A stretch of 63,056 nt of DNA, the filler included, from Psammoneis japonica (Eukaryota), in NCBI GenBank assembly GCA_008632985.1. It is 4 parts of 4 records of this genome, joined end to end, with 100 filler letters (N's around TTAATTAATTAA, not from the genome) between each part and the next. Parts side by side here need not be neighbours in the genome. Positions count along the whole stretch, not along the records: positions 1 to 23,990 come from QPGO01000244.1; positions 24,091 to 48,050 come from QPGO01000274.1; positions 48,151 to 59,239 come from QPGO01000362.1; 1 more part is not named here. The stretch is one strand, 5' to 3'. Below are positions 1-63,056 of this stretch, one piece after another. The position numbers were made by a program, and so were the translations under genes. Each line of letters opens with the position of its first letter. Position 1 is the stretch's first letter. Under the pieces are notes generated by a model. It was not told the origin of the DNA. It did not search any database and saw nothing but the letters and a program-made list of their open reading frames with translations.

Positions 1-617
1 TGTGTTGGACTTCCTGACTGAGGAAATGGCCAAGGAAATTGTTCCAAACAGCTGTGTCACATTGTCTTGTGAATCTGAGGAGGGATTCTATCTGCTGCAA
101 TGGGATGAACTCCCCCACAAAGCACAGGAGGACAAGGTGTGGAAAGAGTTTGACCCACCCATGGCCGGTGAATGGGTTTGCAAGGGAACGCATCTTAACC
201 CTGTTCCACGGGCCAGAGGATGGCACACTCCCGGTGATGCTGAGGAATGTGAGACAAGAGTGTTGCTCAAGCAAACTGCAATTGCCGACATTGAGCTTGA
301 TGAACCATCAGCCAATCTGGAACTGCCAAGCACGTGCAACAGGAATGAGGCTTCACTTCTTCATCCACGTCATTTGAGTGATGACAAGCATGAAGGAATT
401 CTGGATGCCATCCAACAGCAGGAGGCAATGGATCATTTTGAGGACTGTTCAGACGAGGTGGAGGAACAAGACATCAAAACTGGTGAGTGGGGGGGAGAGA
501 ATGACGACATGGAAGACACTGTGGAGGATGATGAGAGCACGGCAGGGGACAGTGACAGCGACAATTCGGACAAATAAAATGGCAATGGGAAAAGGAACAA
601 ACACTGTGATTGTCATT

Positions 618-1606
618 TTACATCACGCAACTAGAGTGGCCATCCAACACAAAAGCTTTCCTTTTTGCACACAACTTCTGCTGCACCGCCCCAGGAAGTT
701 CGAACTGGTGCACCATGAACACTTGTTGCAGACGCTTTTTAGCCACGCATTTCACCTCATGTTCCTCATTCCCAAGACACCAATTGAAACACTTGATGTC
801 CTTTGCTGGCAATGCAAAAGGGTGGTTGGAATCAAAGATCCATCCACGGTGCAAGGCAATGCAGTGGTTGTTCACAAGATGGCACAAAGTATGAAGTCAT
901 CATTGCAGGTCATCACGTCAAATTCACCACCTGCTGCAAGGGAAATTGTTCAATCCACACTGCCGCAAAACTTCATGTTTGAGTTCTTAGGCAGGAATTT
1001 TCCCTTCAAACGACCATTCAACATGTTCTTTGCAAACAACATGTGCTTGTTGTCAGTGTCAGCATAGTTGGCAGATGTTTGAATGTGAGAAGCAATGCAG
1101 TCTCTCATTTCCACGTCACCAGCACAATCAAGAACACTGGCCAGGGAGGAAAAAACGCAAGTGTCGTTTTGTCCTTGCAGGAATTTCACGGGTGGACCGC
1201 TCTTCGGCAAGTTGCTGTTCAATGGCATCAACACGTTTCCTTCCGGCAAGGAGCAACAACCATCCGATGGCTTCAATTCTTTCAAATCTTTCCACACATC
1301 TGGAAACCGAAACTTAAAATTGCACTCAGTCCAATCCAGGGTTACATGCACAGGACGGTTCCCCTCCAAGCTGCAAGCAATGAAATCAGCTCCCCGCCCA
1401 ACAGGTGGAAGTTTTTGAATCTCCGCTTCAGTCAATCTCTTCAGTTTGGCAATCTGTGGTGGGTTGCAAATTGATTCCACCTTGTTCTTAATCTCGTCCC
1501 TGCATTTTCGATTGAGTTGCTGGGGAACGTTTGGTTTGTGTTTGGCACGTAAAATGAGGCCCGCACATGTGTTCATGGGATGGCCATTCATTTCATTGCA
1601 TCGCAC
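618..1606 (-). pseudogene. Degenerate, frameshifted ORF with a putative papain-like cysteine-protease domain (repeat cargo)
   Basis: ORF 950..1606 has Q-x4-C 'FLQGQNDTCVFSSLAS'. The downstream frame 618..887 has 'HCIALHRGWIFDSN' (His...Asp/Asn). TpA-depleted. The fold assignment is inferred from motif shape only. Confidence 0.4.
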
Positions 1607-1923
1607 GTCAAACCATCATTCCCACAACATGACGCCCTTGTTTTTCCCTTCAAAGCAACCAAACAAGTGAGGAGCGGCTCCTTCAGAATTGCCAGGATGC
1701 TGACGCCTGCTGTTCCATTCACTTGGATCAATCCAAATGAGTTTTTTAACCTGCAACATCACTTGAGTGTCTTCGTGCTCACGCTCGAGTCGATCCCTTT
1801 CTTGTTGGTGTCGCTGCTCTTTGGTCAACCGATGCCATGAAGTGTCTCCTTTTGGCCTTGGTTTCAGGACAGAGCTGCGAAGGCCAATGAGATCCTCATC
1901 CTTGTGCACTCCAGTGATGTCTT

Positions 1924-2514
1924 TCAAAAGCTGATCTCCCGCTTCTCTTCTGCAGCTGGGGCTTTCTCCCTCTTCTCTTTTGCAGCCAGGGCTTTCTCCC
2001 TCTTCTCTTTTGCAGCCTTGGCTTTCTCCCTCTTCTCTTCTGCAGCCGCAGAAACTTCTTCCTTGTGTTCATCGTCCTCCTCGTCCTCAGTTTCCTCTGG
2101 ATCTTGCTCCTCCTGGATTTCGTCTTGCACACCGTCATCTTCCTCCTCTTCCTCCTCTTCCTCAGACAATTGATCCATGGCCCCATCTTCCTCCTCCTGG
2201 TTTTTGTCTCGCAGTTGCAACCTTGCAGTGCCAGCCTCGGCCTTTTGCAGGTCATCCGTCTCTTCAGTGCCCTCCTTCCCCTCTTCCTCTTCCTCCTCCT
2301 CCACCTCTTCCTTCAACCCTGCATCACGGACACTGGCGTGATGCACGCAACGATGGTGACGAATCCTTCTGCAAAACTTGTGCCGTGCAAGTCCAGGAGC
2401 TGCCTTGCACCAATCAGCAAGGTGAGCAAGTGGCTCTTTGAAATGGTCCTTCCTGCTTGGTCCGGCAGGGAAGTGAACTTCAACCATGTGTTTGTCTTTG
2501 GTGACGGCCTCCAC
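1924..2514 (-). pseudogene. Glu/Lys-rich low-complexity ORF remnant with a 30-bp tandem repeat (~1950-2050)
   Basis: Poly-Glu tracts and 'A(A/K)EKREKA' repeats. The + strand shows a repeating gctttctccctcttctc unit. Confidence 0.35.
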
Positions 2515-4259
2515 TAACTCGGAGCATCATTGTGGCTTGAAAGGCTTGCACCACTGGTCCGGCGGACAAGTGGTGCCTCTGCATTCACCATCAGAGGCAA
2601 TCCGCAATGCATGGTTGCACCACCAACCTACAATGATGTCAAACAAGGCCTCGGATGGCAGTCTGTCATCGGGGTCACATGGCCCAAATGAGAAAATCCT
2701 CTGGCAGCCACTCGTGCAACTTGTGAGCACTTTGCATTGTGCGTTGGTGGGAAGTTCGGGAATGCAGGGATCTTCCTGCATGTCATCATCCGACTGTTCA
2801 AGCTTCTCCCTTTTGTGAATGCTCGTCATGAAAAACACAATCGTCATTGTGATCCACAATTTTCTTCAACTTCTTACAGCTGATGCATGGTTTTCGACGT
2901 GGCTTTTCGTCCACCTGCTTCCTCTGAGCGATTTCGTTTGGAACAGAGCAATGGTTGCAGATTGAACCCCAGTGCTGTTTTGCAGATAGAACGGGACATC
3001 TTGTTTCACAGTGGAACTTGACGTGCAACCCCTTCAAAGCCAACATTTCAAAATTGTTCTTCACCCCCTTTGGAGACTTCATTCGTCACCAACTTTGAAA
3101 CACAGCCTCACCAAAAGGCAGCCACGCATGCGTCTTTAAATCTTCGGTCGACTTTTCATCATCGTGCGTTTCTAGGTTTTGAATGTTGACCAAAGATGCC
3201 AAGTGGAATCGGTGCTTGGCAATGCATGAATGATCAGCAATGCATCCTCCTTCAACAAGCAGTTCCACCCAACAGCCTTCATTCTTGCGGATCTCTGTTG
3301 CAACGTTCTGACACTCGGCGCTGAAATGAGGCAATGCCAAAACAATTGCAGAGCTCATTGGAGTAATCCTCTCCTTTGCACACAGGGCAACAGTGTTGCC
3401 TTGATCATTCATCATGAGATCATCCCAGCCCCAGTGTTTGCGGACGTCCGCCAGGTCGGAATGATCACTCATGGTGTCCGTGATGTCCTCAAAACCCATC
3501 ACTCCCATGTGATGAGACTTCAAAGTCTTCTGACAATGAAGACATGCATCCATCTTCTTGACAAACCACAGCAAATGGCTTGGGCAAGTCCAATCAAAAA
3601 AGGACATGCACCTCAACTCAACGGTGCAATCGATTCACTCTCATCACCCATCCCAACCGACACAACCGGAGACTCTGTCACATGGACGCAATCAACAAGC
3701 AGGCCAATGTTTGTCTTGACACGGTGCATCAAAACAGCAGCAACATTTTGCTTGTCCTTCACGGCACCCCTCATCAACATTCCTGATGGCACCACAACCA
3801 ACATCAAGAGGTGCTGGTTCTTGTCCTTGATGTGTTGGTTCAGTTGTGGTGATTCTCGGAGTTAAATTTTTCACAAAACCAATCGACAACAGTGTTGCGG
3901 AATGTGTTCCGTGTTTTGGCACTGTTGAACCCATCCAAACCATTCTTGTGATGAAGAACATGAAAGAGAGGGCTTGTCTTCTTTGTTCCACGATCTTCTG
4001 TGGTCAAGATGCTCAAATCTACAAGACCTTGAGGGCACTCAAGGGGATCAACTGCATCTTGGAGAGGCACAGTGCACCAAGTTTTGGCTTTGCCCTGCGG
4101 TGGGCAATGTTCCGCGAGTGCCTCGACGCAATGCTGGACGCAAAAGGAAACCTTCAACATGCTGGAAGAGTCATCGTTTGCTTGAGGGGAACTGCCCCAA
4201 CGGGACGCTGCTGGGAGGCTACTTTGGCCAATGTGTCCATGGCGAACGCACTGCTTTTG

Positions 4260-4500
4260 CACTCCTGTTTGTACGACAAATGCACTCCAGAGAGGGGGCC
4301 AACATCAGTCACTGCAAAAGTGATGCGGATGAACAGAGGCAGCCCACAAGGCAGTTCCAGATGCTGAAAAGCATCAAACAGCAAGCTGCACTCCCGCTTG
4401 TGCAACAAATGCACTCCAGAGAGGGGGGCAATGTCAGTTGCCGCGAAAGTGATGCGGATGAACAGAGGCAGCCTCCAAGGCAGTTCCAGATGCTGAAAAG
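4260..4500. repeat. Two-copy ~129-bp tandem repeat
   Basis: 'caaatgcactccagaga...cagttccagatgctgaaaag' occurs twice. Copies differ by, e.g., gtacgaca vs gtgcaaca. Confidence 0.85.
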
Positions 4501-7489
4501 TACAAACAGCAAGCGTCACAGTGAAAACAAACCAAGAAAAGTTTGTTCCAGTAGAAACTGTCACTCGGAGAATGCTCGGGCGAATGCTTGAGTTTTGTAG
4601 AAATTCCGAAGGCCCTGGTGCAAAACAACCATAAAACGAGACGTGAGAAGCAACCAGAAAAATGCACGTGCATGGTGACGCGAGCGACTTGCCGAATTCG
4701 AAACGAGAGAACACAAAGAGATGGTGTCATCCGCAATGACAGCAACTCTTTAGAGCCGCAATCGCATTGCGACAACAATGATGTAACTTTGAAATGAAAG
4801 GAACAGATGGTTCCACACAACCGCAAGGGCAAAGAGGGGGTTGTGGAGCAGTGACAGCGGTGTGCTGCATTGTGGCTGGTGTGTGTTGGGTGGACGGCAT
4901 GTGTTCGTAGATAGTCAGCATTGTTCTACACATCACCAGAAAAACATTAAATGCCAACTGACACGATTCTTCCTGTGACGCATTGTGCACCTTGGTTGTT
5001 GCACATGAGCATCAACATCACAAACACATCACGTCACCAAAACAATCAATGTTTGCACAAAGCCAAAAAGTGCGAGCTCTGCCGGGTGGAGACAAAAATG
5101 TTGCACTGAAAACTGCGTGGAAAATCTAGCATGATAAAAAGCAGAGCACCTGGAGCTGGAACAGGCCAGCATGCACTCTGGCCAGCTTGTTTGCAAAATT
5201 GCCACTTTTTCTGTTGGCAATCATCAGCACATTTGTTGCCCAGTGGTTTCAGCACAGAGTTTGCATGCAAAATTTTGTGGGCCCAATGTCACATGGGTTC
5301 CCACCTGCATCTGGAGCTCATCGGCTGCCGGCTGCCCATCACCAAAAACCTTTTTTGTCAGCACCCCACCAATGATGAGAGACCATTTTTGCTCAGCCCT
5401 GAACAATTTGTGAGTTTTCTTGCTCTGGTGCATGGAAAAAGAAGAGCAGCAGCAAAACCAGCCTTGTCATGTCCCCTTTTTGAGAAACACACATTTGGCA
5501 AAAACGCTCTTGAAAGCAGCACTGCAGCCCTCTGGCCTCCTTCAGCCAGTCAAACGGGGGGCTGCTGCGTGAACCACAAAAATTGAAAGCGTGATGAAAG
5601 CACAATTGAAAGCCAAAAGCCCATTGTGCATGAAAGCGTGTGTTTGTTGACCTTTCTGTGTGTGGTTTGGTCGACTTCCGGCTTGCCACAGACTTGCGTC
5701 ACATGCAAAAACAATTGAGCAGGAACACAAGGAAGAAGTCATTGCAAAAAAGACTTCTCAGATTCCTGATTCCAGCTCCTGGCACAGCTGGCTGAAATGG
5801 AAAGATCAGTCCTGCTCTTTTGTCTCTGGGGCCCAGTGCTGACACTGTGGCAGTGATGGGTCAACCATCGCAAAACAGTGAGGTCAAATGCTTGTCTTTC
5901 TCCTCAGGTCAAACAAATGCCCAGCTGATGGAAACTGAAATTGCTGTGTCTGTGTTGCCGTCAGTGTGACATTTTAGTGCGCTCATCTTCTGCGCGAAAT
6001 GTCGTACATTTGAGCACAGTGCAAGGACTCAAATCGCACCGGCAGGATGTGATGATGTGACGTGCCTTGCTTTTGTTCTCTGTTGATGCTTTGAGTGCAA
6101 ACACACCATGATGGCTGCCACAGATGCCGCCATTCAGGACGAGGACTTGACATCAACACAAACACAGGTCGAGTCTGTCATGGAGACTGCATGTTCCAAG
6201 CTTGAATCCTCGTTGTTGACAAGCAAACCTCGTCATCGTCGAAAGGCACAGTGGTGTGAATTGCTGGAAGTGTGGAAAGCATGGGCATGTTAAAGCAAAA
6301 TGTCCTGAAAACAAGAAGGACGAAAGCTCTCAGAATGTGGGCACTTTCCAGGTGATGGGATGGGCTGGATAACCTGATTGCATGCCCAAGAATCCCATTT
6401 CTAAATTGCAATTGCTTGTGCAAAGGAGTGTGTTGGACGTCAGATGGACAACGGCCAGATGATTGGCACTTGAAGAATGCAGCACGGTGTGAGATGTGGT
6501 GCGCATTTATGAGGCATCGCAGAATGGGGCAACGCACTTTCAAAAATCTGGTTCCCAGTGGAATTCTGCTTGCATGGAACTGGTGCCAGCATCTGCAAGC
6601 AGAACACAACAATGCTGCACTCATCACGACTGCAACACGGAAGTCTGTCATGTCGGGTGTGTCAACGTTGTCGCTCTTCTTGCGTGCACAAAAAACACAT
6701 CAATCCGCTGATGTTGTGCATGCAAATTTGATGGGATGCAGGATCTTTGCAAAATCTGGGCAAAAATTGTCCCTTCGTGCTTCACCGTGCTAAAAACCCC
6801 GTGACATCCTCCACAATGAGTGAAAATCCAAACTTTTCATCAAAATCTCTTGTCGCGTGCTCATTCAGTGCTTCATTGATGCAAACAAATGAGAAAACTC
6901 CAAATGCACTCCACAAAAAGTGAATCAAGTCCCACCACGGCCAAAAACTCTGCGTGCTTTCAGCACCAAGTTGTGCATGTCAAAAATCAGTTGTCACCAT
7001 CGCTCAATCAGCTCCCAAAACAACTCGATCATTGTCATCCAACATTTATGCTGCACTCATTGTTGTGCAAGTTGTCGTCTCGGTGCACCAGAACCCCCCA
7101 GTTGGCTGTTGTTGTCATGTGCGGCCATCGCTGATGTCGCGGCATCGTTGCCGTGATGTTTGTGTGTGTTGGAGTGAATTCAAATCGATCACTGTGAATT
7201 TCACAGCACATTCTGCATGCGCAAATTTTGTGCAGATTAGCGTGGGAACCGGATTTTTGAAAAGTGGGTTGCCCCATGACTCTCACTTTTTAGAGCAACA
7301 CTCAACTGTCAGCACACTGTGCATTTGTGGATTGTGCAACAGACAGGAGTCTCCAGGGGTTACAAATCCAAGACTGGGAAGGGAGCCAGCATGATTGTTG
7401 CAAGTTCATCAGCGCCAAGGGTGCCATGGCCAGGAAGTCATTGCCAAAGCTCCTCCGTGACGAATGGCATCATGGGATGAAGAAGCCTG

Positions 7490-7863
7490 TGTGGGTTTGT
7501 GGCAGTTTACGCCGCAGAGATAGAAACAGCAACAACAGACAATTTGGGAGGTGCGAATTGACCAGCTGCTTGACAACCAATGAGAATTTGTAAAGAACAA
7601 GAAGTGACCCGCATTTGCACCGGACTCAACACAGATGAACATGGTGCAAAGACTTGTCAGGAATGAGAAGTTCTTGATTGCATGAAAGAAGAACAGAAGT
7701 GAGGCTCAATTCTCGATTTGAACCCCAGACCTCCGACCTCATTCGTTTCTCGATCTGTGATTGGGTGAGTCGTTGATGGTGGTTGATGGCGGTTTCTGAG
7801 CGGCCATTGTCACACGCAGGACTTGATGGCACACTGACACATGAATGTGTGTGCATTCTCACA
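7490..7863 (-). repeat. 3' LTR of the copia element
   Basis: Aligns with 13544-13905. Has TG...CA termini and lies next to the PPT. Confidence 0.9.
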
Positions 7864-7889
7864 CTCCCTCACACTGAAATGTCCAAGTT

Positions 7890-10800
7890 GCCACCATCCC
7901 TGAACCAAGAGACGATGGCGAATGAACATCGCTGGGTCCGGCATTTTAGTCAGGAAGTTGGCCTGTTGGAGTTTGGTCCCAACAGCTTCAATCAAGAGAC
8001 GTCCGTTGGCGACTTCAGAGTGGAAGTGGTGACAGATGTTGTTGACATGGCATGTTCTTGGATGCATCTTGGGCACTTTTGCAATTTCAAGTGCAGCCGA
8101 GTTGTCTTTGAACAGCTTGCAGTGGACTGTTGGTGTCTTTGCCACAGGACAAAACTTCTCATTCACCTCCTCAAGGAGGTGCATGGATGCTTTAACATGC
8201 CTGGTGGCAGCCGACAAGGCCAAGCATTCACTCTCACTGCTGCTGAGAGCAAATTGAGTCTGTGGCTTGGAAGACCAGCAGAGAGGAGCCCCTCCACACT
8301 TAACAACATGGCCGCTGCGAGACTTTGCTGTGTTGGGGTCCTCTGCCACGATTGCCTTGTCCCAATTGCCACAGAAGTCAGCATCCACACAGCACTCAAA
8401 GCTCTTGGTGCCATCTGGAGGGACCTGAATGCAGTGGCCCTTGTCACGAGTCAGCAAAAAGCACCGTCCAAGGTGCTTGAGGGCTGCTCCATGGGATTTC
8501 TTTGGATTGGCGGTGAAGCGAGCCAGTTGGTGAGTTGTGTGCATGACATCAGGGCGAGCAGACTTCTCAAGGAAGTGACTTTGCCCACAACCGATCGGCA
8601 GTCGAAATCACAATCAAAAGGTTTGCCGTCAAAGTCAGGCCCAATGAGCCCAGCAGAGAGGGCTGGAAGCTCCCTGGTGGTCACTGCTTTCTTCGGCATT
8701 CCATCCTCGTTGACAAGTCCAAAATCAATGAGAATGCTGTTGATGAGGTGAGGCTGAGCCAAGTGATGTCGGTTCTCGTCCCTCTGAATCTTGACTCCAA
8801 GGCATTCGTCAATGGTTCCTTCGTCCTCCACATCGAATGTGGTTTGCATCAACTTGATGACCTTGTCAATGTTCGCTGCAGACTCCCAATCAAAGACAAG
8901 ACAATCATCTGTGTGGACCAGGAGGACTGTGGTTCCTCTGCAGAAGACACATTCATTGCACTCTGATGGAACAAATCCGAGTTGCAACAAACGGGCGCAG
9001 AGATGTTTGTGCCAAGTTCGTCCACTGTCATGTCCGCTGTAGATGTTCTTCTTAATGCGGAGACAAAATTTTTTGTGTGATCAATGCCAGGAAACATCAC
9101 TCCCCCAGGTAGTTCCATGAAGGTGGGCCGTGGAATGTCCGCTTGTGGACACGCAAGGACAAAATCAACCTGTCTTGAATGCCAGCCATGCATGACACAT
9201 GGACACAGGAACAGATGGATTGTTGTCCAGGACAAAGCAGGTGCACTAGTCTGGTCACAGTGCTTTCCGGGAATTTGCTTGTGCCCGCCAAGATTGAGCC
9301 GACTCTTCCATTTATAGACCTCTCGTGTGTGAATTCGGTGCTCGCGCTTCATTGACCATGCTGCTGGTGGGACAGTCTCGTCGTCAGGCACATTGGATTT
9401 CTCACACAGTTCCCAATGATCATGAGTGGTGTGGTCTCGAATTTCCTTCACCATGGCCTCCTTGAACTGCTCTGCATCTGGCTGCTTCATGGCTTCATGC
9501 ACGCACATGGCATCTGGATCAGCAGAGGCCTTCAAGGAGCAAGCGATGGGATCATCAAGTTCTGCTTGAAAATCTTGTTCTGAGCACATGTCCTGGTCCA
9601 GCACTTCGAAATCGGCTTGATGTGATGCAACATTGGCCTGCTGCTGCAGTTCCGACTTGATCACACGCTGTGTTGGCTGAACAGTGCATCCAGACTGTGT
9701 CATTTGCACTGCTGGTGGAGGCTCTGGTTCAGGGACTTCGGACTCCGGCAGTGATTCTGGGGTCTCAGAGACTCCCTCATTTGTTGCATTTGTCGTGTCT
9801 TCCTCGTCTTCCACCAACTCATCTGGTGCGGCTGCCTCCAAAGGCATTTCAGTGGGTTCGGCACCATGGTGGGCACTTGTCGTGATTCATGTGGTCTTGA
9901 CGCATGCCGTTGCTGCGGTCTTCTCATCAAGTCATGGTTGAAGTTTTGAGTCTTGGATGAAGTGGCAGATCTGCTGCCAGCGGGACTCAGTCGTGCGTTG
10001 GGATTTGAGTGTTTCAAACAAATTGTCAAACCTCATGTGACATTGTGGTGAGACCATCTTCGTGGCGAGATTTAAAACCAAAGCAACCAAATGAGAGTGT
10101 CTTGGCGATGGTCCAAGATGTGGACCAACTCGAGAGCAAGGGTCCCACTTGGGTGTGGTGTTGTTGGCCTGCAATTTGTTGTTGAGAACACAGGCTGGAC
10201 AGGCGAACGGATGAAAGTGCCAAATTTTGGGTTTCACTGGTGCTTTTGAGAAAAGTTTGATCGGCAACGCTTGTTGACCAGCTCTTGGCACACAGTTGTG
10301 CACAGCATTTGCGCATCAAACAGTGCAGGGCCACAGAGCCACCTCTGCTGCTGCTGGCCATCGATGCTTGGCGTGCATGAGTTGTGTGCGAGCCAAATCT
10401 TGGAGGTCACGGATTCTTTTCTCGCAAATGCTGTTTTGAAAATGTGCATTGACTCCACAAAAGGACATTGTTTGGTTTGCATCCTTCACTGCCTTGAGGC
10501 ATGCATTGTCTGCAAAACAACCGTTGTCGGCGTGGCAGTGACGAATGTGGACTCCGAGTGATCAAGAGTGCACTTCAAACGCATGCTTTGCCGCTGCCGT
10601 CTCAACTCCAGTCAAAGTTGTTTGTGGATGAACGAAAGAGAGGTCACTGCAGTGATCAACGAACAAAGCAGCGCATTTGCATCGTTTTGTTGTTGCCCAG
10701 CCTTTCAATTGGCCTGCTGGTCCTGGTGTTGTCGCGTCGACTTGATCCACCGACACGCACTGACCAGGCTCAGCAGCCTTGAACATTTTGTGTTGTTTGT

Positions 10801-12115
10801 TGTCCCCTTTGACCTTACATGGTGCTTTTGTCGCTTTTCCGAATCGACAGGCCGCACATTGAGGGACATGACACGTTGATGGACGATGAGGTAGGTCTCC
10901 ACTGCGAGCCACAGCTTGCATGCGCGGAAATGGGAGATGACCGAGCCGACAGTGCCAAAGTAATAATTCGTGGGACGGATTCGCAGGCGTGATGATTTCT
11001 TCGTTTTCAATGAATGGTTCGTCATCTGAACCGTCCTCTGATGGGTTGAATTCAACTGCATTGGGGTTGGACGAAGGCATTGATTGATCCGCATGGACAG
11101 CTTCCTCGTTTGGGCTAGTTGTGTCATCGGGTGCTTCGTCAACCGGAATGTCAGTCGGAACAGTGGGTTGCTTGGCATGGTCCGAGACCCCGTTGGGCAG
11201 AGGAACATGATTGTGAGCAACAGCAGCATCGGGAGCATCGTCGTCGGGCGGAATGAGGTGCGCTCGGAATGCACAAAAATTTTCGGCACGACGACAGTCG
11301 CAGGTTTCGCGTGACGCCTGAAGGGACGTAAAGGAAGGGGTGGAGCGAAAGACACCGACATTGCTTTTGTTGAGGGGGACCGACCGCATGTGTTTTCGAT
11401 CCATCCACTCTGGCATGATGCGGTTGCTTGTGGTCACAGCACGAGTCCCTTCTTGGGTGTGCTCTTGTGGCTTGAGAGCTTGAGCCAGGTGTTGCGGAGA
11501 CAGGAGTCGCATCAAGAGGTCGGGAACACAACACATGCCGGGCACATTCATGGTGTGAGTCCGTCCGAGGTCGTCTTGGATGGGCCAACAACCAGTGCCT
11601 TTGCATGAGGTCGACACGTTGCCGGATGCACCTTTGACGTTGACGCTGACCTTTGTTGGCGGCTTTATGAAGTCCGACATCAAGTTGGTCAGACAGTGTA
11701 AGGCGTGGTCATCAACACCGATCAAAAATGAGTTGGTGTCACAGCTGTGGTTGTTGTGGGTCGAATGCCGCTCCGTGTCGGTGGTGGAAGAGCATCCGAC
11801 AACAGGTTTGCAGGTGACATGGACCTTGATGACCTTGTGCATGACACACGTGCCACATTTGCGATGGACATGTCGTTGGCGGCAAGCAGAGCCTTGCTTG
11901 CACCAACTCTGAGGTCTTCGGACTCGAGGCTTGGTGTTGAAGTTGAAGTGGAGGGGCTTGGCCAAGTCAGACAAGGAGTGCAACAGATCACATGCATTGC
12001 CAATCACGTTAGCTGCGATGGGAGTTACTTTCATCAAGAGAGTTTCCACAATCTCATCAGTGCAGGCCAAGATTGCAAACAGTGCAACAAGCAGTGTGGC
12101 ACAGATCATCTCCAA
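7890..12115 (-). pseudogene. pol: copia pol pseudogene (protease, GAG-pre-integrase, integrase, RT, RNase H)
   Basis: Motifs: IGVDDHALHCLTN (PR-like), LLWHCRLGHLPF...CAAC (pre-INT), CVSVDQ and FVDHCSD (INT), WKSRLNLGGHKQ, QVDFVLACPQA and LLVHTDD (RT; YxDD read as HTDD), CCVDADFCG, SRSGHVVKCGGAPLCWSSK and ESECLALS (RNase H). Confidence 0.93.
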
Positions 12116-12130
12116 ACCTGACTGCCACCT

Positions 12131-13454
12131 TCATTCACCCTGAGCTTGCTCAGTCACGTTGTTGATGCCGATGTTCGCCATGGAAGCGGTGAGAGCATTG
12201 GATGGTGGCTGACTTGGATTGCTGGAGTTCCTTTTGTCAGCTTTCTGCTTGGCATGGCAGTCCCTGCTCAAGTGCTGTCCCCAGCACTTGTGGAAGTCAC
12301 AATGCTTCCATTCTTCTCCCTCAAAGGTCTTCACTTTGGGTTCTCCGGGCTGAGGTTCGACACTGCGCCAAGAGACCATTTTCCTTTGAATTTCGGTGCT
12401 TCACCTTTCTTGCATTTGGTGGCATTTGAGGACTTCTTGGCCTGGCTGGCATTGGAAGGTTTCTGGCCCGATGACTGTTGGGGTGACCTGTGCGAGCATT
12501 GGTTCCGGAGGTCGTTCACTTTGGCGCGAAGAGCGATGATTTGCGCTTGTTCCTCAGTTGGTTCGCTCCACTTTTCATTGAGAATGAGAGCTTGATGCTT
12601 CTTCTCAGTGCAAATCATGAGTTGCTCATGGGCAACATCAGTCCATCATTGCAGTCGTCATTGTTTTTCTCCATGTGCTTGGTGAAATTCTTGTCCGCAC
12701 ATGCTGCACATCCCTTGAACAGGTTCGTGATGAGATCGTTGGACGTCTCACCTCGACTCGACAGGGATTTGATCCAGTCCCTCACATGCTCGTTGAATGC
12801 CTTGATGTCGTGGTTGGCTGCATCAACCATGCACTCATCCAAGGAAGCAAGCTCGGATTGGATGTGGGAGGCTGCAGCACGAGTGTCAATCTCGGCCTTC
12901 GAGAGTGGGATCTTGAGGTGCAATGTGCCGCAATCCACATCTCGGACACGATGCTGCTCAGATTTGTCAGCCAGAACTTGCTTGGCAGCTTCATCCACCG
13001 AGTTGTGAAGGCACAGATGCAACTGACAGTTGTTCTGGGATCCGCGATTCTGCCCGTTTGTGCAGGCAGCGGATGCCGTGCGGATCTGCTCCGGCGTGAT
13101 GTTTCTGCAGGACGTGAGCATGTTTCGGTTCTCCGCAGTGGCTCCAGCCACTCCCTCATTGACATTGATGGTCAGAATGTTGTTCCAGCCAAAAGCTTTG
13201 GACCTTGTGCGAAGCTCATCGAGCAGTGCGCGGATGTCAGGCTTCAGGGTGTTGAGCGTGGTCGGTGGGGGTTCAGCAGCTGTCTTGAACACATCGGCAT
13301 CACCTCGGCGACTGCAATCAAGCAGTGCATCACGGGCTGGAGCTGGTGAGCGAGCAAAATTGCCAGCTGGAGGGTTGTTCTGGGCTTCGACAAGAGGTTG
13401 GATGGCAGCAGGAATGGCTGCAGCAATCGAAGCTGCGATCTGCTCGGCGTTCAT
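12131..13454 (-). pseudogene. gag: copia gag pseudogene (frameshift near 12615)
   Basis: ORFs 12615..13454 and 12131..12618 lie between the 5' LTR and pol. C-terminal zinc-knuckle-like 'WKHCDFHKCWGQHLSRDC'. Confidence 0.8.
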
Positions 13455-13520
13455 GGTGTCGTCGTTTCGGCGTCCACGACATTGGGCTCTGGTTTCTGCA
13501 ACAATTTTGAACTGAGTCAG

Positions 13521-13543
13521 GTCTCTATAGCGCAGAGGAAGCG
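13521..13543 (-). promoter_or_regulatory. Putative primer-binding site complementary to a tRNA 5' end/D-arm
   Basis: Lies immediately inside the 5' LTR. The + strand GTCTCTATAGCGCAGAGGAAGCG has the layout of tRNA positions 1-24, with an initiator-Met-like D-loop (AGAGGAA). Confidence 0.55.
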
Positions 13544-13905
13544 TGTGGGTTTACGGCAGTCTATGCCGTAGAGATAGAAATGGCAACAACAGACAATTTG
13601 GGAGGTGCGAATTGACCAGTCGCTAAATTGTGAGAACAAAAACCACTCTGCTCGACAACCAACGAGAGTTTGCAAAGAACAAGAAGTGACCCGTATTTGC
13701 ACCGGACTCAACACAGATGAACGTGGTGTAAAGACTTATCAGGAACGAGAAGTTCTTGATTGCATAAAAGAAGAACAGAAGTGAGGCTCAATTCTCGATT
13801 TGAACCCTGGACCTCCGACCTCATTCGTTTCTCGATCTGTGATTGGGTGAGGAGTCGTTGATGGTGGTTGATGGCGGTTTCTGAGCGGTCATTGTCACTG
13901 ACACA
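13544..13905 (-). repeat. 5' LTR of the copia element, outer end truncated
   Basis: Aligns with 7490-7863 but lacks the outer ~20-25 nt and has internal indels. No target-site duplication identified. Confidence 0.88.
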
Positions 13906-13970
13906 ACGGGCTTGATAAGCTCAAGGTAAACATCGCAGAGATCGTCGATCCAGAGAGAATACGCAGCCTG

Positions 13971-14653
13971 TTGAGCATCTCCAAACTTCGTCAACATTTG
14001 GAGGGTTACTTGAAGAATTGTGACCTTGATTATCTCGAGAACTTGTGGGAATCGTTACGGCAAGATGTTGACAAGCTAGACCATGGGCAAAGGGAAGATG
14101 TGTTTCCTGTGACGTGTGACAAACCAAAGTGGGATTTTGACTTTGTAACCAATGTCAAGTACATGGTCACAACGATGGTCAACAGTGACCTCAAGGCCAC
14201 GGCACTCAAGAAGCTTCAAGGACAAATGTGGAAGGTTGGGTATGATTCGGGTCTAACCAAGGGATACATTTATGCCGACTTTGTTCCATTCTTGCAACAG
14301 TGCAAGTCCCACGGCATTTCCGTGAATATCTATTCGTCGGGTAGCATTCAGGCCCAAAAGCTCCTCTTTGGCACTCCATCGAGGGAAATTTGTTGGAATA
14401 TTTGGACAATCACTTCGACACCACGTCGGGCAAAAAGATTGAAAGTAGCAGCTATAAAACCATTGCCAAGTCCATGGGTGTTGACCCTCGTGATATCATC
14501 TTTGTCAGCGATGCCGAAGGTGAATTGGTTGCGGCCAAGGAAGCGGGGATTGGCGTTCCCGTCATGAGCATCCGCCCCGGTAATGCGCCTCTCACGGAGG
14601 AGGGCAAGTCATTTCCAGCCATTTATTCTCTCTTGCAGTTGTGCGGGGCGTAA
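13971..14653 (+). pseudogene. ENOPH1: Enolase-phosphatase E1 (MtnC/ENOPH1, HAD family), 5'-truncated and frameshifted
   Basis: Motifs DLKATALKKLQGQMWKVGY, IYSSGSIQAQKLLFG, FDTTSGKKIESSSY, FVSDAEGELVAAKEAG and IRPGNAP. An apparent 1-nt deletion near 14371 splits the frame, and the N-terminal DIEGT motif is absent. TpA is retained. Confidence 0.85.
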
Positions 14654-15124
14654 AGAAGATGGAAAGTGGGTATTGATTTCACTGGGGGTATCATTGCTGG
14701 TGTCACCTATGACCTCTGTCATCTTAGATAGATTACTGTAAACTAGCCGAGATTCTTCATGTCAAGCGTCTCCATTAGTATGATTATGCCAGCAGGCGGA
14801 ATCGAAATGTCTAAAGGCGGAATCGAAATGTCTAAAGCAAAGCATTATTCTATCATTAATGTTGTCTAAACTCTCAAGTCGAGTCCATGTAGCGTGCATC
14901 TTGTCAATAAAGATGGAGGTTCTCAATGTTATATGGGGCATTTGGTTCTTTGTCTCCTCATTTTCTTTTCTGGCCCTTTCCATTCGTGATTTTGTGACCG
15001 AAAACGCCCAACGCGAAGAAAATTCAAACTCCTTCTATTATTGAGGGATGTTAATAGTAATGGCATCTGAAACTTATCAGTTTGTTACAGGTACTATGAA
15101 GATTGCATTGACACCTGAGGCCTC

Positions 15125-16240
15125 TCATACTTCACAAGTCTCTGTTAAACCAGTGTCCCATTCGTACTCCGCATCTCCCATCATCTCGGTAGCCAATTCA
15201 ATGGCGTTAGGGATTCGTTTCCACCGTGTACCTTTGGCCGCGAAATTCCAAATAATGGGCGCAACATGTTCAAGCTCATGGGCAAGTTGAAGATTTTGTT
15301 GTTTTAAGCGTCCTACGTATTGGCGAATGGATGCCTCACTGTTCAGAACTGCCAGGGGATCGTACGTGCTAAGACTCGCCACTACACGGAGGAGGCTGGC
15401 CTTCAGCTTTTCTGACCACGGAAACCCACAGTCAAATGGGGCTTTGTAATTGTAAAGCGCCCTGCCAACCACCAAGGGATCATTTCGGAGCTCCTCGGAT
15501 GCGTACTCTAAAGCGCTTCCTGTGCTGGACACAGCCTGTAACACAATTTCACGGTCTGCTTGGAGTTCTGCTGATGCAAATTGTAGAGCGGATCCATCGC
15601 TAGAGACGGCATTTAGAACAATATCACGGTCCGCTTGGAGTTCTTTTGATACATGTCTTAGTACATAGCCATTGTAATGAGTAGCCTTGAGCGCTTTCTT
15701 GACCATCTCGCGATCGCCACGGAGCTCTGGTGATGCATGCTGGAGTGCAGCGCCACAGTTTGACACGGCTTGCGCAACAATTTCGGGGTCAGCCTTGAGC
15801 TCCGGAGAGGCATAGGCAAGTAGATCACCGTTGCGGGAAATGGCGTGTTGTACAATCTCCCTATCAGCACAGAGCTGTTTGGATGCATAGGCAAGTGCTG
15901 AGCCATCGCTGCAGGATACAGCATCCATTACGATCTCCCGGTTGGCCCCCCACCGTTCGGGGTCTCCCTCTAGAAGGTCGTAGGCGCTTGTAGTTCCTTT
16001 GCCTACTTCTACCATCGCCTCTGCCACCTTGTCGTTATTGTGACTTGACCGCATGCCGTTAACCAATGTCCTTGTGTTTGATGTCTTTGACTGATTACAG
16101 GGTGGTCGTATGTCCCTCGTTGTAGGCCCTAATTCCCTGCCATCTCCAGGGTTCTGCATCAAACGTGCGTTCACCAAACATGCACGACTCATCGAGGCAA
16201 GAACACGACTCATTTCCCAAGTGGCAAGTGACTCCCTCAT
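15125..16240 (-). CDS. DUF4116-type tandem-repeat protein
   Basis: About 7 repeats of 'AL(Q/A)(Y/F/H)ASxEL(K/R/Q)ADREIVxxAV'. Intact frame with normal Tyr use. Start codon uncertain. Confidence 0.8.
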   Translation of the reverse strand: MRESLATWEMSRVLASMSRACLVNARLMQNPGDGRELGPTTRDIRPPCNQSKTSNTRTLVNGMRSSHNNDKVAEAMVEVGKGTTSAYDLLEGDPERWGANREIVMDAVSCSDGSALAYASKQLCADREIVQHAISRNGDLLAYASPELKADPEIVAQAVSNCGAALQHASPELRGDREMVKKALKATHYNGYVLRHVSKELQADRDIVLNAVSSDGSALQFASAELQADREIVLQAVSSTGSALEYASEELRNDPLVVGRALYNYKAPFDCGFPWSEKLKASLLRVVASLSTYDPLAVLNSEASIRQYVGRLKQQNLQLAHELEHVAPIIWNFAAKGTRWKRIPNAIELATEMMGDAEYEWDTGLTETCEV

Positions 16241-16974
16241 TGTTGTTTGTCACCAATTGCTCTTTCCCGCCAGGCAAATAATAATCTTGAAGGTGATAAT
16301 GGCAGCGGCGGCGATTTCACCAATGCTGGTTTGATTGTGGGATTGGTGGTGGCGGTTCTCGCACCAGCCGCGGTGGGTTTCTTTGCTTGGCGGAGACTGC
16401 GAAACAAGCCCACAGAACGAGATGAAGATTTTGCCGAAAAGGATTCTTTGGAAATGAATCACATGGAACATGCGAAAGTTGTCGAAATGCCAGATGATGA
16501 TTCCTCCTCCTTTACGGCAGCACACGATTCGGTCGAATTGCAGTTCGATGTCAATTCCTGCAGTTTGAGCAGTGCCGACAACTGCTCACAGCCTCGCATC
16601 CGACGAACCACCACTCCGCTGACCAAATTGCCCATGAGTTGAAGTGAAATGGCTGCAAACCGAAGCCGTGATGACAAAGATTTGGATGACGATGCCGCCA
16701 ACTGTTCCTTTTGCAATGTGGGTGGCAGCGATGAGTTGCGCGTGGCGCACCCATGTTGAAGACGGATCCATTCTTGCCAATCGACGATGATGATGACATG
16801 CCATTGGCAAGAACGCAATCCAGCAGAAGCAATGAAAGCAAGTGTCCACTCTCAATGATGAGCCAAGGTTGAGGTGGTGCAGTGAGGTCTGTTCCCATGG
16901 CTGATGCTGCGGCTTTCGCACCTGCGCCGCAACAACTGCAGCAGCTGCTGCAAGCAGTGTCACCAATTGCTAGG

Positions 16975-17205
16975 ATCGACTGCAATCAGCCTCACTTTGA
17001 TTGCAATCGCTGTTGCAAACTCGATTGCAATGACCTGATTGTCGGGAAAGAGCCAAGGTCGCAATGACAATTGACTGTTGCAATTGATTGCAATCGAAAT
17101 TCGAGCTCATTTTACAGCTAAAATGAGCAAAACAGCTCGATTTCTTGCTGTTCAACAGCGATGCAATCGACTGATTGCAATCTGATTGCTGCAGAAAACT
17201 TTGCA
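16975..17205. repeat. Cluster of palindromic GATTGCAATC-type motifs
   Basis: Several perfect or near-perfect (GA)TTGCAAT(C) copies within ~230 bp. Confidence 0.6.
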
Positions 17206-18429
17206 ACTAGTTAACCCTGGCTGCAAGAGCCAACAAGATCTGCCAGCTCTGCACCAATGGTGCTGACAACTCAAACTTGGCAGGCTCTGTCACCGATTCA
17301 CCCCAAATTGAATGGTTTGGATTGCTCTCCAATGGCAGAGACGTGCTTGCTCCAGGGGAAGGCACTGACCCATCCTGTTCTTGCTGTGTTTCCTTTGTTT
17401 CACTCAACTGAGAATCACCAAGAACAGACACATCTTGAAGCATCTCTTCTGAATCACCCAATGTCACAGAATCAGGCAGCCTTCCTTCTTCAACAGAAGA
17501 TGAGTCATCTGACAACTCCTCCAGGGGAGACGAATCGGGTGGCATGGTCAAGATGGCTGACACAACTTTGCATCTTAAAGAACAACAATGACAAGATTGC
17601 ACACCAATTCTCACAACAGCACTTTGGCAGCCATCTATGATCTAAAGGCATTCGTTGAAAAAGTCTCAAAAGGATCATCAGCTGGAGTGGTGGCATTTCC
17701 TTGCACCATTTTTATTTCACCCCCCATTGATTGCCCTGCCCAGCCGGAGGACCACTCCCCATTGGCATCTGAGGAAAGCCAAAACCATCCTGAGGCGGCA
17801 TCATGTTGCCATTGGGCTGCACCATGGGTTTCATTTGATGTTGTTGAGCACCCATGTTTGTGGGAAAGCAGCCGGAATTCTGGGATTCATCTGCACTTTC
17901 AGTGATTGAAAGCTGCAATTGCAACACAACAATCAATCAGCAACTTTGTTGCACCAAAAGTTGACAGGTGACAATCAGTGTGTTGGAAAGATTGTGAGCA
18001 GTTTTTATGAGCAGATGCAGCTGCTGTCTAAAAGAAATGCAAAGTCAAACAAGTGCGAAGCTGAGATTGAACATCGCATTTGTGATTCTGAATTGCGCGG
18101 GACTTGAGACTGAACATCATGTCGCGGTTTTGAATCCTGGATCTCGGATTTAAATCATGGAGGTCCGATGTTGTTGCAAACATGCAAGTGTGGATGTGCT
18201 GTCACAAAGTTGCCATTCTGCATCATCATGTTGGGGTTCATGCCAGTGGGCATTGCTCCTCCTCCGCCCATCATCATGTTGTTGTTTTGCATCATCATCA
18301 TCATGTTTTGTTGCTGCTGCATCATGGCCAGATTCATGTTGTTCAAACCAGCTTGCTTGGATGGGCATGTCATGTCCACCTTGGTTCAGCAAAAAACTGC
18401 TGTTCCCTGCAAAAAGACGCATGCACGGT

Positions 18430-18891
18430 GCGGTGGATGACTGGCAGACAAGCATTGATGTGGTTGTGTTCAAGGGGGGGCAATCTTGCATTGATGCAAA
18501 CAACAAGCTTGGGTCGTTCATCATTTCTGGGGTCCAGTGGCCACGAGTGGGGGAACCAAAAGTGGACGTTGCCTTTTCCCTGGACACCAATGGTGTTCTC
18601 AATGTGTTGGCTCATGATCAAGTCATGGGTGCTGAGGCAAATGCAACCATCAAGGAGGAAAAAGGGCGCCTCAGCAAAGAAGAAATCGAAAGGATGATTG
18701 CCAATGCGGAGAGATGCAGGGCACAAGAAGACCAAGTGCTGGCTGCCAAAACCTCACACAAGAATGCATTGGAAGAGACACTGTTCATGGCTCAGTCCAA
18801 AGCCATCAGTGATGATGACATGAGGGAATTGGAAGTTTTGATGGACTGGATTGAACTGGACACAGTGATTCTGCCACTTTGGAAGAAATGA
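18430..18891 (+). pseudogene. HSP70: HSP70 C-terminal (substrate-binding/lid) gene fragment
   Basis: 'ANNKLGSFIISGV...GEPKVDVAFSLDTNGVLNVLAHD...KGRLSKEEIERMIANAERC...KNALEE'. No ATPase domain. TpA-depleted. Confidence 0.88.
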
Positions 18892-19339
18892 AGGAAAGGG
18901 GCAAGGTTTTGGAAGACAGATTTGGTCTCATTGTGTCGGCCCAATTTAGTTGAATTTCTGCCTTTTGATCTCACATCCTGCAAGGACACAGAATGCAAAA
19001 TGTTGCCAAAGTGGATCTGACGCACTTTCACAAGAAACAGTCAATGTTGAGTGTCACCATGACTCAGCCACTTTGCAACAGATGAAATTGCTGATCCAAC
19101 TCCATGCAGTGTGGAGAGAGCATCAATGTCCCTCATGAATGACTCCCAAACAAACGGAGCATCAGCATGGGTGCCACCACAGTTGCTGTCCCATCCGCAT
19201 CGCTCACGTTCTGCTGCAATTGTTGCAGTGCCAGTTGCAACACTTGACATGACAGACAACAGATTTTGTTAGAATGAGCAACAGAGACAATTGAAAAGAG
19301 CATGGCACACACACATGAACATTTGTTCATACATGCCTT

Positions 19340-19690
19340 GTTCCCAATGCGGACTCTGACTGGCCACACTTGGAATGAAAACCATCAAGTGTGCCAGATC
19401 CAATGCAGCAAAGGCTTGAGAGGGTGACCAATGTTGCAACACCCCCAAAATGAGATCCAATTCCTCTTTAGAAATCAAGGCTGAATGTCTTTGATTTGTG
19501 GCCACCAGAGTTTCCACAAGGCTGTCCAAAATGGAGAAATCAATCTTGTGACTCTCGTCTTGAGCATTGTTGAATTCAAGCAGCTTTGCCTTCATTTTGT
19601 CCATGGCAGCAACAGCATTCTTTTCTGCCAAACCAAATGACTTGTGTCCCTTGAAAATGGCAAATGCTCCAACAACAGTGCAGGCGCAGC
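19340..19690 (-). pseudogene. PUL-domain (PLAA/Doa1-like) gene fragment
   Basis: 'KMKAKLLEFN...ILGVLQHWSPSQAFAALDLAHLMV' resembles the PUL signature KL.EFN...W....FP.LDL.RL. Confidence 0.55.
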
Positions 19691-20488
19691 TGATGGCAGC
19701 ACTTCTCCAAGAGTCAGTGCAGCATGTCCAATGCACTGTTGGGTGCAAGCAGCCACATCCCGCCAAGTGGTGCTGTGGCAAAACGTGATCATCCAAGCAA
19801 GCGCTGTGCTGCCATGAATGGATTTTTGCCATTGTTGTGACCAATCTGCAGTTTGGCCAATCCACAGTCGGGTGTGTCCACCTCAATCGGAAGGATGTGA
19901 TTCCAAGAAAAGGGCCACAATCATGGGTTCCTGTGGCATCGCTGTCTCCACCAGCAGTTGACTCATTTTTCAGATTGATGAATCATCAATCCAAGGCAAG
20001 GGGCCCTTGTTGGTCAGCTCCAGTGGAGCCCAAAGAACCGCCACCTGGAGGCTGTTGGCAACAGTGCATCAGTCAGGCACGGGGCAATCACCGCCATGTT
20101 TCACAGGAAAAAAACAGCTGCTGTAAAATGAGACAATGTTTTTTTTTGCAAATGCATGTGATTCATGGAAAAACACTCAAACGGCTTGAGCACGAACTCA
20201 CTGTGCATCACAACACGCTGACCACCACAGCAAAATTTGTGACAAACAAGCCCTTTGGGGGGCAGATGCACTCAGGCCCTGCTTTTCATGTGGCTGAAAA
20301 CAAAAGGGCAATGAGTCCTCAAATGACAGAGAGTCATTTGCACATCACAAGGGCCGTTTTACGAGCTCCCAACCCCATCACAACTCTCATTTACGTCAAT
20401 GCCAAATGCTTCATGCATTGCAACATACGAACTCTTGTACAACCCAGAGACCCGTCACAAACCCTCGCATGCTTGTGACCAATTTTAA

Positions 20489-20527
20489 CACTCAGTCACT
20501 CACTCACTCACTCACTCAGTCAGTCAC
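20489..20527 (+). repeat. (CACT)n/(CAGT)n tetranucleotide microsatellite
   Basis: cactcagtcactcactcactcactcactcagtcagtcac. Confidence 0.85.
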
Positions 20528-21899
20528 AAATGAAACTTTTACATCACTTGCCCAGGGTGGTCAGTGATTCCAAATCCCACCACACAATTGCCACATGGTG
20601 AGCCAAGAAACAACCCTTGTCGCCCTCCAAGATTGTCTTTGCAATGCGGGCAATGTCCTCTGGTGCAATTCAAGGTGCAGGCATTCTTTCCACTTTGATC
20701 AAGAAAAGACACGATGCACAAGAAATGACAAAAAATCCTCATTTTCAAAGGAAATTGCCTTCTCGTGACAGCAACAACTCATGCCGGCGCACCACAAGAT
20801 TTCAACAAAAATGACCTTTTTGGACATGATTGCACCACCTTTCCTCACAAACAAAACATCGTGTGGCTCATCACAATGACACAATCCAACTGGTTTGTTG
20901 TTTTGCATGATCACTTTGCAGACCTGCGGTTGTTGAAACAGCAGCATTTGCTCATTTGAAGCAAAAAAATGAAGCACTCAGAGACCTTGCATGTGCTTTC
21001 ATCATGAAAAAATGCGAGCCATTTGTCTCAGCAAATTAATTTGCGATTTGCAAATTTTGTGTTTCAGCAGCATGGAGGCTGCACAGCTAAGTTTTCAAGA
21101 ATGAATGGCATTTCAGCCATTGTTGTGTTGTTTGCACAGTGAGCGCCGAATGTGTTGGGATGTTTTTCCACAATTGCATCACAAAAAATTAAAAGATTGG
21201 TTGTTTTTGACACTTTTTACAAATGCATGTCAAAAAAAACATGGGAGTTCCTGCCTTCAACTGTTGTGTGTCATGTTGTGTTGATGATTGACAAACGTGC
21301 TATGGCTGCATCTGATTTGAGCTCAGGGGCACACTGCAAACAATGGCTGTTTGTGTGCACATCTGCCTCCACTGCTCTTCATCTCACTCACTCCGCAAAT
21401 CCAAGATTGCTGGACACTTCTGCCCTCTGCTCCCCACTTTTTAAAGTGTGCACATCTGTGAGAGAGTGACCCACCATCTGTGCAGGAACAACCCTCTCCA
21501 CTGACAAATTCCCACACTGGGAGAATCAAAAGCCTGGCAAAAACAGGCTGGAGATCTTCTGGTGCAAAAGAGAAGCACACACACAGCACTGGTGAGAGCT
21601 GCAGCTGCCAGATGGACAGCAAAAGAGGAGAAACAATGAATCCGTTTCAGTGCCTGACACCAAACAACTGCCAACTCATGAAGCCAACCAAAGAGCATGC
21701 CCCACGTGCAGCGCCATCTCTCTCACACACTCTCCAGCTCTTCAGCCACCACCACATTGTGCACAAAACAAAAATGTCCAAGATTCTTCAGAGCCCCCAG
21801 ATCAGAGTGCGGGGCCCACATGGCAAGTGCACTGGCTTCACAAAGATGTGGCATTTGATTTCAAAAAACTGCCTTCAATGAGTCACCTTCTTGTCAAGG

Positions 21900-22620
21900 A
21901 GTGGCATTGCAAAGGCATGTGCAAACAATGGCACCCATCAACTCCAGCCCCTTGGGTGGCTCCCTGCAATGGGCTGCAGCGCAGCTGTCATGTGTCTTGT
22001 CTCTCTCTGGCTTCCGCAAGGCACCCCATGAAGGTCACCTGGATTATGCCAAATGTGTCTGTGGATGCTTGTCCAAGATGTGACATGGTGCCCTGCATGT
22101 GTGCACCAAGGAACCTGACTGTTCAGACCTCCCCAAGCCTGTGTGTGACTGGGCTCAAACCGTGCCCTAAAGATGTGCCTGAGCCTCTTGGCAAGTTCAT
22201 CACCATGACCCATTGTTTTTATGCAAACTTGTTCCATTGCATGCTCGCTGGTCATTCTGTCACAGGCATCATTCATTTCCTCAAAAAGTTTCCAGCTGAT
22301 TGGTTCTCCAAGAAACAAGCCACAGTCAAGACTCCAACTTGTGGATCTGAATTTGTTGCTGCTGGGATGTGTGTTGATCAGATCATCAATCTGTGCATCA
22401 TGCTGCATCACCTTGGCATCCCAATCCATGACACATGTCACATGTTCCAAAGGTCCCCATGGCCTCACTGACATCCTCAGCAAACACTGGGGTTGCTCCC
22501 AGGTTTGGAACCTTCTCTGTCCTCTCATGTTTTGGAGCTTTGATCCTGAGGCCTTCAGTCAATCTGACTTTGAATCCATCTCTGTGGACTCCTCAAGCAA
22601 ATGGGAGAGTGACAGGGTGA
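21900..22620 (+). mobile_element. Degenerate copia RT/RNase H 3' fragment (second lineage)
   Basis: 'LSGFRKAPHEGHL', 'HSVTGIIHFLKKFPADWFSKKQATVKTPTCGSEFVAA' and 'ILSKHWGCSQVW', followed by a purine tract (aaatgggagag) and TG. Confidence 0.88.
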
Positions 22621-23990
22621 CAGGATTTGAACAAGTTCTGTGCGCAATGTGCAACGCAGTTTGCTTTTGAGCCACTCGGCTCACAAGAATGACAACAGCA
22701 GCACCAACATCTCAACACCGGTCTGCATGGAGACTCATCTGCCATCATTGAGACAGCAGCAAGGAGTTGTCATTGTCTTCCACTCATTTCATCTTCAATT
22801 TCTGTCATTTCTTTGGGTTTTTCTGTGACCGCTGCCTCTTGTTTTTCTCTTGTGGTGCCAAATTCATCTCATCAGATGATGATGATGACCCCCTGTCAGA
22901 AGTTGATTCTGGGCAAGTGGGCATGAGTTTTGTTCCCACTGTTGCTGAAAAGTCAATCACTGCTTTGATGGTCAAATTAAATGGATCTGATGAGCTGTTG
23001 TCAAGCAATGCTGCTGTTTTTGCTGCTTTGACAGAGGTCTTGTTGATGTCGTCATGCAACTGTGGAAATCCCAAATTTGCTTCCATGGCTTCTGACTCAT
23101 TTTCCAGTGTGGCCCATTTCTTCAAAGGAGTCATGGGAGGAGCCTTTTTGAGGTCCAGTTGTTCTGGGTTGCATGGCTCCTCCCCCAGCAGATCATTGCA
23201 CACAGAGCATGCAATCGCCTTGACAAAGCCCCCCGCCAACCTGGTGGCTGTTCTCACATCCTCTTCTGTGCTCATGCAAGGAGTGGCTTCTTGCAGTGCT
23301 GTTTGGCTGAACACCCCCTTGCATGGTTTCCACCAACAGTGATCATTGTCATGATGCACGATGTCATGCCCCTCATCTTGCCCACTCCTCTAACCCAGCA
23401 CTTTGCCTGGTGTTCCATGATGGGAGCAACAGCCAATCTTGGGGGGCTGCCACATGCCCAACAATCTTTCTGCAGGAAGAGGCATGAAAGTTTCAATCAA
23501 TCCAAAGAGGTGTCAACAGTCTTGCCCACTGTTGCAGCTTGGGCCAGAAAAATGTGGCTCTTGCGGCATGGCAGCACATTTGACACAGGTGGGCTCTCTT
23601 TCCAATGTGGGGGGGGGGTTCAAACAGCAGGTCAAAATGTGAGTTTTTCCTTTGTGCCAGGTTGGCCAAACTGGAGCTTTCTGATTGACTTGTCATCCAA
23701 TGTCCTTGCCTGATGCAGGCCATTTCTTTGTTCTGTTGTTCTCACAAAAGCTCAAACCGGTCGTTTTGGGTTGTCCGGCAGGAGGAGACTTGGCGCACCC
23801 TGTCGAGAAAAAAGAGCCAGGCATTCGGGCCACCAGCTCATCTTGCAGCAGTGAGCTGAGAGCACAACGACAATCATGCTCTGCATCTGTGGGTGCAAGC
23901 AGATTCAACATGCTTTGTGTGTCTCTTATAACATCATGGCAAAGGACGACACCATTTTTGTTTGTTCTCTTCACGGTTGCGTCCGAATCT

Positions 23991-24090
23991 NNNNNNNNNN
24001 NNNNNNNNNNNNNNNNNNNNNNNNNNNNNNNNNNTTAATTAATTAANNNNNNNNNNNNNNNNNNNNNNNNNNNNNNNNNNNNNNNNNNNN
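23991..24090. other. Artificial contig linker
   Basis: N-run + TTAATTAATTAA (stops in all six frames) + N-run, 100 nt total. Confidence 0.97.
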
Positions 24091-24386
24091 GGGGACTGGG
24101 AAAGGGGTCGTTTGGCAGTCTGTGCTGGACAGGGCTTCCCAAGGACTTTCACCCTTGCTTGTGAGGCTCCTCGTCAAAGCAAAGGAGCTTTGCACGGAGC
24201 ACCATTGCATGGTGGCTCCCGAACAACTTGTCAGTGTGGTTGAACAAGGTCTGTGTGACTTCATTGCACAGTGACTCTAATGCACTTAAAATTGATCAAA
24301 TTGATGTCACATTTGTCATGCAAATTTTTCTAGAAAACTTTGTTTGGGTGGCAACGAGACGATCGCATCAGTTGCACCACTGTCAC

Positions 24387-26411
24387 TTAATTCGTCCCTG
24401 GCTGGACAATGGCTCCATCTAGCCAGCTGCTCACTCCTTTCTCTTCCCTTTTCCTCTTCCTTTCCATGTTTCGAATTTTGTCCTTCACATCCACATTGGT
24501 CCTCTTGCACTGCCGGAGCAACGACGAATGGTCCAAGACAGTCTTCCAGATGCGTGGATTGTGAGGATTGTGTTGGCGAACAGTGTCGTAGACCATCTTC
24601 AACTCCTTCACTTCCTTGTCTGTCCACTTCCTGCGCTGCCGTCTGCTGCTTCTGCCTGGACCTGTGTGGGTCACAGCAAATGACAGTGTGCTTCCTCCTG
24701 TTTCACAGAAAGATCCTTGTTGGTGTGAATCTCTTGTGTCCGACGCACAGAGTCCTAAAAAATGCATGAGATCAAATTGGAAGCTTGTCAAACACAGCTC
24801 GGGTGCAACACATGCATCCTCGTCATTGTCATCTGAATCATGGGATGAGTCTGGATTGTCAGTGACATCCCGATCTTCTGGTGGGCCAAAATGCTTCCGG
24901 AAAGTGCTTGCTTCCACTGTCAGCATGTCCGTTCCCTTGAGTGTTTCACTTGACAAGACGGTTCTTGCGGCTTTGTGAATGACAGCCAATCCATTTGCTG
25001 CGTCTCGTTCAAGCCCTGCGGACATGATTTTCAGATTCTTGAATGTCTCCCTGTGTGGCAAGGAATGTGCCACCAGTTGTGCAGTCAGTCAGCTTGATGG
25101 AGCAATGTCAGGAACGCAGTGGTTGTCTTTGGTCACTTGCATGCACTCTACAGCAGCCGCTCTAGACATGGACAATTGTTCAGTGCACCCCCCTTTGCGG
25201 TCGGAGACACGCATCACATTCCTCACTGTCGCAAGTGCGCCATGGATTGGCAATTTTAAATCCAATTCTTTGTGCTCAGAACATGAAGCCAGTTCGTCCA
25301 TGCTGTGATCCATCTCCCCTTTCTCCTTTGGTGGTTTGGTGCCTGCAATCTTCTCCACGATGTCGTTCAATTCACCTCTCAACGCATTCCAATCTTCACT
25401 TTTCCAATCGCACAATGACTTGACATTTATCTTGCTTTTACCCGGCAAAGTTTTTAGCGCCTTCTTTTGCACATCACAATCGTGGTTTCCTCCCTGATTT
25501 CCAGCGGGTCTAAGTCTTTCGCATGGGTCGGCCAAACAGACTTTGATGCACATTCTTGCGATCATGCTGTGCAACAATGAAGGACCGATTGTTCTTTCAT
25601 TCTTCAATCGACAGTGCTCATGGGTCTCCAGATCCTCCAGTGCAAGCTGGAGGTCCTTCCATTTGTCTGCAATGCCGTCAATGTTCCCTCCATCCAGTGA
25701 GTTGATGATGTCGAGTGAGTGCAAGCAAATGACATCATCGAGCTTCCTGGACCAGCTGTCTGGGGGAGGCTTGTAGACAAACCGCTCCAGCTGTTCTGCA
25801 TCATTGTCCCACCAAAATTCGTGCCCGCATTCCAGAAGGCTGGTGGGTCGAGGAATGTTGTTGTTGATGTTGTGCTCTTCATGCTGCATCCAGCGTTGCT
25901 CTCTTTCCTTGTCAAGCTCTTCAATTTGAGCTCTGGACAGTGATGGGTTCTCCCTTGACAAGAGCGTTTGCATGGCGCTGAGGCTGGTTTCAATCCCGAG
26001 GCCGCGGTCTGCTGAGGTTCTCAACACAGGCAGATGGGCCTTTGCTGTTTTCTTGTTTTCTTCCAGCAGACACAGCTGCCGTTCTTTGTGATGCAGCATG
26101 ATGCACTGGAGCAACTCTTCTGGGTCCATGTTGTCCACGTCTCCATCATCAAAGTGAACCCGGTGCAACCCTTTGTCCAGTGCTTTTAGTCTTTTGCCTG
26201 CTTTGCTTGCAGAGCACGGATGGCAAGCAATGGCTTTGCTTGCAGAGCATGGATGACAAGCAACAGCCGTTCCGAGAAACAAAGCATCCTTTCCACCATC
26301 TTTTGCACAGGGAAATGCTTTTAGAGCTCTCATTTGCAACAGCACGCCGCGTTGCAGCGGTGTCTCTGCTTGGTTCTTGATGTTAAAAATTCTTGCTTGC
26401 TCCTGGCACAT
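24387..26411 (-). pseudogene. Gene with a Tudor-like motif and a C-terminal telobox-type Myb domain, one in-frame stop
   Basis: ORFs 25089..26411 and 24387..25073 share a frame, split by TGA. 'HRVHFDDGDVDNMDPEEL' is Tudor-like. 'RRKWTDKEVKEL...IWKTVL...KRTNVDVKDKIRNM' matches the TRF/telobox Myb pattern. Confidence 0.7.
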
Positions 26412-26689
26412 TCTTGATGTGGTTGATCGTTGACATTCTTGGCTGCTCTTGACTCAGTTTCATTGTGCATGAAATCCACAGGCGGTCTTGGGAAACAACC
26501 CAGTGTGAAAGAAAAGGGATGCAATGACACCTGGTGCAGCACATGCTGACATGGGTGCATTCGTCACTTTCAGAATTGCACTTCGCACGAGGGGAAATGC
26601 CCACCGGCAGCGTGCACCTCGCAGGAATCAAAATTTCAACTTTTTTGCATCTTTTTAACTACAAACGGCACTGCCAACTTTTCCCCACC

Positions 26690-27160
26690 CATGGCAGAGC
26701 ATGACACATGTGTGATGAAAACGACACCATGCCAACTCATGTTGATGCCCACCCAGAGTAGAGCATGACACATGTGTGATGCAAACGACACCATGCCAAA
26801 CTGGCATGATGCATGTGTGACACATGCAAGACACGGGTTCTAAATTGCTTTTTGCCAATCACGCAGCAGTTGCCAATCAAGCAGCAGTTGCTGACCCCGC
26901 AGCAGTTGAGCAGAGTGTGATGCAAGTGTGATGCAAATGACACAATGCCAACTTGTGTTGATGCCCACCCAGAGCAGCATGACACATGCATGATGCAAAC
27001 GACACCATGCCAAACTAGTGTGATGCATGTGTGACACATGCAAGACACGGGTTCTAAGTTGCTTTTTGCTATCACGCAGCAGTTGCCAATCAAGCAGCAG
27101 TTGCCAACCCCGCAGCAGTTTTGCCAATCACGCAGCAGTTGACAATCACGCAGTTTCAGC
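26690..27160. repeat. Two-copy ~220-bp repeat plus short gcagcagttgccaatca repeats
   Basis: 'gttgatgcccacccagag...cacatgcaagacacgggttctaa' occurs twice. Confidence 0.8.
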
Positions 27161-29011
27161 AATTCCGTCTGCTGCTGCAAAAATCCTTTGCTGCCCAGGG
27201 CAGACCAAATTTGTTTTGAAACTGCGAATGGGCAACAATGGAACCCTTCTTTTCTTCCAAGGTGGACCTGCCTTTTTTGGTGAAATGCATCCATTGTGCG
27301 GCCCATGCGCTCCGCTTGGACAGTTCTCATTGAAGGCATCCCTGATCCGCATGCTGGGAGTGGTGACATTTGTCATGTTGTCCTCTGTTGTGCGCCAATC
27401 ATCACCCAAAGACACGCGAACAGAGATGGGTGTAGAGCATTTGGACGTGCCGATCCAAGATTCTTGATCAGAAACCTCAGGAGACGTGTCAACCAAAGAT
27501 TCTTGATCAGACACCTTGGGAGAAGCTGTTGCAGCCATCAATGACTTGTCTGATTTGCTGGCATCATGGCATGCGTCCTTGACTTCTTTGGCCGGCTTGA
27601 GACCCTCAAAAGTCCCGACATTTGTCCCAAACACCTTGCCCAACACCTCGTGCTTGCCGGGCTTTGGATTGTGAATCGCCAATGCCTTCAATGGAATCAT
27701 GCACACTGGAAAGCAGGGCAAAGTTGTTTTGAAACCCCTCATGGGCGAAAACACAACATTTCGTTTCTTTGGAGGTCGACCCGCCTTTTTGGGTGAAGTG
27801 CATTTATTGTGCGGTCCATGCGCTCCGCTTGGAGAGTTCTCATCAGACACGTCGATCCAACTTTCTTGATCAGAAACCTCAGGAGACGCGCCAACCAAAG
27901 ATTCTTGATCAGACACCTTGTGAGAAGCTGTTGCAGCCGTCAATGACTCCGTCAATGACTCGTCTGATTTGCAGGCATCATGACACCCGCACTTAACTTC
28001 TTTGACCGGTTTGAGACCCTCAAATCCCCCAACATTTATCCCAAACACCTTTCCTGAGACCTTTCGCTTGCCGCGCTTTGTGTTGTGAATCGGCAATGGC
28101 CTCAATCGAATCATTCTCACATTGGCAAAGTCTTCGATGCGCTCCAGCACACGAACGACTTCCTCCTTTGCAACATGCTCATCTTCAATGGCCCCCTTCA
28201 CATCTTTGGATGCAAATGTGCAGTGCACTTCTTCCTGGCTCAACTTCTTCCCGAGCACTTCTTGCATGGTGTTTGGGCAAATCTTGGATGTGCCAGCCCA
28301 GAGCACATGTTCTCCGAGTTCCGATTTGTGCACAAACGAAATCGTGTGGTGCTTGGAAAGAACCTTCAAACCTGAAACAATGTGCTTGACACAATGACAG
28401 CAAAAAGGCAGACAGACATTTCCAATTCCCAATCCATTGCTGTCGTGAGTTGCCAAGGCAAACTCCAACAGCCCTCTCTGCACAAACCCTGGCAATGCCA
28501 CATGAAAGAAGGAGCGCTGCCAGTGTGCCATGGCCCAAGTCCCTTGAGGAATCCAAAAGCAGTCCAGAATGATTTGCCGAAAAGTCATCTTGCTCCAATT
28601 TTTGTTGATCTTGTTCAGAAAGGACCCTCTGTTGAAATTTGCGCTCAAATGATTTTTGGCACAGCACGCTCTGCTTTCCAGAGAGACCGTGCAAGCCTCC
28701 ATCCCAAAGATCTCCATCGACTGACACCGAGCCAAGTCGCGACCATCAATTTCTGTCAACACATTGCGACAAACCAGCTCCACAGTTTGTTCCAAGCCGG
28801 CTTCCTTGACGTCAATGGCAGAACACGACACACCCCTGGCCGCCAATTGCTCCTCGACACAGGCATGTGACATGCCCAAGCACAAGACGTTGGATGACAA
28901 ACCCGGCCGTTCATGGACAGAGCCAACAACCTCCTGAGTCGTCATTTCTCCATCCGCAATCTCGAAATCTAATGGGGGCATGACTCTGTCTTGTTGTGCT
29001 TTTTGAGACAA
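27146..29011 (-). pseudogene. 621-aa ORF of unknown family with an internal duplication, hypermutated
   Basis: Long frame with a protein-like core 'FRQIILDCFWIPQGTW'. 'SGAHGPHN.C.SPKKAG' and 'VSDQES' segments are duplicated. No Tyr in 621 aa. Confidence 0.5.
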
Positions 29012-29589
29012 GGGTGTCCAAACACCCGCAGCACCTCAACATGGAGTGAGCACCGCATCCCTTCACCCTGCAAGAGCCTGTTGACATGTTTGTTTGCAGG
29101 CACTTGTGTGCACATGGGAGGGGACATGCCTCTCAGCCAATCACATCGCACGAGTGCCGTCATTCCCGAACACCGACTCACGAGCAGCAGTGGACATTTG
29201 TGTGGAATGCACCGGTGCAGTGCATGACGGCCGCGAACCTCGTCTGCTTTCGTCTCCAATCATTGTCATTTTAAAAACAAGATTGGACACACCTTGCAGC
29301 CAATCACATCGCACGATTGCATCACTCCGAACACCGACCAATGAGGCCGCGAACACTGCATTTCCGTTGTCGTGGATTTTTGCACCAAAAACTGCACAAA
29401 GTGAGCTGTCGGTGGCACGCACCTGCTCTCCAACACGCACCGGCGCACCATGGCCGAGGTTGTGAACCCGAGGGCTGTTGCTCCAGTCAACCAAGGCCGT
29501 CCCAGGCACAGTGAAAAAAGTGCTTCGGGAAAGCCACCGTCGCTGCCACAACATCAAAACACGAAACCAGCTGTGCGCAGGATTTGTGG

Positions 29590-32500
29590 GCTGGCCAAAT
29601 CAAGTTGCCCCCAGCCACAATTGTTTTTGCAATGACTTTGTGCTTGAAGGTTGCTGTGTCCAAAGTTGCCCCACAGCCACAATTTGGTTTTGCATTTGAT
29701 GCAACATGTCAGCAACAACATTGCTGTGCAAAAAGTGTCAATGCAACGACTTTGTGCTTGAAGGTTGCTGTGACCAAAGTTGCCCCCACAGCCACAATTT
29801 GTTTTTGCATTTGATGCAACATGTCAGCAACAACATTGCTGTGCAAAAAGCATCAATGCAATGACTTTGTGCTTGAAGGTTGCTGAGACCAAAGTTGCCC
29901 CCAGCCACAATTGTTTTTTACATTTGGTGTCAAACATTGGTCTTGTGGACATTTCAGAGCAGGGTGCAATGACTGTGTGCTTGAAAGTTGCTGAGACCAA
30001 AGTTGACCGTCCAAGCCACAATTGTTTGTGCAGGACTTGGTGCCAAACATTGGTCTTGTGGGCATTTCAGAGCAGGTTGCAATGACTCTGTGCTTGAAAG
30101 TTGTTGAGCCTAAAGTTGCCCCCAGCCACAATTGTTTTTTACATTTAGCGCAACATGTCTTCCGGCATGTCAGCAACAACACTGCAGTGCAAAAAGTGTC
30201 AATGCAATGACTTTGTGCTTGAAAGTTGCTGAGACCAAGGTTGCCCCTGGACACAATTGTTTTTTACATTTGGTGCAACATGTCAGCAACAACACAGCAG
30301 TGCAAAAAGTGTCAATGCAATGACTTTGTGCTTGAAAGTTGCTGAGACAAAAGTTGCCCCCAGCCACAATTGTTTTTTACATTTGGTGTCAAACATTGGT
30401 CTTGTGGACATTTCAGAGCAGGGTGCAATGACTGTGTGCTTGAAAGTTGCTGAGACCAAAGTTGACCGTCCAAGCCACAATTGTTTGTGCAGGACTTGGT
30501 GCCAAACATTGGTCTTGTGGGCATTTCAGAGAAGGCTGCAATGACTCTGTGCTTGAAAGTTGTTGAGCCTGAAGTTGCCCCCAGCCACAATTGTTTTTTA
30601 CATTTGGTGCAACATGTCTGTCATCAACAACATTGCAGTGCAAAAAGTGTCAATGCAATGACTTTGTGCTTGAAAGTTGCTGAGACCAAGGTTGCCCCTG
30701 GGCAAAATTGTTTTTTACATCATTTGATGACTGAGTGTGGTGCATCACACAGAGTCAGTGCACAAGGCAGCTGTTGAGACCAAAGTTGCCCCTGGCCACA
30801 ATTGTTTTTACATTCAGTGCAACATGTCTTCCTGCATGTCAGCAACAACATTGCAGTGCAAAAAGTGTCAATGCAATGACTTTGTGCTTGAAAGTTGCTG
30901 AGACCAAGGTTGCCCCTGGATACAATTGTTTTTACATTGTTTGGTGCAACATGTTGGCAGTGCAAAAAGCGTCAATGCAATGACTTTGTGCTTGAAAGTT
31001 GCTGAGACCAAGCACCGTGCACCTGGCAGGAAAAGTCTCTTCTTCTGCCAGCTCAGCTGCACTGCACACAGTCAATGACATCACACAGAGAGTCAGCTCA
31101 CAAGGCAGCTGAAATGGATCTGCCTGCAGCAGAGACAGCCACACAGACCAGCACAGATGCTGCCATTTCCAATCAACAACATGGAGCAGGGAGGTGCAAT
31201 GTGACCCGGCAAATGAAAGATGCCAAATTCACAGCTGTTGAAAAATGCAAAGTTGCCATTTCTCGTCAATTTTTTTTGCTGGAAAAGTGGCAGGACTTGG
31301 TGTCAAACATTGGTCTTGTGGACATTTCAGAGGAGGGTGCAATGACTCTGTGCTTGAAAGTTGTTGAGACCAAAGTTGACCGTCCAAGCCACAATTGTTT
31401 GTGCAGGACTTGGAGCCAAACATTGGTCTTGTGGGCATTTCAGAGCAGGTTGCAATGACTCTGTGCTTGAAAGTTGTTGAGACCAAAGTTGCCCCCAGCC
31501 ACAATTGTTTTTGCATTTGGTGCAACATGTCAGCAACAACATTGCAGTGCAAAAAGTGTCAATGCAATGACTTTGTGCTTGAAAGTTGCTGAGACAAAAG
31601 TTGCCCCCAGCCACAATTGTTTTTTACATTTGATGACTGAGTGTGGTGCACCGCGCACCTGGCAGGAAAAGTCTCTTCTTCTGCCAGTTCAGCTGCATTG
31701 CACACAGTCAATGACATCACACAGAGAGTCAGCACACAAGGCAGCTGAAATGGATCTGCAGAAAGCAGAGACAGCCACACAGACCAGCACAGATGCTGCC
31801 ATTTCCAATCAACAACATGGAGCAGGGAGGTGCAATGTGACCCGGCAAATGAAAGATGCCAAATTCACTGCTGTTGAAAAATGCAAAGTTGCCATTTCTC
31901 GTCAATGTTTTTTTGCTGGAAAAGTGGCAGGACTTGGTGTCTGACATTGGTCTTGTGGACATTTCAGAGCAGGGTGCGATGACTCTGTGCTTGAAAGTTG
32001 TCGAGACCAAAGTTGACAGCCCAAGCCACAGTTGTTTGTGCAGGGCTTGGTGCCAAACATTGGTCTTGTGGGCATTTCAGAGCAGGTTGCAATGACTCTG
32101 TGCTTGAAAGTTGTTGAGCCTGAAGTTGCCCCCAGCCACAATTGTTTTTTACATTTGGCGCAACATGTCTTCCGGCATGTCAGCAACAACATTGCAGTGC
32201 AAAAAGTGTCAATGCAATGACTTTGTGCTTGAAAGTTGCTGAGACCAAGGTTGCCCCTGGACACAATTGTTTTTTACATTGTTTGATGACTGAGTGTGGT
32301 GCATCACACAGAGTCAGTGCACAAGGCAGCTGTTGAGACCAAAGTTGCCCCTGGCCACAATTGTTTTTACATTCAGTGCAGCATGTCTTCCTGCATGTCA
32401 GCAACAACATTGCAGTGCAAAAAGTGTCAGTGCAATGACTTTGTGCTTGAAAGTTGCTGAGACCAAGGTTGCCCCTGGACACAATTGTTTTTACATTGTT

Positions 32501-33220
32501 TGGTGCAACATGTTGGCAGTGCAAAAAGTGTCAATGCAATGACTTTGTGCTTGAAAGTTGCTGAGACCAAGCACCGTGCACCTGGCAGGAAAAGTCTCTT
32601 CTTCTGCCAGCTCAGCTGCATTGCACACAGTCAATGACATCACACAGAGAGTCAGCTCACAAGGCAGCTGAAATGGATCTGCCTGCAGCAGAGACAGCCA
32701 CACAGACCAGCACAGATGCTGCCATTTCCAATCAACAACATGGAGCAGGGAGGTGCAATGTGACCCGGCAAATGAAAGATGCCAAATTCGCAGCTGTTGA
32801 AAAATGCAAAGTTGCCATTTCTCATCAATTTTTTTTGCCAGAAAAGTGGCAGGACTTGGTGTCTGACATTGGTCTTGTGGACATTTCAGAGCAGGGTGCA
32901 ATGACTCTGTGCTTGAAAGTTGTTGAGACCAAAGTTGCCCCCAGCCACAATTGTTTTTACATTTGGTGCAACATGTCTTCCTGCATGTCAGCAACAACAT
33001 TGCAGTGCAAAAAGTGTCAGTGCAATGAGTTTGTGCTTGAAAGTTGCTCAGACCAAAGTTGCCCCTGGACACAATTGTTTTTCACATTTGATGACTGAGT
33101 GTGGTGCATCACACAGAGTCAGTGCACAAGGCAGCTGTTGAGACCAAAGTTGCCCCTGGCCACAGTTGTTTTTGCATTTGGTGCAACATGTCTTCCTGCA
33201 TGTCAGCAACAACATCGCAG
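29590..33220. repeat. Complex satellite with higher-order structure
   Basis: Dozens of copies of the core 'tgcaatgactttgtgcttgaaagttgctgagaccaaagttgcccccagccacaattgtttt' with alternative linkers. A ~280-bp insert occurs three times (~31010, ~31650, ~32570). Confidence 0.95.
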
Positions 33221-33319
33221 GGCCAACCCAAGATTTTGGTGTGGCTTTGCACTGCCGTTGCCATGCCAAAGTGAGCCAATTGTGTTTCTTAATTCAATTT
33301 CTCTACAAACAATGAACGC

Positions 33320-34207
33320 TCAGCTGCACTGGAAAGCAACCAAATCAATCACTTGGGTTGTTGTCTCATGGAGCAAACTCAACTTGAAAGGAGATGGCAC
33401 TGTGCCATCTTCACTCTTCACTGCATGCAAACAATGCTGGGGGATGAACAATGCATTCCCTGCGTCCAACACCGCTGTGGCCCACTCGTTTTCATGTCTC
33501 CCGGGAGGCAAGTTCCATGGGTCTATGCAGTCGAACCTTGAGCAATGCTCAGACCCCCTTTGTGAGCTGCAGGACTCACTGATGGACCGTTTGAGAATCT
33601 TTGCCATCTTTTTGCCTTTTGGCACAACAAGGAGGGAGCTGTCACTGTCGAAATGAGCGACACATTGCCCCTTTACGTTGACAAAGGCAACCGCTTTTCT
33701 TGCAGCATTTTCCTTGGCCCTCAACAACAATGGGAGGATGCTGGGCCTGCGGTTGCTGTGCAAATGTTCACTCAGGAAGCACTCGCACAGGTGGGGTGCA
33801 AAGCATCCATCACCCACCTCACCTTCATCCTCAATCCAATCAGCAACTTTGCTTGATTTCCAATCGTCTCCTCCACTCTTGCAATGACAGAGGAAGTGGG
33901 ATGCAGTGGTTGAGTGCCACCGCGGTGCTGGGCCTTGACGGATGAAAACGGCTGGTTCGCTTGGATGTTTGTCTTCACCGCTGGCAGACAACCACTCCAC
34001 GCAATTCAATCGAGTTTTGCGTCCTCGTGTTTGTCGCTCGGACATCATGTTTTTCAGGGACAATGCTGTGTGATCATCGACTCCAGATTTGTTGAATGGG
34101 GCAAGATGCTCTAACTCCGATTTGCACTTCATGGCTTTTGGTTTGGTTGCTGAACGCTGACCGCAACCAACACAAGCTGCATCATTGAATGCTGGTCCCG
34201 TCTCCAT
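33320..34207 (-). pseudogene. JmjC/cupin Fe(II)-2OG oxygenase-domain gene, hypermutated
   Basis: 'VAHFDSDSSLLVVPKGKK' (HxD) and 'AVLDAGNALFIPQHCLHAVKS' (distal His) follow the JmjC pattern. No Tyr. Confidence 0.75.
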
Positions 34208-34969
34208 GCAGCAAAAAATTCAAGCTCGTCTTGCGCGATTCACTGCGCCACATGCACAGCACACAGCACGGTGCATTGCACACTGGTGGAGTCAATGTCC
34301 TCGATTTGTTTCATGTGCACAATCTCGTGTCCGTTCCTCAGAATGCCGTCAATTTTTTTACAGGGCCCTGGCCAGGAATCTGTCACGACATCACTGAATT
34401 TCCCATGCTCTGCTGCAGCAGGAGGGCCTGTGCACCACTGGGCTGTGCGCACAACAGCACTGCTTGTCATGGAATTTGAAGGTGATTGTCTGCGAGCCAC
34501 CGGCAGGCACCGGCACCCCACATCCCCCCATGAAGCAAGACATCCACACCTGTGATTTTTCTTTGATGACAACAGCCTCTCTGCCTGCTTGCTGGCTTGC
34601 AGTGTTCGATGCCTGTGTTGCTGAAGTCATTCATCCATTGCAGCATGATCTCCCCAGATGTGCAGAACGATGTCAGGGAAAGCGACTCGGACGATGACGA
34701 GCTGTTGTCTTGGACTCCATTTTCCAACAAGACGCAAGCTGCCAAAGCTGTTGGGACTCCAAATCCACCAAAGCCAAACCCTGAGAAGCGCCCCACAGTC
34801 CCACCCACAGTGACCACAGGTGGGACACTGAGAGAGAGAGGTGAGTCTCGGAAGAGAGTCAGCCAAGCTCTTTGGCGCACCCCAAATGAAATTGACACGT
34901 CGGCTGTTGTTGTTGTTGTTCTTTTGAGCAGCCAACAGAATTGTCAGTTTCCAAAATTTCTCTGACAAA

Positions 34970-37476
34970 ATGAACTCATGTGCTGATTTGTGTTGGCTCA
35001 TCAAGAAATCAAATGAGTCCAAAAGGGAGACCATCCATCCTTGCCGCATCGTTCACCAAGATGATTGGACGGTTGTGAAGCCGCAACAACGGGGCCCAAA
35101 GGATGAGGTGCTGATTGAGCTCTTGGCAATTGGCGAAAAGCATGCCAAGGGCATTTGGTGCCAGCGGTCCATGCTGCTGTGCAATGACAAGGGGGCAGGG
35201 GAGGGCAAGTGGCGCCCTGATTTGGTGGCACGCTATGAGAAGCAAGTTCAGGGCACAGCAAAGGACGACAAATGCACACTTTTGTCGGAAATGATTCTGT
35301 TGGACAAAGCCATGGAGCATGCCAAGAAGATGGAGCGCAAAGACGCAGACGAAAAGCGAAGTTTGGATCTTTTGTTGTCCCGCTTTCATCGGAAGCACAG
35401 AAGTGAACCACCGCCATCTGTCTTTGAAGATGACATGGAAGGCAGTGAAGGTGATGATTCTGATGACGGCATTCTTCCCCTTGATGAAAAAGAAGCGGAG
35501 CCCCTGTTTGCTGGTGATGAAATTGTGCACTCAAATCCAGTCTTCACCTTTGGAAACAAGATGGGAAGACGGGTCACCAGGATCCTGTCAATTGACCCAT
35601 CTGAACCTCAATTTGCCTCCAAGATCATCTTGGAAAATGGAGAGTTGTTGCCTGAGGGCACCAGGGTGATGCGGTCCAAAATTGCCTGCGGGGGGGGATT
35701 GGTCCCTGCATCCAAGCCAGTTTGGCAAATGATTGAGTCGCACAACTTGTGCAAGAGTGGCGGAGACCACGATTTCAGAGAAGGGATTCAACACAAACAG
35801 AGGCGATTGGGCCAGATTCTGGGAAGATTGGGTGAAGCGGCAAAGGCAACTGGAATGCCAGTTGACTTGATGCGCACTTTCAAGGGATCAGACATGCCTT
35901 TTGTTGGATCAAGCCTCCCCTGTGCAACTGGCAACCACAAAATCTTGGGTGTGTGGGCGGTCATGCCTGGTGATTCCCCCTGGCATCCAAAGCTGGTCTG
36001 GGAGTGTTCCGCCTGCAAGGACCTGAAGAATGACAACAAAAGACGCAAGGCAGCAGGAGGCAGAAGTGTCGCGGCAGGCCAAGCCAGAAGAAAGAACGGA
36101 GACAAATTTGTCCAGGACATTGAGGCTGTCAAACCCAACTTCTGGCACTGCCGCAAGCAACATCTCAATTCACGCGGCAGCACCAAAGGGGTGGTTGCTT
36201 TGGAGGACAATGACACGATGAAAAAAAACAGCGACGCTGGCTGCAGCGATTGCATGATTGTTGACAAAGACATGAGCATGACTTGGGATGCAGATTTTCT
36301 TGCGACTGATGATTGGCTGGATGGAGATGGATGCATCATCAAATTCAAGATGGGGGAGGACATTGAGGTTGTCAAGATTGGGGAGAATGACAACAAAAGA
36401 TGCAAGGCAGCAGGAGGCAGAAGTGTCGCGGCAGGCCAAGCCAGAAGAAAGAACGGAGACAAATTTGTCCAGGACATTGAGGCTGTCAAACCCAACTTCT
36501 GGCACTGCCGCAAGCAACATCTCAATTCACGCGGCAGCACCAAAGGGGTGGTTGCTTTGGAGGACAATGACATGATGAAAAAAAACAGCGACGCTAGCTG
36601 CAGCGATTGCATGATTGTTGACAAAGACATGAGCATGACTTGGGATGCAGATTTTCTTGCGACTGATGATTGGCTGGATGGAGATGGATGCATCATCAAA
36701 TTCAAGATGGGGGAGGACATTGAGGTTGTCAAGATTGGGGAGAATGACAACAAAAGACGCAAGGCAGCAGGAGGCAGAAGTGTCGCGGCAGGCCAAGCCA
36801 GAAGAAAGAATGGAGACAAATTTGTCCAGGACATTGAGGCTGTCAAACCCAACTTCTGGTGCTGCCGCAAGCAACATCTCAATTCACGCGGCAGCACCAA
36901 AGGGGTGGTTGCTTTGGAAGACGATGACATGATGAAAAAAACAGCGACGCTGGCTGCAGCGATTGCGCGATTGTTGACAAAGACGCGAGCATGACTTGGG
37001 ATGCAGATTTTCTTGCGACTGATGATTGGCTGGATGGAGATGGATGCATCATCAAATTCAAGATGGGGGAGGACATTGAGGTTGTCAAGATTGGGGAGAA
37101 TGACAACAAAAGACACAAGGCAGCAGGAGGCAGAAGTGTCGCGGCAGGCCAAGCCAGAAGAAAGAACGGAGACAAATTTGTCCAGGACATTGAGGCTGTC
37201 AAACCCAACTTCTGGCACTGCCGCAAGCAACATCTCAATTCACGCGGCAGCACCAAAGGGGTGGTTGCTTTGGAAGATGATGACATGATGAAAAAAAACA
37301 GCGACGCTGGCTGCAGTGAATGCACGATTGTTGACAAAGACATGAGCATGGCTTGGGATGCAGATTTTCTTGCGACTGACGATTGGCTGGATGGAGATGG
37401 ATGCATCATCAAATTCAAGATGGGGGGGGACATCGAGGTTGTCAAGATTGGGGAAGTCTGGGGAGTGCCAAGGTGA
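34970..37476 (+). pseudogene. ORF of unknown family ending in four 119-aa tandem repeats (frameshift near 36940)
   Basis: ORFs 34970..36994 and 36991..37476. The frameshift falls in an A-run of repeat 3. Confidence 0.6.
36028..37454 (+). repeat. 357-bp tandem repeat x4
   Basis: Unit starts 'gaatgacaacaaaaga' near 36028, 36385, 36742 and 37098. Confidence 0.95.
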
Positions 37477-37681
37477 CAGCAGAGGTTGTGAGGGCCTTGG
37501 TTCATCTGCTGTGAGATCTCTGCTGCTTGAGTTTCTGTGCGCCTTCTCCGCTCAATTGTTTTGCTGCAAGCTTCTCTTTTTGAGCTTCTCTGCTTTTGGT
37601 TGGTTTGCTGCAAGCTTCTCTTTGCAACATTTTTTTTTAATTTTACACAGCAACACACAGGCAAATCTCCTCCTTCCTCCT

Positions 37682-39193
37682 TCAGTCACCACCACTTGTT
37701 CTGGCATTGTTCTTTTGCCTGGTGCGGCGTCGCTCGAATCGACTGGCCCATCTTGTGTTTGTGCTGGGGCTCTTCACGACTGAATCCCCCTGGTCAGCAC
37801 CAGAAGGGGGCAAGCAAGTCTTGTGACAAGAAGAGAAAGAAAGGTGAGACAGACGTTGACTTGACCTTTTTCCAACTTTCCCAAAGAACAATGTTGAGTC
37901 AGTTGCAAAACCCACCTTTTCCTTTGCAGGTGATCGACTTGAGAACTTGCAATGCCCCCAACCATCATGCATGATCGTCGTGGAATCCTTTGGAGGTGCA
38001 ACCCATTTGTTTCTTGTGAGCAACAGCTGCACCTTTCCTTCAGAACATTGGGACACTGTCACGCTTCGATTGCTTCCCTTGCCACAGCATTCAATCGATC
38101 GCTCACATTGGAGAGCAAGAATGGGGCCGCACACATTGGAGTCATGCCAATGCATTTTGTCGCAACCTTCACCAAAACTCACCCCACTCTCCCAGATGCG
38201 AGTGAGAACTTTTTGGAATCGCTCTTTGCGCGTGTTGTTGCTGTCATCCTTCCTCCTGACGTCTACATTAAATTCCGAAATGACTGTCCCATCCTTCACA
38301 GAAGCCAAGAGACCGCGATTGTCAGAAACCAAGAGACCGCGATTGTCAGATTTACCTTTGGCCTTCTTCTTTGGGGGCTTTGGGGGCGAACCACAAAAGC
38401 CCACAAAATTCTCCTTGGCAAAATCATGCATCAATTTGCGGAAACCAACCACACCATCTTTGAAAGCACCTTCCTCAATTAAGCCAGCTTCTCGCAGGCC
38501 CAGCATCACAGAGTTGCACCCACAGTTGCCGTCGGGTTTCACGTCCACCAAGCGACCAATCTTCCCAAGGTCGTCAACAGGCTCTAGTGAATGCTTGGAG
38601 ATGAAAGCAGATTCACAGGCAAGCCTCTTTTCGTTGTCTGCAACTTCACAAACTTTGTCCTCAGACGAATCACTGGTTGATGAGCCACTGGTTTCAATCG
38701 TCATCTTCTTGTTTCTGTCAGCGTCATCTTTCAAATCTTGGTGCTTCTTGGTGATTGGAGTCGTCGTCAATTCGATCAGCTTGTCAGCATCATCTTTCAA
38801 ATCTCGGTGGTTCTTGGTGGTTGGAGTCATCGTCATGTCTGCAATCATTGTGCCGGGACCTCCAGCTGTGGAACTCCGAGTCTGTTGTTCCTCTTCGCCA
38901 GGCCTTTGGACAACACGGGGCGATTTCAACGAACGATTGTCGCGGACTGGTGTGTTTCTGTCCGTTTGAGATGCGGAACTCACACCTGTGGCGGCTTGTG
39001 CTTCTTTTGATGTTTTTCTTTTCTTCCTTGTGGGTGCAGTTTGCGCTCCTCCCCCCTTTTGTCCGTCACGTCCCGCAATCAACTTGTCCTTGGCAGAAAC
39101 CGGAGAGTGCAAAGCAGCAGAAATTACAAAGTGAGACGTTTTCATTCTCAAACCCATGACCTTTTCATCCACCACACCCCGCCGAGCGCACAC
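37682..39193 (-). pseudogene. OTU-family cysteine protease (deubiquitinase-like), hypermutated
   Basis: Cys box 'VDVKPDGNCGCNSV' (DGNCxY-like) and distal His box 'IMHDGWGHC'. No Tyr in 503 aa. Confidence 0.75.
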
Positions 39194-40870
39194 ACCATTT
39201 CCTTTGCTTTTCCACCGCCTCCGTTTGTTCCCTTCTTCTTCTCTTCTTCTTTCTTTTTGCCCCTTGTAATTGCCGGCATGGTCGTTGTGTTGTGTTTGTG
39301 TTGCTGAGACGTGAGAATCGCTCCAAAGAGTGGGAGCGCAAGTGCAAATTGTGCTTCAGAGCACAACCTGGAGCCACAATGCAGTCACGCACACATCTCG
39401 TGCGTTGAACACACCGATGATTCTTGGCATGTTTCCAACGTGTGTGGAACTCAACCTGATGTGTTTCAGTGCACCGCATTTAGCTTGGAGCTTCCATCGG
39501 TCTAGGCACTCAAACAAACAGCATGGATGGGTGCAAGACAACCACAGTGGCCCTCACGGCAGCGTCAAAGGACAGCAGCATGCCAAAGGAAATGCTCATT
39601 GAAGCAAAGAAAAAGTCAGAGGCGGAGCCGAAACATTTGGACATTGCGACAACCAGCGTTGGAATGGATCCAGCAAAGTGCACGGCCGGTGGTGCTCCAA
39701 GCACAATGGCAGACGTGCTCAGAAAACTGGCTGGGGATCCCTTCAGTGATCCACCAAAATGCGGAACAGCGTGCTGCTTTTGACCGTTGTTGTTTTCTTT
39801 GTCTTCAAATTGTTGCTTGCATTGCTGCTTCTTTTCTTGCTCTCTGACAGGCACATGAATTCTTTGGGCGCGGAGAAAAAGGGCACGAAGCTTGCGTGTC
39901 GCTCTCTTGAGTCTCTGTTCTAACGGATCGATTGACACAATGATTGCAAACTTTCTGACAAGCTTCCAGTCGCTCACCGACAATCAAAGTCGCGTCCATT
40001 GCTCTCTCAACTTGATCACAGAGATGGGGGCATCTCTCATCACGCAGACTCAATCTGCAGAATCAACCCGCGCTCGAAAAGGACAAGTGTCAAACAAGAG
40101 TGGCCTTTGAGGCATCACCAGGGAATGATCTTGTTGTTGCCGATTGTGGTCAGCTGGAGCTGCGATGTAGAAAAGACACACTGTGGTCTTCCTTCGTTCG
40201 AGAACAAAACTTTGACACACGCAATGTCGAAACCCTTTGCCTTTGAAAATCAAGATGAACTTTGAAAAGGAACACACTGTTCTGCTCCGTTTCGTCATCG
40301 TCAATGACAACCACTTCTTGTTGAGCAGACGCCGGCGGACGCTCGCCGAAGCACTTGACAAGTGGCGACAAGAAGTCAGGGACAGCACGTTGGATGAATC
40401 ATCTTGTCCAAAGATGAGTTTGAAGAAGGCCCACAAGAACAGCACAGGAGACCAACCCAACAGCATCGACCAAAAACAGTTTTGTCGCAGGGTGCGGTTG
40501 TCACGTGTTGCTTTTCATTGCGAGGCAAGCCCCCTCAACAAATTTTCAACTTTTTTCATCATTTTAACTTCAGCGCGCCATTTGTCATGAGACTGAATGG
40601 AAAGTTTTGATGTGAACAATCAACAAAATTCGGTCATCAACCAAATCAATCGTTGAATGATCAAAAACCCACTGCGCTGCTGGGTGGACTGGCTGGCGAC
40701 ACATCGGTGCAGTCATGGTTTGTGCAGACAAAAGACCACGTGATGAGGTCATTCGATGACCGATTTGCCTGTCAGCCAAACAAAAATTGATTTTTGTTTA
40801 ACTGACAGGCAAATCGGTCACAGTCGTTGGAGCAAAAATGAGGAAATGAACGTCAATTGGCCATTGTTGT

Positions 40871-43800
40871 GGTCATTTGCATGAGACAAAAAACAGCGAC
40901 CTGAGGAAAAAAAATGGTGCTGCTGCATCCATCGCGCCGCCACCATGAATGGGTCCATGCGTCACGACACCAAACAACAGGTGCTGTCCCTCCGCCGGTG
41001 GATTCCCCCCTTCCTCCTTCGATGGCACATGTGCTGGTGGAGGCTGTTCTTCTGGTGGCATGTCAATCGAAGTGCAGCATGAATGGTCGGTTGGTGCCAC
41101 GTCGATGTCATAAAACAACAGGTCAATGGGCGGTGTGTGCAATGTGTGCACAGTCTCACCTGCGTGTGGAAAACATGCTGAAATGCTCTGTGGGAAATTT
41201 TCCACTTTTTTTCACACTTTTGACTTTTGCGTGATGTCATCGCAAGACGTTTGCATGTTCCAAAATTTTGAATTGAAAATTTCTAATTGTTCCTTTCATG
41301 GAATGTGTTGAGCGGAGTGTGGGAAACGGAAATCGCAATCGGAGCACAGCTAGAAAAAAAATCTTCCAACACTTTCAACAAGCAAAACAAGGAGTCATCA
41401 GCTGAGCGTTCCAGCAAAGCTGAGTCCCATTTCTTCAACAATTTCTAGCCCTTCTTCCACCGTCAGGCTACAATGTCGCACACCGTGATGGAGCGACCAC
41501 GCCTGCTCTCGGTCTTCACTCCAACCAACGCCAATTCTGATTCATTGATCCTGTTCACATGCGCACATGTCAAGGATGCCATTCGGCCATGCACAAGACC
41601 CAGGTCCATCACGGACACCACATTTGCACTCTCCAATGAAGACGCCGTCCAACACATCCCTGGACGCTCCTTGCCCGTGTTTTTGATCGCATCTCCATTC
41701 TCCTTCGCACTCATTCCCTTCAAAACATGTGATTTTTCCAACGTGTTGCTTCCCCTTCACATGTTCACCCTCACAGACATCGCCATTTCCAAAACGAATG
41801 ATTCCGTCTCCATGGAACTTTCCTTTGTGGAATTGACCCTTGCAGGAGCACATGTTGTTGTTTTGAGAAGCATGCACATGCTCTCCCTCACCGTGCATTT
41901 CATCTTGATGCCAGCCGCCCTTGCACTTGGATCCATGGGCATCCGTGCAAATGCCTTTTCCATGAAACGCATTGTTTTCCCACGCTCCTGCATGTCTGTC
42001 GACAGACACACACACACAACACGCACGCCAGATGCACAAGCAGAAAGTTGTCATCACAAGGCGGGGAAAACGAAAAGCGGTCCTTGCTTTTCACCATTGG
42101 CACAATCGTGTGTGCCAGCACCATCAAAATTTCCATTCTTGAAGTGCCCTTTGTGCTCGTCCCTGTGACATCAAAACAAAAAAAAGCTGCGCAAGAATGC
42201 TCACACTTCTGGCAGCTGGCTGCACTGTGCCCGATGAGCATCATCCACCAGCGCGAGCACACACATGTTGTGCGAACGAATTGCTCAGGCCTTGCCCATC
42301 AGAGTGCAATGTTCTCCCGCATCTGTGCATGTTGTCATTCTTCCACTCTCCTTTGCAGATGTCCCTGGAAAAGATGAAAGACAACTGTGAGTCTGAACGA
42401 ATCAAAAGACAACGACACGCAGAAACGCGTGCTCACCCATCGTCGCAACTCATGATTCCGCAACCTTCGCGATCTCCCACGGAATTGATGCCACCGCTGA
42501 ATTTTCCGTCTGAGAATGTCTTTTGTGTTTGACGAAGATGACGACAGATTTCAGTGGGTGATTGAGCTGGTTCATCGGCGGCGCCACTCATCATGGTCGC
42601 TGTGTTTTCATCTGTGAAAGGACTGCTGGTTGTGACGGCGCCATCCTCATCTTCCGACGACGATGCAGATGAGTCGACAGAAATGATTTGTGTGCCGCAT
42701 TTGTCCTGTCCCAAGCCCTGGCCTCAGCTTTTGGAATTCTGGTGCAAAAACAACCCACTTTTTGGGACTTTTTTTTCAAACACTGCAACGTTTTTTTGGT
42801 TTTTGTTTTTGTTGCTTTTTTTGTTTTATTTTTCACTTGTTTGTTTTTTCATGTGAGCTTTTTGTGTGAGCTTTGCAACAAACCCATGGCGACATGTTTG
42901 AACCTTGCAAGTTACCTCCTTTGACCTTGCAAGTGACCTCTGAGCCAGGGGTTGAGCATTGGCCACAACTTCTTTTCATTCATGAGTGCCCAGCCATGGC
43001 ACAAAAAAAAATGTTTTGTTTTTGTGCCGCGACTGACTCCAACAGTCCCGAGTGCTGTGAAACCCACACGGGCGGGGAGCAGACTTCCCAAGCAAGTCAC
43101 GAGTGTCCAGTCGTGGCACAAAAAAAAGTTCATTTTGTGCCACGACTGACTCCAATCCCTTTTCATTCCTGTGATGGAAACAAGCACACGCTGAGTGAGC
43201 GACAGACAGACCTCCAAGCAAAGAAGGCTGTCGCTCGCCCCGCCGCTGTTGCGGCCCACCCTTGTCCTCTTCCCTCTTGGGAGTGCTGCACTCAGCACAA
43301 GCAGAAGACATTGGCTGTCTCTCACCTTGCCCCCTCTTTGATGCTTGGCATTGTGGTGTCATCTTTGCGGAGCGCCTCTTTTTTCTTCCGGTGCCTTCAC
43401 CCCCCCTTTCTGTTTTCCCCCTTTCATGCGGCGGGCAGTCCAACAGCTCACAATGCAAGATTCAAGCCACACATCTTTGTCAATGGAGGGGTCCCACAGG
43501 TGCAAATGACTCTTCTCAAAAGCTGGCTTTTCATCCTTTGGCCATGGCTGTTGTCCTTGTTTGTCTGGCAAATGAAACAAAAACACCACTGGGGGCGGAA
43601 AATGACTCCGATGCTTCGCCTTTGTCGACAGGGACGCATTTGCTTGCTGGAGCCCATGACCCTGCCGGCGGCTCTTTTGGGGGTGGAAGCTCTTCAGGAA
43701 ACAAGGAGGGCTGGGGTGATGAGGCGCCCATGGCAAACAGAAAAGACAGACGCTGCTGACAGCGCCGCTGCTGCTGCTGATTGTGTGCCGACAGCAGAAG

Positions 43801-44212
43801 ACAAAGCAGAAGGCAGAGAGACACCACGCGCCAGAAGCTCACACTGCGCGCATGCAGACCCTGCCTGCACAGGCTGTTCAAAAAAGTCACCTCTGTTGTG
43901 CTGTCATGGCTTGTCCCAACCAGGTCAGAAAGGAGCACACTCATGGAAGCCAAACACCAAGAAGCCTTCAAGCCTTCAAGCAGACAGCAGACAGCGCTGC
44001 GGACCCTGCTGGCATGAAATGCAGGGCTGGGCGGCGAGGAGCCAGAGAGAGTGGAGAGCAGGGAGGGTCTCACAAGTTCTGCGCCAATTTGTTTTCACTC
44101 AGGAGCTTTTGACCATCGCAGGTGCAGCCTCCAAATTGTGGCCACAACACCAAAAACAGTTTGCAGAGCTGCGCTGAAGAACGGGACGACGTCCCCAGGG
44201 TTGGGGTTGGGG
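40871..44212. repeat. 3.3-kb duplicated unit, copy 1, ending in telomere-like repeats at an N gap
   Basis: Near-identical to 44276-47618. Confidence 0.95.
41440..42714 (-). pseudogene. MORN-repeat protein pseudogene, copy 1 (probably intron-containing)
   Basis: Repeats 'KCKGGW...MHGEG', 'SCKGQF...FHGDG', 'DVCEGEH' and 'NECEGEW...KHGQG' match MORN YxGxW..G..HGxG with Y read as C or H. Confidence 0.85.
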
Positions 44213-44275
44213 NNNNNNNNNNNNNNNNNNNNNNNNNNNNNNNNNNNNNNNNNNNNNNNNNNNNNNNNNNNNNNN

Positions 44276-47200
44276 GGTCATTTGCATGAGACAAAAAACA
44301 GCGACCTGAGGAAAAAAAATGGTGCTGCTGCATCCATCGCGCCGCCACCATGAATGGGTCCATGCGTCACGACACCAAACAACAGGTGCTGTCCCTCCGC
44401 CGGTGGATTCCCCCCTTCCTCCTTCGATGGCACATGTGCTGGTGGAGGCTGTTCTTCTGGTGGCATGTCAATCGAAGTGCAGCATGAATGGTCGGTTGGT
44501 GCCACGTCGATGTCATAAAACAACAGGTCAATGGGCGGTGTGTGCAATGTGTGCACAGTCTCACCTGCGTGTGGAAAACATGCTGAAATGCTCTGTGGGA
44601 AATTTTCCACTTTTTTTCACACTTTTGACTTTTGCGTGACGTCATCGCAAGACGTTTGCATGTTCCAAAATTTTGAATTGAAAATTTCTAATTGTTCCTT
44701 TCATGGAATGTGTTGAGCGGAGTGTGGGAAACGGAAATCGCAATCGGAGCACAGCTAGAAAAAAAATCTTCCAACACTTTCAACAAGCAAAACAAGGAGT
44801 CATCAGCTGAGCGTTCCAGCAAAGCTGAGTCCCATTTCTTCAACAATTTCTAGCCCTTCTTCCACCGTCAGGCTACAATGTCGCACACCGTGATGGAGCG
44901 ACCACGCCTGCTCTCGGTCTTCACTCCAACCAACGCCAATTCTGATTCATTGATCCTGTTCACATGCGCACATGTCAAGGATGCCATTCGGCCATGCACA
45001 AGACCCAGGTCCATCACGGACACCACATTTGCACTCTCCAATGAAGACGCCGTCCAACACATCCCTGGACGCTCCTTGCCCGTGTTTTTGATCGCATCTC
45101 CATTCTCCTTCGCACTCATTCCCTTCAAAACATGTGATTTTTCCAACGTGTTGCTTCCCCTTCACATGTTCACCCTCACAGACATCGCCATTTCCAAAAC
45201 GAATGACTCCGTCTCCATGGAACTTTCCTTTGTGGAGTTGACCCTTGCAGGAGTGCATGTTGTTGTTTTGAGAAGCATGCACATGCTCTCCCTCACCGTG
45301 CATTTCATCTTGATGCCAGCCGCCCTTGCACTTGGATCCATGGGCATCCGTGCAAATGCCTTTTCCATGAAACGCATTGTTTTCCCACGCTCCTGCATGT
45401 CTGTCGACAGACACACACACACAACACGCACGCCAGATGCACAAGCAGAAAGTTGTCATCACAAGGCGGGGAAAACGAAAAGCGGTCCTTGCTTTTCACC
45501 ATTGGCACAATCGTGTGTGCCAGCACCATCAAAATTTCCATTCTTGAAGCGCCCTTTGTGCTCGTCCCTGTGACATCAAAACAAAAAAAAGCTGCGCAAG
45601 AATGCTCACACTTCTGGCAGCTGGCTGCACTGTGCCCGATGAGCATCATCCACCAGCGCGAGCACACACATGTTGTGCGAACGAATTGCTCAGGCCTTGC
45701 CCATCAGAGTGCAATGTTCTCCCGCATCTGTGCATGTTGTCATTCTTCCACTCTCCTTTGCAGATGTCCCTGGAAAAGATGAAAGACAACTGTGAGTCTG
45801 AACGAATCAAAAGACAACGACACGCAGAAACGCGTGCTCACCCATCGTCGCAACTCATGATTCCGCAACCTTCGCGATCTCCCACGGAATTGATGCCACC
45901 GCTGAATTTTCCGTCTGAGAATGTCTTTTGTGTTTGACGAAGATGACGACAGATTTCAGTGGGTGATTGAGCTGGTTCATCGGCGGCGCCACTCATCATG
46001 GTCGCTGTGTTTTCATCTGTGAAAGGACTGCTGGTTGTGACGGCGCCATCCTCATCTTCCGACGACGATGCAGATGAGTCGACAGAAATGATTTGTGTGC
46101 CGCATTTGTCCTGTCCCAAGCCCTGGCCTCAGCTGTTGGAATTCTGGTGCAAAAACAACCCACTTTTTGGGACTTTTTTTTCAAACACTGCAACGTTTTT
46201 TTGGTTTTTGTTTTTGTTGCTTTTTTTGTTTTATTTTTCACTTGTTTGTTTTTTCATGTGAGCTTTTTGTGTGAGCTTTGCAACAAACCCATGGCGACAT
46301 GTTTGAACCTTGCAAGTTACCTCCTTTGACCTTGCAAGTGACCTCTGAGCCAGGGGTTGAGCATTGGCCACAACTTCTTTTCATTCATGAGTGCCCAGCC
46401 ATGGCACAAAAAAAAAATGTTTTGTTTTTGTGCCGCGACTGACTCCAACAGTCCCGAGTGCTGTGAAACCCACACGGGCGGGGAGCAGACTTCCCAAGCA
46501 AGTCACGAGTGTCCAGTCGTGGCACAAAAAAAAGTTCATTTTGTGCCACGACTGACTCCAATCCCTTTTCATTCCTGTGATGGAAACAAGCACACGCTGA
46601 GTGAGCGACAGACAGACCTCCAAGCAAAGAAGGCTGTCGCTCGCCCCGCCGCTGTTGCGGCCCACCCTTGTCCTCTTCCCTCTTGGGAGTGCTGCACTCA
46701 GCACAAGCAGAAGACATTGGCTGTCTCTCACCTTGCCCCCTCTTTGATGCTTGGCATTGTGGTGTCATCTTTGCGGAGCGCCTCTTTTTTCTTCCGGTGC
46801 CTTCACCCCCCCTTTCTGTTTTCCCCCTTTCATGCGGCGGGCAGTCCAACAGCTCACAATGCAAGATTCAAGCCACACATCTTTGTCAATGGAAGGGTCC
46901 CACAGGTGCAAATGACTCTTCTCAAAAGCTGGCTTTTCATCCTTTGGCCGTGGCTGTTGTCCTTGTTTGTCTGGCAAATGAAACAAAAACACCGCTGGGG
47001 GCGGAAAATGACTCCGATGCTTCGCCTTTGTCGACAGGGACGCATTTGCTTGCTGGAGCCCATGACCCTGCCGGCGGCTCTTTTGGGGGTGGAAGCTCTT
47101 CAGGAAACAAGGAGGGCTGGGGTGATGAGGCGCCCATGGCAAACAGAAAAGACAGACGCTGCTGACAGCGCCGCTGCTGCTGCTGATTGTGTGCCGACAG

Positions 47201-47618
47201 CAGAAGACAAAGCAGAAGGCAGAGAGACACCACGCGCCAGAAGCTCACACTGCGCGCATGCAGACCCTGCCTGCACAGGCTGTTCAAAAAAGTCACCTCT
47301 GTTGTGCTGTCATGGCTTGTCCCAACCAGGTCAGAAAGGAGCACACTCATGGAAGCCAAACACCAAGAAGCCTTCAAGCCTTCAAGCAGACAGCAGACAG
47401 CGCTGCGGACCCTGCTGGCATGAAATGCAGGGCTGGGCGGCGAGGAGCCAGAGAGAGTGGAGAGCAGGGAGGGTCTCACAAGTTCTGCGCCAATTTGTTT
47501 TCACTCAGGAGCTTTTGACCATCGCAGGTGCAGCCTCCAAATTGTGGCCACAACACCAAAAACAGTTTGCAGAGCTGCGCTGAAGAACGGGACGACGTCC
47601 CCAGGGTTGGGGTTGGGG
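44276..47618. repeat. 3.3-kb duplicated unit, copy 2
   Basis: Begins exactly at the edge of N gap 44213-44275. About ten differences from copy 1 by eye. Confidence 0.95.
44845..46119 (-). pseudogene. MORN-repeat protein pseudogene, copy 2
   Basis: Same motifs as copy 1. Confidence 0.85.
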
Positions 47619-48050
47619 CCAGGGTTGGGGTCAGGGTTGGGGTTGGGGCTGGGGTTGGGGTTGGGGTTGGGGCTGGGGTTGGGGTCAGGGTTGGGGTTGG
47701 GGTTGGGGCCGGGGTCAGGGTTGGGGTGGGGCTGGGGTCAGGGTTGGGGTTGGGGTTGGGGCCAGGGTCAGGGTTGGGGTCAGGGTCAGGGTCAGGGTTG
47801 GGGTTGGGGGCTGGGGTCAGGGGGGGGGGGTTGGGGCCAGGGTTGGGGTTGGGGTTGGGTCAGGGTTGGGGTTGGGGTCAGGGTTGGGGTCAGGGTTGGG
47901 GCCAGGGTCAGGGGTTGGGGTTGGGGTCAGGGTTGGGGCAGGGGGTTGGGGTTCAGGGTCAGGGTTGGGGTTCAGGGCCAGGGTTGGGGCTGGGTCAGGG
48001 TCAGGGTTGGGTGGGGTCAGGGTTGGGTCAGGGTTGGGTTCGAGGGTTGG
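47601..48050 (+). repeat. Degenerate telomere-type hexamer array (TTGGGG/TCAGGG/CTGGGG/CCAGGG)
   Basis: ~450 bp with 6-nt periodicity at the contig end. No TTAGGG unit and no TA dinucleotide seen. Confidence 0.9.
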
Positions 48051-48150
48051 NNNNNNNNNNNNNNNNNNNNNNNNNNNNNNNNNNNNNNNNNNNNTTAATT
48101 AATTAANNNNNNNNNNNNNNNNNNNNNNNNNNNNNNNNNNNNNNNNNNNN
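48051..48150. other. Artificial contig linker
   Basis: N-run + TTAATTAATTAA + N-run. Confidence 0.97.
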
Positions 48151-48697
48151 GAGTGACATCGAAAGAGATGGAGCTGTGAGCTGTGAGTCATTCTCACTGC
48201 AGAGGATTGTCGCCACAAACAAACGTTGTTATGATCGAACGAGAACTTCGATGGGAATTATGATGTTTCCCGGATGTCAGGCAGGTTTTCCTATCCATGC
48301 TGTGGCGGTTGTGCAACATCGGTAAATTTTGAATTTGGAATGGCAATGTTTGTGTTTTTTCGGAATTCTTTTTGGAAACAGCCTCATGAAGTGTCACAGC
48401 GAATTGTAATTGCCTCGCTTTCAATGTCTGCGGTTTTGGGGACGACGAGTCGTCATCGAAATACTGTACCGACAAAATTGTTGGATCTGATCTTGATCGT
48501 ACGGTACGTATTATTGTTCGACAGCACGATTCTCATCTCTCCAGCTTCTTTTGTTCTCTCTAATTTATGGCTACCGTGTTACTTGTAAGGAACGTCACGA
48601 GCAACGCTTGGAGTATGATGGATGAAGCGCCACGACGGGTTCCTATCAAAATCGTCGGGTGGTATTTACAAAAATTTGCGGTCGACGGACGCATTTT

Positions 48698-51600
48698 CTA
48701 GACCATCACAAGCTCAGTCTCGACTCCGGCTGCCTCTAGCTTGCGCTTCACCTTGATTGCATCTTCCTTCTTATAGGCCTCCATGTCTTCGAGTGGGTAA
48801 GGTTGATCCAGAGCTTCGTACTTGTCTCGACCGAGTTCGTGGTAAGGAAAAAGCTCGACGTGCGTAAAGACCGGGTCGAGCTCTTTGGCGAAGTGTATCA
48901 ACTTATCAAGTTCAGAGTCGGTGTCGGTAAGGTTTTTGAGAAGGACCCAACGGAGACTCAATTTGACATGGTCTGCATGGTTGTTGCGAATGTACAACGC
49001 AAAATCCTTGGCCCTCGCCATGTACACCGTCGGATGACGGGCCACATACGCCGCTGTGTCATTATTCATGCCCTTTAAGCACAGCATGACATAGTCTGTA
49101 TGCTGCAACACCTTCTCCCACTGAGGCTCTTGTCCATAGCACGCCGTGTCAAGGCAGGTGGTTACTCCCAAGTCGTGAGCTCGCTCGAAGACAGAGGCAA
49201 CAAAATTGGGCTGGAGCAACGGTTCTCCTCCAGAAATGGTAACTCCGCCCTCTCGTGGGATAAGGAAGGATTTGTACTTAGCCACAATGGACACAAGCTC
49301 TTCATCCGTCATGGCAAACTCTGGATGGCTTTCGGGGTTCACAATATCCTGGGTCTCGGGATTGCAGCAAAATAGACAGCGCTTCGGGCACCCCTGAAGG
49401 AAAATATTTACGCGAATGCCGGGCCCATCGGAGGTAGAGAACGTCTCAAGGGAATATACACATCCCTTCACCACTTTTTGGTCGGGACGCCGCCCGTACT
49501 GGTATGATAGCTCTGACCCTTGCTTACTGTCCGTTGTCTTCTTTTTGTTCAAGATGGATGTGACGCCGGAAGAGTGCATTGTGCGGGCCATGACTTCCGT
49601 TCTCTGTTCGGGACTGAGCTTAGCGAACTTGACACAGTATCCACCAACTCGAATCGTTAGATTCGGATACTTCTCCGGATGTTTATCCGCGTCTTGGAGA
49701 ACCTCTCGACTCAATACATTCACGTTGATATGATGCGCATCCCGCTCAAAGTAACCATCAAGCATTGTAACCAGATTCCGAGGCCTTTTGTCGGGAGAAA
49801 AGCCCAGAGCAGTGGGGAGCAAACAAAATGTGTTGGACACACCGTCCATGCATTTTGCGTATGGAATCTTTGCGACGGATGCCAGCGACGCAAGGGATCC
49901 ATTCTTATCGCGACCGTGCATAGGATTCGCTCCGGGTGCAAAGGGTTCTCCCTTGAGACGGCCGTCAGGCGTTGCGCCGGTCGCCTTGCCGTACACGACG
50001 TTGCTCGTAATCGTCAGGACAGATAGTGTGGCCTTGGCATCGCGATAAAGCTCCTGCTTATCGAGTTCTTCGTGGAAGCGCGAACATATCTTTAAGGCAA
50101 TGTCATCGACTTGGTCATCGTTGTTTCCAAAAGTGGGGATATCGAGGCTTGGATCTTCTCTTTGGAAGCCAACCGTAAGGCCTTCCTCATTGCGAATGGG
50201 GTAGACCTTGTCGTGCTTTATCGTTGAAAGTGAATCTGCGACGACTGATAAACCGGCAATGCCGAATGCCATGAACCGATTCACATTTGTATTGTGGAGT
50301 GCCATTTGGATGTTCTCATAATTGGCACGATCATGCGCAAAGTGAATGCAATTCATTGTCTCGGCGTACAACTTGGCCATCCATGGCATGGCGATATTAA
50401 AGTACATCTTTTCGACCTTTTCGTAGTCCAGCGGGCGATTTTCGTCGCCGGTGCCGACACCAGCGTCCTCGCAGGCCTTCTTGAGCTCGGGACAGAGCAA
50501 TTCGCCGTGGCTCTCATCTCGTCCTCCGTTGAGACACATGAGGAGTAGCTTCACCATGTTGGTACGGGCACCAAAGAACTGCATATCGATGCCGGTTCGC
50601 ATGGCGGATACGCAGCAGGCAATCGAGTAGTCACATCCAAAGATGCTTCGCATCATCTCATCGTTCTCGTACTGAATCGATGACGACGTAATCGACTGCT
50701 TGGCGCAGTAGTTCTTGAAGCCTTCGGGGAGACTTGAAGACCACAACACGGTAAGGTTGGGCTCAGGTGCCGAGTTTAGGTTTGTAAGCGTGTGAAGGAA
50801 GCGGAAGGTGGTCTTTGTCACGAGGCTACTGCCACTTTCTGAACAACCTCCCAACGCGAGTGTGATCCAGGTAGGATCGCCCGAAAACAAGGCATTGTAC
50901 TCTGGACTTCTCAAATGTCGAACTAGGCGCATCTTGATAACAAGATCGTCTATGATCTCTTGTAGCTCCTCTTCCGTCGCCACACCAGCAGCAAGGTCCT
51001 TCTCGGCGAAAATGTCTAGGAAGCCGTCCCACCGACCGACACTCATGGCGGCACCGTCCTGTTCCTTGAGTGCGGCCAAGTGTCCCAGCCACATGGCTTG
51101 AGCAGCTTCCTTGAAGGACGCGGATGGCTTACGGAGGTCAACGCCGTAGGCATCCGCCATGAACAACAGCTCCTTGAGGGCGATAACTTGCTTGGTAATC
51201 TCGGATCGCAGACGCATGTCGGATTCGGTGCTACCAGAAATGGCGACGTAATCCTTTTTCTTCCTTGAAATGAGCTCATCCACACCAAAGAGTGCGAGTC
51301 GACGGTAGTCGCCAATGATTCGACCTCGTCCATAGGCGTCCGGCAATCCCGTAAGCAAATGAACGTGTCGTGCTTGGCGCATTTCCTTGGTGTACGTGCT
51401 AAAGACCAGGTCATTGTGCGTTTCAACGGGACCGCCCGCACCGTAGGTTGCGGCCATGGCATCATCGGCTTCGTAGCCATAGCTCTTGAGTGCGGCCTGG
51501 ACTACCCTAAATCCTCCACGTGGTTTGCAAGAGCGCTTGAGGGGTTCATCGGTTTGAAGACCGACAATCACGTCCTCGTCGGCGGAGAGAAGGTAACCGG

Positions 51601-52071
51601 GTCCATGGGACGTAATGGTTGATGCCTTCTTGGTGTCGACATCTAAGACTCCCTTTTTCAGTTCAAGCTCCATCAACTCTTCACATCGCTTCAGACACTT
51701 GAGAGTACGTTCGGTTGGTGGAGCAAGGAAGGACTCATCGCCGTGGTAGGGTTTCGCCTTTGCGAGAACAAAGGTCTTGACGTCGCAGTCTCCCGGAGAA
51801 GGATCGGGTTTGACGAGTTCGGGTAGCTGGTGAGTTGCCGGTGGTTGCTTACTACCCTGTTGTAGTTTGAGAACACTACGGTCCTCCGGGGATACCGCTG
51901 TGGTTGGTAGAGAAGGGGGGGAGGCACTATGTGAGCGACAAAATGATCAAACCCGTTGCTGTTGAGCCTCATAAACAATTACAACTTCGTTCACTCACAT
52001 CGTACTCGGCCCGCTTCAGAATACCCAAGGGGTTGCTGGTTGATAAGCCTTACTCGACTTGTAATGGTCAT
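48698..52071 (-). CDS. pflB-pflA: Pyruvate formate-lyase fused to its radical-SAM activating enzyme. Predicted exons 52071-51999 and 51897-48698
   Basis: PFL motifs: [10 protein letters not shown] (upstream of the listed ORF start), [41 protein letters not shown] and [16 protein letters not shown] motifs: DGPGIR...[28 protein letters not shown] and [10 protein letters not shown] 101-nt GTGAGT...pyrimidine tract...CAG intron keeps exon 1 in frame. Exon 1 is less certain than the rest. Confidence 0.95.
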
Positions 52072-52949
52072 GGTTTGTATTTTCAAATGCGATTCTTTGT
52101 CGTGTTTCTCTTGTTTGTTTTTTTGTGAGAATTGGCGGTCGGTTCGTGGCCAATTCTTGGGTTCGCATTTGCGATGTGTTTGGGTCGGTTTCATCGGCAT
52201 TTTCAATTATGGGACGTCCGTTAGTGTATCTTCTGTGAATCCCGCCGTGACATTTGCCACGACTTGAAAGAGATGTACATACTGGTTGGCACATAGGTTC
52301 TACGTGTATTTTTTAGCGATGTATCTTATCCAGGTGGCGGATATGCCTACGACATCAGAACATAACGACACCCGTGATGTCGCCTTTTCACAAAAAATCG
52401 GAATTCTCAATTACATCGTTCCGTTCTTGCAACGAATGGTAAAGAGTAAAAGGAATCAATCCAGTAAGGCCCTACCGTGTCGGAAGGAGATAAATGAGTC
52501 GTGTATCCCAAACAATGGAACGGGGTTGAAGAGAGTGAATGAAGGTCGCGTATGAACAACTAGTCGCGGAAGAACTAGTCGCGGAAACTGAGGAGAGAGA
52601 ATAGCTTATAATTTTAGTTGTGTGACAATAATCAATAATATGCTAGGCTCCGAACATACCGAAAAGAGTACGAGTACACAATTGCTGCCTTTCACAAATT
52701 CGGAATTCTCATCTTTACAGAAGAAACCAATTCAGCGCGACAAAATCCAAGCACGTGCTTCGACGACTCCACGCGTCTGGTCGTTCGTCTGTGATCGCAA
52801 TTTCGGTGAGAATCAATCCAGTACTGGAGCGAAAGAGTACACGATAAAGCAAAGTGTTGCATCACAAGAATTTCAGATATGCTCCCTTCTGATTTTAAAA
52901 AGAAAGAAATAACATCTAAAATTGTTTATCTTTTACAACTATCTATCTA

Positions 52950-54086
52950 TTAGACAGGACTGTCGTTTGGTGTTGCACTCTGTCGCGTAGACGATATGAT
53001 TTGCTCGTTGTTTTCACCTTGTTCCACATTGCGATCATGACCAATATTTCTCCAGAAGCTTCTGATTCGTTCCCATGATACGCAATTGCCGTTATTCGTG
53101 TTGCCCATGGTATCAAACACGTACCAGTAGACAGCTCCGATGCAAAGCCCACCACCGACCAAATTCCCCAGCGTCGCGGGCAACAGGGCTTGAAACAAAA
53201 GCTTCGACGCGGAAATGTCGGCGCCCAGCATCATTCCGACGGGAATCAAGAATTGATTGGCGATGCAGTGGTCCAATCCCATGGCGACAAAGCCGGCAAT
53301 GGGAAACCACAGCGCCAACACCTTGCCGGCCACCTCTTCGGCACAAGTTGCTTGCCACACTCCGACACACACCATGAGATTGGCACCAATAGCCTTGAGA
53401 AAAATATTCAACCAAGGTTGGTTGGCCTTCTTCAGTGCGACTTGCACGGCATAGTCATCTTCCCCTAAATCTTGCAACGCATCGCTGAGATACCCAATAA
53501 ACAAGGCCCACAAGAGGCATCCCACAAAGTTGAAGCACCACGATACGGTCCAGTTGCGACACAGCTTTCCAAAGCTCACGTTCCCGCCCAAAAGCGAGGC
53601 GACAAAAATAAGAGCGTCGCCGGTGAAGAGTTCGGCGTTGGTAAGCAAGACGGCAATCAACCCCGTTGGGAACAAGGCGGCGCCCAGCAGTCCACCGCCG
53701 ACACTGAGAAAGAGTTGGCCCGCCATGCCAATATACACCCCGGCCATGATGGACTGTACCGCCAAAACGCGGAGCGTCAATCCCGCCTTGTACTGACCCG
53801 CCTTGTAGATTGCTTGGAGAGCATCCTTGGGAGATTTTGTGGCGGTATGATGAATCAGTGCGGATGGCATCAAGACCACCGGCTGTACTTGTTGTTGTTG
53901 CTGCCGTGGTGATGTATCCGTCCTTGATGTTGTTGTTGTGGTAGGTTTGCTCTTGTTGTCGTCGTCATCGTCCGACAGTGACGAGCATGCTTCTTCCTCG
54001 TCGTTATGGGTTTGTTTGCACTTCAACGAGTTGACGTCGTCGTAGTGGTCGTTTTGTACGGAACTGTCGCTTATCAAGTTGCTCAT
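52950..54086 (-). CDS. Formate/nitrite transporter (FNT, FocA/NirC/NAR1 family)
   Basis: 'LFPTGLIAVLLTNAELFTGD', 'FLKAIGANLMVCVGVW', 'FVAMGLDHCIANQF' and 'TLGNLVGG'. Likely start MSNL at 54086. The longer ORF runs into TpA-depleted repeat DNA. Confidence 0.95.
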   Translation of the reverse strand: MSNLISDSSVQNDHYDDVNSLKCKQTHNDEEEACSSLSDDDDDNKSKPTTTTTSRTDTSPRQQQQQVQPVVLMPSALIHHTATKSPKDALQAIYKAGQYKAGLTLRVLAVQSIMAGVYIGMAGQLFLSVGGGLLGAALFPTGLIAVLLTNAELFTGDALIFVASLLGGNVSFGKLCRNWTVSWCFNFVGCLLWALFIGYLSDALQDLGEDDYAVQVALKKANQPWLNIFLKAIGANLMVCVGVWQATCAEEVAGKVLALWFPIAGFVAMGLDHCIANQFLIPVGMMLGADISASKLLFQALLPATLGNLVGGGLCIGAVYWYVFDTMGNTNNGNCVSWERIRSFWRNIGHDRNVEQGENNEQIISSTRQSATPNDSPV

Positions 54087-55633
54087 GGTGAAATTCTGTA
54101 AAGTGTTCGTTTTGTGTGCGGCGATCGGCGAAGCAAGACAAAAAAAAAAAAGAATTGAGAATGGGCGTTGGATCGGCATTTTCGTCGAGAAAAATGCGAA
54201 CTGTGTGCCGTACGTACGTCGTGCGTACAGAATGTTTTTTCGTCGCGATGATGGGACCCACGTTCTCTGTTCTGTGACGCCATCAAGGCACCTGCTTGGT
54301 GCCCTGCCCTCCTGCTGAGACAGCACCCCCCCTGGCTCCATGTTGTGCAATCTGGTTGCCAGCGTTGGAGCATCAGTTGCCTCATGCATCATGAACTGGC
54401 CTCTTCTTGTTGCTCGTTGCAGCCAATTTCATGTGTTGCCATCAATTGAAAACAGCCAGTGGAAAAGAGTTGGGGGCGAAGCAACAGGTCATCTGATGAG
54501 CAGACAATGGCTGTGGAGTGACATGTCCAGTGCTCTCTGAATGCACTGCAGGGTTGCCTCTGCCACCCAGAGCACCCTGCCTGACTCTTTGGCACTTCTC
54601 TCCGTCCTGGTCGATGCTCGACATGACGCTGTGCTGCTGGGCTTGAGGTGCCATGGAGCAGGGGGCGGGGTTGCCTGGAGCACAAATCTTTTCTCCAGGC
54701 TGCCTGTGACATGTTCAAAGCACCATGCACTGCATGTTGTTTTTTCTGCTGCAAAATCTGTTTCTCTGGAGCAAAGCCAGGCACAGCCACGTTGTCAAAT
54801 CATTTCACATCAACAGAGGCAAGTTTTGCGTTGGTGAGTGCATGAAAACCAAAACAATGAAGTGAAGCTCAACCAAGCAATTCTTGTAGCCAGCGTTGCC
54901 CTTGTCATGATGATGGCTCATGATGGTCTCGCTGGCTCTGCCAGCATTTCTGTTGACAACGTCAGCTTTTCAGTGCAGCGCAAAGATCTCGCCATTTGAC
55001 GGCTCTTTGTGAGACAAGTTTGGCCATGCAGTCACAGTCTCTGGTGACATGGTGGCAGTTGGATCCATTTTTGATGAAAACAAGAAGGGATCCATCCACA
55101 TCCATCAGGGACAAAATGGCTCCTGGGGACAAACACAGAAACGTGGTGTTCCCAGAGGCCAGCGATGTCCAAAAGGACTTTCACATTGGCAACGTGGAGG
55201 TTGTCATGTCTCACAAGACACCTTGGTCGTGCTGGGCAAGTCATGACTCAACGTCATTCTGGTCGCATCTCACGACTGCAACCCAGACTCAGATTTTCTC
55301 TTCGAAACAATTGGCTCATCACAAAATCGATTCAAACAGAAGCAACGACATTCGTCATAATTTTTAGACAACGACTTTGAACAAGCATCTGTTCACCTCT
55401 GTGCTGTTCACATTGCCACCAACCTCCGAGGTCTTGTCCATCCTACCCAGCTGCAGGACTGTATCTCGACTGGTCACAGAACCCAAGTTTGCGCGTTGAC
55501 GAGAGCTCCTGACTGAGTCATCGTCACGGACGCTTTCGGTTTTGATTTTGAAGCAAACCCGGGAAACAGCTGAGTCTCTCTTGCTTCTCTCGTCTTCATT
55601 CTAACAAGAACCTCCCATGCTGCACTCTCTGTC

Positions 55634-58600
55634 ATGGCTGCCATCGATCCGGCTGTTCTGGCGAAGGCGTTTGCCGACGCAATGGCTGCTGATGCCGCAG
55701 CGACCGCTCCTCCGCCTCCAACCAAGCCGTTGCGTGGTGGAGTTCACCCAACCCACGGGGTTTGCATTGGTGGTTCCAAACTCAACGACAGGTGTGAACA
55801 ATCCAACGATAGAACCCACCGATTCGCCTCTCAGCGCCGTCATCCCAAGGCTCTTGACTCGACAGAACGATCTCTCCGCGATCAACAAGCTTCCGCAATG
55901 ACTTCCAAGTTCAACGGTCGACTTGAGATTTCGGACGGTCCCATCAACGAACTTGACAAGGACCATTTCGTCAAGACTGTTCGAGATCCAGTGGAAGCCC
56001 ATGGTCAGCAGACGTTCTACCATGTCAAGAACAGCGACGACACAGTTCAACACATCTTCGATCATCTTCACGAGTTTGCTGTGACCGATCTCGTGAACGA
56101 GCACACGGTTCGGAAAGCAGCTGCCAATGACACCAAGTACGACGAGATCGAGCTCGACGACATCGGGCTCTCTCAACTTCTTGTTCACTCAAGAATCACC
56201 AATGCCTTTCGCGAGAAAATCGAGACCAAGTTCAACCATCTCCAAGACCACCAAGACTGCCCTGGATCTGTTCCATTCATGATGGCTCTCGACACTTGCA
56301 ATGCCAGCGCTCCAACGGACATTGAGACGGCCAAGAAGCAGCTAGAAGACCTTGGTTTGGTTAACTGTCCCGGCGAGGATTGCACGGACTTTGCTGCCGA
56401 AGCTCTTCGCATCGTGAAAATTGTGCAGACCGACTGTGCGCTTCCGGCGAACACAAGCTCCAAGCCCACTCCACAAGATCTCCTCTACGTCCTCTGAATG
56501 CTTCAATTGGTGAGTCTACAACAAGCTCGACGACGTCAAGGCTGTGGAACGCAAGCACCGCCTCAAGAATCCTGCTGACATCGTGTCCGACAGCGATTGC
56601 AACACGCTCGGACCGGTCGGCATCATTGCGTGGATTCAGGAGCAACACAACGAACTCGTGAAGGACGGGGAGTGGCCTGCATTGGTCGCCAAGCTACCCG
56701 AGAGCAATCTTTCGACTACGGACAACCCTGGGAAGATGAAGCACTGCTTTGGTTGCGGTATCGAGGGGCACACCAAGAAGACGTGCCCGAAGTGCAATGC
56801 CAAACCGCCGCGCGACGATCCTCCTCCCAATCCGCCGCCTGCAGCCGACCCTTCTAAGAAGAAGAGGTGACCCATCGCTGCCTGGCGCACCAAATTTGAC
56901 GGGGAAACGAAGAAGGACAAGAATGGCAAGGAATGGAAATGGTGTGCCACGTGCACGGCGAAGGGTGCCGACAAACCTGGAATTTGCCAGAAGCACTCTA
57001 CTGCGGAACATGCCGAAGACCACCACAAGCGCCCTCCCAAGGAGACCCCAGCCGGGAATTTGTCTTCCGTTGCTGATCCGGATGGTGGCGTGCCCATGGG
57101 TCCACCAGCTCAGACTGCCATGGAACCAGAGGGAGACGACTCCGACCCCAACGAGTTGGTTTTCACGGGAATGTGGTGCGCGGCTACGGATGCCGTTGCC
57201 GACCCGGATTTCTGTTCCGCCCCTGTTGCTGCTGCAATCATTGTTGCTCCGGCTTCTTCGGCCGAGAGGGAGAGCAATGCAGTCATTAGTGCTGAGGTGG
57301 TTTGCAACGAAACGAGCCCACCTGTGCTCACCTCAGTCGTGGATCCAGTCGTGTCTCCCATTGTGGTTGAGACTGTCACTCCCGAAGACGCCGATGACTT
57401 CTGTGAATGCTCCGACGCTTTCTCTACATTTGAAAACGAACCACCGGCTATTGAGTTGTTTCCGGCCTCGAAGCTGTGCTCCATCAAGCATCCAGATGAG
57501 TTCTTTGATGCTCCCGCACATTTGATGGACATGCTGTCAGATGACACAAAGTTGGATCTCATCCTTGAACACGACGTACACTTTGAAGACGCATGCTACG
57601 ACTTGCCTCCGTGTGTCACATGTCGTGGCTTCGATTTCCATGATCCAGAGGTCCTGGATGCGGATGATTGTCACGAGGACGTCGAAGACGAGCCCACTTC
57701 GCGTCGATCAATCTTGGGACGGGTCAAGCTGTTCACATTCTGGCTCGCCGCCATGTTTTGGGAAACGGTGCCACATCTTTGCTTTGCTCCGATCCCATGT
57801 GTCCCTCGAGCTCTACGCCGCCAGCGCAAACTCCCAACCTTGCACGGGTTTCCAGCCTCCTGGATGGTCCCATCCGTTGCAGTGATGGCATGGTCAGCAG
57901 TTTGCGCCGGTCAACAGCCCGAGTGTCCATTCTCGAACGTTCCAAGCCGTTTTTCGACCGCCAGCTCTCAAGTCTGACATGTTGTGGAAGAGCTAGATGA
58001 CCGGATAGTGTTGGACACGGGGTCACTGTTCGAATGTCACAGGATCAAAGGCACGCAAGTGCTCACCGAGTTTGTCATGCGCCATCCATCACACGCACTG
58101 AGCACTCGTCTCAAGGCCTGCTGGGAGAGCCTGGAAGTCCCTTGACGGTCTGATGCGATAGACGAATCAGCCTTCTTTGATGCCCATGAGGCACTGGAAC
58201 CTCTCGACGACCAGAAGTGTTTCTTCGACGCTCTTGAGGACTTCAGCCCGGATTTCTTCCGGTTTGACGAGCTCTGTCTGCCGAATCACATCGTGGACAC
58301 CACCCATTTTCAAGATCCTGTGGAACTGTTGGAGGAAGCAAGTGTTAGACCCGTCATCTACAACACCTCCACCATCCAACTGCTCACCGGACAATCTCAA
58401 GCCGACCTCCTTGCATCCGATCCGCAGGCACTCATCGGCCTGTCGGACGAGGCTCTCACGGTCGTCATGGACACTGGCGCCATGCCAGCTGTTGCCCCCG
58501 ACAAAGATGATTTTACGGGGCCTGTGACTGTTCCCAAGAAACCCTTGCAGATCAATGGGATTGCCAACAGTCTGACCATCCAGGGTGCCGGTCCGGTTGC

Positions 58601-59239
58601 GTGGGTGTTCACAACGCTGAGTGGCGCTGCCATCCAACTGAACACCATGGCATGCTACGTCCCTGGAGCCCGTCAACGCCTGCTGTCGCCTCAACGCCTC
58701 TTCAACGAAGAGAAGGGGGCACGTGGGAAGTGTGAGGGCGATGAAACCACTTTCCGTTTGCATGTTGACGGGATGGGCAAGTTGGTCGTGCCACATCATC
58801 AATCAAGCCACTTGCCTGTTGCGTCGATGACCAAGGGCGCATCTGCCGCTCCACAAGTGAATCTACAGATCCTCAATGAGGAGAATCAAAACCTCACGGC
58901 AGGCCAGAAGCTTCTCATCGAAATGCACGCCCGTTTCGGCCATTTGAACTTTGGTCGCGTCCAAGCACTTCTCCGCGCAGTTCCGTTCCTTTCGAACCGT
59001 TTCAAGTCCGCAGCGAAGTGTGACCACCCAAGATGTGAGGTGTGCAAGTGTGCTAAAGGTCACAGACGCTCCCTTGGATCTACTCACAAGTCGACAGTCC
59101 CTGAACGCGACGGGGCCCTTCGAGCTGACCATCTTCGACCGGGTCAGGCTGTCAGCGTTGATCATTTTGAGTCGCGCCTTTTAGGCCGAACCTTCGACTC
59201 ATGTGGCAAAGCCACGTCCAAGCAATTCAAGGCGGTTGC
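55634..59239 (+). mobile_element. Third copia element (gag, protease, GAG-pre-integrase, start of integrase), cut by contig end
   Basis: Zinc knuckle 'CFGCGIEGHTKKTC', protease 'VVMDTGA', 'RLLSPQ', 'HARFGHLN...CEVC' and 'VSVDHFES'. Stops and frameshifts present. Some Tyr retained. LTR limits not defined. Confidence 0.9.
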
Positions 59240-59339
59240 NNNNNNNNNNNNNNNNNNNNNNNNNNNNNNNNNNNNNNNNNNNNTTAATTAATTAANNNNN
59301 NNNNNNNNNNNNNNNNNNNNNNNNNNNNNNNNNNNNNNN
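59240..59339. other. Artificial contig linker
   Basis: N-run + TTAATTAATTAA + N-run. Confidence 0.97.
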
Positions 59340-60381
59340 CATCTCGAAAGAGCTCAGCAACATTCACAGAGTCGCACGCCCAAACTAGTGTGGATGGATG
59401 CCATTTTTAATTCGTTTGAGAGAGTACGTAGACATGCATGACAACAACAACAACAACAACAACAGCGTGCGTGGCAGCACCATTGGTTTCTCTCCAACAT
59501 CACATTCATCAAGGATACAGCCAACAAAAAAGGAGCTTTCGCTGCGCATGCCACGAGCGAGTCGCTATTGTCCTTTGTAGGAGCAGTGGCAGCAGCAGCA
59601 ACGCGTTTCTCCAGCAGCATATCCGAATAGAAGCGACCGTGAACCGCATCACAGAAATCGTTCGTTGGTTGCATCCAGTATACTCGTACAATACCTTCGC
59701 TCCACCATGCCTATGAGTGCTTGCTGAGACAGTTGTTTGACTTTTGATTGACTGGTTCCGGCTCTGCTGCTGATTCCATACTCTGTGGGCATGCTCCCCG
59801 GTGGCTGCAGTCAAGCCCTCAAAGGACTTGTGTGTCTTGACAACACTTAAGTGAATCATTACGTGTAGTCAAGAGAGAGAGAGAGAGAGTGTGTGAAAGA
59901 GAAGGAGTGATGAGTATGAGAGTGCGTAGACATGTACAACAACAATATTGTAGCGTGCGTGGCAGCAGCAGCGTGTCAATGATTTTCACAAGCGGCAGCA
60001 TTCGACTCATGCAACAACAACACAGTTTGTTCAAAACAACTCTCATTGTTGATGTGTTCTACTCACGAGGCGGATAATCCTCCAAACGTTATGACATCGT
60101 TGTTGTTGTTGTTACATGATGATTCGTAGTGCTGTTGGTGTAGCGTCATGGTTGTTCAAGACCGCGAGCCGATGTGTGATGTGTGTGTGTGTGATGTGTG
60201 GTTCGTGATAGACTAGCGGAATCGCACCACAGACAGACTTTTTTGATTTTTGGAACAAACGCGAAAAACAGCACACAATGACACGAGCCAAACGACGCAA
60301 ATGTACGGTCTACCAAAGGAACTAAACTACAAAAAAATACAGTGTGATTGATACAAGAGGATGTAGCGCAAAATACATTTT

Positions 60382-63022
60382 CTAATTGTCATTTACCGTG
60401 AATGCGTACGCGGATCCGGAATCGTCGCCATTGACGTCAGCCCACCACGCACCAACTCCAACGACGCTTCCGTCGGCCGACAAGGAAACGGAATTTCCAA
60501 AACGATCTTCCTCAGCCTCGCCATTTAAAGGATTGCCAACTTGCTTCCATTCGTCTGCATTGCTGTCGTGCAGAAAGATTTGAACTTGACCCGCATTGAT
60601 CAATCCATTGACGTCATGCCGAATGCTTCCAACAGCCAAGACATTTCCATTGCCACTCAATGACACTGAGTAACCAAAATCATCACCAGGCTGTTGTGTC
60701 AAGAGAGTTTGGCCATGTTGACTCCACGTCAAAGTCGAGCGGTCGTATGAATAAACCAAAGCTCTCTCGTTGCTCCAAGGTGCACCCGCGGCCATGATCA
60801 AACCGCTGTCGTCAAGAGAAACCGAAAATCCAAACCAACCATTAACGACTTGGCCATTGATTGGATTGCCCAACGGATCCCATTTTGACGAGGAAGAATT
60901 GTATTCAAACACCGACACTTGACCCGCATCGTCTCCACCTGAATCATTTTCATCTGCTCCAACGCCGACAATGGTTCCCTGTGCATTCAAGGAAACGGAA
61001 CGTCCAAAACGATCATCAGCAGCTTGGCCAATGAGTGTTTGACCGAGTTGGTTCCAGGATGAGGAGCCGCGGTTGTATTGAAACAATCGAACCGATCCGG
61101 AACCAGAGCCATTGTCCGTGTCATCCCAAACAGCTCCCACGGCAAGAATGTCTCCCGCATCCGAAAGCGACACGGAAAAACCAAATAAATCACCAGCGTC
61201 TTGTCCAAGAATGTCGCTGCCGAGTTGGACCCAACGATCCGATGCCGAGTTGTGTTCAAACACCCGAACGTGACCGGCATTCAATCCGCCACTGTCATTC
61301 CATGAAGCTCCAACCGCAAGAATCGTGCCGTCGCCATTTAACGAAACAGAATTGCCAAAATCGTCATGATCGGCTTGTCCAATCAATTCTTGGCCAATTT
61401 GTTCCCATTGTTGGGTACTTGGATTGTACCGTTGCACAACAACATAGCCGGGATTGGAGGAAAAATCATCCCATTGATTCGCTCCGACAGCCATGACGCT
61501 GCCATCACGAGACAAGGACACGGATTTGCCAAAACGATCATCTTCAGCCTTGCCGTGCAAGACTTGTCCGACGGGATCCCATGGGCCATTTGGCGGCAAA
61601 CTACTGCTGCCACCACCACTGGTGGGATTGGGTGTTGTTGGAGCTGGTGATGGAGTGGGGCGTGGAGTTGGATTGAGAGTTGGACGAGGCGTTGGATTGA
61701 GTGTAGGACGAGGTGTTGGATTGAGAGTTGGACGAGGAGTAGGGTTTGTCGTCGGCAACGATGTTGGATTGAGAGTCGTTGGACCCGGAGTCGACGGTGG
61801 CGACGCGGGATCTTGTGTTGGTAGTTCCGTAATTGGAATGCTATTTGTAGGTGACGGTGTCGGAGCAGCTGTGCTGGTTGAAACTTCACTAGTGCCAATC
61901 AAATTGTCAAAAATGTTGCTTCCAGCACTGGTGCCGCCCGCCCTGGAGGTCTTTTTGGTAGGCCGATCGACTATCAGACGTCTTGAATGGTTCGGTCACC
62001 ATGGCATCCATGGAAATGTTTTCGTTGCTGCTGTCTTCAAAAGTATACGTGATAGCTTGGTTGTATGTGACTCGAAGGGATGGTTCTCCACCATTGCCAT
62101 CTTCAACCACAATGGTGTTAGTAACATCCAAAGACGTCTCGACATTCTGTATATTCGATACTTGTAAGTTACGAATCTGGAGATAGCCAAGGCCACGACG
62201 ACGACGACGAGTGTTGTAATAATCCTCGACGAATGCTTTGGTTGCCGTAGCCCACAACTCGGAATCATTTTCATCAANACTCGGTATCAATACCAATCAA
62301 ACTCATGACCAAACCGGTGGCTCGTTCGGTAGTCTCTGTGGCGGGTGCAACAGTAGGGGAAACAGTAGGGGGAAAGTGGGCTCCCTCCACCACCTGTGTC
62401 CCACGGCTTTACTGCAACAACAATACTGACAATCGCTGCAATCGCCAACAATACAACGCCCGAATAATGAATCGTTTGCGAAGGTACTTGCGATGAAGCT
62501 CATCTTCAGCATTCTCATCCTCGTCACTAATTCGCGTTGTGTCATTTGCTTTCTCATTCTGTCCGCCACCACCACCATCAGAAGTAGCAGGAACCGCCTC
62601 TACGACTTTGCTGGATCCATCTCCATCACTTTGTTGGAATCTGAAGTAACTGTGACGCGGTCATCTCTGTCCGGTTCTTCGGGTTGTGCAGCTTGGTCTC
62701 CAGACGTCACTGTGAAAGCATCTGGCGCGACATACGCGGCAGCCGATAGCGCAAGGCTTGCTGTGGCTGTGCTGTTGACGGACCTCTCCCGACTGGTGCG
62801 GCTATGATATTCGCTTGTATTTTGCGTCTCGTCCTTAACGCCCCGTTCTCTTTCAGCACTGTCATTGTGACCACTTGAAGCAATTGCTGATGATCCAGTT
62901 TGCGCTGGTTGTCCTTTTTCTTTCGAGCTGCCGGAACGAGTTGGACGCTTTTCCTGCGAGACGATGCACTTTGCTCTTTTGAACTCGGAGATCAGGACGC
63001 TTTTTTCTGCGAGACGATGCAC
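60382..63022 (-). CDS. Type II membrane protein: cytosolic N-terminus, TM helix, Pro/Thr stalk, C-terminal FG-GAP-like beta-propeller (5' part frameshifted)
   Basis: Seven 'D.FG.SVSL..DG..LAVGA' repeats and PTLNPTPR repeats in ORF 60382..61902. Upstream frames join through single-base shifts (~61942, n at 62278, ~62380, ~62460). TM segment 'GVVLLAIAAIVSIVVAVKPW' near 62400-62460. Confidence 0.8.
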
Positions 63023-63056
63023 TTTGCTCTTTTTGAACTCGGAGATCAGCAGTCGA

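Follow-up and report, generated by a model that had tools for sequence, protein, structure and literature searches.

Which process has emptied kilobases of Psammoneis japonica DNA of the dinucleotide TpA, and what does it act on? We analysed a window of 63,056 nucleotides, filler included (assembly GCA_008632985.1), in which direct reading revealed four contigs separated by linkers (N44 + TTAATTAATTAA + N44). Our reading, to which we assign a probability of about 0.8, is that silenced, repeat-rich nuclear domains of this diatom undergo TpA to TpG/CpA hypermutation of the same kind as in Bigelowiella natans. The reading is built entirely on end states from one 63-kb window.

To describe the depletion, we calculated observed/expected (O/E) dinucleotide ratios, which across the whole window were 0.17 for TpA, 1.58 for CpA, 1.52 for TpG and 0.64 for CpG. 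Of 63 one-kb bins, 51 had a TpA O/E under 0.25 and 9 reached 0.5 or more, with gene islands at 0.55–0.75, confirming the near-absence of TpA over kilobases described in the initial annotation. Depleted segments (1–13500, 16300–23990, 24091–48050 and 54300–59239) held 229 TA in 50,023 bp and normal segments 421 TA in 12,113 bp. From normal to depleted DNA, the share of dinucleotides fell from 3.48% to 0.46% for TA and from 6.14% to 3.40% for CG, and rose from 15.17% to 20.27% for TG+CA, a mass balance in which the four summed to 24.8% versus 24.1%. The depleted domains and the linkers were as follows:

1–13500, no strand: TpA desert 1, contig A, repeats and one Copia LTR retrotransposon (TA O/E 0.03–0.24 per kb)
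16300–23990, no strand: TpA desert 2, contig A, partly single-copy (3–8 TA/kb from 17 kb on)
24091–48050, no strand: TpA desert 3, contig B, subtelomere-like, with satellite, tandem repeats and a near-identical 3.4-kb duplicate (0–10 TA/kb)
29628–33226: satellite of 113–115-bp units in desert 3
36027–37454: tandem repeat in desert 3, 357 bp ×4
40871–44212 and 44276–47618: duplicate pair in desert 3, 99.7% identical
54300–59239, no strand: TpA desert 4, contig C (TA O/E 0.10–0.22, CpG O/E 0.67–1.01)
58146–59288, plus strand: Copia gag/integrase fragment in desert 4 (Pfam)
23991–24090, 48051–48150 and 59240–59339, no strand: assembly linkers (direct reading)

The spared DNA comprised:

13900–16250, no strand: normal-TpA island with the DUF4116 gene and an ORF at 13902–14567 (42–47 TA/kb, single-copy depth 57)
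15125–16249, minus strand: DUF4116 gene (Pfam DUF4116, E 1.4e-70)
48151–54250, minus strand: normal-TpA island, contig C (24–57 TA/kb, CpG O/E ~1)
48698–51946, minus strand: PFL fused with its own activating enzyme (Pfam)
52950–54428, minus strand: formate/nitrite transporter, FNT (Pfam)
59340–63056, no strand: contig D, without hypermutation
60382–61995, minus strand: FG-GAP repeat gene (Pfam FG-GAP_2)

Four genes had been called TpA-normal, and the call stands for PFL (TA O/E 0.61, Tyr 3.5%), FNT (0.40, 2.0%) and DUF4116 (0.69, 2.9%). The FG-GAP ORF does not fit it on TA O/E, which is low at 0.25, and fits it in lacking the Tyr-to-Cys signature, given its Cys content of 0% and CpG O/E of 1.03. 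In the PFL tree, the P. japonica sequence grouped with diatoms. Two of the five TpA boundaries, at ~48.1 and ~59.3 kb, had been cited as tracking repeats and are in fact assembly joins, because the linkers there separate different contigs; the other three lie within contigs (~13.5–13.9, 16.25–16.3 and 54.2–54.3 kb).

TpA is under-represented in most genomes, its O/E is 0.55–0.75 even in the window's own genes, and the window consists of concatenated contigs, all of which would suit an explanation without any special process, namely GC-biased gene conversion, selection against TpA, a foreign native composition, or a sequencing or assembly artefact. The artefact is disfavoured by a desert and a gene island occupying one contig at a common read depth, and by a single contig of run X2 (15051–16684) that spans the boundary near 16.3 kb. 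Contigs of the public run X1 matched desert stretches at a single-copy depth of ~60, and X1 and X2 contigs carried bases identical to the assembly; both runs are probably from the same sample as the assembly (X1 being called the likely source sample), and the library type is not on record.

The process had been described as repeat-targeted, which proved too narrow. Read depth in desert 1 reached ~9900 versus ~60 at single copy, yet 18608–20599 in desert 2, at a depth of 63–65, held 3–7 TA/kb, so that single-copy-depth DNA is just as depleted. Depletion covers whole domains, single-copy DNA included, and beside genes it fades over a few hundred bp. What is targeted appears to be a chromatin domain rather than sequence repetition.

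To polarise the changes, we compared the Copia element with 232 homologues, yielding 442 conserved columns, of which 348 were identical; ancestral residues were read off homologues of 26–61% identity rather than intact members of its own family. The element and the motifs quoted in the initial annotation, all five of which are present, were located as follows:

7479–13898, minus strand: Copia-type LTR retrotransposon (Pfam hits)
7479–7813 and 13535–13898, minus strand: Copia LTRs, 85% identical
8454–9886, minus strand: Copia RVT_2 (Pfam)
10565–12130, minus strand: Copia gag-pre-integrase (Pfam)
8212–8229, minus strand: ECLALS
8296–8316, minus strand: SGHVVKC
8904–8915, minus strand: HTDD
38516–38533, minus strand: DGNCGC (OTU)
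41695–41709 and 45100–45114, minus strand: CEGEW (MORN)

The results showed that only 2 of 21 conserved Tyr columns were kept (13 Cys, 3 His, 2 Phe, 1 Ser; 20 of the 21 fall inside 7479–13898), versus 346 of 421 non-Tyr conserved columns. Retention was complete for His (21/21) and Phe (20/20) and 35/36 for Pro (Fisher p = 5e-12 against Tyr). The 94 differing columns comprised 19 A>G changes after T, 9 T>C before A and 1 other AT>GC, alongside 16–17 CpG-type, 23 transversions and 20 multi-step changes. Thus 28 of 29 polarised A:T>G:C changes lay at TpA, one at CpA and none at ApA, which bears out the proposed TpA context bias of A>G changes. Three Copia motif positions claimed as Tyr read as Cys or His are indeed Tyr in most homologues (8915, His of HTDD, 94/96; 8298, Cys of SGHVVKC, 62/86; 8226, Cys of ECLALS, 64/84), and the His of SGHVVKC falls outside the conserved Tyr columns. 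The OTU-like ORF had no Pfam hit at E ≤ 0.01. Intact homologues contained 2.05–4.2% Tyr (n = 83; median 3.0% in a further 149); since their Tyr content is normal, they do not bear out the objection that intact TE copies also encode Cys or His at these positions. Among the 232 homologues, a single one (P0416) had undergone the same Tyr loss, which counts against our reading. On this comparison of sequences, the direction and TpA specificity of the changes show mutation and not native composition.

The deserts also hold non-retroelement sequence:

18357–18938, plus strand: HSP70-like pseudogene fragment, C-terminal ~190 aa in three frame pieces (tblastn with 17 homologues)
47584–48050, plus strand: telomere-like hexamer array at the end of contig B, G-rich strand pointing outward

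The pseudogene kept none of three conserved Tyr, which read His, Cys and His, with CpG-type changes alongside. With the Copia element, this upholds the claim of a near-saturating, TpA-specific A:T>G:C process in particular domains. It is very improbable that no special process is involved: biased gene conversion would raise every AT>GC change rather than those at TpA, selection does not act on pseudogenes or non-coding satellites, and a native composition conflicts with the polarity established against Copia and HSP70-like homologues. Satellite columns mixed TA, TG and CA between units. Between copies, CA/TG double differences made up 17 of 30 doublets (seven non-overlapping pairs); these may stem from ancestral CpG or TpA and so were not counted for TpA. 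The array (TRF period 6, 74.2 copies) contained TTGGGG 31, TCAGGG 17, CCAGGG 5, CTGGGG 4 and TTAGGG 0 times. Mixed TTGGGG/TCAGGG arrays in 79 metagenome loci had a median TA O/E of 0.92, none below 0.2, and such arrays being common elsewhere without TpA loss, the array alone is not diagnostic.

TA occurs 3 times in the left LTR and 9 times in the right. Six sites read TA in the right copy but TG or CA in the left, and 1 site shows the opposite. Having diverged at TA sites, the LTRs show that the process is active on DNA already inserted into the chromosome. This bears on an RNA route, in which A-to-I editing at UA alters retrotransposon transcripts before they are reverse-transcribed and inserted. 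A sense-strand process of that type would yield the excess of Tyr-to-Cys (sense-strand A>G) over Tyr-to-His, 13:3 at converted Copia columns (p = 0.02), but a T-A-pyrimidine preference also predicts this bias, which was 7:1 at eight Tyr columns with a preceding pyrimidine. Moreover, LTRs that are identical at insertion now differ at 7 TA sites, both strands are affected (A>G 19 times, T>C 9 times), and depletion is just as strong in satellites, the telomere-like array, the pseudogene and single-copy DNA. As the sole cause, RNA editing with reverse transcription is refuted by the LTR divergence, the non-retroelement targets and the changes on both strands, and as a reading of the locus the RNA route is among the most improbable considered.

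To define the context of TpA loss, we counted sites per kilobase in deserts versus normal DNA, with the gene-island composition as the model's starting point for the deserts. RTAY sites numbered 0.24 versus 10.99, YTAR sites 1.96 versus 4.87 and mixed-context sites 2.42 versus 18.92, and the product ratio (YTGY+RCAR)/(YCAY+RTGR) was 1.38 versus 1.09. Judged by these densities, T-A-pyrimidine sites (purine-T-A on the opposite strand) are shown to be lost first. Decay of CpG to TpG/CpA, the usual mark of cytosine methylation, runs within the TpA-depleted domains (median CpG O/E 0.56 versus 1.03 elsewhere). Given such decay, T:G mispairs should often undergo base-excision or mismatch repair in these domains, which would favour error-prone repair, with a Pol eta-like polymerase at methylated or damaged heterochromatin misinserting opposite T at WA motifs. 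Between-copy differences of AA/AG type numbered 49 versus 19 of GA/GG type (overlapping satellite alignments included), hinting at a weaker ApA target, as do the 9 CCAGGG or CTGGGG array units. However, a WA hotspot would include ApA, at which none of the 29 polarised changes fell, and the two losses are only loosely coupled, desert 4 combining TpA O/E of 0.10–0.22 with CpG O/E of 0.67–1.01. Error-prone repair, suggested in the initial annotation as a Pol eta hotspot, is therefore disfavoured and we consider it quite improbable.

Both outcomes had been attributed to one event, A>G at TpA. The A:T>G:C change at TpA stands; A>G is indistinguishable from T>C on the opposite strand, because TpA is self-complementary (TA>CA is TA>TG on the opposite strand) and sequence cannot separate adenine- from thymine-directed chemistry. 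A TET/JBP-type dioxygenase acting in silent chromatin could oxidise the thymine of TpA, and the resulting 5-hydroxymethyl- or 5-formyl-uracil would give T>C by mispairing with G or through faulty repair. Oxidised thymines mispair, dinoflagellate hydroxymethyluracil favours TpA, and the context reads equally well as purine-T-A. Against this, the literature covered, which was not aimed at that question, reports no such base for diatoms, and the B. natans preprint proposes adenine deamination, though via a candidate ADAT2 and with no assay (bioRxiv 10.64898/2026.01.13.699255). We regard the thymine-directed route as unlikely.

The process had been thought undescribed, but a 2026 preprint measured the same in B. 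natans. The preprint reports TpA-specific hypermutation in integrated DNA of giant viruses and virophages, with 230 of 231 hypermutable-region mutations in mutation-accumulation lines being A>G or T>C and located at TpA without exception, and TpA-poor genes enriched for reverse-transcriptase and DDE domains (Mettrop et al., bioRxiv 10.64898/2026.01.13.699255). Both systems share A:T>G:C change only at TpA, yielding TpG/CpA, confinement to non-host or silent DNA with single-copy targets possible, and a long-term signature of TpA-poor, CpA- and TpG-rich clusters; the preprint's cluster thresholds applied here qualified 39 of 63 windows, forming 4 clusters. They differ in host (a chlorarachniophyte rhizarian versus a diatom, a stramenopile) and in targets, which are viral there; in the window no viral genes were detected, and the targets seen are LTR retrotransposons, satellites, subtelomeric repeats and pseudogenes. 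Depletion here is near saturation, at 0.46% TA versus 3.3% retained in the NCLDV region (bioRxiv 10.64898/2026.01.13.699255). The text of the preprint covered here mentions neither co-located CpG decay nor a bias towards T-A-pyrimidine nor conversion of a telomere-like array, and mutations were measured directly there, whereas ours are inferred from end states.

Other known systems match less closely. RIP, in Neurospora and other fungi, is a heritable hypermutation of transposons with dinucleotide context that spreads into adjacent unique DNA and ruins coding capacity, all features resembling ours; as the initial annotation stated, its direction is contrary, RIP making TpA from CpA where the diatom process removes TpA, and repetition is apparently unnecessary here, single-copy DNA being hit. 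Decay of 5-methylcytosine occupies the same domains and shares the products TpG and CpA, but is unable to remove TpA, whose loss (3.0 points) is as large as that of CpG (2.7). ADAR has known repeat-derived targets. Fungal TAD2/TAD3 perform A-to-I editing with U at −1 (fungal review, PMC11156358). These enzymes likewise prefer adenine after U or T; they act on RNA, whereas the changes here arose in DNA already part of the chromosome, on both strands, and reached sequence that is never reverse-transcribed.

Returning to TpA hypermutation of silenced domains, the process would strike LTR retrotransposons, satellites and subtelomeric repeats, along with pseudogene or single-copy DNA lying among them. 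Each hit would be one A:T>G:C transition on either strand, turning TpA into TpG or CpA, and hits would recur until TpA was almost exhausted. The targeting signal may be the heterochromatin or 5mC state rather than repetition. The chemistry could be enzymatic deamination of adenine to hypoxanthine in DNA; an ADAT2/TadA-type deaminase is a tentative candidate for the enzyme class, at somewhat less than even odds, and chemistry of some other kind (not a deaminase, thymine-directed, or error-prone repair) seems unlikely.

The process has so far been described only in the 2026 preprint, in an unrelated alga, B. natans. Loss of TpA removes two of the three stop codons, signals resembling TATA and AATAAA, and the codons for Tyr, among them that of the reverse-transcriptase YxDD motif; its effect in the diatom may be genome defence.

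Across the window, the observed/expected dinucleotide ratio (O/E) was 0.17 for TpA, 1.58 for CpA, 1.52 for TpG and 0.64 for CpG. In one-kb bins, TpA O/E was below 0.25 in 51 of 63 and at least 0.5 in only 9, so the near-absence of TpA described in the initial annotation is real. We compared a depleted set (1-13500, 16300-23990, 24091-44212, 44276-48050 and 54300-59239; 50,023 bp) with a normal set (13900-16250, 48151-54200 and 59340-63056; 12,113 bp); TpA-depleted stretches are referred to as deserts, and gene-bearing stretches of normal TpA as islands.

Share of dinucleotides in depleted and normal DNA
TA: depleted 0.46%, normal 3.48%
CG: depleted 3.40%, normal 6.14%
TG: depleted 10.08%, normal 7.79%
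CA: depleted 10.19%, normal 7.38%
TA+CG+TG+CA summed: depleted 24.1%, normal 24.8%

The summed share was nearly constant, which is the mass balance expected if TpA and CpG were both converted to TpG or CpA, and the GC content of depleted DNA was near 50%. Median CpG O/E stood at 0.56 for depleted bins and 1.03 for normal ones. Across the whole set of bins TpA and CpG O/E were correlated (Spearman 0.60, P = 2e-7), with a weak correlation inside deserts (0.30), and desert 4 (54.3-59.2 kb) had nearly normal CpG O/E (0.67-1.01) with TpA O/E of 0.10-0.22. CpG decay and TpA loss occupy common domains, yet they are two processes. Decay by 5mCpG deamination was weighed as the explanation of the whole pattern, but it would leave TpA untouched. 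CpG was indeed lost (6.14 to 3.40%), yet TpA fell as well, from 3.48 to 0.46%; 5mCpG decay accompanies the TpA loss rather than explaining it. Comparing raw counts of TG and CA kilobase by kilobase, a measure that native coding asymmetry confounds, revealed no consistent strand domains.

ORFs in the deserts had lost TAA and TAG, leaving TGA as the remaining stop. Counting both strands, the window contained 106 stop-to-stop ORFs of 150 aa or longer, for example 27146-29035 (-) and 34928-36994 (+). Long desert ORFs gave a single PHROG match at E ≤ 0.001 (E 3.4e-4, no known function), most had no family match in Pfam or PHROG, and the one ORF run in ESM Atlas had no usable match (score 0.76). Long desert ORFs were treated as by-products of stop-codon loss. 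Searches of the window for tRNA and Rfam families returned nothing relevant, and Pfam profile searches of its ORFs found no deaminase gene. The features used below are as follows.

Features of the window
7479-13898 (-): Copia element
18357-18938 (+): HSP70-like pseudogene fragment, in three frame pieces
29.6-33.2 kb: satellite units
40871-44212 and 44276-47618: 3.3-kb copies, 99.7% identical, with an N63 gap (44213-44275) between them
47584-48050: telomere-like array at the end of contig B, the second of the four contigs
48698-51946 (-): pyruvate formate-lyase (PFL) fused to its radical-SAM activating enzyme, one intronless 1082-aa ORF
23991-24090, 48051-48150 and 59240-59339: linkers joining contigs, each 44 N + TTAATTAATTAA + 44 N

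The genes named as normal in the initial annotation proved to be so.

Composition of island genes
PFL: TA O/E 0.61, Tyr 3.5%
Formate/nitrite transporter (FNT): TA O/E 0.40, Tyr 2.0%
DUF4116: TA O/E 0.69, Tyr 2.9%
FG-GAP: TA O/E 0.25, Cys 0%, CpG O/E 1.03

The PFL, FNT and DUF4116 islands had TA O/E of 0.40-0.69 and CpG O/E of about 0.8-1.0; TpA in FG-GAP was low because of its amino-acid make-up, but Cys was absent. Non-coding island DNA also retained TpA (42-57 TA per kb), indicating that islands are spared as regions and not via codon selection; selection is disfavoured as the cause. The TTAATTAATTAA sequence is a six-frame stop linker for stringing contigs together, and the window comprises at least four contigs; a feature reaching across a linker is a product of assembly. 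The transitions at ~48.1 and ~59.3 kb are thus assembly joins and biologically uninformative, whereas three fall within contigs.

TpA transitions within contigs
13.5-13.9 kb: spans the right LTR of the Copia element
16.25-16.3 kb: 5' end of the DUF4116 ORF
54.2-54.3 kb: FNT stop-to-stop ORF, in its N-terminal part ahead of the Pfam domain

At these boundaries, TA counts per 100 bp rose from 0 to normal over a few hundred bases. One desert edge (16250-16400) was no more than ~50 bp away from where the DUF4116 stop-to-stop ORF has its 5' end, and with an edge that near, the presumed promoter of this apparently intact gene sits in hypermutated DNA.

The polarity of the changes was assessed in the Copia element against 83 full-length relatives (Tyr 2.05-4.2%) and 149 more (median Tyr 3.0%), the best named relative being from Epithemia. 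The integrase ORF in the window contained 0% Tyr, 5.2% Cys and 5.7% His. By tblastn, 442 columns were conserved (at least 70% agreement among at least 15 homologues), and the window matched the homologues in 348. Only 2 of 21 conserved Tyr columns (20 in the element, one in a Copia fragment near 59.2 kb) were still Tyr, the others being Cys (13), His (3), Phe (2) and Ser (1). Other residues were kept at 46-100% (His 21/21, Phe 20/20, Pro 35/36), and the excess loss of Tyr was significant (Fisher P = 5e-12). The 94 differing columns were resolved into single-base, amino-acid-changing steps. The AT>GC steps comprised 19 A>G preceded by T, 9 T>C followed by A and 1 A>G preceded by C, with no others; the remainder were 14 G>A preceded by C, 2-3 C>T followed by G, about 4 transitions of other kinds, 23 transversions and 20 changes needing more than one step. 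Polarised AT>GC steps thus lay at TpA in 28 of 29 cases, compared with ~15% expected from the PFL coding sequence (P ~2e-22). GC-biased gene conversion also produces AT>GC changes but independently of neighbouring bases, and with only 1 of 29 outside TpA it is disfavoured. The initial annotation would have been refuted by intact TE copies with Cys/His at these positions or by A>G changes lacking a 5'-T bias, and the results refute it on neither count; all five of its peptide motifs were found in the window.

The two LTRs of one element are identical at insertion. In the Copia element, the left LTR, deep in the desert, contained 3 TA and the right LTR, beside the gene island, contained 9; the left had TG or CA where the right had TA at 6 sites, and the reverse held at 1 site. 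Divergence at these 7 TA sites indicates that the process acted on the chromosome after insertion, and the left/right contrast indicates that it weakens over the final few hundred bases of the desert. ADAR-type RNA editing before integration would affect only retro-copied sequence, as in Copia, and only the transcript strand, but it does not account for post-insertion divergence or for hits on both strands, and the satellite, the telomere-like array and the pseudogene were affected too; reverse transcription of edited RNA is excluded as the only cause. The HSP70-like fragment, aligned with 17 homologues (51-68% identity), differed at 40 of 151 conserved columns. All three conserved Tyr residues were changed (His, Cys, His), and CpG-decay-type changes were present as well (Thr>Met three times, Arg>Gln twice, Arg>His and Arg>Trp). 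The source of this pseudogene is a divergent family of ~610-630 aa known only from marine transcriptome and metagenome proteins, some source-labelled 'L1 cell adhesion molecule like protein'. Among the satellite units, several dinucleotide columns mixed TA, TG and CA (for example CA 14, TG 2, TA 1 in one and TA 10, TG 2 in another). CA/TG double differences were the commonest doublet between repeat copies (17 of 30, from seven non-overlapping pairs); they were rejected as TpA-specific evidence, since ancestral CpG produces the same pattern.

The array at the end of contig B consisted of ~74 hexamers with the G-rich strand outward, including TTGGGG (31), TCAGGG (17), CCAGGG (5) and CTGGGG (4), and no TTAGGG. 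If the native repeat is TTAGGG, as would be expected in a diatom, every unit has lost its TpA in one of two ways. Both 3.3-kb copies run into the telomere-like array, and they may represent the ends of two chromosomes or a pair of haplotypes joined head to tail by scaffolding. A 24-nt stretch of the array, searched against JGI metagenome contigs, matched at least 79 loci. Among the matches listed, GC was mostly 0.58-0.76, 71 still contained TTAGGG, and TA O/E in the flanks had a median of 0.92, falling below 0.4 at one of 79 and below 0.2 at none; a locus with GC similar to the window (L006) was not a desert, and no further TpA desert was found among these matches. Many of the loci were GC-rich (0.6-0.75), with internal or terminal TTAGGG arrays mixed with TTGGGG, TCAGGG, CCAGGG and CTGGGG. 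Since mixed arrays are common beside normal TpA, variant units alone are not diagnostic, and only the total absence of TTAGGG fits the TpA-loss pattern.

Taken together, the 28 of 29 polarised steps, the Tyr losses and the LTR divergence bear out the reading of the initial annotation that TpA was mutated to TpG or CpA, and demonstrate a transition process specific to TpA that acts in place on the DNA of the chromosome, hits both strands, covers whole domains and runs alongside CpG decay.

Survival of TA sites by flanking bases was estimated on the assumption that deserts started with island-like composition.

TA sites per kb by context, assuming an island-like starting composition
R-TA-Y: deserts 0.24, normal DNA 10.99, surviving ~2%
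Y-TA-R: deserts 1.96, normal DNA 4.87, surviving ~40%
Mixed: deserts 2.42, normal DNA 18.92, surviving ~13%

Asymmetry in the raw context table arises because a single surviving TTAC site recurs 10 times in the satellite. With one parameter, a rate of hitting A that is ~4 times higher ahead of a pyrimidine, a model predicted ~9% survival of the mixed class. The product ratio at mixed sites, (YTGY+RCAR)/(YCAY+RTGR), was 1.38 in deserts versus 1.09 in normal DNA, so the product of T-A-Y editing is over-represented. Copia Tyr codons, which are T-A-Y, became Cys in 13 and His in 3 cases (P = 0.02), and the Cys:His split was 7:1 after a pyrimidine and 6:2 after a purine; there may be a residual sense-strand bias in the outcome. 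A weaker second target at ApA is possible, as hinted by 9 CCAGGG/CTGGGG units in the telomere-like array and by differences between copies (49 of AA/AG type versus 19 of GA/GG type). Pol eta-type error-prone repair, suggested in the initial annotation for its WA hotspot, is disfavoured, as ApA changes were absent (0 of 29) among the polarised Copia AT>GC steps.

Read support was obtained from two public sequencing runs, X1 and X2. Run X1 contained 76% of sampled words from 11000-19000, and its contigs matched island and desert alike at a word depth of 57-70.

X1 contig matches
13869-16269: 1 other letter
16271-16960: 4 other letters
18003-19270: 7 other letters
22682-23900: 2 other letters

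An X2 contig (15051-16684, 2 other letters) spanned the 16.3-kb boundary. The reads agree with the desert bases, but they come from one sample, probably the assembly's own source, and their support is not fully independent. Assembly artefact as the source of the TpA loss is excluded by these reads, and artefact in general is disfavoured. Read depth was ~250-560 over the Copia element and ~9900 over one repeat. At 18608-20599 it was 63-65, compared with 57 for the gene island, yet only 3-7 TA per kb remained, so depleted DNA is not always repeated. The process inferred in the initial annotation stands; its description as repeat-targeted is too narrow, since this stretch of single-copy depth is depleted too.

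The best named relatives of the PFL fusion were diatoms (66-71% identity), and the best other relative reached 74%. A quick maximum-likelihood tree (34 rows) placed the window within a diatom clade; the smallest starred set held 8 rows (support 99) and included Amphora, with Seminavis, Epithemia, Cyclostephanos and Thalassiosirales outside it. The organism was accordingly taken to be a diatom. The PFL-activase fusion itself was common to many diatom, Chromera, Polarella and Pycnococcus matches. A database Copia-type polyprotein of another family (P0416), from an ENA contig of 65,999 bp and 36% identical to the window element, contained 1 Tyr in 676 residues (0.15%), 4.7% Cys and 5.0% His, with Cys or His at 5 of 6 conserved Tyr columns. 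The same signature is thus present in another public assembly, and the composition of this protein hints either at the process in another setting or at a further sampling of the species of the window. Stop-free deserts are a gene-prediction trap, giving long false ORFs in all six frames, and Tyr-free spurious 'proteins' from such domains can enter databases, as P0416 exemplifies.

The initial annotation regarded the process as undescribed, but this is out of date. A 2026 preprint on Bigelowiella natans (Mettrop et al., bioRxiv 10.64898/2026.01.13.699255) reports that 231 of 302 nuclear mutations in mutation-accumulation lines fell in integrated giant virus and virophage DNA, at ~6e-7 per site per generation, a directly measured local rate ~1000-fold over background. 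As described there, 230 of the 231 were A>G or T>C, all 230 at TpA; 124 clusters of TpA-poor, CpA+TpG-rich windows were found, TpA-poor genes were enriched in reverse-transcriptase and DDE domains, and an ADAT2 homologue was the candidate enzyme. Its text makes no mention of diatoms, telomeres or other species. With the cluster thresholds it gives, and standard observed/expected in place of its Rho, 39 of 63 windows passed here and formed four clusters (3001-11000, 16001-38000, 40001-43000 and 44001-47000), one spanning 22 kb. The likeness extends to A>G or T>C changes at TpA (here 28 of 29 Copia AT>GC steps, with conserved Tyr read as Cys or His in 16 of 21 columns of Copia and in all 3 of the HSP70-like pseudogene) and to non-host or putatively silent DNA being hit while host genes stay normal (here Copia, satellites and pseudogenes versus PFL, FNT and DUF4116). 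In B. natans the targets are integrated viruses and depletion is partial, whereas here transposons, satellites and chromosome ends are depleted to saturation. The window process is of the same kind as B. natans hypermutation, but it belongs to another supergroup lineage of eukaryotes and has reached saturation. Literature searches covering diatoms, transposons, RIP-like processes, genome defence and heterochromatin found no second description of TpA hypermutation beyond this preprint. Fungal RIP runs the other way, changing C>T at CpA in duplicated DNA and leaving TpA excess and AT-rich relics; in the window TpA is down to 0.46%, CpA is enriched, GC is near 50%, and single-copy stretches are hit too.

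The targeting signal would be a silent or methylated chromatin state, and the chemistry would be adenine deamination. Thymine-directed chemistry at TpA fits equally well, since TpA is palindromic and every result accommodates either. The effect may be defensive, through loss of Tyr codons, including that of the reverse-transcriptase YxDD motif, and of T-A-rich promoter and polyadenylation signals and TAA and TAG stops. The Y-A-C context that early base editors derived from TadA prefer is only a lead. Tentatively, at a probability of roughly 0.3, we propose an old heterochromatin-directed DNA-editing defence common to diatoms and chlorarachniophytes, in which an enzyme would deaminate A at T-A-pyrimidine in silent or methylated chromatin. 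If so, TpA would be erased from transposons, satellites, integrated viruses and subtelomeric telomere repeats, and genome defences of the RIP type would number two, this one relying on a DNA adenine deaminase and spread across the SAR supergroup; adenine editors for double-stranded DNA might also be drawn from it as a natural source. The diatom signature at saturation means that the process is not one lineage's curiosity; its targets are ordinary transposons, satellites and chromosome ends, and it runs beside cytosine-methylation decay. Candidate enzymes must reproduce the extended T-A-pyrimidine preference. Transformation and genome-editing tools exist for some diatoms, and the enzyme question would be directly testable if the species of the window or a relative is tractable.

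Follow-up and report, generated by a model that had tools for sequence, protein, structure and literature searches.

Two long terminal repeats (LTRs) of one retroelement in what is most likely a diatom genome differ from each other by transitions alone, which raises the question of what process changed them, in which direction, and whether it acted on the chromosome or on an intermediate of transposition. The window analysed here is a stretch of 63,056 nt concatenated from at least four contigs, in which adjacency across spacers is not real. The indication of a diatom source comes from one gene family, of a kind prone to transfer.

Differences between the two LTRs

Repeat search and global alignment delimit the element as follows.

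7489-7813, minus strand, LTR copy 1, the 3' LTR of a copia element, 325 nt
7814-13542, minus strand, degraded Ty1/copia interior with gag, gag_pre-integrase/integrase, SH3_retrovirus, RVT_2 and RNase H regions, in several frames
13543-13898, minus strand, LTR copy 2, the 5' LTR of the same element, 356 nt

The LTRs are direct repeats 6.05 kb apart with the TG...CA ends of Ty1/copia LTRs (core TGTGGG...TTGTCA), the core of copy 1 lying at 7490-7812. Over 325 globally aligned positions they differ at 20 nucleotides, all of them transitions; by our own arithmetic, 20 substitutions free of transversions have a probability of ~3e-4 under a 2:1 transition:transversion expectation. A 21st difference (7814/13899) lies outside the repeat and was left out of the count. 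Seven sites have TA in one copy and CA or TG in the other (7499, 7515, 7591, 7612, 7647, 7656, 7684), six have CG against TG or CA (7500, 7510, 7571, 7581, 7641, 7664), two are doubles with CA opposite TG (7527/28, 7726/27) and three are other transitions (7507, 7586, 7804). Counting each double as one site gives the 18 sites that a preliminary description had reported over ~330 shared nt, and its four classes are reproduced exactly.

The differences are concentrated at pyrimidine-purine (YR) steps, with 17 at 150 YR positions and 3 at 175 other positions (Fisher p = 0.0003). Copy 1 is heavily mutated (3 TA, 12 CG) and copy 2 little mutated (9 TA, 17 CG); copy 2 has TA at six of the seven TA-type differences and CG at five of the six CG-type differences. 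Copy 2 also carries an additional 28 bp and 3 bp relative to copy 1, indels absent from the preliminary description.

The interior has the gag, integrase, reverse transcriptase and RNase H order of copia elements on a single strand. Minus-strand domain matches comprise gag_pre-integrs (E 1.6e-8), RVT_2 in two frames (E 2e-8 and 1e-13) and SH3_retrovirus (E 9e-5, under the Pfam cut-off), and 31 full-length copia relatives are alignable over 7896-12370. Its 5729 nt contain 22 TA, and its ORFs encode 0-0.5% Tyr, 3.2-6.4% Cys and 2.9-6.8% His. Exact pieces of the stretch were found in a data set of independent format, the Logan contigs of run X1, a run that is possibly the assembly's own source.

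Extent of TpA depletion

Loss of TpA is by no means confined to the element, as the following features illustrate.

1-13525, TpA-depleted domain; TA observed/expected (o/e) 0.00-0.30 per 500 bp, CA/TG 1.4-1.8
13899-16300, near-normal island; TA o/e 0.5-0.8
15125-16249, minus strand, intact DUF4116 gene in the near-normal island
16500-48050, continuation of the TpA-depleted repeat domain, crossing the contig spacer 23991-24090
29.6-33.2 kb, satellite of 113-115 bp in the continued domain
36027-37454, 357-bp tandem repeat x4 in the same domain
40871-44212 and 44276-47618, 3.3 kb duplication (99.7%) in the same domain
47604-48050, plus strand, hexamer array of ~72-74 units at a contig end
48151-54230, normal-composition gene island; CG o/e ~1.0, TA o/e 0.56-0.72 over the PFL gene
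48698-51946, minus strand, PFL + PFL-activase fusion
52950-54428, minus strand, formate/nitrite transporter
54500-59239, TpA-depleted stretch with CpG mostly near normal; TA o/e 0.03-0.39
58146-59291, plus strand, weak gag_pre-integrase match

TA o/e is below 0.2 in 98 of 126 500-bp bins and at least 0.5 in 15, and TpA is nearly exhausted (o/e 0.0-0.2) over ~49 of 63 kb. Stop triplets within these 49 kb are correspondingly skewed (TAA 73, TAG 53, TGA 1140). In most TA-poor bins (1-13.5 kb, 16.5-48 kb) mean CA/TG o/e is 1.4-2.1, with a few bins slightly below 1.52. Relative to normal bins, depleted bins have TA at 0.10-fold and CA/TG at 1.42-fold, the normal baseline amounting to only 7.5 kb of mostly coding DNA. 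HSP70, PUL, Myb and MORN gene fragments lacking Tyr lie inside the 16500-48050 domain, and TA o/e drops to 0.26-0.47 at 53001-54500. The right edge of the first domain is sharp: there is no TA from 12500 to 13525, followed by TA at 13526, at 13528 and at nine positions in LTR copy 2. This edge falls within ~20 bp of the LTR/interior junction, a coincidence for which our preferred explanation gives no reason.

Direction of the TpA change

Within the coding interior and the hexamer array, the direction of change is loss of TpA to TpG or CpA. Among 25 conserved Tyr (TAY) columns, defined by the 31 copia relatives (Tyr content 2.7-4.3%), 23 have lost Tyr, to TGY (17), CAY (4), Phe (1) and Ser (1), and two have kept it; other conserved residues are kept at 416 of 513 positions. 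Changes across codon boundaries (T|A to T|G) follow the same pattern, with seven of seven Ile-to-Val replacements being t|GTN and four of five Thr-to-Ala replacements t|GCN, and all six Leu-to-Pro replacements are CCA. The array at 47604-48050 contains 32 TTGGGG, 21 TCAGGG, 5 CCAGGG, 4 CTGGGG and no TTAGGG; taking the telomere-type hexamer TTAGGG as ancestral, we read it as the remnant of (TTAGGG)n, with TpG or CpA now standing in place of each TpA. The MORN, HSP70 and PUL fragments encode 0-0.4% Tyr and 5.9-9.9% Cys, and the first residue of a MORN repeat is one we take to be Tyr. Eight sites of the repeat in the left flank have TG or CA in the window and TA in another copy.

The preliminary description had recognised that its reading would fall if TG/CA were ancestral and TA gained, as under RIP. 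The opposite is observed wherever polarity can be read, in Tyr codons, across codons, in hexamers and in the TA-starved domain at large. For the 20 LTR sites themselves we infer direction from this surrounding context. If TA was lost, copy 1 took 11 single changes and copy 2 took two (binomial p = 0.022), an imbalance that requires the assumption of a positional difference in rate.

A slower decay of CpG

CpG has also decayed to TpG or CpA. Twelve of 32 ancestral Arg CGN codons of the element (37.5%) are now TGN or CAN, and at six sites the window has TG or CA where all other copies compared have CG. Old repeats have a CpG o/e of 0.04-0.6 (0.04-0.3 in the oldest) against ~1.0 in genes, a pattern that suggests a methyl-cytosine basis. 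This component resembles methyl-CpG decay at six single LTR sites and up to two doubles; that process accounts for only about half of the LTR differences.

TpA loss had been described as running at a rate similar to methyl-CpG decay, an estimate that must be revised: per site it is faster, both in the LTRs, where 7 of 9 TA sites and 6 of 17 CG sites differ, and in the interior, where 92% of Tyr TA has been lost against 37.5% of Arg CGN. The extent of CpG loss also varies independently of TA loss along the window. In the stretch at 54500-59239, CG o/e is 0.8-1.0 from 55.5 kb and 0.36-0.55 at 54.5-55.5 kb, and TA has thus been lost without comparable loss of CpG.

Proposed mechanism and alternatives

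Taken as a whole, the explanation that we consider probable is that the LTR pair belongs to a dead Ty1/copia retrotransposon in repeat-rich chromatin, and that this chromatin was exposed after integration to two separate transition processes acting on DNA. The first would turn TpA into TpG or CpA quickly and throughout the domain, which amounts to A>G on either strand with a preference for T-A-pyrimidine. The second would be a slower decay of CpG to TpG or CpA, presumably of the methyl-cytosine type. Both end in CA/TG, which explains the all-transition spectrum, the CA-versus-TG doubles and the CA/TG excess. LTR copy 1 would have lain deep in the domain, losing most of its TA and one third of its CG, and copy 2 at the sharp edge, retaining both.

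The favoured target is T-A-pyrimidine on either strand. TA survival depends on the 3' base (TAT 0.046, TAC 0.069, TAG 0.138, TAA 0.196), and a model with independent, 3' base-dependent hits on each strand's A describes nine tetranucleotide classes with R2 = 0.975. The most likely chemistry may be enzymatic adenine deamination in DNA at TpA, with a TadA/ADAT2-like or other polynucleotide deaminase as a candidate, perhaps directed at silenced or repeated DNA through its chromatin.

Thymine could be the altered base instead: within silent chromatin, T at R-T-A might be modified to 5-hydroxymethyluracil or a J-like base, which would mispair with G and yield T>C. A hit on A and a hit on T would leave the same footprint, a symmetric change of TA to CA/TG whose neighbour effect can also be read as R-T-A, and thymine is modified preferentially at TpA in dinoflagellates. 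The sole experimental precedent proposes adenine deamination, and we regard a thymine target as unlikely, if the least so of the alternatives.

The preliminary description took the LTRs to be the two ends of one insertion. A paralogous contig from the same sample, in which homologues of both flanks (7418-7476, 13901-13988) stand 89 nt apart without the element, places the flanks at one locus and is what supports a single insertion; a 5-bp target-site duplication was not found at the flanks, which have only CTG in common. No tRNA-type primer-binding site or polypurine tract was recognised in the element by eye, and erosion by the same mutations could possibly account for the absence of all three. 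A younger copy might have replaced or converted copy 2, or the element might be an inter-element recombinant, and the LTR differences would then reflect family divergence and not the time since this insertion. The missing duplication and the abrupt switch in composition at 13526, ~17 bp inside the LTR junction, are consistent with such an origin, and the family, at ~10-20 times unique depth, offers donors. Given the contig joining both flank homologues, we consider this slightly less plausible than a thymine target, and even if true it would leave spectrum and direction unchanged.

Decay of the RIP type, or associated with non-CpG methylation, would mean that every change was C>T/G>A, whether at CpA, where it creates TpA, or at CpG, with the LTR TA derived and the element TA-poor at insertion. 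No spontaneous transition is more common than C>T, single changes would be balanced between the LTRs (6 versus 7) and so more clock-like, and polarity at the LTR sites rests on inference. However, a TA-poor functional source is impossible given the 23 lost Tyr, the types of change would differ between the copies (1 and 5 versus 6 and 1; Fisher p = 0.029), and copy 2 would need six TA gains at 61 CA/TG sites against at most 22 at 1168 in the interior, a per-site rate at least 5.7 times higher (Fisher p = 0.0019). TA is also nearly absent rather than enriched, with an element o/e of 0.09 for TA versus 0.93 for AT. These figures make the reading highly improbable.

Fungal RIP itself is recognised, by index thresholds, from high TpA/ApT and low (CpA+TpG)/(ApC+GpT). 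The element has the opposite, with CA+TG at 3.17 (1.70+1.47) versus AC+GT at 1.95 (0.99+0.96), and fungal RIP was rejected.

We give just as little credence to editing before integration, whereby the element would owe its low TA content to ADAR-like A>I changes in its RNA or to deaminated cDNA, with ordinary decay having separately produced the LTR differences: ADAR-type enzymes do favour a 5' U, and sense-strand Tyr codons became TGY more often than CAY (17 versus 4, p = 0.007), but T-A-pyrimidine preference on both strands explains this bias, satellites, telomere-type array, host-gene fragments and flanks are also depleted, and domain edges are unrelated to element ends. Both LTRs are copied from one RNA in retrotransposon replication, so editing at that stage cannot make them differ. 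The earlier view that the changes are chromosomal and not RNA editing is thereby borne out, since the process reaches repeats of non-transcribed type and the LTR TA changes fall evenly on the two strands (4 T/C versus 3 A/G on the plus strand). Nor does the locus resemble a retroelement hypermutated by ADAR- or APOBEC-type enzymes, in which changes are retroelement-confined and on one strand and the LTRs identical.

Relation to known systems

The A>G outcome and the 5' U/T requirement of our preferred reading recall ADAR and ADAT/TadA. The natural tRNA site of TadA, U-A-C, resembles the T-A-Y preference seen here; those enzymes act on RNA, however, and their action on DNA in chromatin is hypothetical. 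As in ascomycete RIP, repeats are inactivated regionally by dinucleotide-specific transitions and filled with missense changes, and neighbouring genes are mostly intact. Direction and chemistry are reversed: TpA is a product of RIP, through C>T at CpA, and is destroyed here.

A literature search found no report of TpA hypermutation in diatoms, the closest being a 2026 preprint on the rhizarian alga Bigelowiella natans, whose authors measured TpA>TpG/CpA hypermutation arising de novo in integrated viral DNA (Mettrop et al., bioRxiv 10.64898/2026.01.13.699255). The preprint attributes the change, as a proposal, to adenine deamination, and its Discussion cites the 5' U preference of ADAR-type enzymes. 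In both systems A>G/T>C is confined to TpA, regional and clustered, and tied to foreign or mobile DNA (RT and DDE Pfams being enriched in Bigelowiella), with a lasting signature of TpA-poor, CpA+TpG-rich windows; 21 of the 25 conserved Tyr codons of the interior are now TGY or CAY, the Bigelowiella direction. As described there, however, TpA was only moderately reduced (Rho 0.45), in two viral insertions, with only 124 small clusters in 95 Mb, whereas ~49 of the 63 kb of the window are hit, from LTR retrotransposons and satellites to a telomere-type array and host-gene fragments. The 3' pyrimidine preference and the separable CpG decay are further differences, and the preprint's main text does not mention LTR, retrotransposon, CpG, context, trinucleotide, telomere or diatom.

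If true genome-wide, the pattern would add to the only described TpA-specific DNA hypermutation a second case that is far more extreme, in ecologically dominant algae from a different eukaryotic supergroup branch, and would hint at unrecognised genome-defence chemistry, an adenine or thymine editing of silent DNA. Whether a chromatin- or repeat-directed DNA editing system that turns T-A-pyrimidine into T-G-pyrimidine on either strand exists in diatoms, and perhaps, Bigelowiella included, across much of the SAR supergroup, seems to us an evenly balanced question. Functionally the mirror image of fungal RIP, such a system would leave transposons, satellites, old telomeric repeats and duplicated gene fragments with essentially no TpA. 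It would destroy Tyr codons, remove TAA and TAG stops and raise GC, and in such genomes it would systematically falsify both LTR-based clocks and repeat consensus sequences built by majority rule. The T-A-pyrimidine footprint offers a concrete assay target in the search for an enzyme.

Consequences for annotation and dating

Because TAA and TAG vanish, long spurious ORFs arise in all frames of repeat-derived DNA, and the rewriting of Tyr, Ile and Leu codons hides such elements from homology searches. The majority consensus of a repeat family is likewise skewed towards the derived CA/TG. Ages based on LTR divergence are overestimated, as had been anticipated: K2P is 0.066 over all sites and 0.017 outside YR steps, an inflation of ~3.8-fold here.

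The element and its two LTRs

Minus-strand Pfam matches to gag_pre-integrase, the retroviral SH3-like integrase tail and RVT_2 lie in copia order in several frames, and 7896-12370 is spanned by alignments to 31 full-length copia polyproteins taken from public data. Because of this domain order and strand, together with the aligned relatives, we read the element as a degraded Ty1/copia retrotransposon on the minus strand, with its 5' LTR at 13.5 kb and its 3' LTR at 7.5 kb. A repeat search and two alignments delimit the LTR copies as follows.

7489-7813, minus strand, 3' LTR (copy 1), 325 nt
13543-13898, minus strand, 5' LTR (copy 2), 356 nt

The copies differ at 20 substituted bases over 325 aligned positions, all 20 of them transitions. 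Seven oppose TA to CA/TG, six oppose CG to TG/CA, four bases make up two CA-versus-TG doubles, and three are other transitions. The preliminary description's tally of 18 differing sites without transversions was reproduced exactly by alignment, which also recovered its classes (seven TA, six CG, two doubles, three other); two indels, of 28 nt and 3 nt, were absent from its account. Pyrimidine-purine steps, which cover 150 positions, carry 17 of the 20 changes, and the remaining 175 positions carry 3 (p = 0.0003). Copy 2 bears the TA at 6 of 7 TA-type sites and the CG at 5 of 6 CG-type sites; losses of both kinds would thus fall on one LTR copy. We suggest that the two LTRs sample, on a small scale, a domain-wide process that erases TpA, combined with CpG decay.

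A 5-bp target-site duplication was not found at the element, whose flanks have only CTG in common. An element-free contig from a public run, in which homologues of the flanks 7418-7476 and 13901-13988 are joined 89 nt apart, supports one insertion event, into an older repeat. The family is multi-copy in that run, with a depth of ~300-1200 over the element versus 57 on unique flank. When 1090 contigs from that run were aligned to the window, the family's copies differed from the window copy at 1099 transition and 237 transversion places; 40 of 1338 variant places were inspected, 22 in the interior or LTRs and 18 in the flanks. The left-flank repeat at 7000-7153 has a depth of ~1960, and there a contig from another copy shows TA at 8 listed sites that read TG/CA in the window, several of these TA states being common to 4-5 contigs.

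Other routes to relatives gave no outgroup LTR: an exact 36-nt LTR word had 0 matches in metagenome contigs; 48 pattern matches to same-family loci through a 522-aa ORF yielded 0 confirmed; and two protein searches returned no same-family copies, their relatives reaching at most 54% and 42% identity. In a tblastn of the 31 copia relatives against the window no other element was usefully matched (58449-59235 gave only 57 conserved columns, 2 of them Tyr).

TpA-poor domains

Observed/expected (o/e) ratios over the whole window are 0.17 for TpA, 1.57 for CA and 1.51 for TG. By 500-bp bins, TA falls below 0.2 in 98 of 126, in many to 0.00, and reaches at least 0.5 in 15. These normal bins overlie intact genes (DUF4116, a pyruvate formate-lyase/activase fusion and a formate transporter), and copia remnants, a 113-115-bp satellite and tandem repeats occupy the depleted parts, as do Tyr-less fragments of four genes.

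Gene fragments in TA-poor domains
18154-18888, plus strand, HSP70 substrate-binding domain fragment
19272-19982, minus strand, PUL fragment
24390-25088, minus strand, Myb/SANT-like fragment
41545-42090, minus strand, MORN repeat fragment

In the three measured (HSP70, PUL and MORN), Tyr makes up 0-0.4% and Cys 5.9-9.9% of residues. Because host-type gene fragments are Tyr-poor and Cys-rich in this way, we take the TpA-erasing process to reach beyond transposons. An FG-GAP gene at 60.5-61.5 kb (TA o/e 0.18-0.20) was considered as a further hypermutated gene and rejected as compositional, having 1.5% Tyr but 0% Cys.

CpG depletion is also present and is separable from that of TA. At 38-46 kb CG stands at 0.63-0.90 and TA at or below 0.14, mostly <0.07; at 55.5-59 kb the values are 0.82-1.03 and 0.08-0.27. 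CG drops to 0.04-0.3 in the oldest repeats.

The N runs at 23991-24090, 48051-48150 and 59240-59339 each consist of N44 + TTAATTAATTAA + N44, that is, six-frame-stop spacers. Adjacency across them is not genomic (at least 4 contigs), and the real intra-contig domain edges are only those at ~13.5, 16.4 and 54.4 kb. The first stands at 13526, where TA passes from zero (12500-13525 contains none) to normal density within ~20 bp of the junction between copia interior and 5' LTR.

TA per 100 bp across the element
Left flank: 0.6
Copy 1: 0.9
Interior: 0.4
Copy 2: 2.5
Right flank: 4.2

Direction of change

The preliminary description had read the LTR differences as TpA loss, and Tyr codons, changes across codon borders and a hexamer array, three independent readings, agree in pointing to TA as the ancestral state. 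Tyr and Cys make up 2.7-4.3% and 1.0-2.0% of residues in the 31 copia relatives; in the element's ORFs Tyr stands at 0-0.5%, Cys at 3.2-6.4% and His at 2.9-6.8%. At 25 columns of conserved Tyr the element has kept Tyr in 2 and shows TGY Cys in 17, CAY His in 4, Phe in 1 and Ser in 1, while conserved residues other than Tyr are retained at 416 of 513 columns. Across codon borders, the preceding base is T in every one of the 7 Ile>Val changes and in 4 of the 5 Thr>Ala changes, and all six Leu>Pro changes gave CCA. The array lies at a contig end (47604-48050) and has ~72 units, among them 32 TTGGGG, 21 TCAGGG, no TTAGGG and a few CCAGGG and CTGGGG. With TTAGGG as what we take to be the diatom telomere unit, TTGGGG and TCAGGG would be its two alternative TpA-loss products. 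Repeats of the MORN fragment begin with Cys, at the repeat start where the family consensus presumably has Tyr.

CpG decay can be polarised too, and runs from CG to TG/CA: of 32 Arg codons that were CGN ancestrally, 12 now read TGN/CAN, and at six sites among the 40 of 1338 variant places every other aligned copy has CG where the window copy has TG/CA.

At the LTR sites themselves TA loss is a strong inference from context; of the 40 of 1338 variant places inspected, the sole LTR place (7737) is not one at which the copies differ. TA gain would need 6 of 61 CA/TG sites to have changed in copy 2 versus at most 22 of 1168 in the interior (p = 0.0019). Against TA loss stand the inequality of single changes that it implies for the copies, 11 versus 2 (p = 0.022), and the coincidence of the domain edge with the LTR/interior junction to within ~20 bp; gene conversion of copy 2 may also have taken place. 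The consensus-based polarisation first proposed would have to give way to a tree that takes intact copies as its outgroup, since parallel loss at shared TA sites would skew a majority consensus to the derived state.

Footprint and mechanism

Survival of TA is set by the base 3' of the A.

TA survival, depleted/normal bins, strands pooled
TAT: 0.046
TAC: 0.069
TAG: 0.138
TAA: 0.196

Among tetranucleotides, ATAT, ATAC and GTAC are nearly gone (0-0.03) and TTAA is mostly retained (0.56). A model in which the A on each strand is hit independently, at a rate given by its 3' base, fits the nine classes with R2 = 0.975 and relative rates of ~5.2 (T), 4.5 (C), 2.0 (G) and 1 (A).

A transcription-coupled model was rejected, since TA is kept throughout copy 2, up to its U5 end, and in the adjoining 17 nt. 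RNA editing, to which a sense-strand bias could have pointed, was likewise set aside in favour of 3' context: the 17:4 ratio of Cys to His at TAY codons follows from the 3'-base preference, with no RNA needed, and so do the LTR TA changes, 6 of 7 of which can be read as TAY>TGY on one of the two strands (their strand split is 4 T/C to 3 A/G). The process works on both strands, and it operates on chromosomal DNA because sequences that never pass through RNA are hit, which upholds the chromosomal, non-RNA origin first put forward. Our best guess is deamination of the adenine in TpA by a TadA/ADAT2-like enzyme, the type put forward for Bigelowiella; a modified thymine that mispaired with G would give an identical footprint.

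For Bigelowiella natans, the main text of a 2026 preprint reports two integrated viral regions in which 230 of 231 de novo mutations are A>G/T>C, all on TpA, counts 124 small TpA-poor clusters in the genome, and proposes an ADAT2-like candidate enzyme (bioRxiv 10.64898/2026.01.13.699255). The terms LTR, retrotransposon, CpG, context, trinucleotide, telomere and diatom are absent from that main text. In a literature search on TpA hypermutation in diatoms or LTR elements only this preprint was directly relevant; PMC11884799 proved unrelated in the part seen. The window is probably not from Bigelowiella: its genes are uninterrupted ORFs, and the relatives of its pyruvate formate-lyase/activase fusion, given below, point to diatoms. 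The process in the window is a more extreme form of one described only once, in another lineage.

Rates, dating and open reading frames

The suggestion that TpA loss runs at a rate similar to methyl-CpG decay did not hold. The interior has lost 92% of conserved Tyr TA steps versus 37.5% of Arg CpG steps, and 7 of 9 TA sites versus 6 of 17 CG sites differ between the LTRs, which puts per-site TpA loss at roughly 2-5 times CpG decay. The accompanying warning on dating was borne out, LTR age being inflated 3.8-fold (K2P 0.066 over all LTR sites versus 0.017 outside YR steps, the latter from 3 events only). Stop triplets number 1140 TGA, 73 TAA and 53 TAG in 49 kb of depleted DNA, against 131, 74 and 80 over 7.5 kb of normal composition. 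Long ORFs that overlap one another are numerous on the two strands, as artefacts of TAA/TAG loss.

Other repeats and a gene island

Repeat pairs found by blastn in the window (60 of 94 examined) shed no light on TA, which is already exhausted, and differ mainly by CpG transitions. A 357-bp tandem repeat in four copies (36027-37454), which sits in a long ORF belonging to a second copia-like remnant, shows 18 CG-type differences, 2 TA-type and 1 transversion. The 113-115-bp satellite at 29628-33226 is old, with many transversions and a CpG o/e of 0.04-0.2. A 3.3-kb direct duplication (40871-44212 and 44276-47618, 99.67% identity) around a 63-N gap (44213-44275) has 10 substitutions, none of TA type because TA was exhausted there already; the duplication could be subtelomeric or an artefact of assembly. 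The hexamer motif recurs at 44201-44212, closing the first copy of this duplication before the gap.

At 48698-54428 the minus strand carries a formate/nitrite transporter and, after it, one 1082-aa ORF in which pyruvate formate-lyase, a glycyl-radical domain and a radical-SAM activase are fused, in what we take to be the order of bacterial focA-pflB-pflA, here in a eukaryote. The hit list shows this fused form to be common to diatoms, Chromera and Polarella. Its nearest named relatives are diatoms (61-71% identity; best unnamed match 74%), and the Atlas cluster nearest to it occurs most often in Bacillariophyta. An Atlas search with the transporter yielded no usable taxon. With moderate confidence, this fusion, from one transfer-prone family, suggests a diatom affinity.

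Follow-up and report, generated by a model that had tools for sequence, protein, structure and literature searches.

A contig-terminal telomere-type array free of TTAGGG in Psammoneis japonica, possibly the product of TpA-specific decay of repeats

The DNA analysed here (the window) is a stretch of 63,056 nucleotides, filler included, from the diatom Psammoneis japonica (GenBank assembly GCA_008632985.1), in which parts of four records are joined end to end. The part at positions 24,091 to 48,050 (QPGO01000274.1) carries a family of short tandem repeats and two copies of a subtelomeric element, and ends in a telomere-type array of G-rich units (Table 1). Decayed copia remains lie in an earlier part, and the contig after the array holds a gene that served as a control. 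Within the assembly the array occupies a contig end, its G-rich strand running 5' to 3' outward and into an artificial linker; identical linkers are found at 23,991-24,090 and 59,240-59,339. As in eukaryotic telomere arrays generally, the unit is a short tandem one in which T/A is followed by a run of G. No Rfam match, telomerase RNA included, was obtained in the window.

Table 1. Features of the window discussed in the text, with positions counted along the whole stretch.
Feature	Position	Strand	Properties or basis
Decayed Ty1/copia polyprotein remains (RVT_2, gag_pre-integrase)	7777..12130	-	conserved-Tyr test
113-bp repeat family, 20 copies	29628..33093	+	homologous columns TG, CA or residual TA
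Subtelomeric element, copy A	40871..44194	+	10 mismatches and 1 indel against copy B (99.67% identity)
Start of array after copy A	44195..44212	+	CCAGGG TTGGGG TTGGGG, then 63-N gap
Scaffold gap between copies A and B	44213..44275	.	63 N; sequence
Subtelomeric element, copy B, 3325 bp	44276..47600	+	7 TA (o/e 0.035), CG o/e 0.66
Telomere-type hexamer array, ~75 G-rich units	47601..48050	+	sequence, repeat finder, unit parsing
Artificial contig linker	48051..48150	.	44 N + TTAATTAATTAA + 44 N; sequence
Pyruvate formate-lyase fused to its activating enzyme (TA-normal control gene)	48698..51946	-	next contig

Tandem Repeats Finder placed the array at 47,604-48,050, with a period of 6, 74.2 copies, 71% matches, 6% indels and a score of 318. 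Parsing of positions 47,596-48,050 into pieces made of a non-G run followed by a G run yielded 76 pieces, two of which are flank. TTGGGG (31) and TCAGGG (17) are the main units together with CCAGGG (5) and CTGGGG (4), and the minor ones are TTGGG (4), TGGGG (2), TTCAGGG (2) and 11 singletons. TTAGGG is absent from all of the approximately 75 units, right through to the final base before the linker; the whole window contains it once on the plus strand and four times on the minus strand. Allowing at most three mismatches, (TTAGGG)3 was found at 21 places, all within 47,625-47,970, where 0.01 would be expected from 100 shuffles, and every one of these matches has exactly three mismatches, one in each unit. 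The array is therefore confirmed as real at these coordinates and as far above chance expectation. Odd-length units become more frequent toward the contig end (0/19, 3/19, 4/19 and 9/17 by quarter of the array).

TTGGGG and TCAGGG are each one transition away from TTAGGG, and the two changes exclude one another. The 58 clean hexamers comprise 35 of TTG type and 22 of TCA type, with a single TCG and not one TTA (Fisher p=4e-15). The first position is T in 48 and C in 10, the second T in 35 and C in 23, the third G in 36 and A in 22, and positions 4, 5 and 6 are G in all 58. Relative to TTAGGG, the changes in the array are AT to GC transitions only. Unit types follow one another as in a random order (41 runs, 34.5 expected, z=+1.66); same-type runs reach a length of eight for TTGGGG-type units and three for TCAGGG-type units, and the run analysis revealed no regular 12-mer. 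Secondary T to C changes number seven in the first half of the array and five in the second, with no gradient from the inner to the outer side. A first-pass annotation of this DNA had described a hexamer array free of TTAGGG and built mainly of the two single-step products of TpA to TpG and TpA to CpA. Direct view, repeat finder, unit parsing and shuffles all agree with that description, and the mutual exclusion of the two products bears it out. Its suggestion to establish whether the array is interstitial or subterminal is answered, at the level of the assembly, by a contig-end position in telomere orientation.

The element that adjoins the array exists in two distinct copies, A and B, which may be alleles, paralogous ends or tandem units. 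Their differences include one double difference of TG versus CA and four CpG decays. Both copies are followed by the same first three array units, over the 18 bases that can be compared. To the right of the scaffold gap there is no array sequence, and copy B begins exactly where the similarity to copy A begins. In the single public data set that contains copy B, it is a member of a multi-copy family. One public DNA run, X1, contains a 0.70 share of the words of the window, and two others, X2 and X3, contain next to none, while no RNA run was listed; X1 may be the source of the assembly itself. Its contigs reproduce the flank (58 of 126 match it at 99% or more, and pieces 206 and 216 nt long are free of differences), at a word depth of about 30-200, and they also break at the start of the array. 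A longest contig of 315 kb and the exact matches suggest that X1 is made of accurate reads. The evidence on the array comes from one contig end, and the comparison with X1 contigs covers the flank, with 47,604-47,800 set aside as repeat.

The lack of TA is not confined to the array. Over 44.4 kb of decayed copia and satellite DNA, the observed/expected ratio (o/e) of TA is 0.07 (193 TA) and those of CA and TG are 1.67 and 1.64, whereas TA stands at 0.55 in 11.3 kb of genic DNA and at 0.67 in unique intergenic DNA. The TA-poor DNA consists of copia and satellites and the TA-normal DNA of genes and unique intergenic sequence, and the edges between them are sharp, within 200 bp. Other dinucleotides are not depleted in the TA-poor DNA (AT 0.88, AA 1.26, TT 1.27). 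Two further contigs in the window, those in which TA was measured, show this loss as well. CpG decay also acts in this TA-poor DNA, where the o/e of CG is 0.51 and CpG to TpG/CpA accounts for 18 among the 40 between-copy differences listed. In all 42 one-kb bins, TA o/e lies between 0 and 0.22 while CG o/e ranges from 0.10 to 0.86, and the two are uncorrelated (rho=-0.02). TA loss is thus near-complete whatever the loss of CpG, which argues for a separate and faster process, and we reject the idea that it is a by-product of CpG methylation decay. GC-biased gene conversion near a chromosome end is likewise rejected, since only TA is depleted and AT, AA and TT are not, and because the two other contigs show the same loss.

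The direction of change can be read from coding remains. Among 24 sites of conserved tyrosine in the copia remains, Tyr is kept at 2, with TGY at 14 and CAY at 4. The remaining residue classes are kept at 67-96%, with the exception of Ile (45%); conserved codons are retained for Phe at 26/29 sites, Lys at 24/29 and Asn at 13/16. The control gene retains 28 of its 29 conserved Tyr. Single sites have moreover been resolved independently as TG or CA in sister copies. In the 113-bp family, column 51 reads CA in 10 copies and TG in 6, column 34 CA in 15, TG in 2 and TA in 1, and column 70 TA in 9, TG in 2 and CA in 1; the same site is TG in one and CA in the other of copies A and B at 45,254-5, and the window and an X1 contig differ in this way at 46,817-8. 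Editing of retroelement RNA before reverse transcription is rejected as the route, as TGY and CAY both occur on the copia sense strand, and because the change also affects the telomere tract and tandem repeats other than retroelements.

Other parts of the first-pass annotation can be weighed against these results. It had derived a direction of change from the presumed telomeric ancestor and had suggested saturation; the direction from TA to TG or CA now stands without any assumption on telomeres, from the contrast between copia and control gene, and saturation is seen both in the 44.4 kb of repeats and in the 3.3-kb subtelomere. Its weaker 'WA' component, drawn from the CTG and CCA units, is not supported: neither AA nor TT is depleted in the TA-poor DNA, most conserved Phe, Lys and Asn codons are retained, and within the array the extra T to C change is independent of unit type (4/35 versus 5/22, p=0.29). 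Its overall reading is partly supported, as to single-step products, direction and saturation; a pure TTAGGG ancestor is an assumption from other diatoms, and the natively mixed telomere that it named as a counter-case has a precedent in the diatom N. inconspicua (PMC8329260).

The interpretation we prefer, which we place just on the probable side of even, is that the array derives from a TTAGGG telomere tract converted by a fast, repeat-limited process acting from TpA to TpG or CpA. The ancestor is taken to be TTAGGG by analogy with the telomeres of other diatoms, TTAGGG being reported for T. pseudonana and P. tricornutum in the available portions of PMC3622300 and PMC8329260. The array would be a tract at a chromosome end, or an inner portion of such a tract beyond renewal by telomerase, and would have undergone the process that erased TpA from the adjoining repeats, an A:T to G:C transition at TpA on either strand. 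An event on the G-strand would give TTGGGG, and one on the C-strand TCAGGG. As the first event destroys the TpA, each unit would be changed once, and one change per unit accounts for the exclusive outcomes, the complete absence of TTAGGG and the intact G-runs. The process may be enzymatic and aimed at repeats or heterochromatin. One candidate chemistry would be adenine deamination at TpA, a context in which TadA/ADAT-type enzymes prefer their adenine. Another would start at the T of TpA, which would pair with G once modified or oxidised; the data do not tell the two apart. A working telomere would presumably escape through re-synthesis of its outer part by telomerase. The lack of TTAGGG in the last units counts against the inner-part version, since a long-read contig would be expected to reach canonical repeats. 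The flat distribution of secondary T to C changes also counts against the preferred interpretation, as does the fact that unit types alternate a little more often than expected, a tendency toward a loose 12-mer.

A native origin of the array, as a product of telomerase, is one that we regard as rather unlikely. The enzyme itself, two template variants, or variable realignment on a template longer than the unit would then synthesise TTGGGG and TCAGGG in irregular mixture. The array would be a normal, functioning telomere whose TA deficit has nothing to do with that of the flank, or else the template would have adapted. The telomere of Nitzschia inconspicua, given in the available part of PMC8329260 as a degenerate G-rich 12-mer, TTAGGGTTGGGG, spanning 355-414 nt at contig ends only, has a length similar to the 450 bp found here. 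Templated synthesis would also keep the G-runs as they are kept in every clean hexamer, and alternation slightly above chance and the arrival at the contig end without any canonical unit agree with it. Independent misincorporation at two adjacent positions, however, would also yield TTAGGG and TCGGGG, which number 0 and 1 among 58, and the long same-type runs are at odds with a regular 12-mer. The absence of TA moreover continues unbroken into 3.3 kb of non-telomeric flank, where the change is mutational, and copies A and B, with 10 differing sites between them, have their first three array units in common over the 18 comparable bases, as inherited DNA would. It is improbable that the tract, while converted, is an interstitial or relic telomere-like stretch within subtelomeric repeats, at which the assembler broke. 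That X1 contigs break at the array start too, that copy A runs into an array followed by a gap and a second copy, as tandem elements with internal tracts would, and that canonical units are lacking all fit this account, as do at least 79 environmental contigs with short arrays of variant units, mostly contig-internal among the matches listed. Against it stand the polarity of the array, which is that of a real end, and its approximately 75 units, compared with 5-43 in the environmental arrays among the matches listed; moreover, the 63-N gap has no array on its right side, and copy B starts at the very point where its similarity to copy A does, which favours a redundant contig (allelic or paralogous) over a tandem arrangement.

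We consider it very improbable that a true (TTAGGG)n was misread in long-read basecalling or consensus, perhaps through DNA modification, and left uncorrected at a thin contig end. Nanopore callers are documented to read (CCCTAA)n as (CCCTGG)n (CCAGGG when seen from the G-strand), the current profiles of (TTAGGG)n and (TTGGGG)n are close, and callers make 7-mers of TCAGGG and TTGGGG and a 5-mer of CCCTGA, according to the sections available of PMC9414165. The increase of 5- and 7-mers toward the contig end, to 9 of the last 17 units, and the restriction of X1 coverage to the flank are in line with such errors. The miscalls described in those sections nevertheless form blocks of TTAAAA, CTTCTT and CCCTGG, and their list of TTAGGG miscalls does not include TCAGGG (PMC9414165), whereas unit types are finely interspersed here, no TTAAAA- or CTTCTT-type unit occurs in the array, and CCAGGG is represented by five scattered units. 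X1 contigs reproduce the TA-free flank at depth and with zero-difference stretches, and TA loss is also written in coding remains as Tyr to Cys/His.

The preferred interpretation, conversion of a TTAGGG tract, can be set beside known cases of variable telomere repeats. The array of N. inconspicua is also a diatom contig-end array of a few hundred bases with TTGGGG and truncated or odd-length units, but it has TTAGGG in every 12-mer (630 exact matches) and TCAGGG is not reported in the available part of its description (PMC8329260). The array described here has no TTAGGG, no regular 12-mer and TCAGGG in about one third of its units. Human telomeres carry TTGGGG ('j-type'), TCAGGG ('c-type') and TGAGGG ('g-type') as proximal variants, which adjoin the subtelomere and are thought not to be renewed by telomerase, as far as the sections available of PMC9414165, PMC6393293 and PMC3518223 go. 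The two systems share TTGGGG and TCAGGG, single-transition derivatives of TTAGGG. In the human telomeres, as described in those sections, the variants lie among TTAGGG units and are succeeded by a long stretch of canonical repeats, whereas none of about 75 units is canonical here and TGAGGG is absent. No outward grading of variants into a canonical array was seen up to the contig end, which may lie short of the true end. Unlike in the human case, the TA-specific loss extends to the flank, suggesting a directed mutational cause in place of slow drift. Paramecium (TTGGG[G/T]) and yeast (TG1-3) have natively variable telomerase products, cited within the available part of PMC8329260, and likewise mix at least two unit types irregularly in one telomere. 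They do so by misincorporation at one position or by slippage, neither of which predicts the exclusive change of two adjacent positions observed here.

Mutational processes offer other parallels. CpG decay through deamination of 5-methylcytosine also targets a palindromic dinucleotide, ends in TpG or CpA and is restricted to repeats, but it hits another dinucleotide and alters another base pair. Fungal RIP resembles the process in outline, as it is transition-only, dinucleotide-preferring, repeat-confined and sharp-edged, and kills transposon reading frames. RIP acts premeiotically through a RID/DNMT-type enzyme and changes C to T at CpA, giving TpA. It thus creates the dinucleotide that is destroyed here by A:T to G:C change, and its signature (TpA excess with CpA/TpG deficit) was looked for in the TA-poor DNA and the opposite was found. 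The process is not counted as a member of RIP. RIP of ascomycete fungi is named in the available part of PMC9998398, where a diatom DNMT4 is described as related to RID. In the literature searched, we found no published account of TpA-specific decay in diatom repeats.

A metagenome scan with a 24-base piece of the array returned at least 79 loci, the search pattern itself forcing variant units to be present. Among the matches listed, the environmental arrays are short mixtures of TTAGGG, TTGGGG and TCAGGG, with 143 TTAGGG units across the 79 arrays. The GC content of 22 of the listed loci is 61-73%, and blastn matched none of the 79 to the window. Retention of TTAGGG rises weakly with the TA o/e of the flank (rho=0.33, p=0.01, over the 59 of the 79 listed loci whose flank and unit number sufficed); given the forced variants, we treat this trend as a side lead.

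A telomere tract is non-coding and its starting sequence is known with some confidence, which makes it a natural reporter of a mutation process. Read in this way, the array attests to completeness, with 0 of about 75 units unconverted, and to one change per site on either strand, with the G of positions 4-6 untouched in the 58 clean hexamers. Together with the change of Tyr to Cys/His in dead transposons, it documents TpA-specific, repeat-limited decay in a diatom. The finding raises a testable question, namely whether the working chromosome ends of the species carry canonical or converted repeats. We put forward, as a doubtful possibility, that a repeat-directed hypermutation system is active here, changing A:T of TpA to G:C as a counterpart of RIP with the opposite chemistry; its enzyme may be a T-A-preferring DNA adenine deaminase (TadA/ADAT-like) or a thymine modifier. 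Were this the case, the process would outpace CpG decay and convert even telomeric DNA. TTGGGG/TCAGGG tracts lacking TA would then cap the chromosomes, and the species would have had to adapt its end-binding proteins or its route of end maintenance. If the process is enzymatic, it would amount to a novel form of genome defence, and nature would supply in it a DNA editor for context-specific A:T to G:C changes.

The tract at 47601-48050 (+) is made of about 75 G-rich hexamers in tandem, which Tandem Repeats Finder delimits as 47604-48050 (period 6, 74.2 copies, score 318). Parsing 47596-48050 into units of a non-G run followed by a G run gave 76 pieces, including two from the flank. TTGGGG (31) and TCAGGG (17) predominate, followed by CCAGGG (5) and CTGGGG (4); the minor pieces are TTGGG (4), TGGGG (2), TTCAGGG (2) and 11 singletons. 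TTAGGG is absent from the array; the whole window has one occurrence on the + strand and four on the - strand. Matches to (TTAGGG)3 with at most three mismatches occur at 21 places, all within the array, where shuffles lead one to expect 0.01. Parsing, Tandem Repeats Finder and shuffles thus uphold the claim of the first-pass annotation that this is a telomere-type array free of TTAGGG.

In the 58 clean hexamers, positions 2-3 read TG 35 times, CA 22 times, CG once and TA never (Fisher p=4e-15). Position 1 is T in 48 and C in 10. Each of positions 4-6 is G in all 58, so that 0/174 G positions are changed. All departures from TTAGGG are AT to GC transitions. Each clean unit carries one of the two changes that destroy TpA: none has neither, and 1/58 has both, as predicted by a context-dependent process in which the first hit removes the target. 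Unit types are randomly interspersed (41 runs vs 34.5 expected, z=+1.66), and strand-coordinated tracts are therefore absent; outcomes on the G-strand are in slight excess (44 vs 27, p=0.057). Odd-length units increase toward the contig end (0/19, 3/19, 4/19, 9/17), which would fit thinning read support there.

The G-rich strand of the array, read 5' to 3', abuts the second of three linkers, six-frame-stop inserts that join contigs (see table). The window therefore joins four or more contigs, adjacency across linkers is biologically meaningless, and the array lies at a contig end, oriented as a genuine telomere would be. Such repeats were absent from the five other contig ends inspected. Copies A and B of the subtelomeric element that adjoins the array are 99.67% identical (10 mismatches, 1 indel) and are distinct copies, be they alleles, paralogous (chromosome) ends or tandem units. 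The start of copy B coincides exactly with the start of its similarity to copy A, and array sequence is absent to the right of the 63-N gap, an arrangement that would be more readily explained by a redundant contig than by tandem elements. The proposed check of interstitial versus subterminal location thus yielded a contig-end location and telomere polarity, and the array may be the terminus of the molecule.

Coordinates of the array, linkers, subtelomeric copies and surrounding features
Feature	Position	Remarks
Artificial linkers (44 N + TTAATTAATTAA + 44 N)	23991-24090, 48051-48150, 59240-59339	100 bases each, identical
Subtelomeric element copy A	40871-44194	followed by first 18 bases of array, then 63-N gap
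Subtelomeric element copy B	44276-47600	3.3 kb directly before array
Element + shared array start	40871-44212 and 44276-47617	63-N gap in between
TA-poor DNA	1-13400, 16400-47600, 54400-59239	TA o/e 0.07 over 44.4 kb
113-bp satellite	29628-33093	
357-bp unit	36027-37454	4.0 copies, 97% identity
Formate-metabolism pair	48698-54428 (-)	

The source organism is, judged by its sequence, a diatom; the best named relatives of its pyruvate formate-lyase (PFL)-activase fusion, encoded on the contig after the array, are from Seminavis, Fistulifera, Epithemia, Amphora and Cyclostephanos (71-75% identity). The window is a mosaic of two kinds of DNA. The TA-poor kind holds decayed Ty1/copia remains and satellites, with observed/expected dinucleotide ratios (o/e) of 0.07 for TA (193 TA), 0.51 for CG, 1.67 for CA and 1.64 for TG. 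The TA-normal kind (11.3 kb; TA o/e 0.55, CG 1.01) holds genes for the PFL-activase fusion, a formate/nitrite transporter, DUF4116 and FG-GAP repeat proteins. Borders are sharp, falling within 200 bp; for example, the TA count per 200 bp is 0 at 13200 and 6 at 13400 and, at another border, 3 at 54200 and 0 at 54400. TA is retained (o/e 0.67) in the unique intergenic stretch that separates PFL from the transporter, and only 7 TA remain in the 3325 bp of the subtelomeric element beside the array (o/e 0.035). The saturation that had been claimed therefore holds, both across the TA-poor DNA and in the subtelomere. Since the absence of TA deletes TAA and TAG stops, long open frames in TA-poor DNA do not indicate genes; the 357-bp unit, which lies in such DNA, overlaps long spurious ones. 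As a separate observation, the PFL gene, fused to its radical-SAM activating enzyme in one open frame of 1082 codons, adjoins the transporter gene in a compact pair for formate metabolism, and fused forms are frequent among the diatom relatives found.

The direction of change can be read from the copia remains. Intact polyprotein relatives (the first 40 of 83) were aligned to the window with tblastn (136 alignments), and codon sites were kept where at least five relatives aligned with at least 70% agreement. Tyr is the informative residue because its codon TAY always includes TA. At 24 conserved-Tyr sites the copia remains have Tyr in 2, TGY (Cys) in 14, CAY (His) in 4 and other codons in 4, while other conserved residues are retained (Phe 26/29, Trp 16/19, Asp 32/37, His 26/27, Cys 12/14). 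The same codon test on the PFL gene found Tyr retained in 28/29. Tyr is thus mostly lost in copia and kept in PFL, which gives a change of TA to TG or CA in repeats, and the claimed direction is borne out independently of the telomere. The occurrence of both TGY and CAY on one sense strand disfavours RNA editing of the retroelement and argues for a process at the DNA level, acting on either strand.

Sister copies differ in the same terms. At 45254-5 copies A and B have TG and CA, with four further differences being CpG decays, and at 46817-8 the window has TG where a contig of X1, a public DNA data set, has CA. Three columns of the 113-bp family (20 copies) read CA 10/TG 6/AA 4, CA 15/TG 2/TA 1 and TA 9/TG 2/CA 1. 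Tandem units in this DNA are therefore converted singly and resolved to either TG or CA, and the array has this same unit-by-unit, either-way pattern. We also observed that in the 113-bp satellite TA in the context TTTTTTACATT is retained in 9/18 copies covering the column, and that the four-base context TTAC makes up 35/193 of the surviving TA of TA-poor DNA.

Over 42 one-kb bins of TA-poor DNA, TA o/e (0-0.22) and CG o/e (0.10-0.86) are uncorrelated (rho=-0.02), and in the subtelomere about 96% of TA is gone, as against only about one third of CG. Together with the unchanged G positions of the array, this shows that the TA process outpaces both CpG decay and background change by far. We infer that it is enzymatic and directed at repeats or heterochromatin. 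The weaker WA component that had also been put forward fared otherwise. Position-1 C (10/58) is, on the C-strand, an A to G change with A or G before it; it is independent of unit type (4/35 vs 5/22, p=0.29), and the C-starting units, 12 of all 74, fall 7 vs 5 in the halves of the array, with no inner-to-outer trend. Outside the array no depletion of AA or TT was found (o/e 1.26 and 1.27), and most codons for conserved Phe, Lys and Asn are retained (26/29, 24/29 and 13/16). A general WA component has no support.

X1 is the one public DNA data set with the flank (0.70 share of sampled words) and may be the assembly's own source. Its contigs placed on 44300-47800 number 126, with 58 at least 99% alike, and the subtelomeric element is clearly multi-copy in it; the comparison covers the flank, up to the array at 47604. 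Pieces of 206 and 216 nt have zero differences to the window flank. Of 153 variable places, 145 are transitions and 8 transversions; among the best-supported 40, the other copy has TpG/CpA in place of CpG at 18, and 6 are related to TA. This agreement indicates that the TA-free flank is real sequence and that most TA loss is common to the copies. In the same interval, window C/G faces read T/A at 97 variable places and the reverse at 48, a twofold difference.

A natively mixed telomere product, the refuting condition set by the first-pass annotation, could account for the array, and it has a diatom precedent: according to PMC8329260, chromosome ends of N. inconspicua carry a degenerate G-rich 12-mer, TTAGGGTTGGGG, of 355-414 nt, and telomeres of T. 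pseudonana and P. tricornutum are uniform TTAGGG (PMC8329260, PMC3622300). We nevertheless hold this to be rather unlikely, since TTAGGG and TCGGGG are strictly excluded from the array, a regular 12-mer is absent, and the array runs on without interruption from a flank in which TA was lost by mutation. That the array is an interstitial relic at which the contig simply breaks is less probable still, given its polarity and length. Wholesale basecalling artefact is also unlikely. The telomere miscalls listed in PMC9414165 are blocks of TTAAAA, CTTCTT and CCCTGG, with TCAGGG/TTGGGG as 5-mer or 7-mer, and the odd-length units of the array may well be errors of the latter type; yet unit types are finely interspersed, TTAAAA and CTTCTT are absent, and X1 verifies the flank sequence.

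On the reading that we moderately favour, in which the array is a converted TTAGGG tract, only persisting DNA would gather hits: the outer telomere, eroded and re-synthesised, would stay canonical and the inner part would be converted, a layout known from human proximal variant repeats. That canonical units are missing all the way to the contig end weighs against this simple picture. The possibilities are then that the contig stops short, that the cap itself is converted, or that the array is a native product.

Similar short arrays (5-43 units) mixing TTAGGG, TTGGGG and TCAGGG occur on at least 79 marine metagenome contigs, mostly internal to the contig. Where checked, in 22 of the 79 loci listed, these contigs are GC-rich (61-73%), and ACCTGG accounts for eight parsed units, one per locus where it was seen among the top five. 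TTAGGG retention climbs weakly with flank TA content (rho 0.33, 59/79 listed loci usable). These arrays may belong to a dispersed element of some unrelated eukaryote, with a telomere-like tract in its interior.

Human telomere-proximal variant repeats and the N. inconspicua telomere are the closest systems to the array, yet it is a member of neither. Fungal RIP works similarly in outline, but its compositional outcome is opposite, and the TA process is thus not RIP. The full-text literature, most subscription journals being outside its coverage, gave no account of TpA-specific decay of diatom repeats and, for TTGGGG in diatoms, nothing beyond telomere surveys and the report on N. inconspicua. 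The interpretation of the first-pass annotation is partly supported: independent tests back direction, saturation and specificity, and TTAGGG ancestry is assumed. The array is most aptly described as a novel form of telomere variant-repeat tract, and the wider phenomenon behind it is a repeat-limited, near-complete loss of TpA with an excess of CA and TG. The array doubles as a reporter of repeat-directed TpA hypermutation, which is possibly new.
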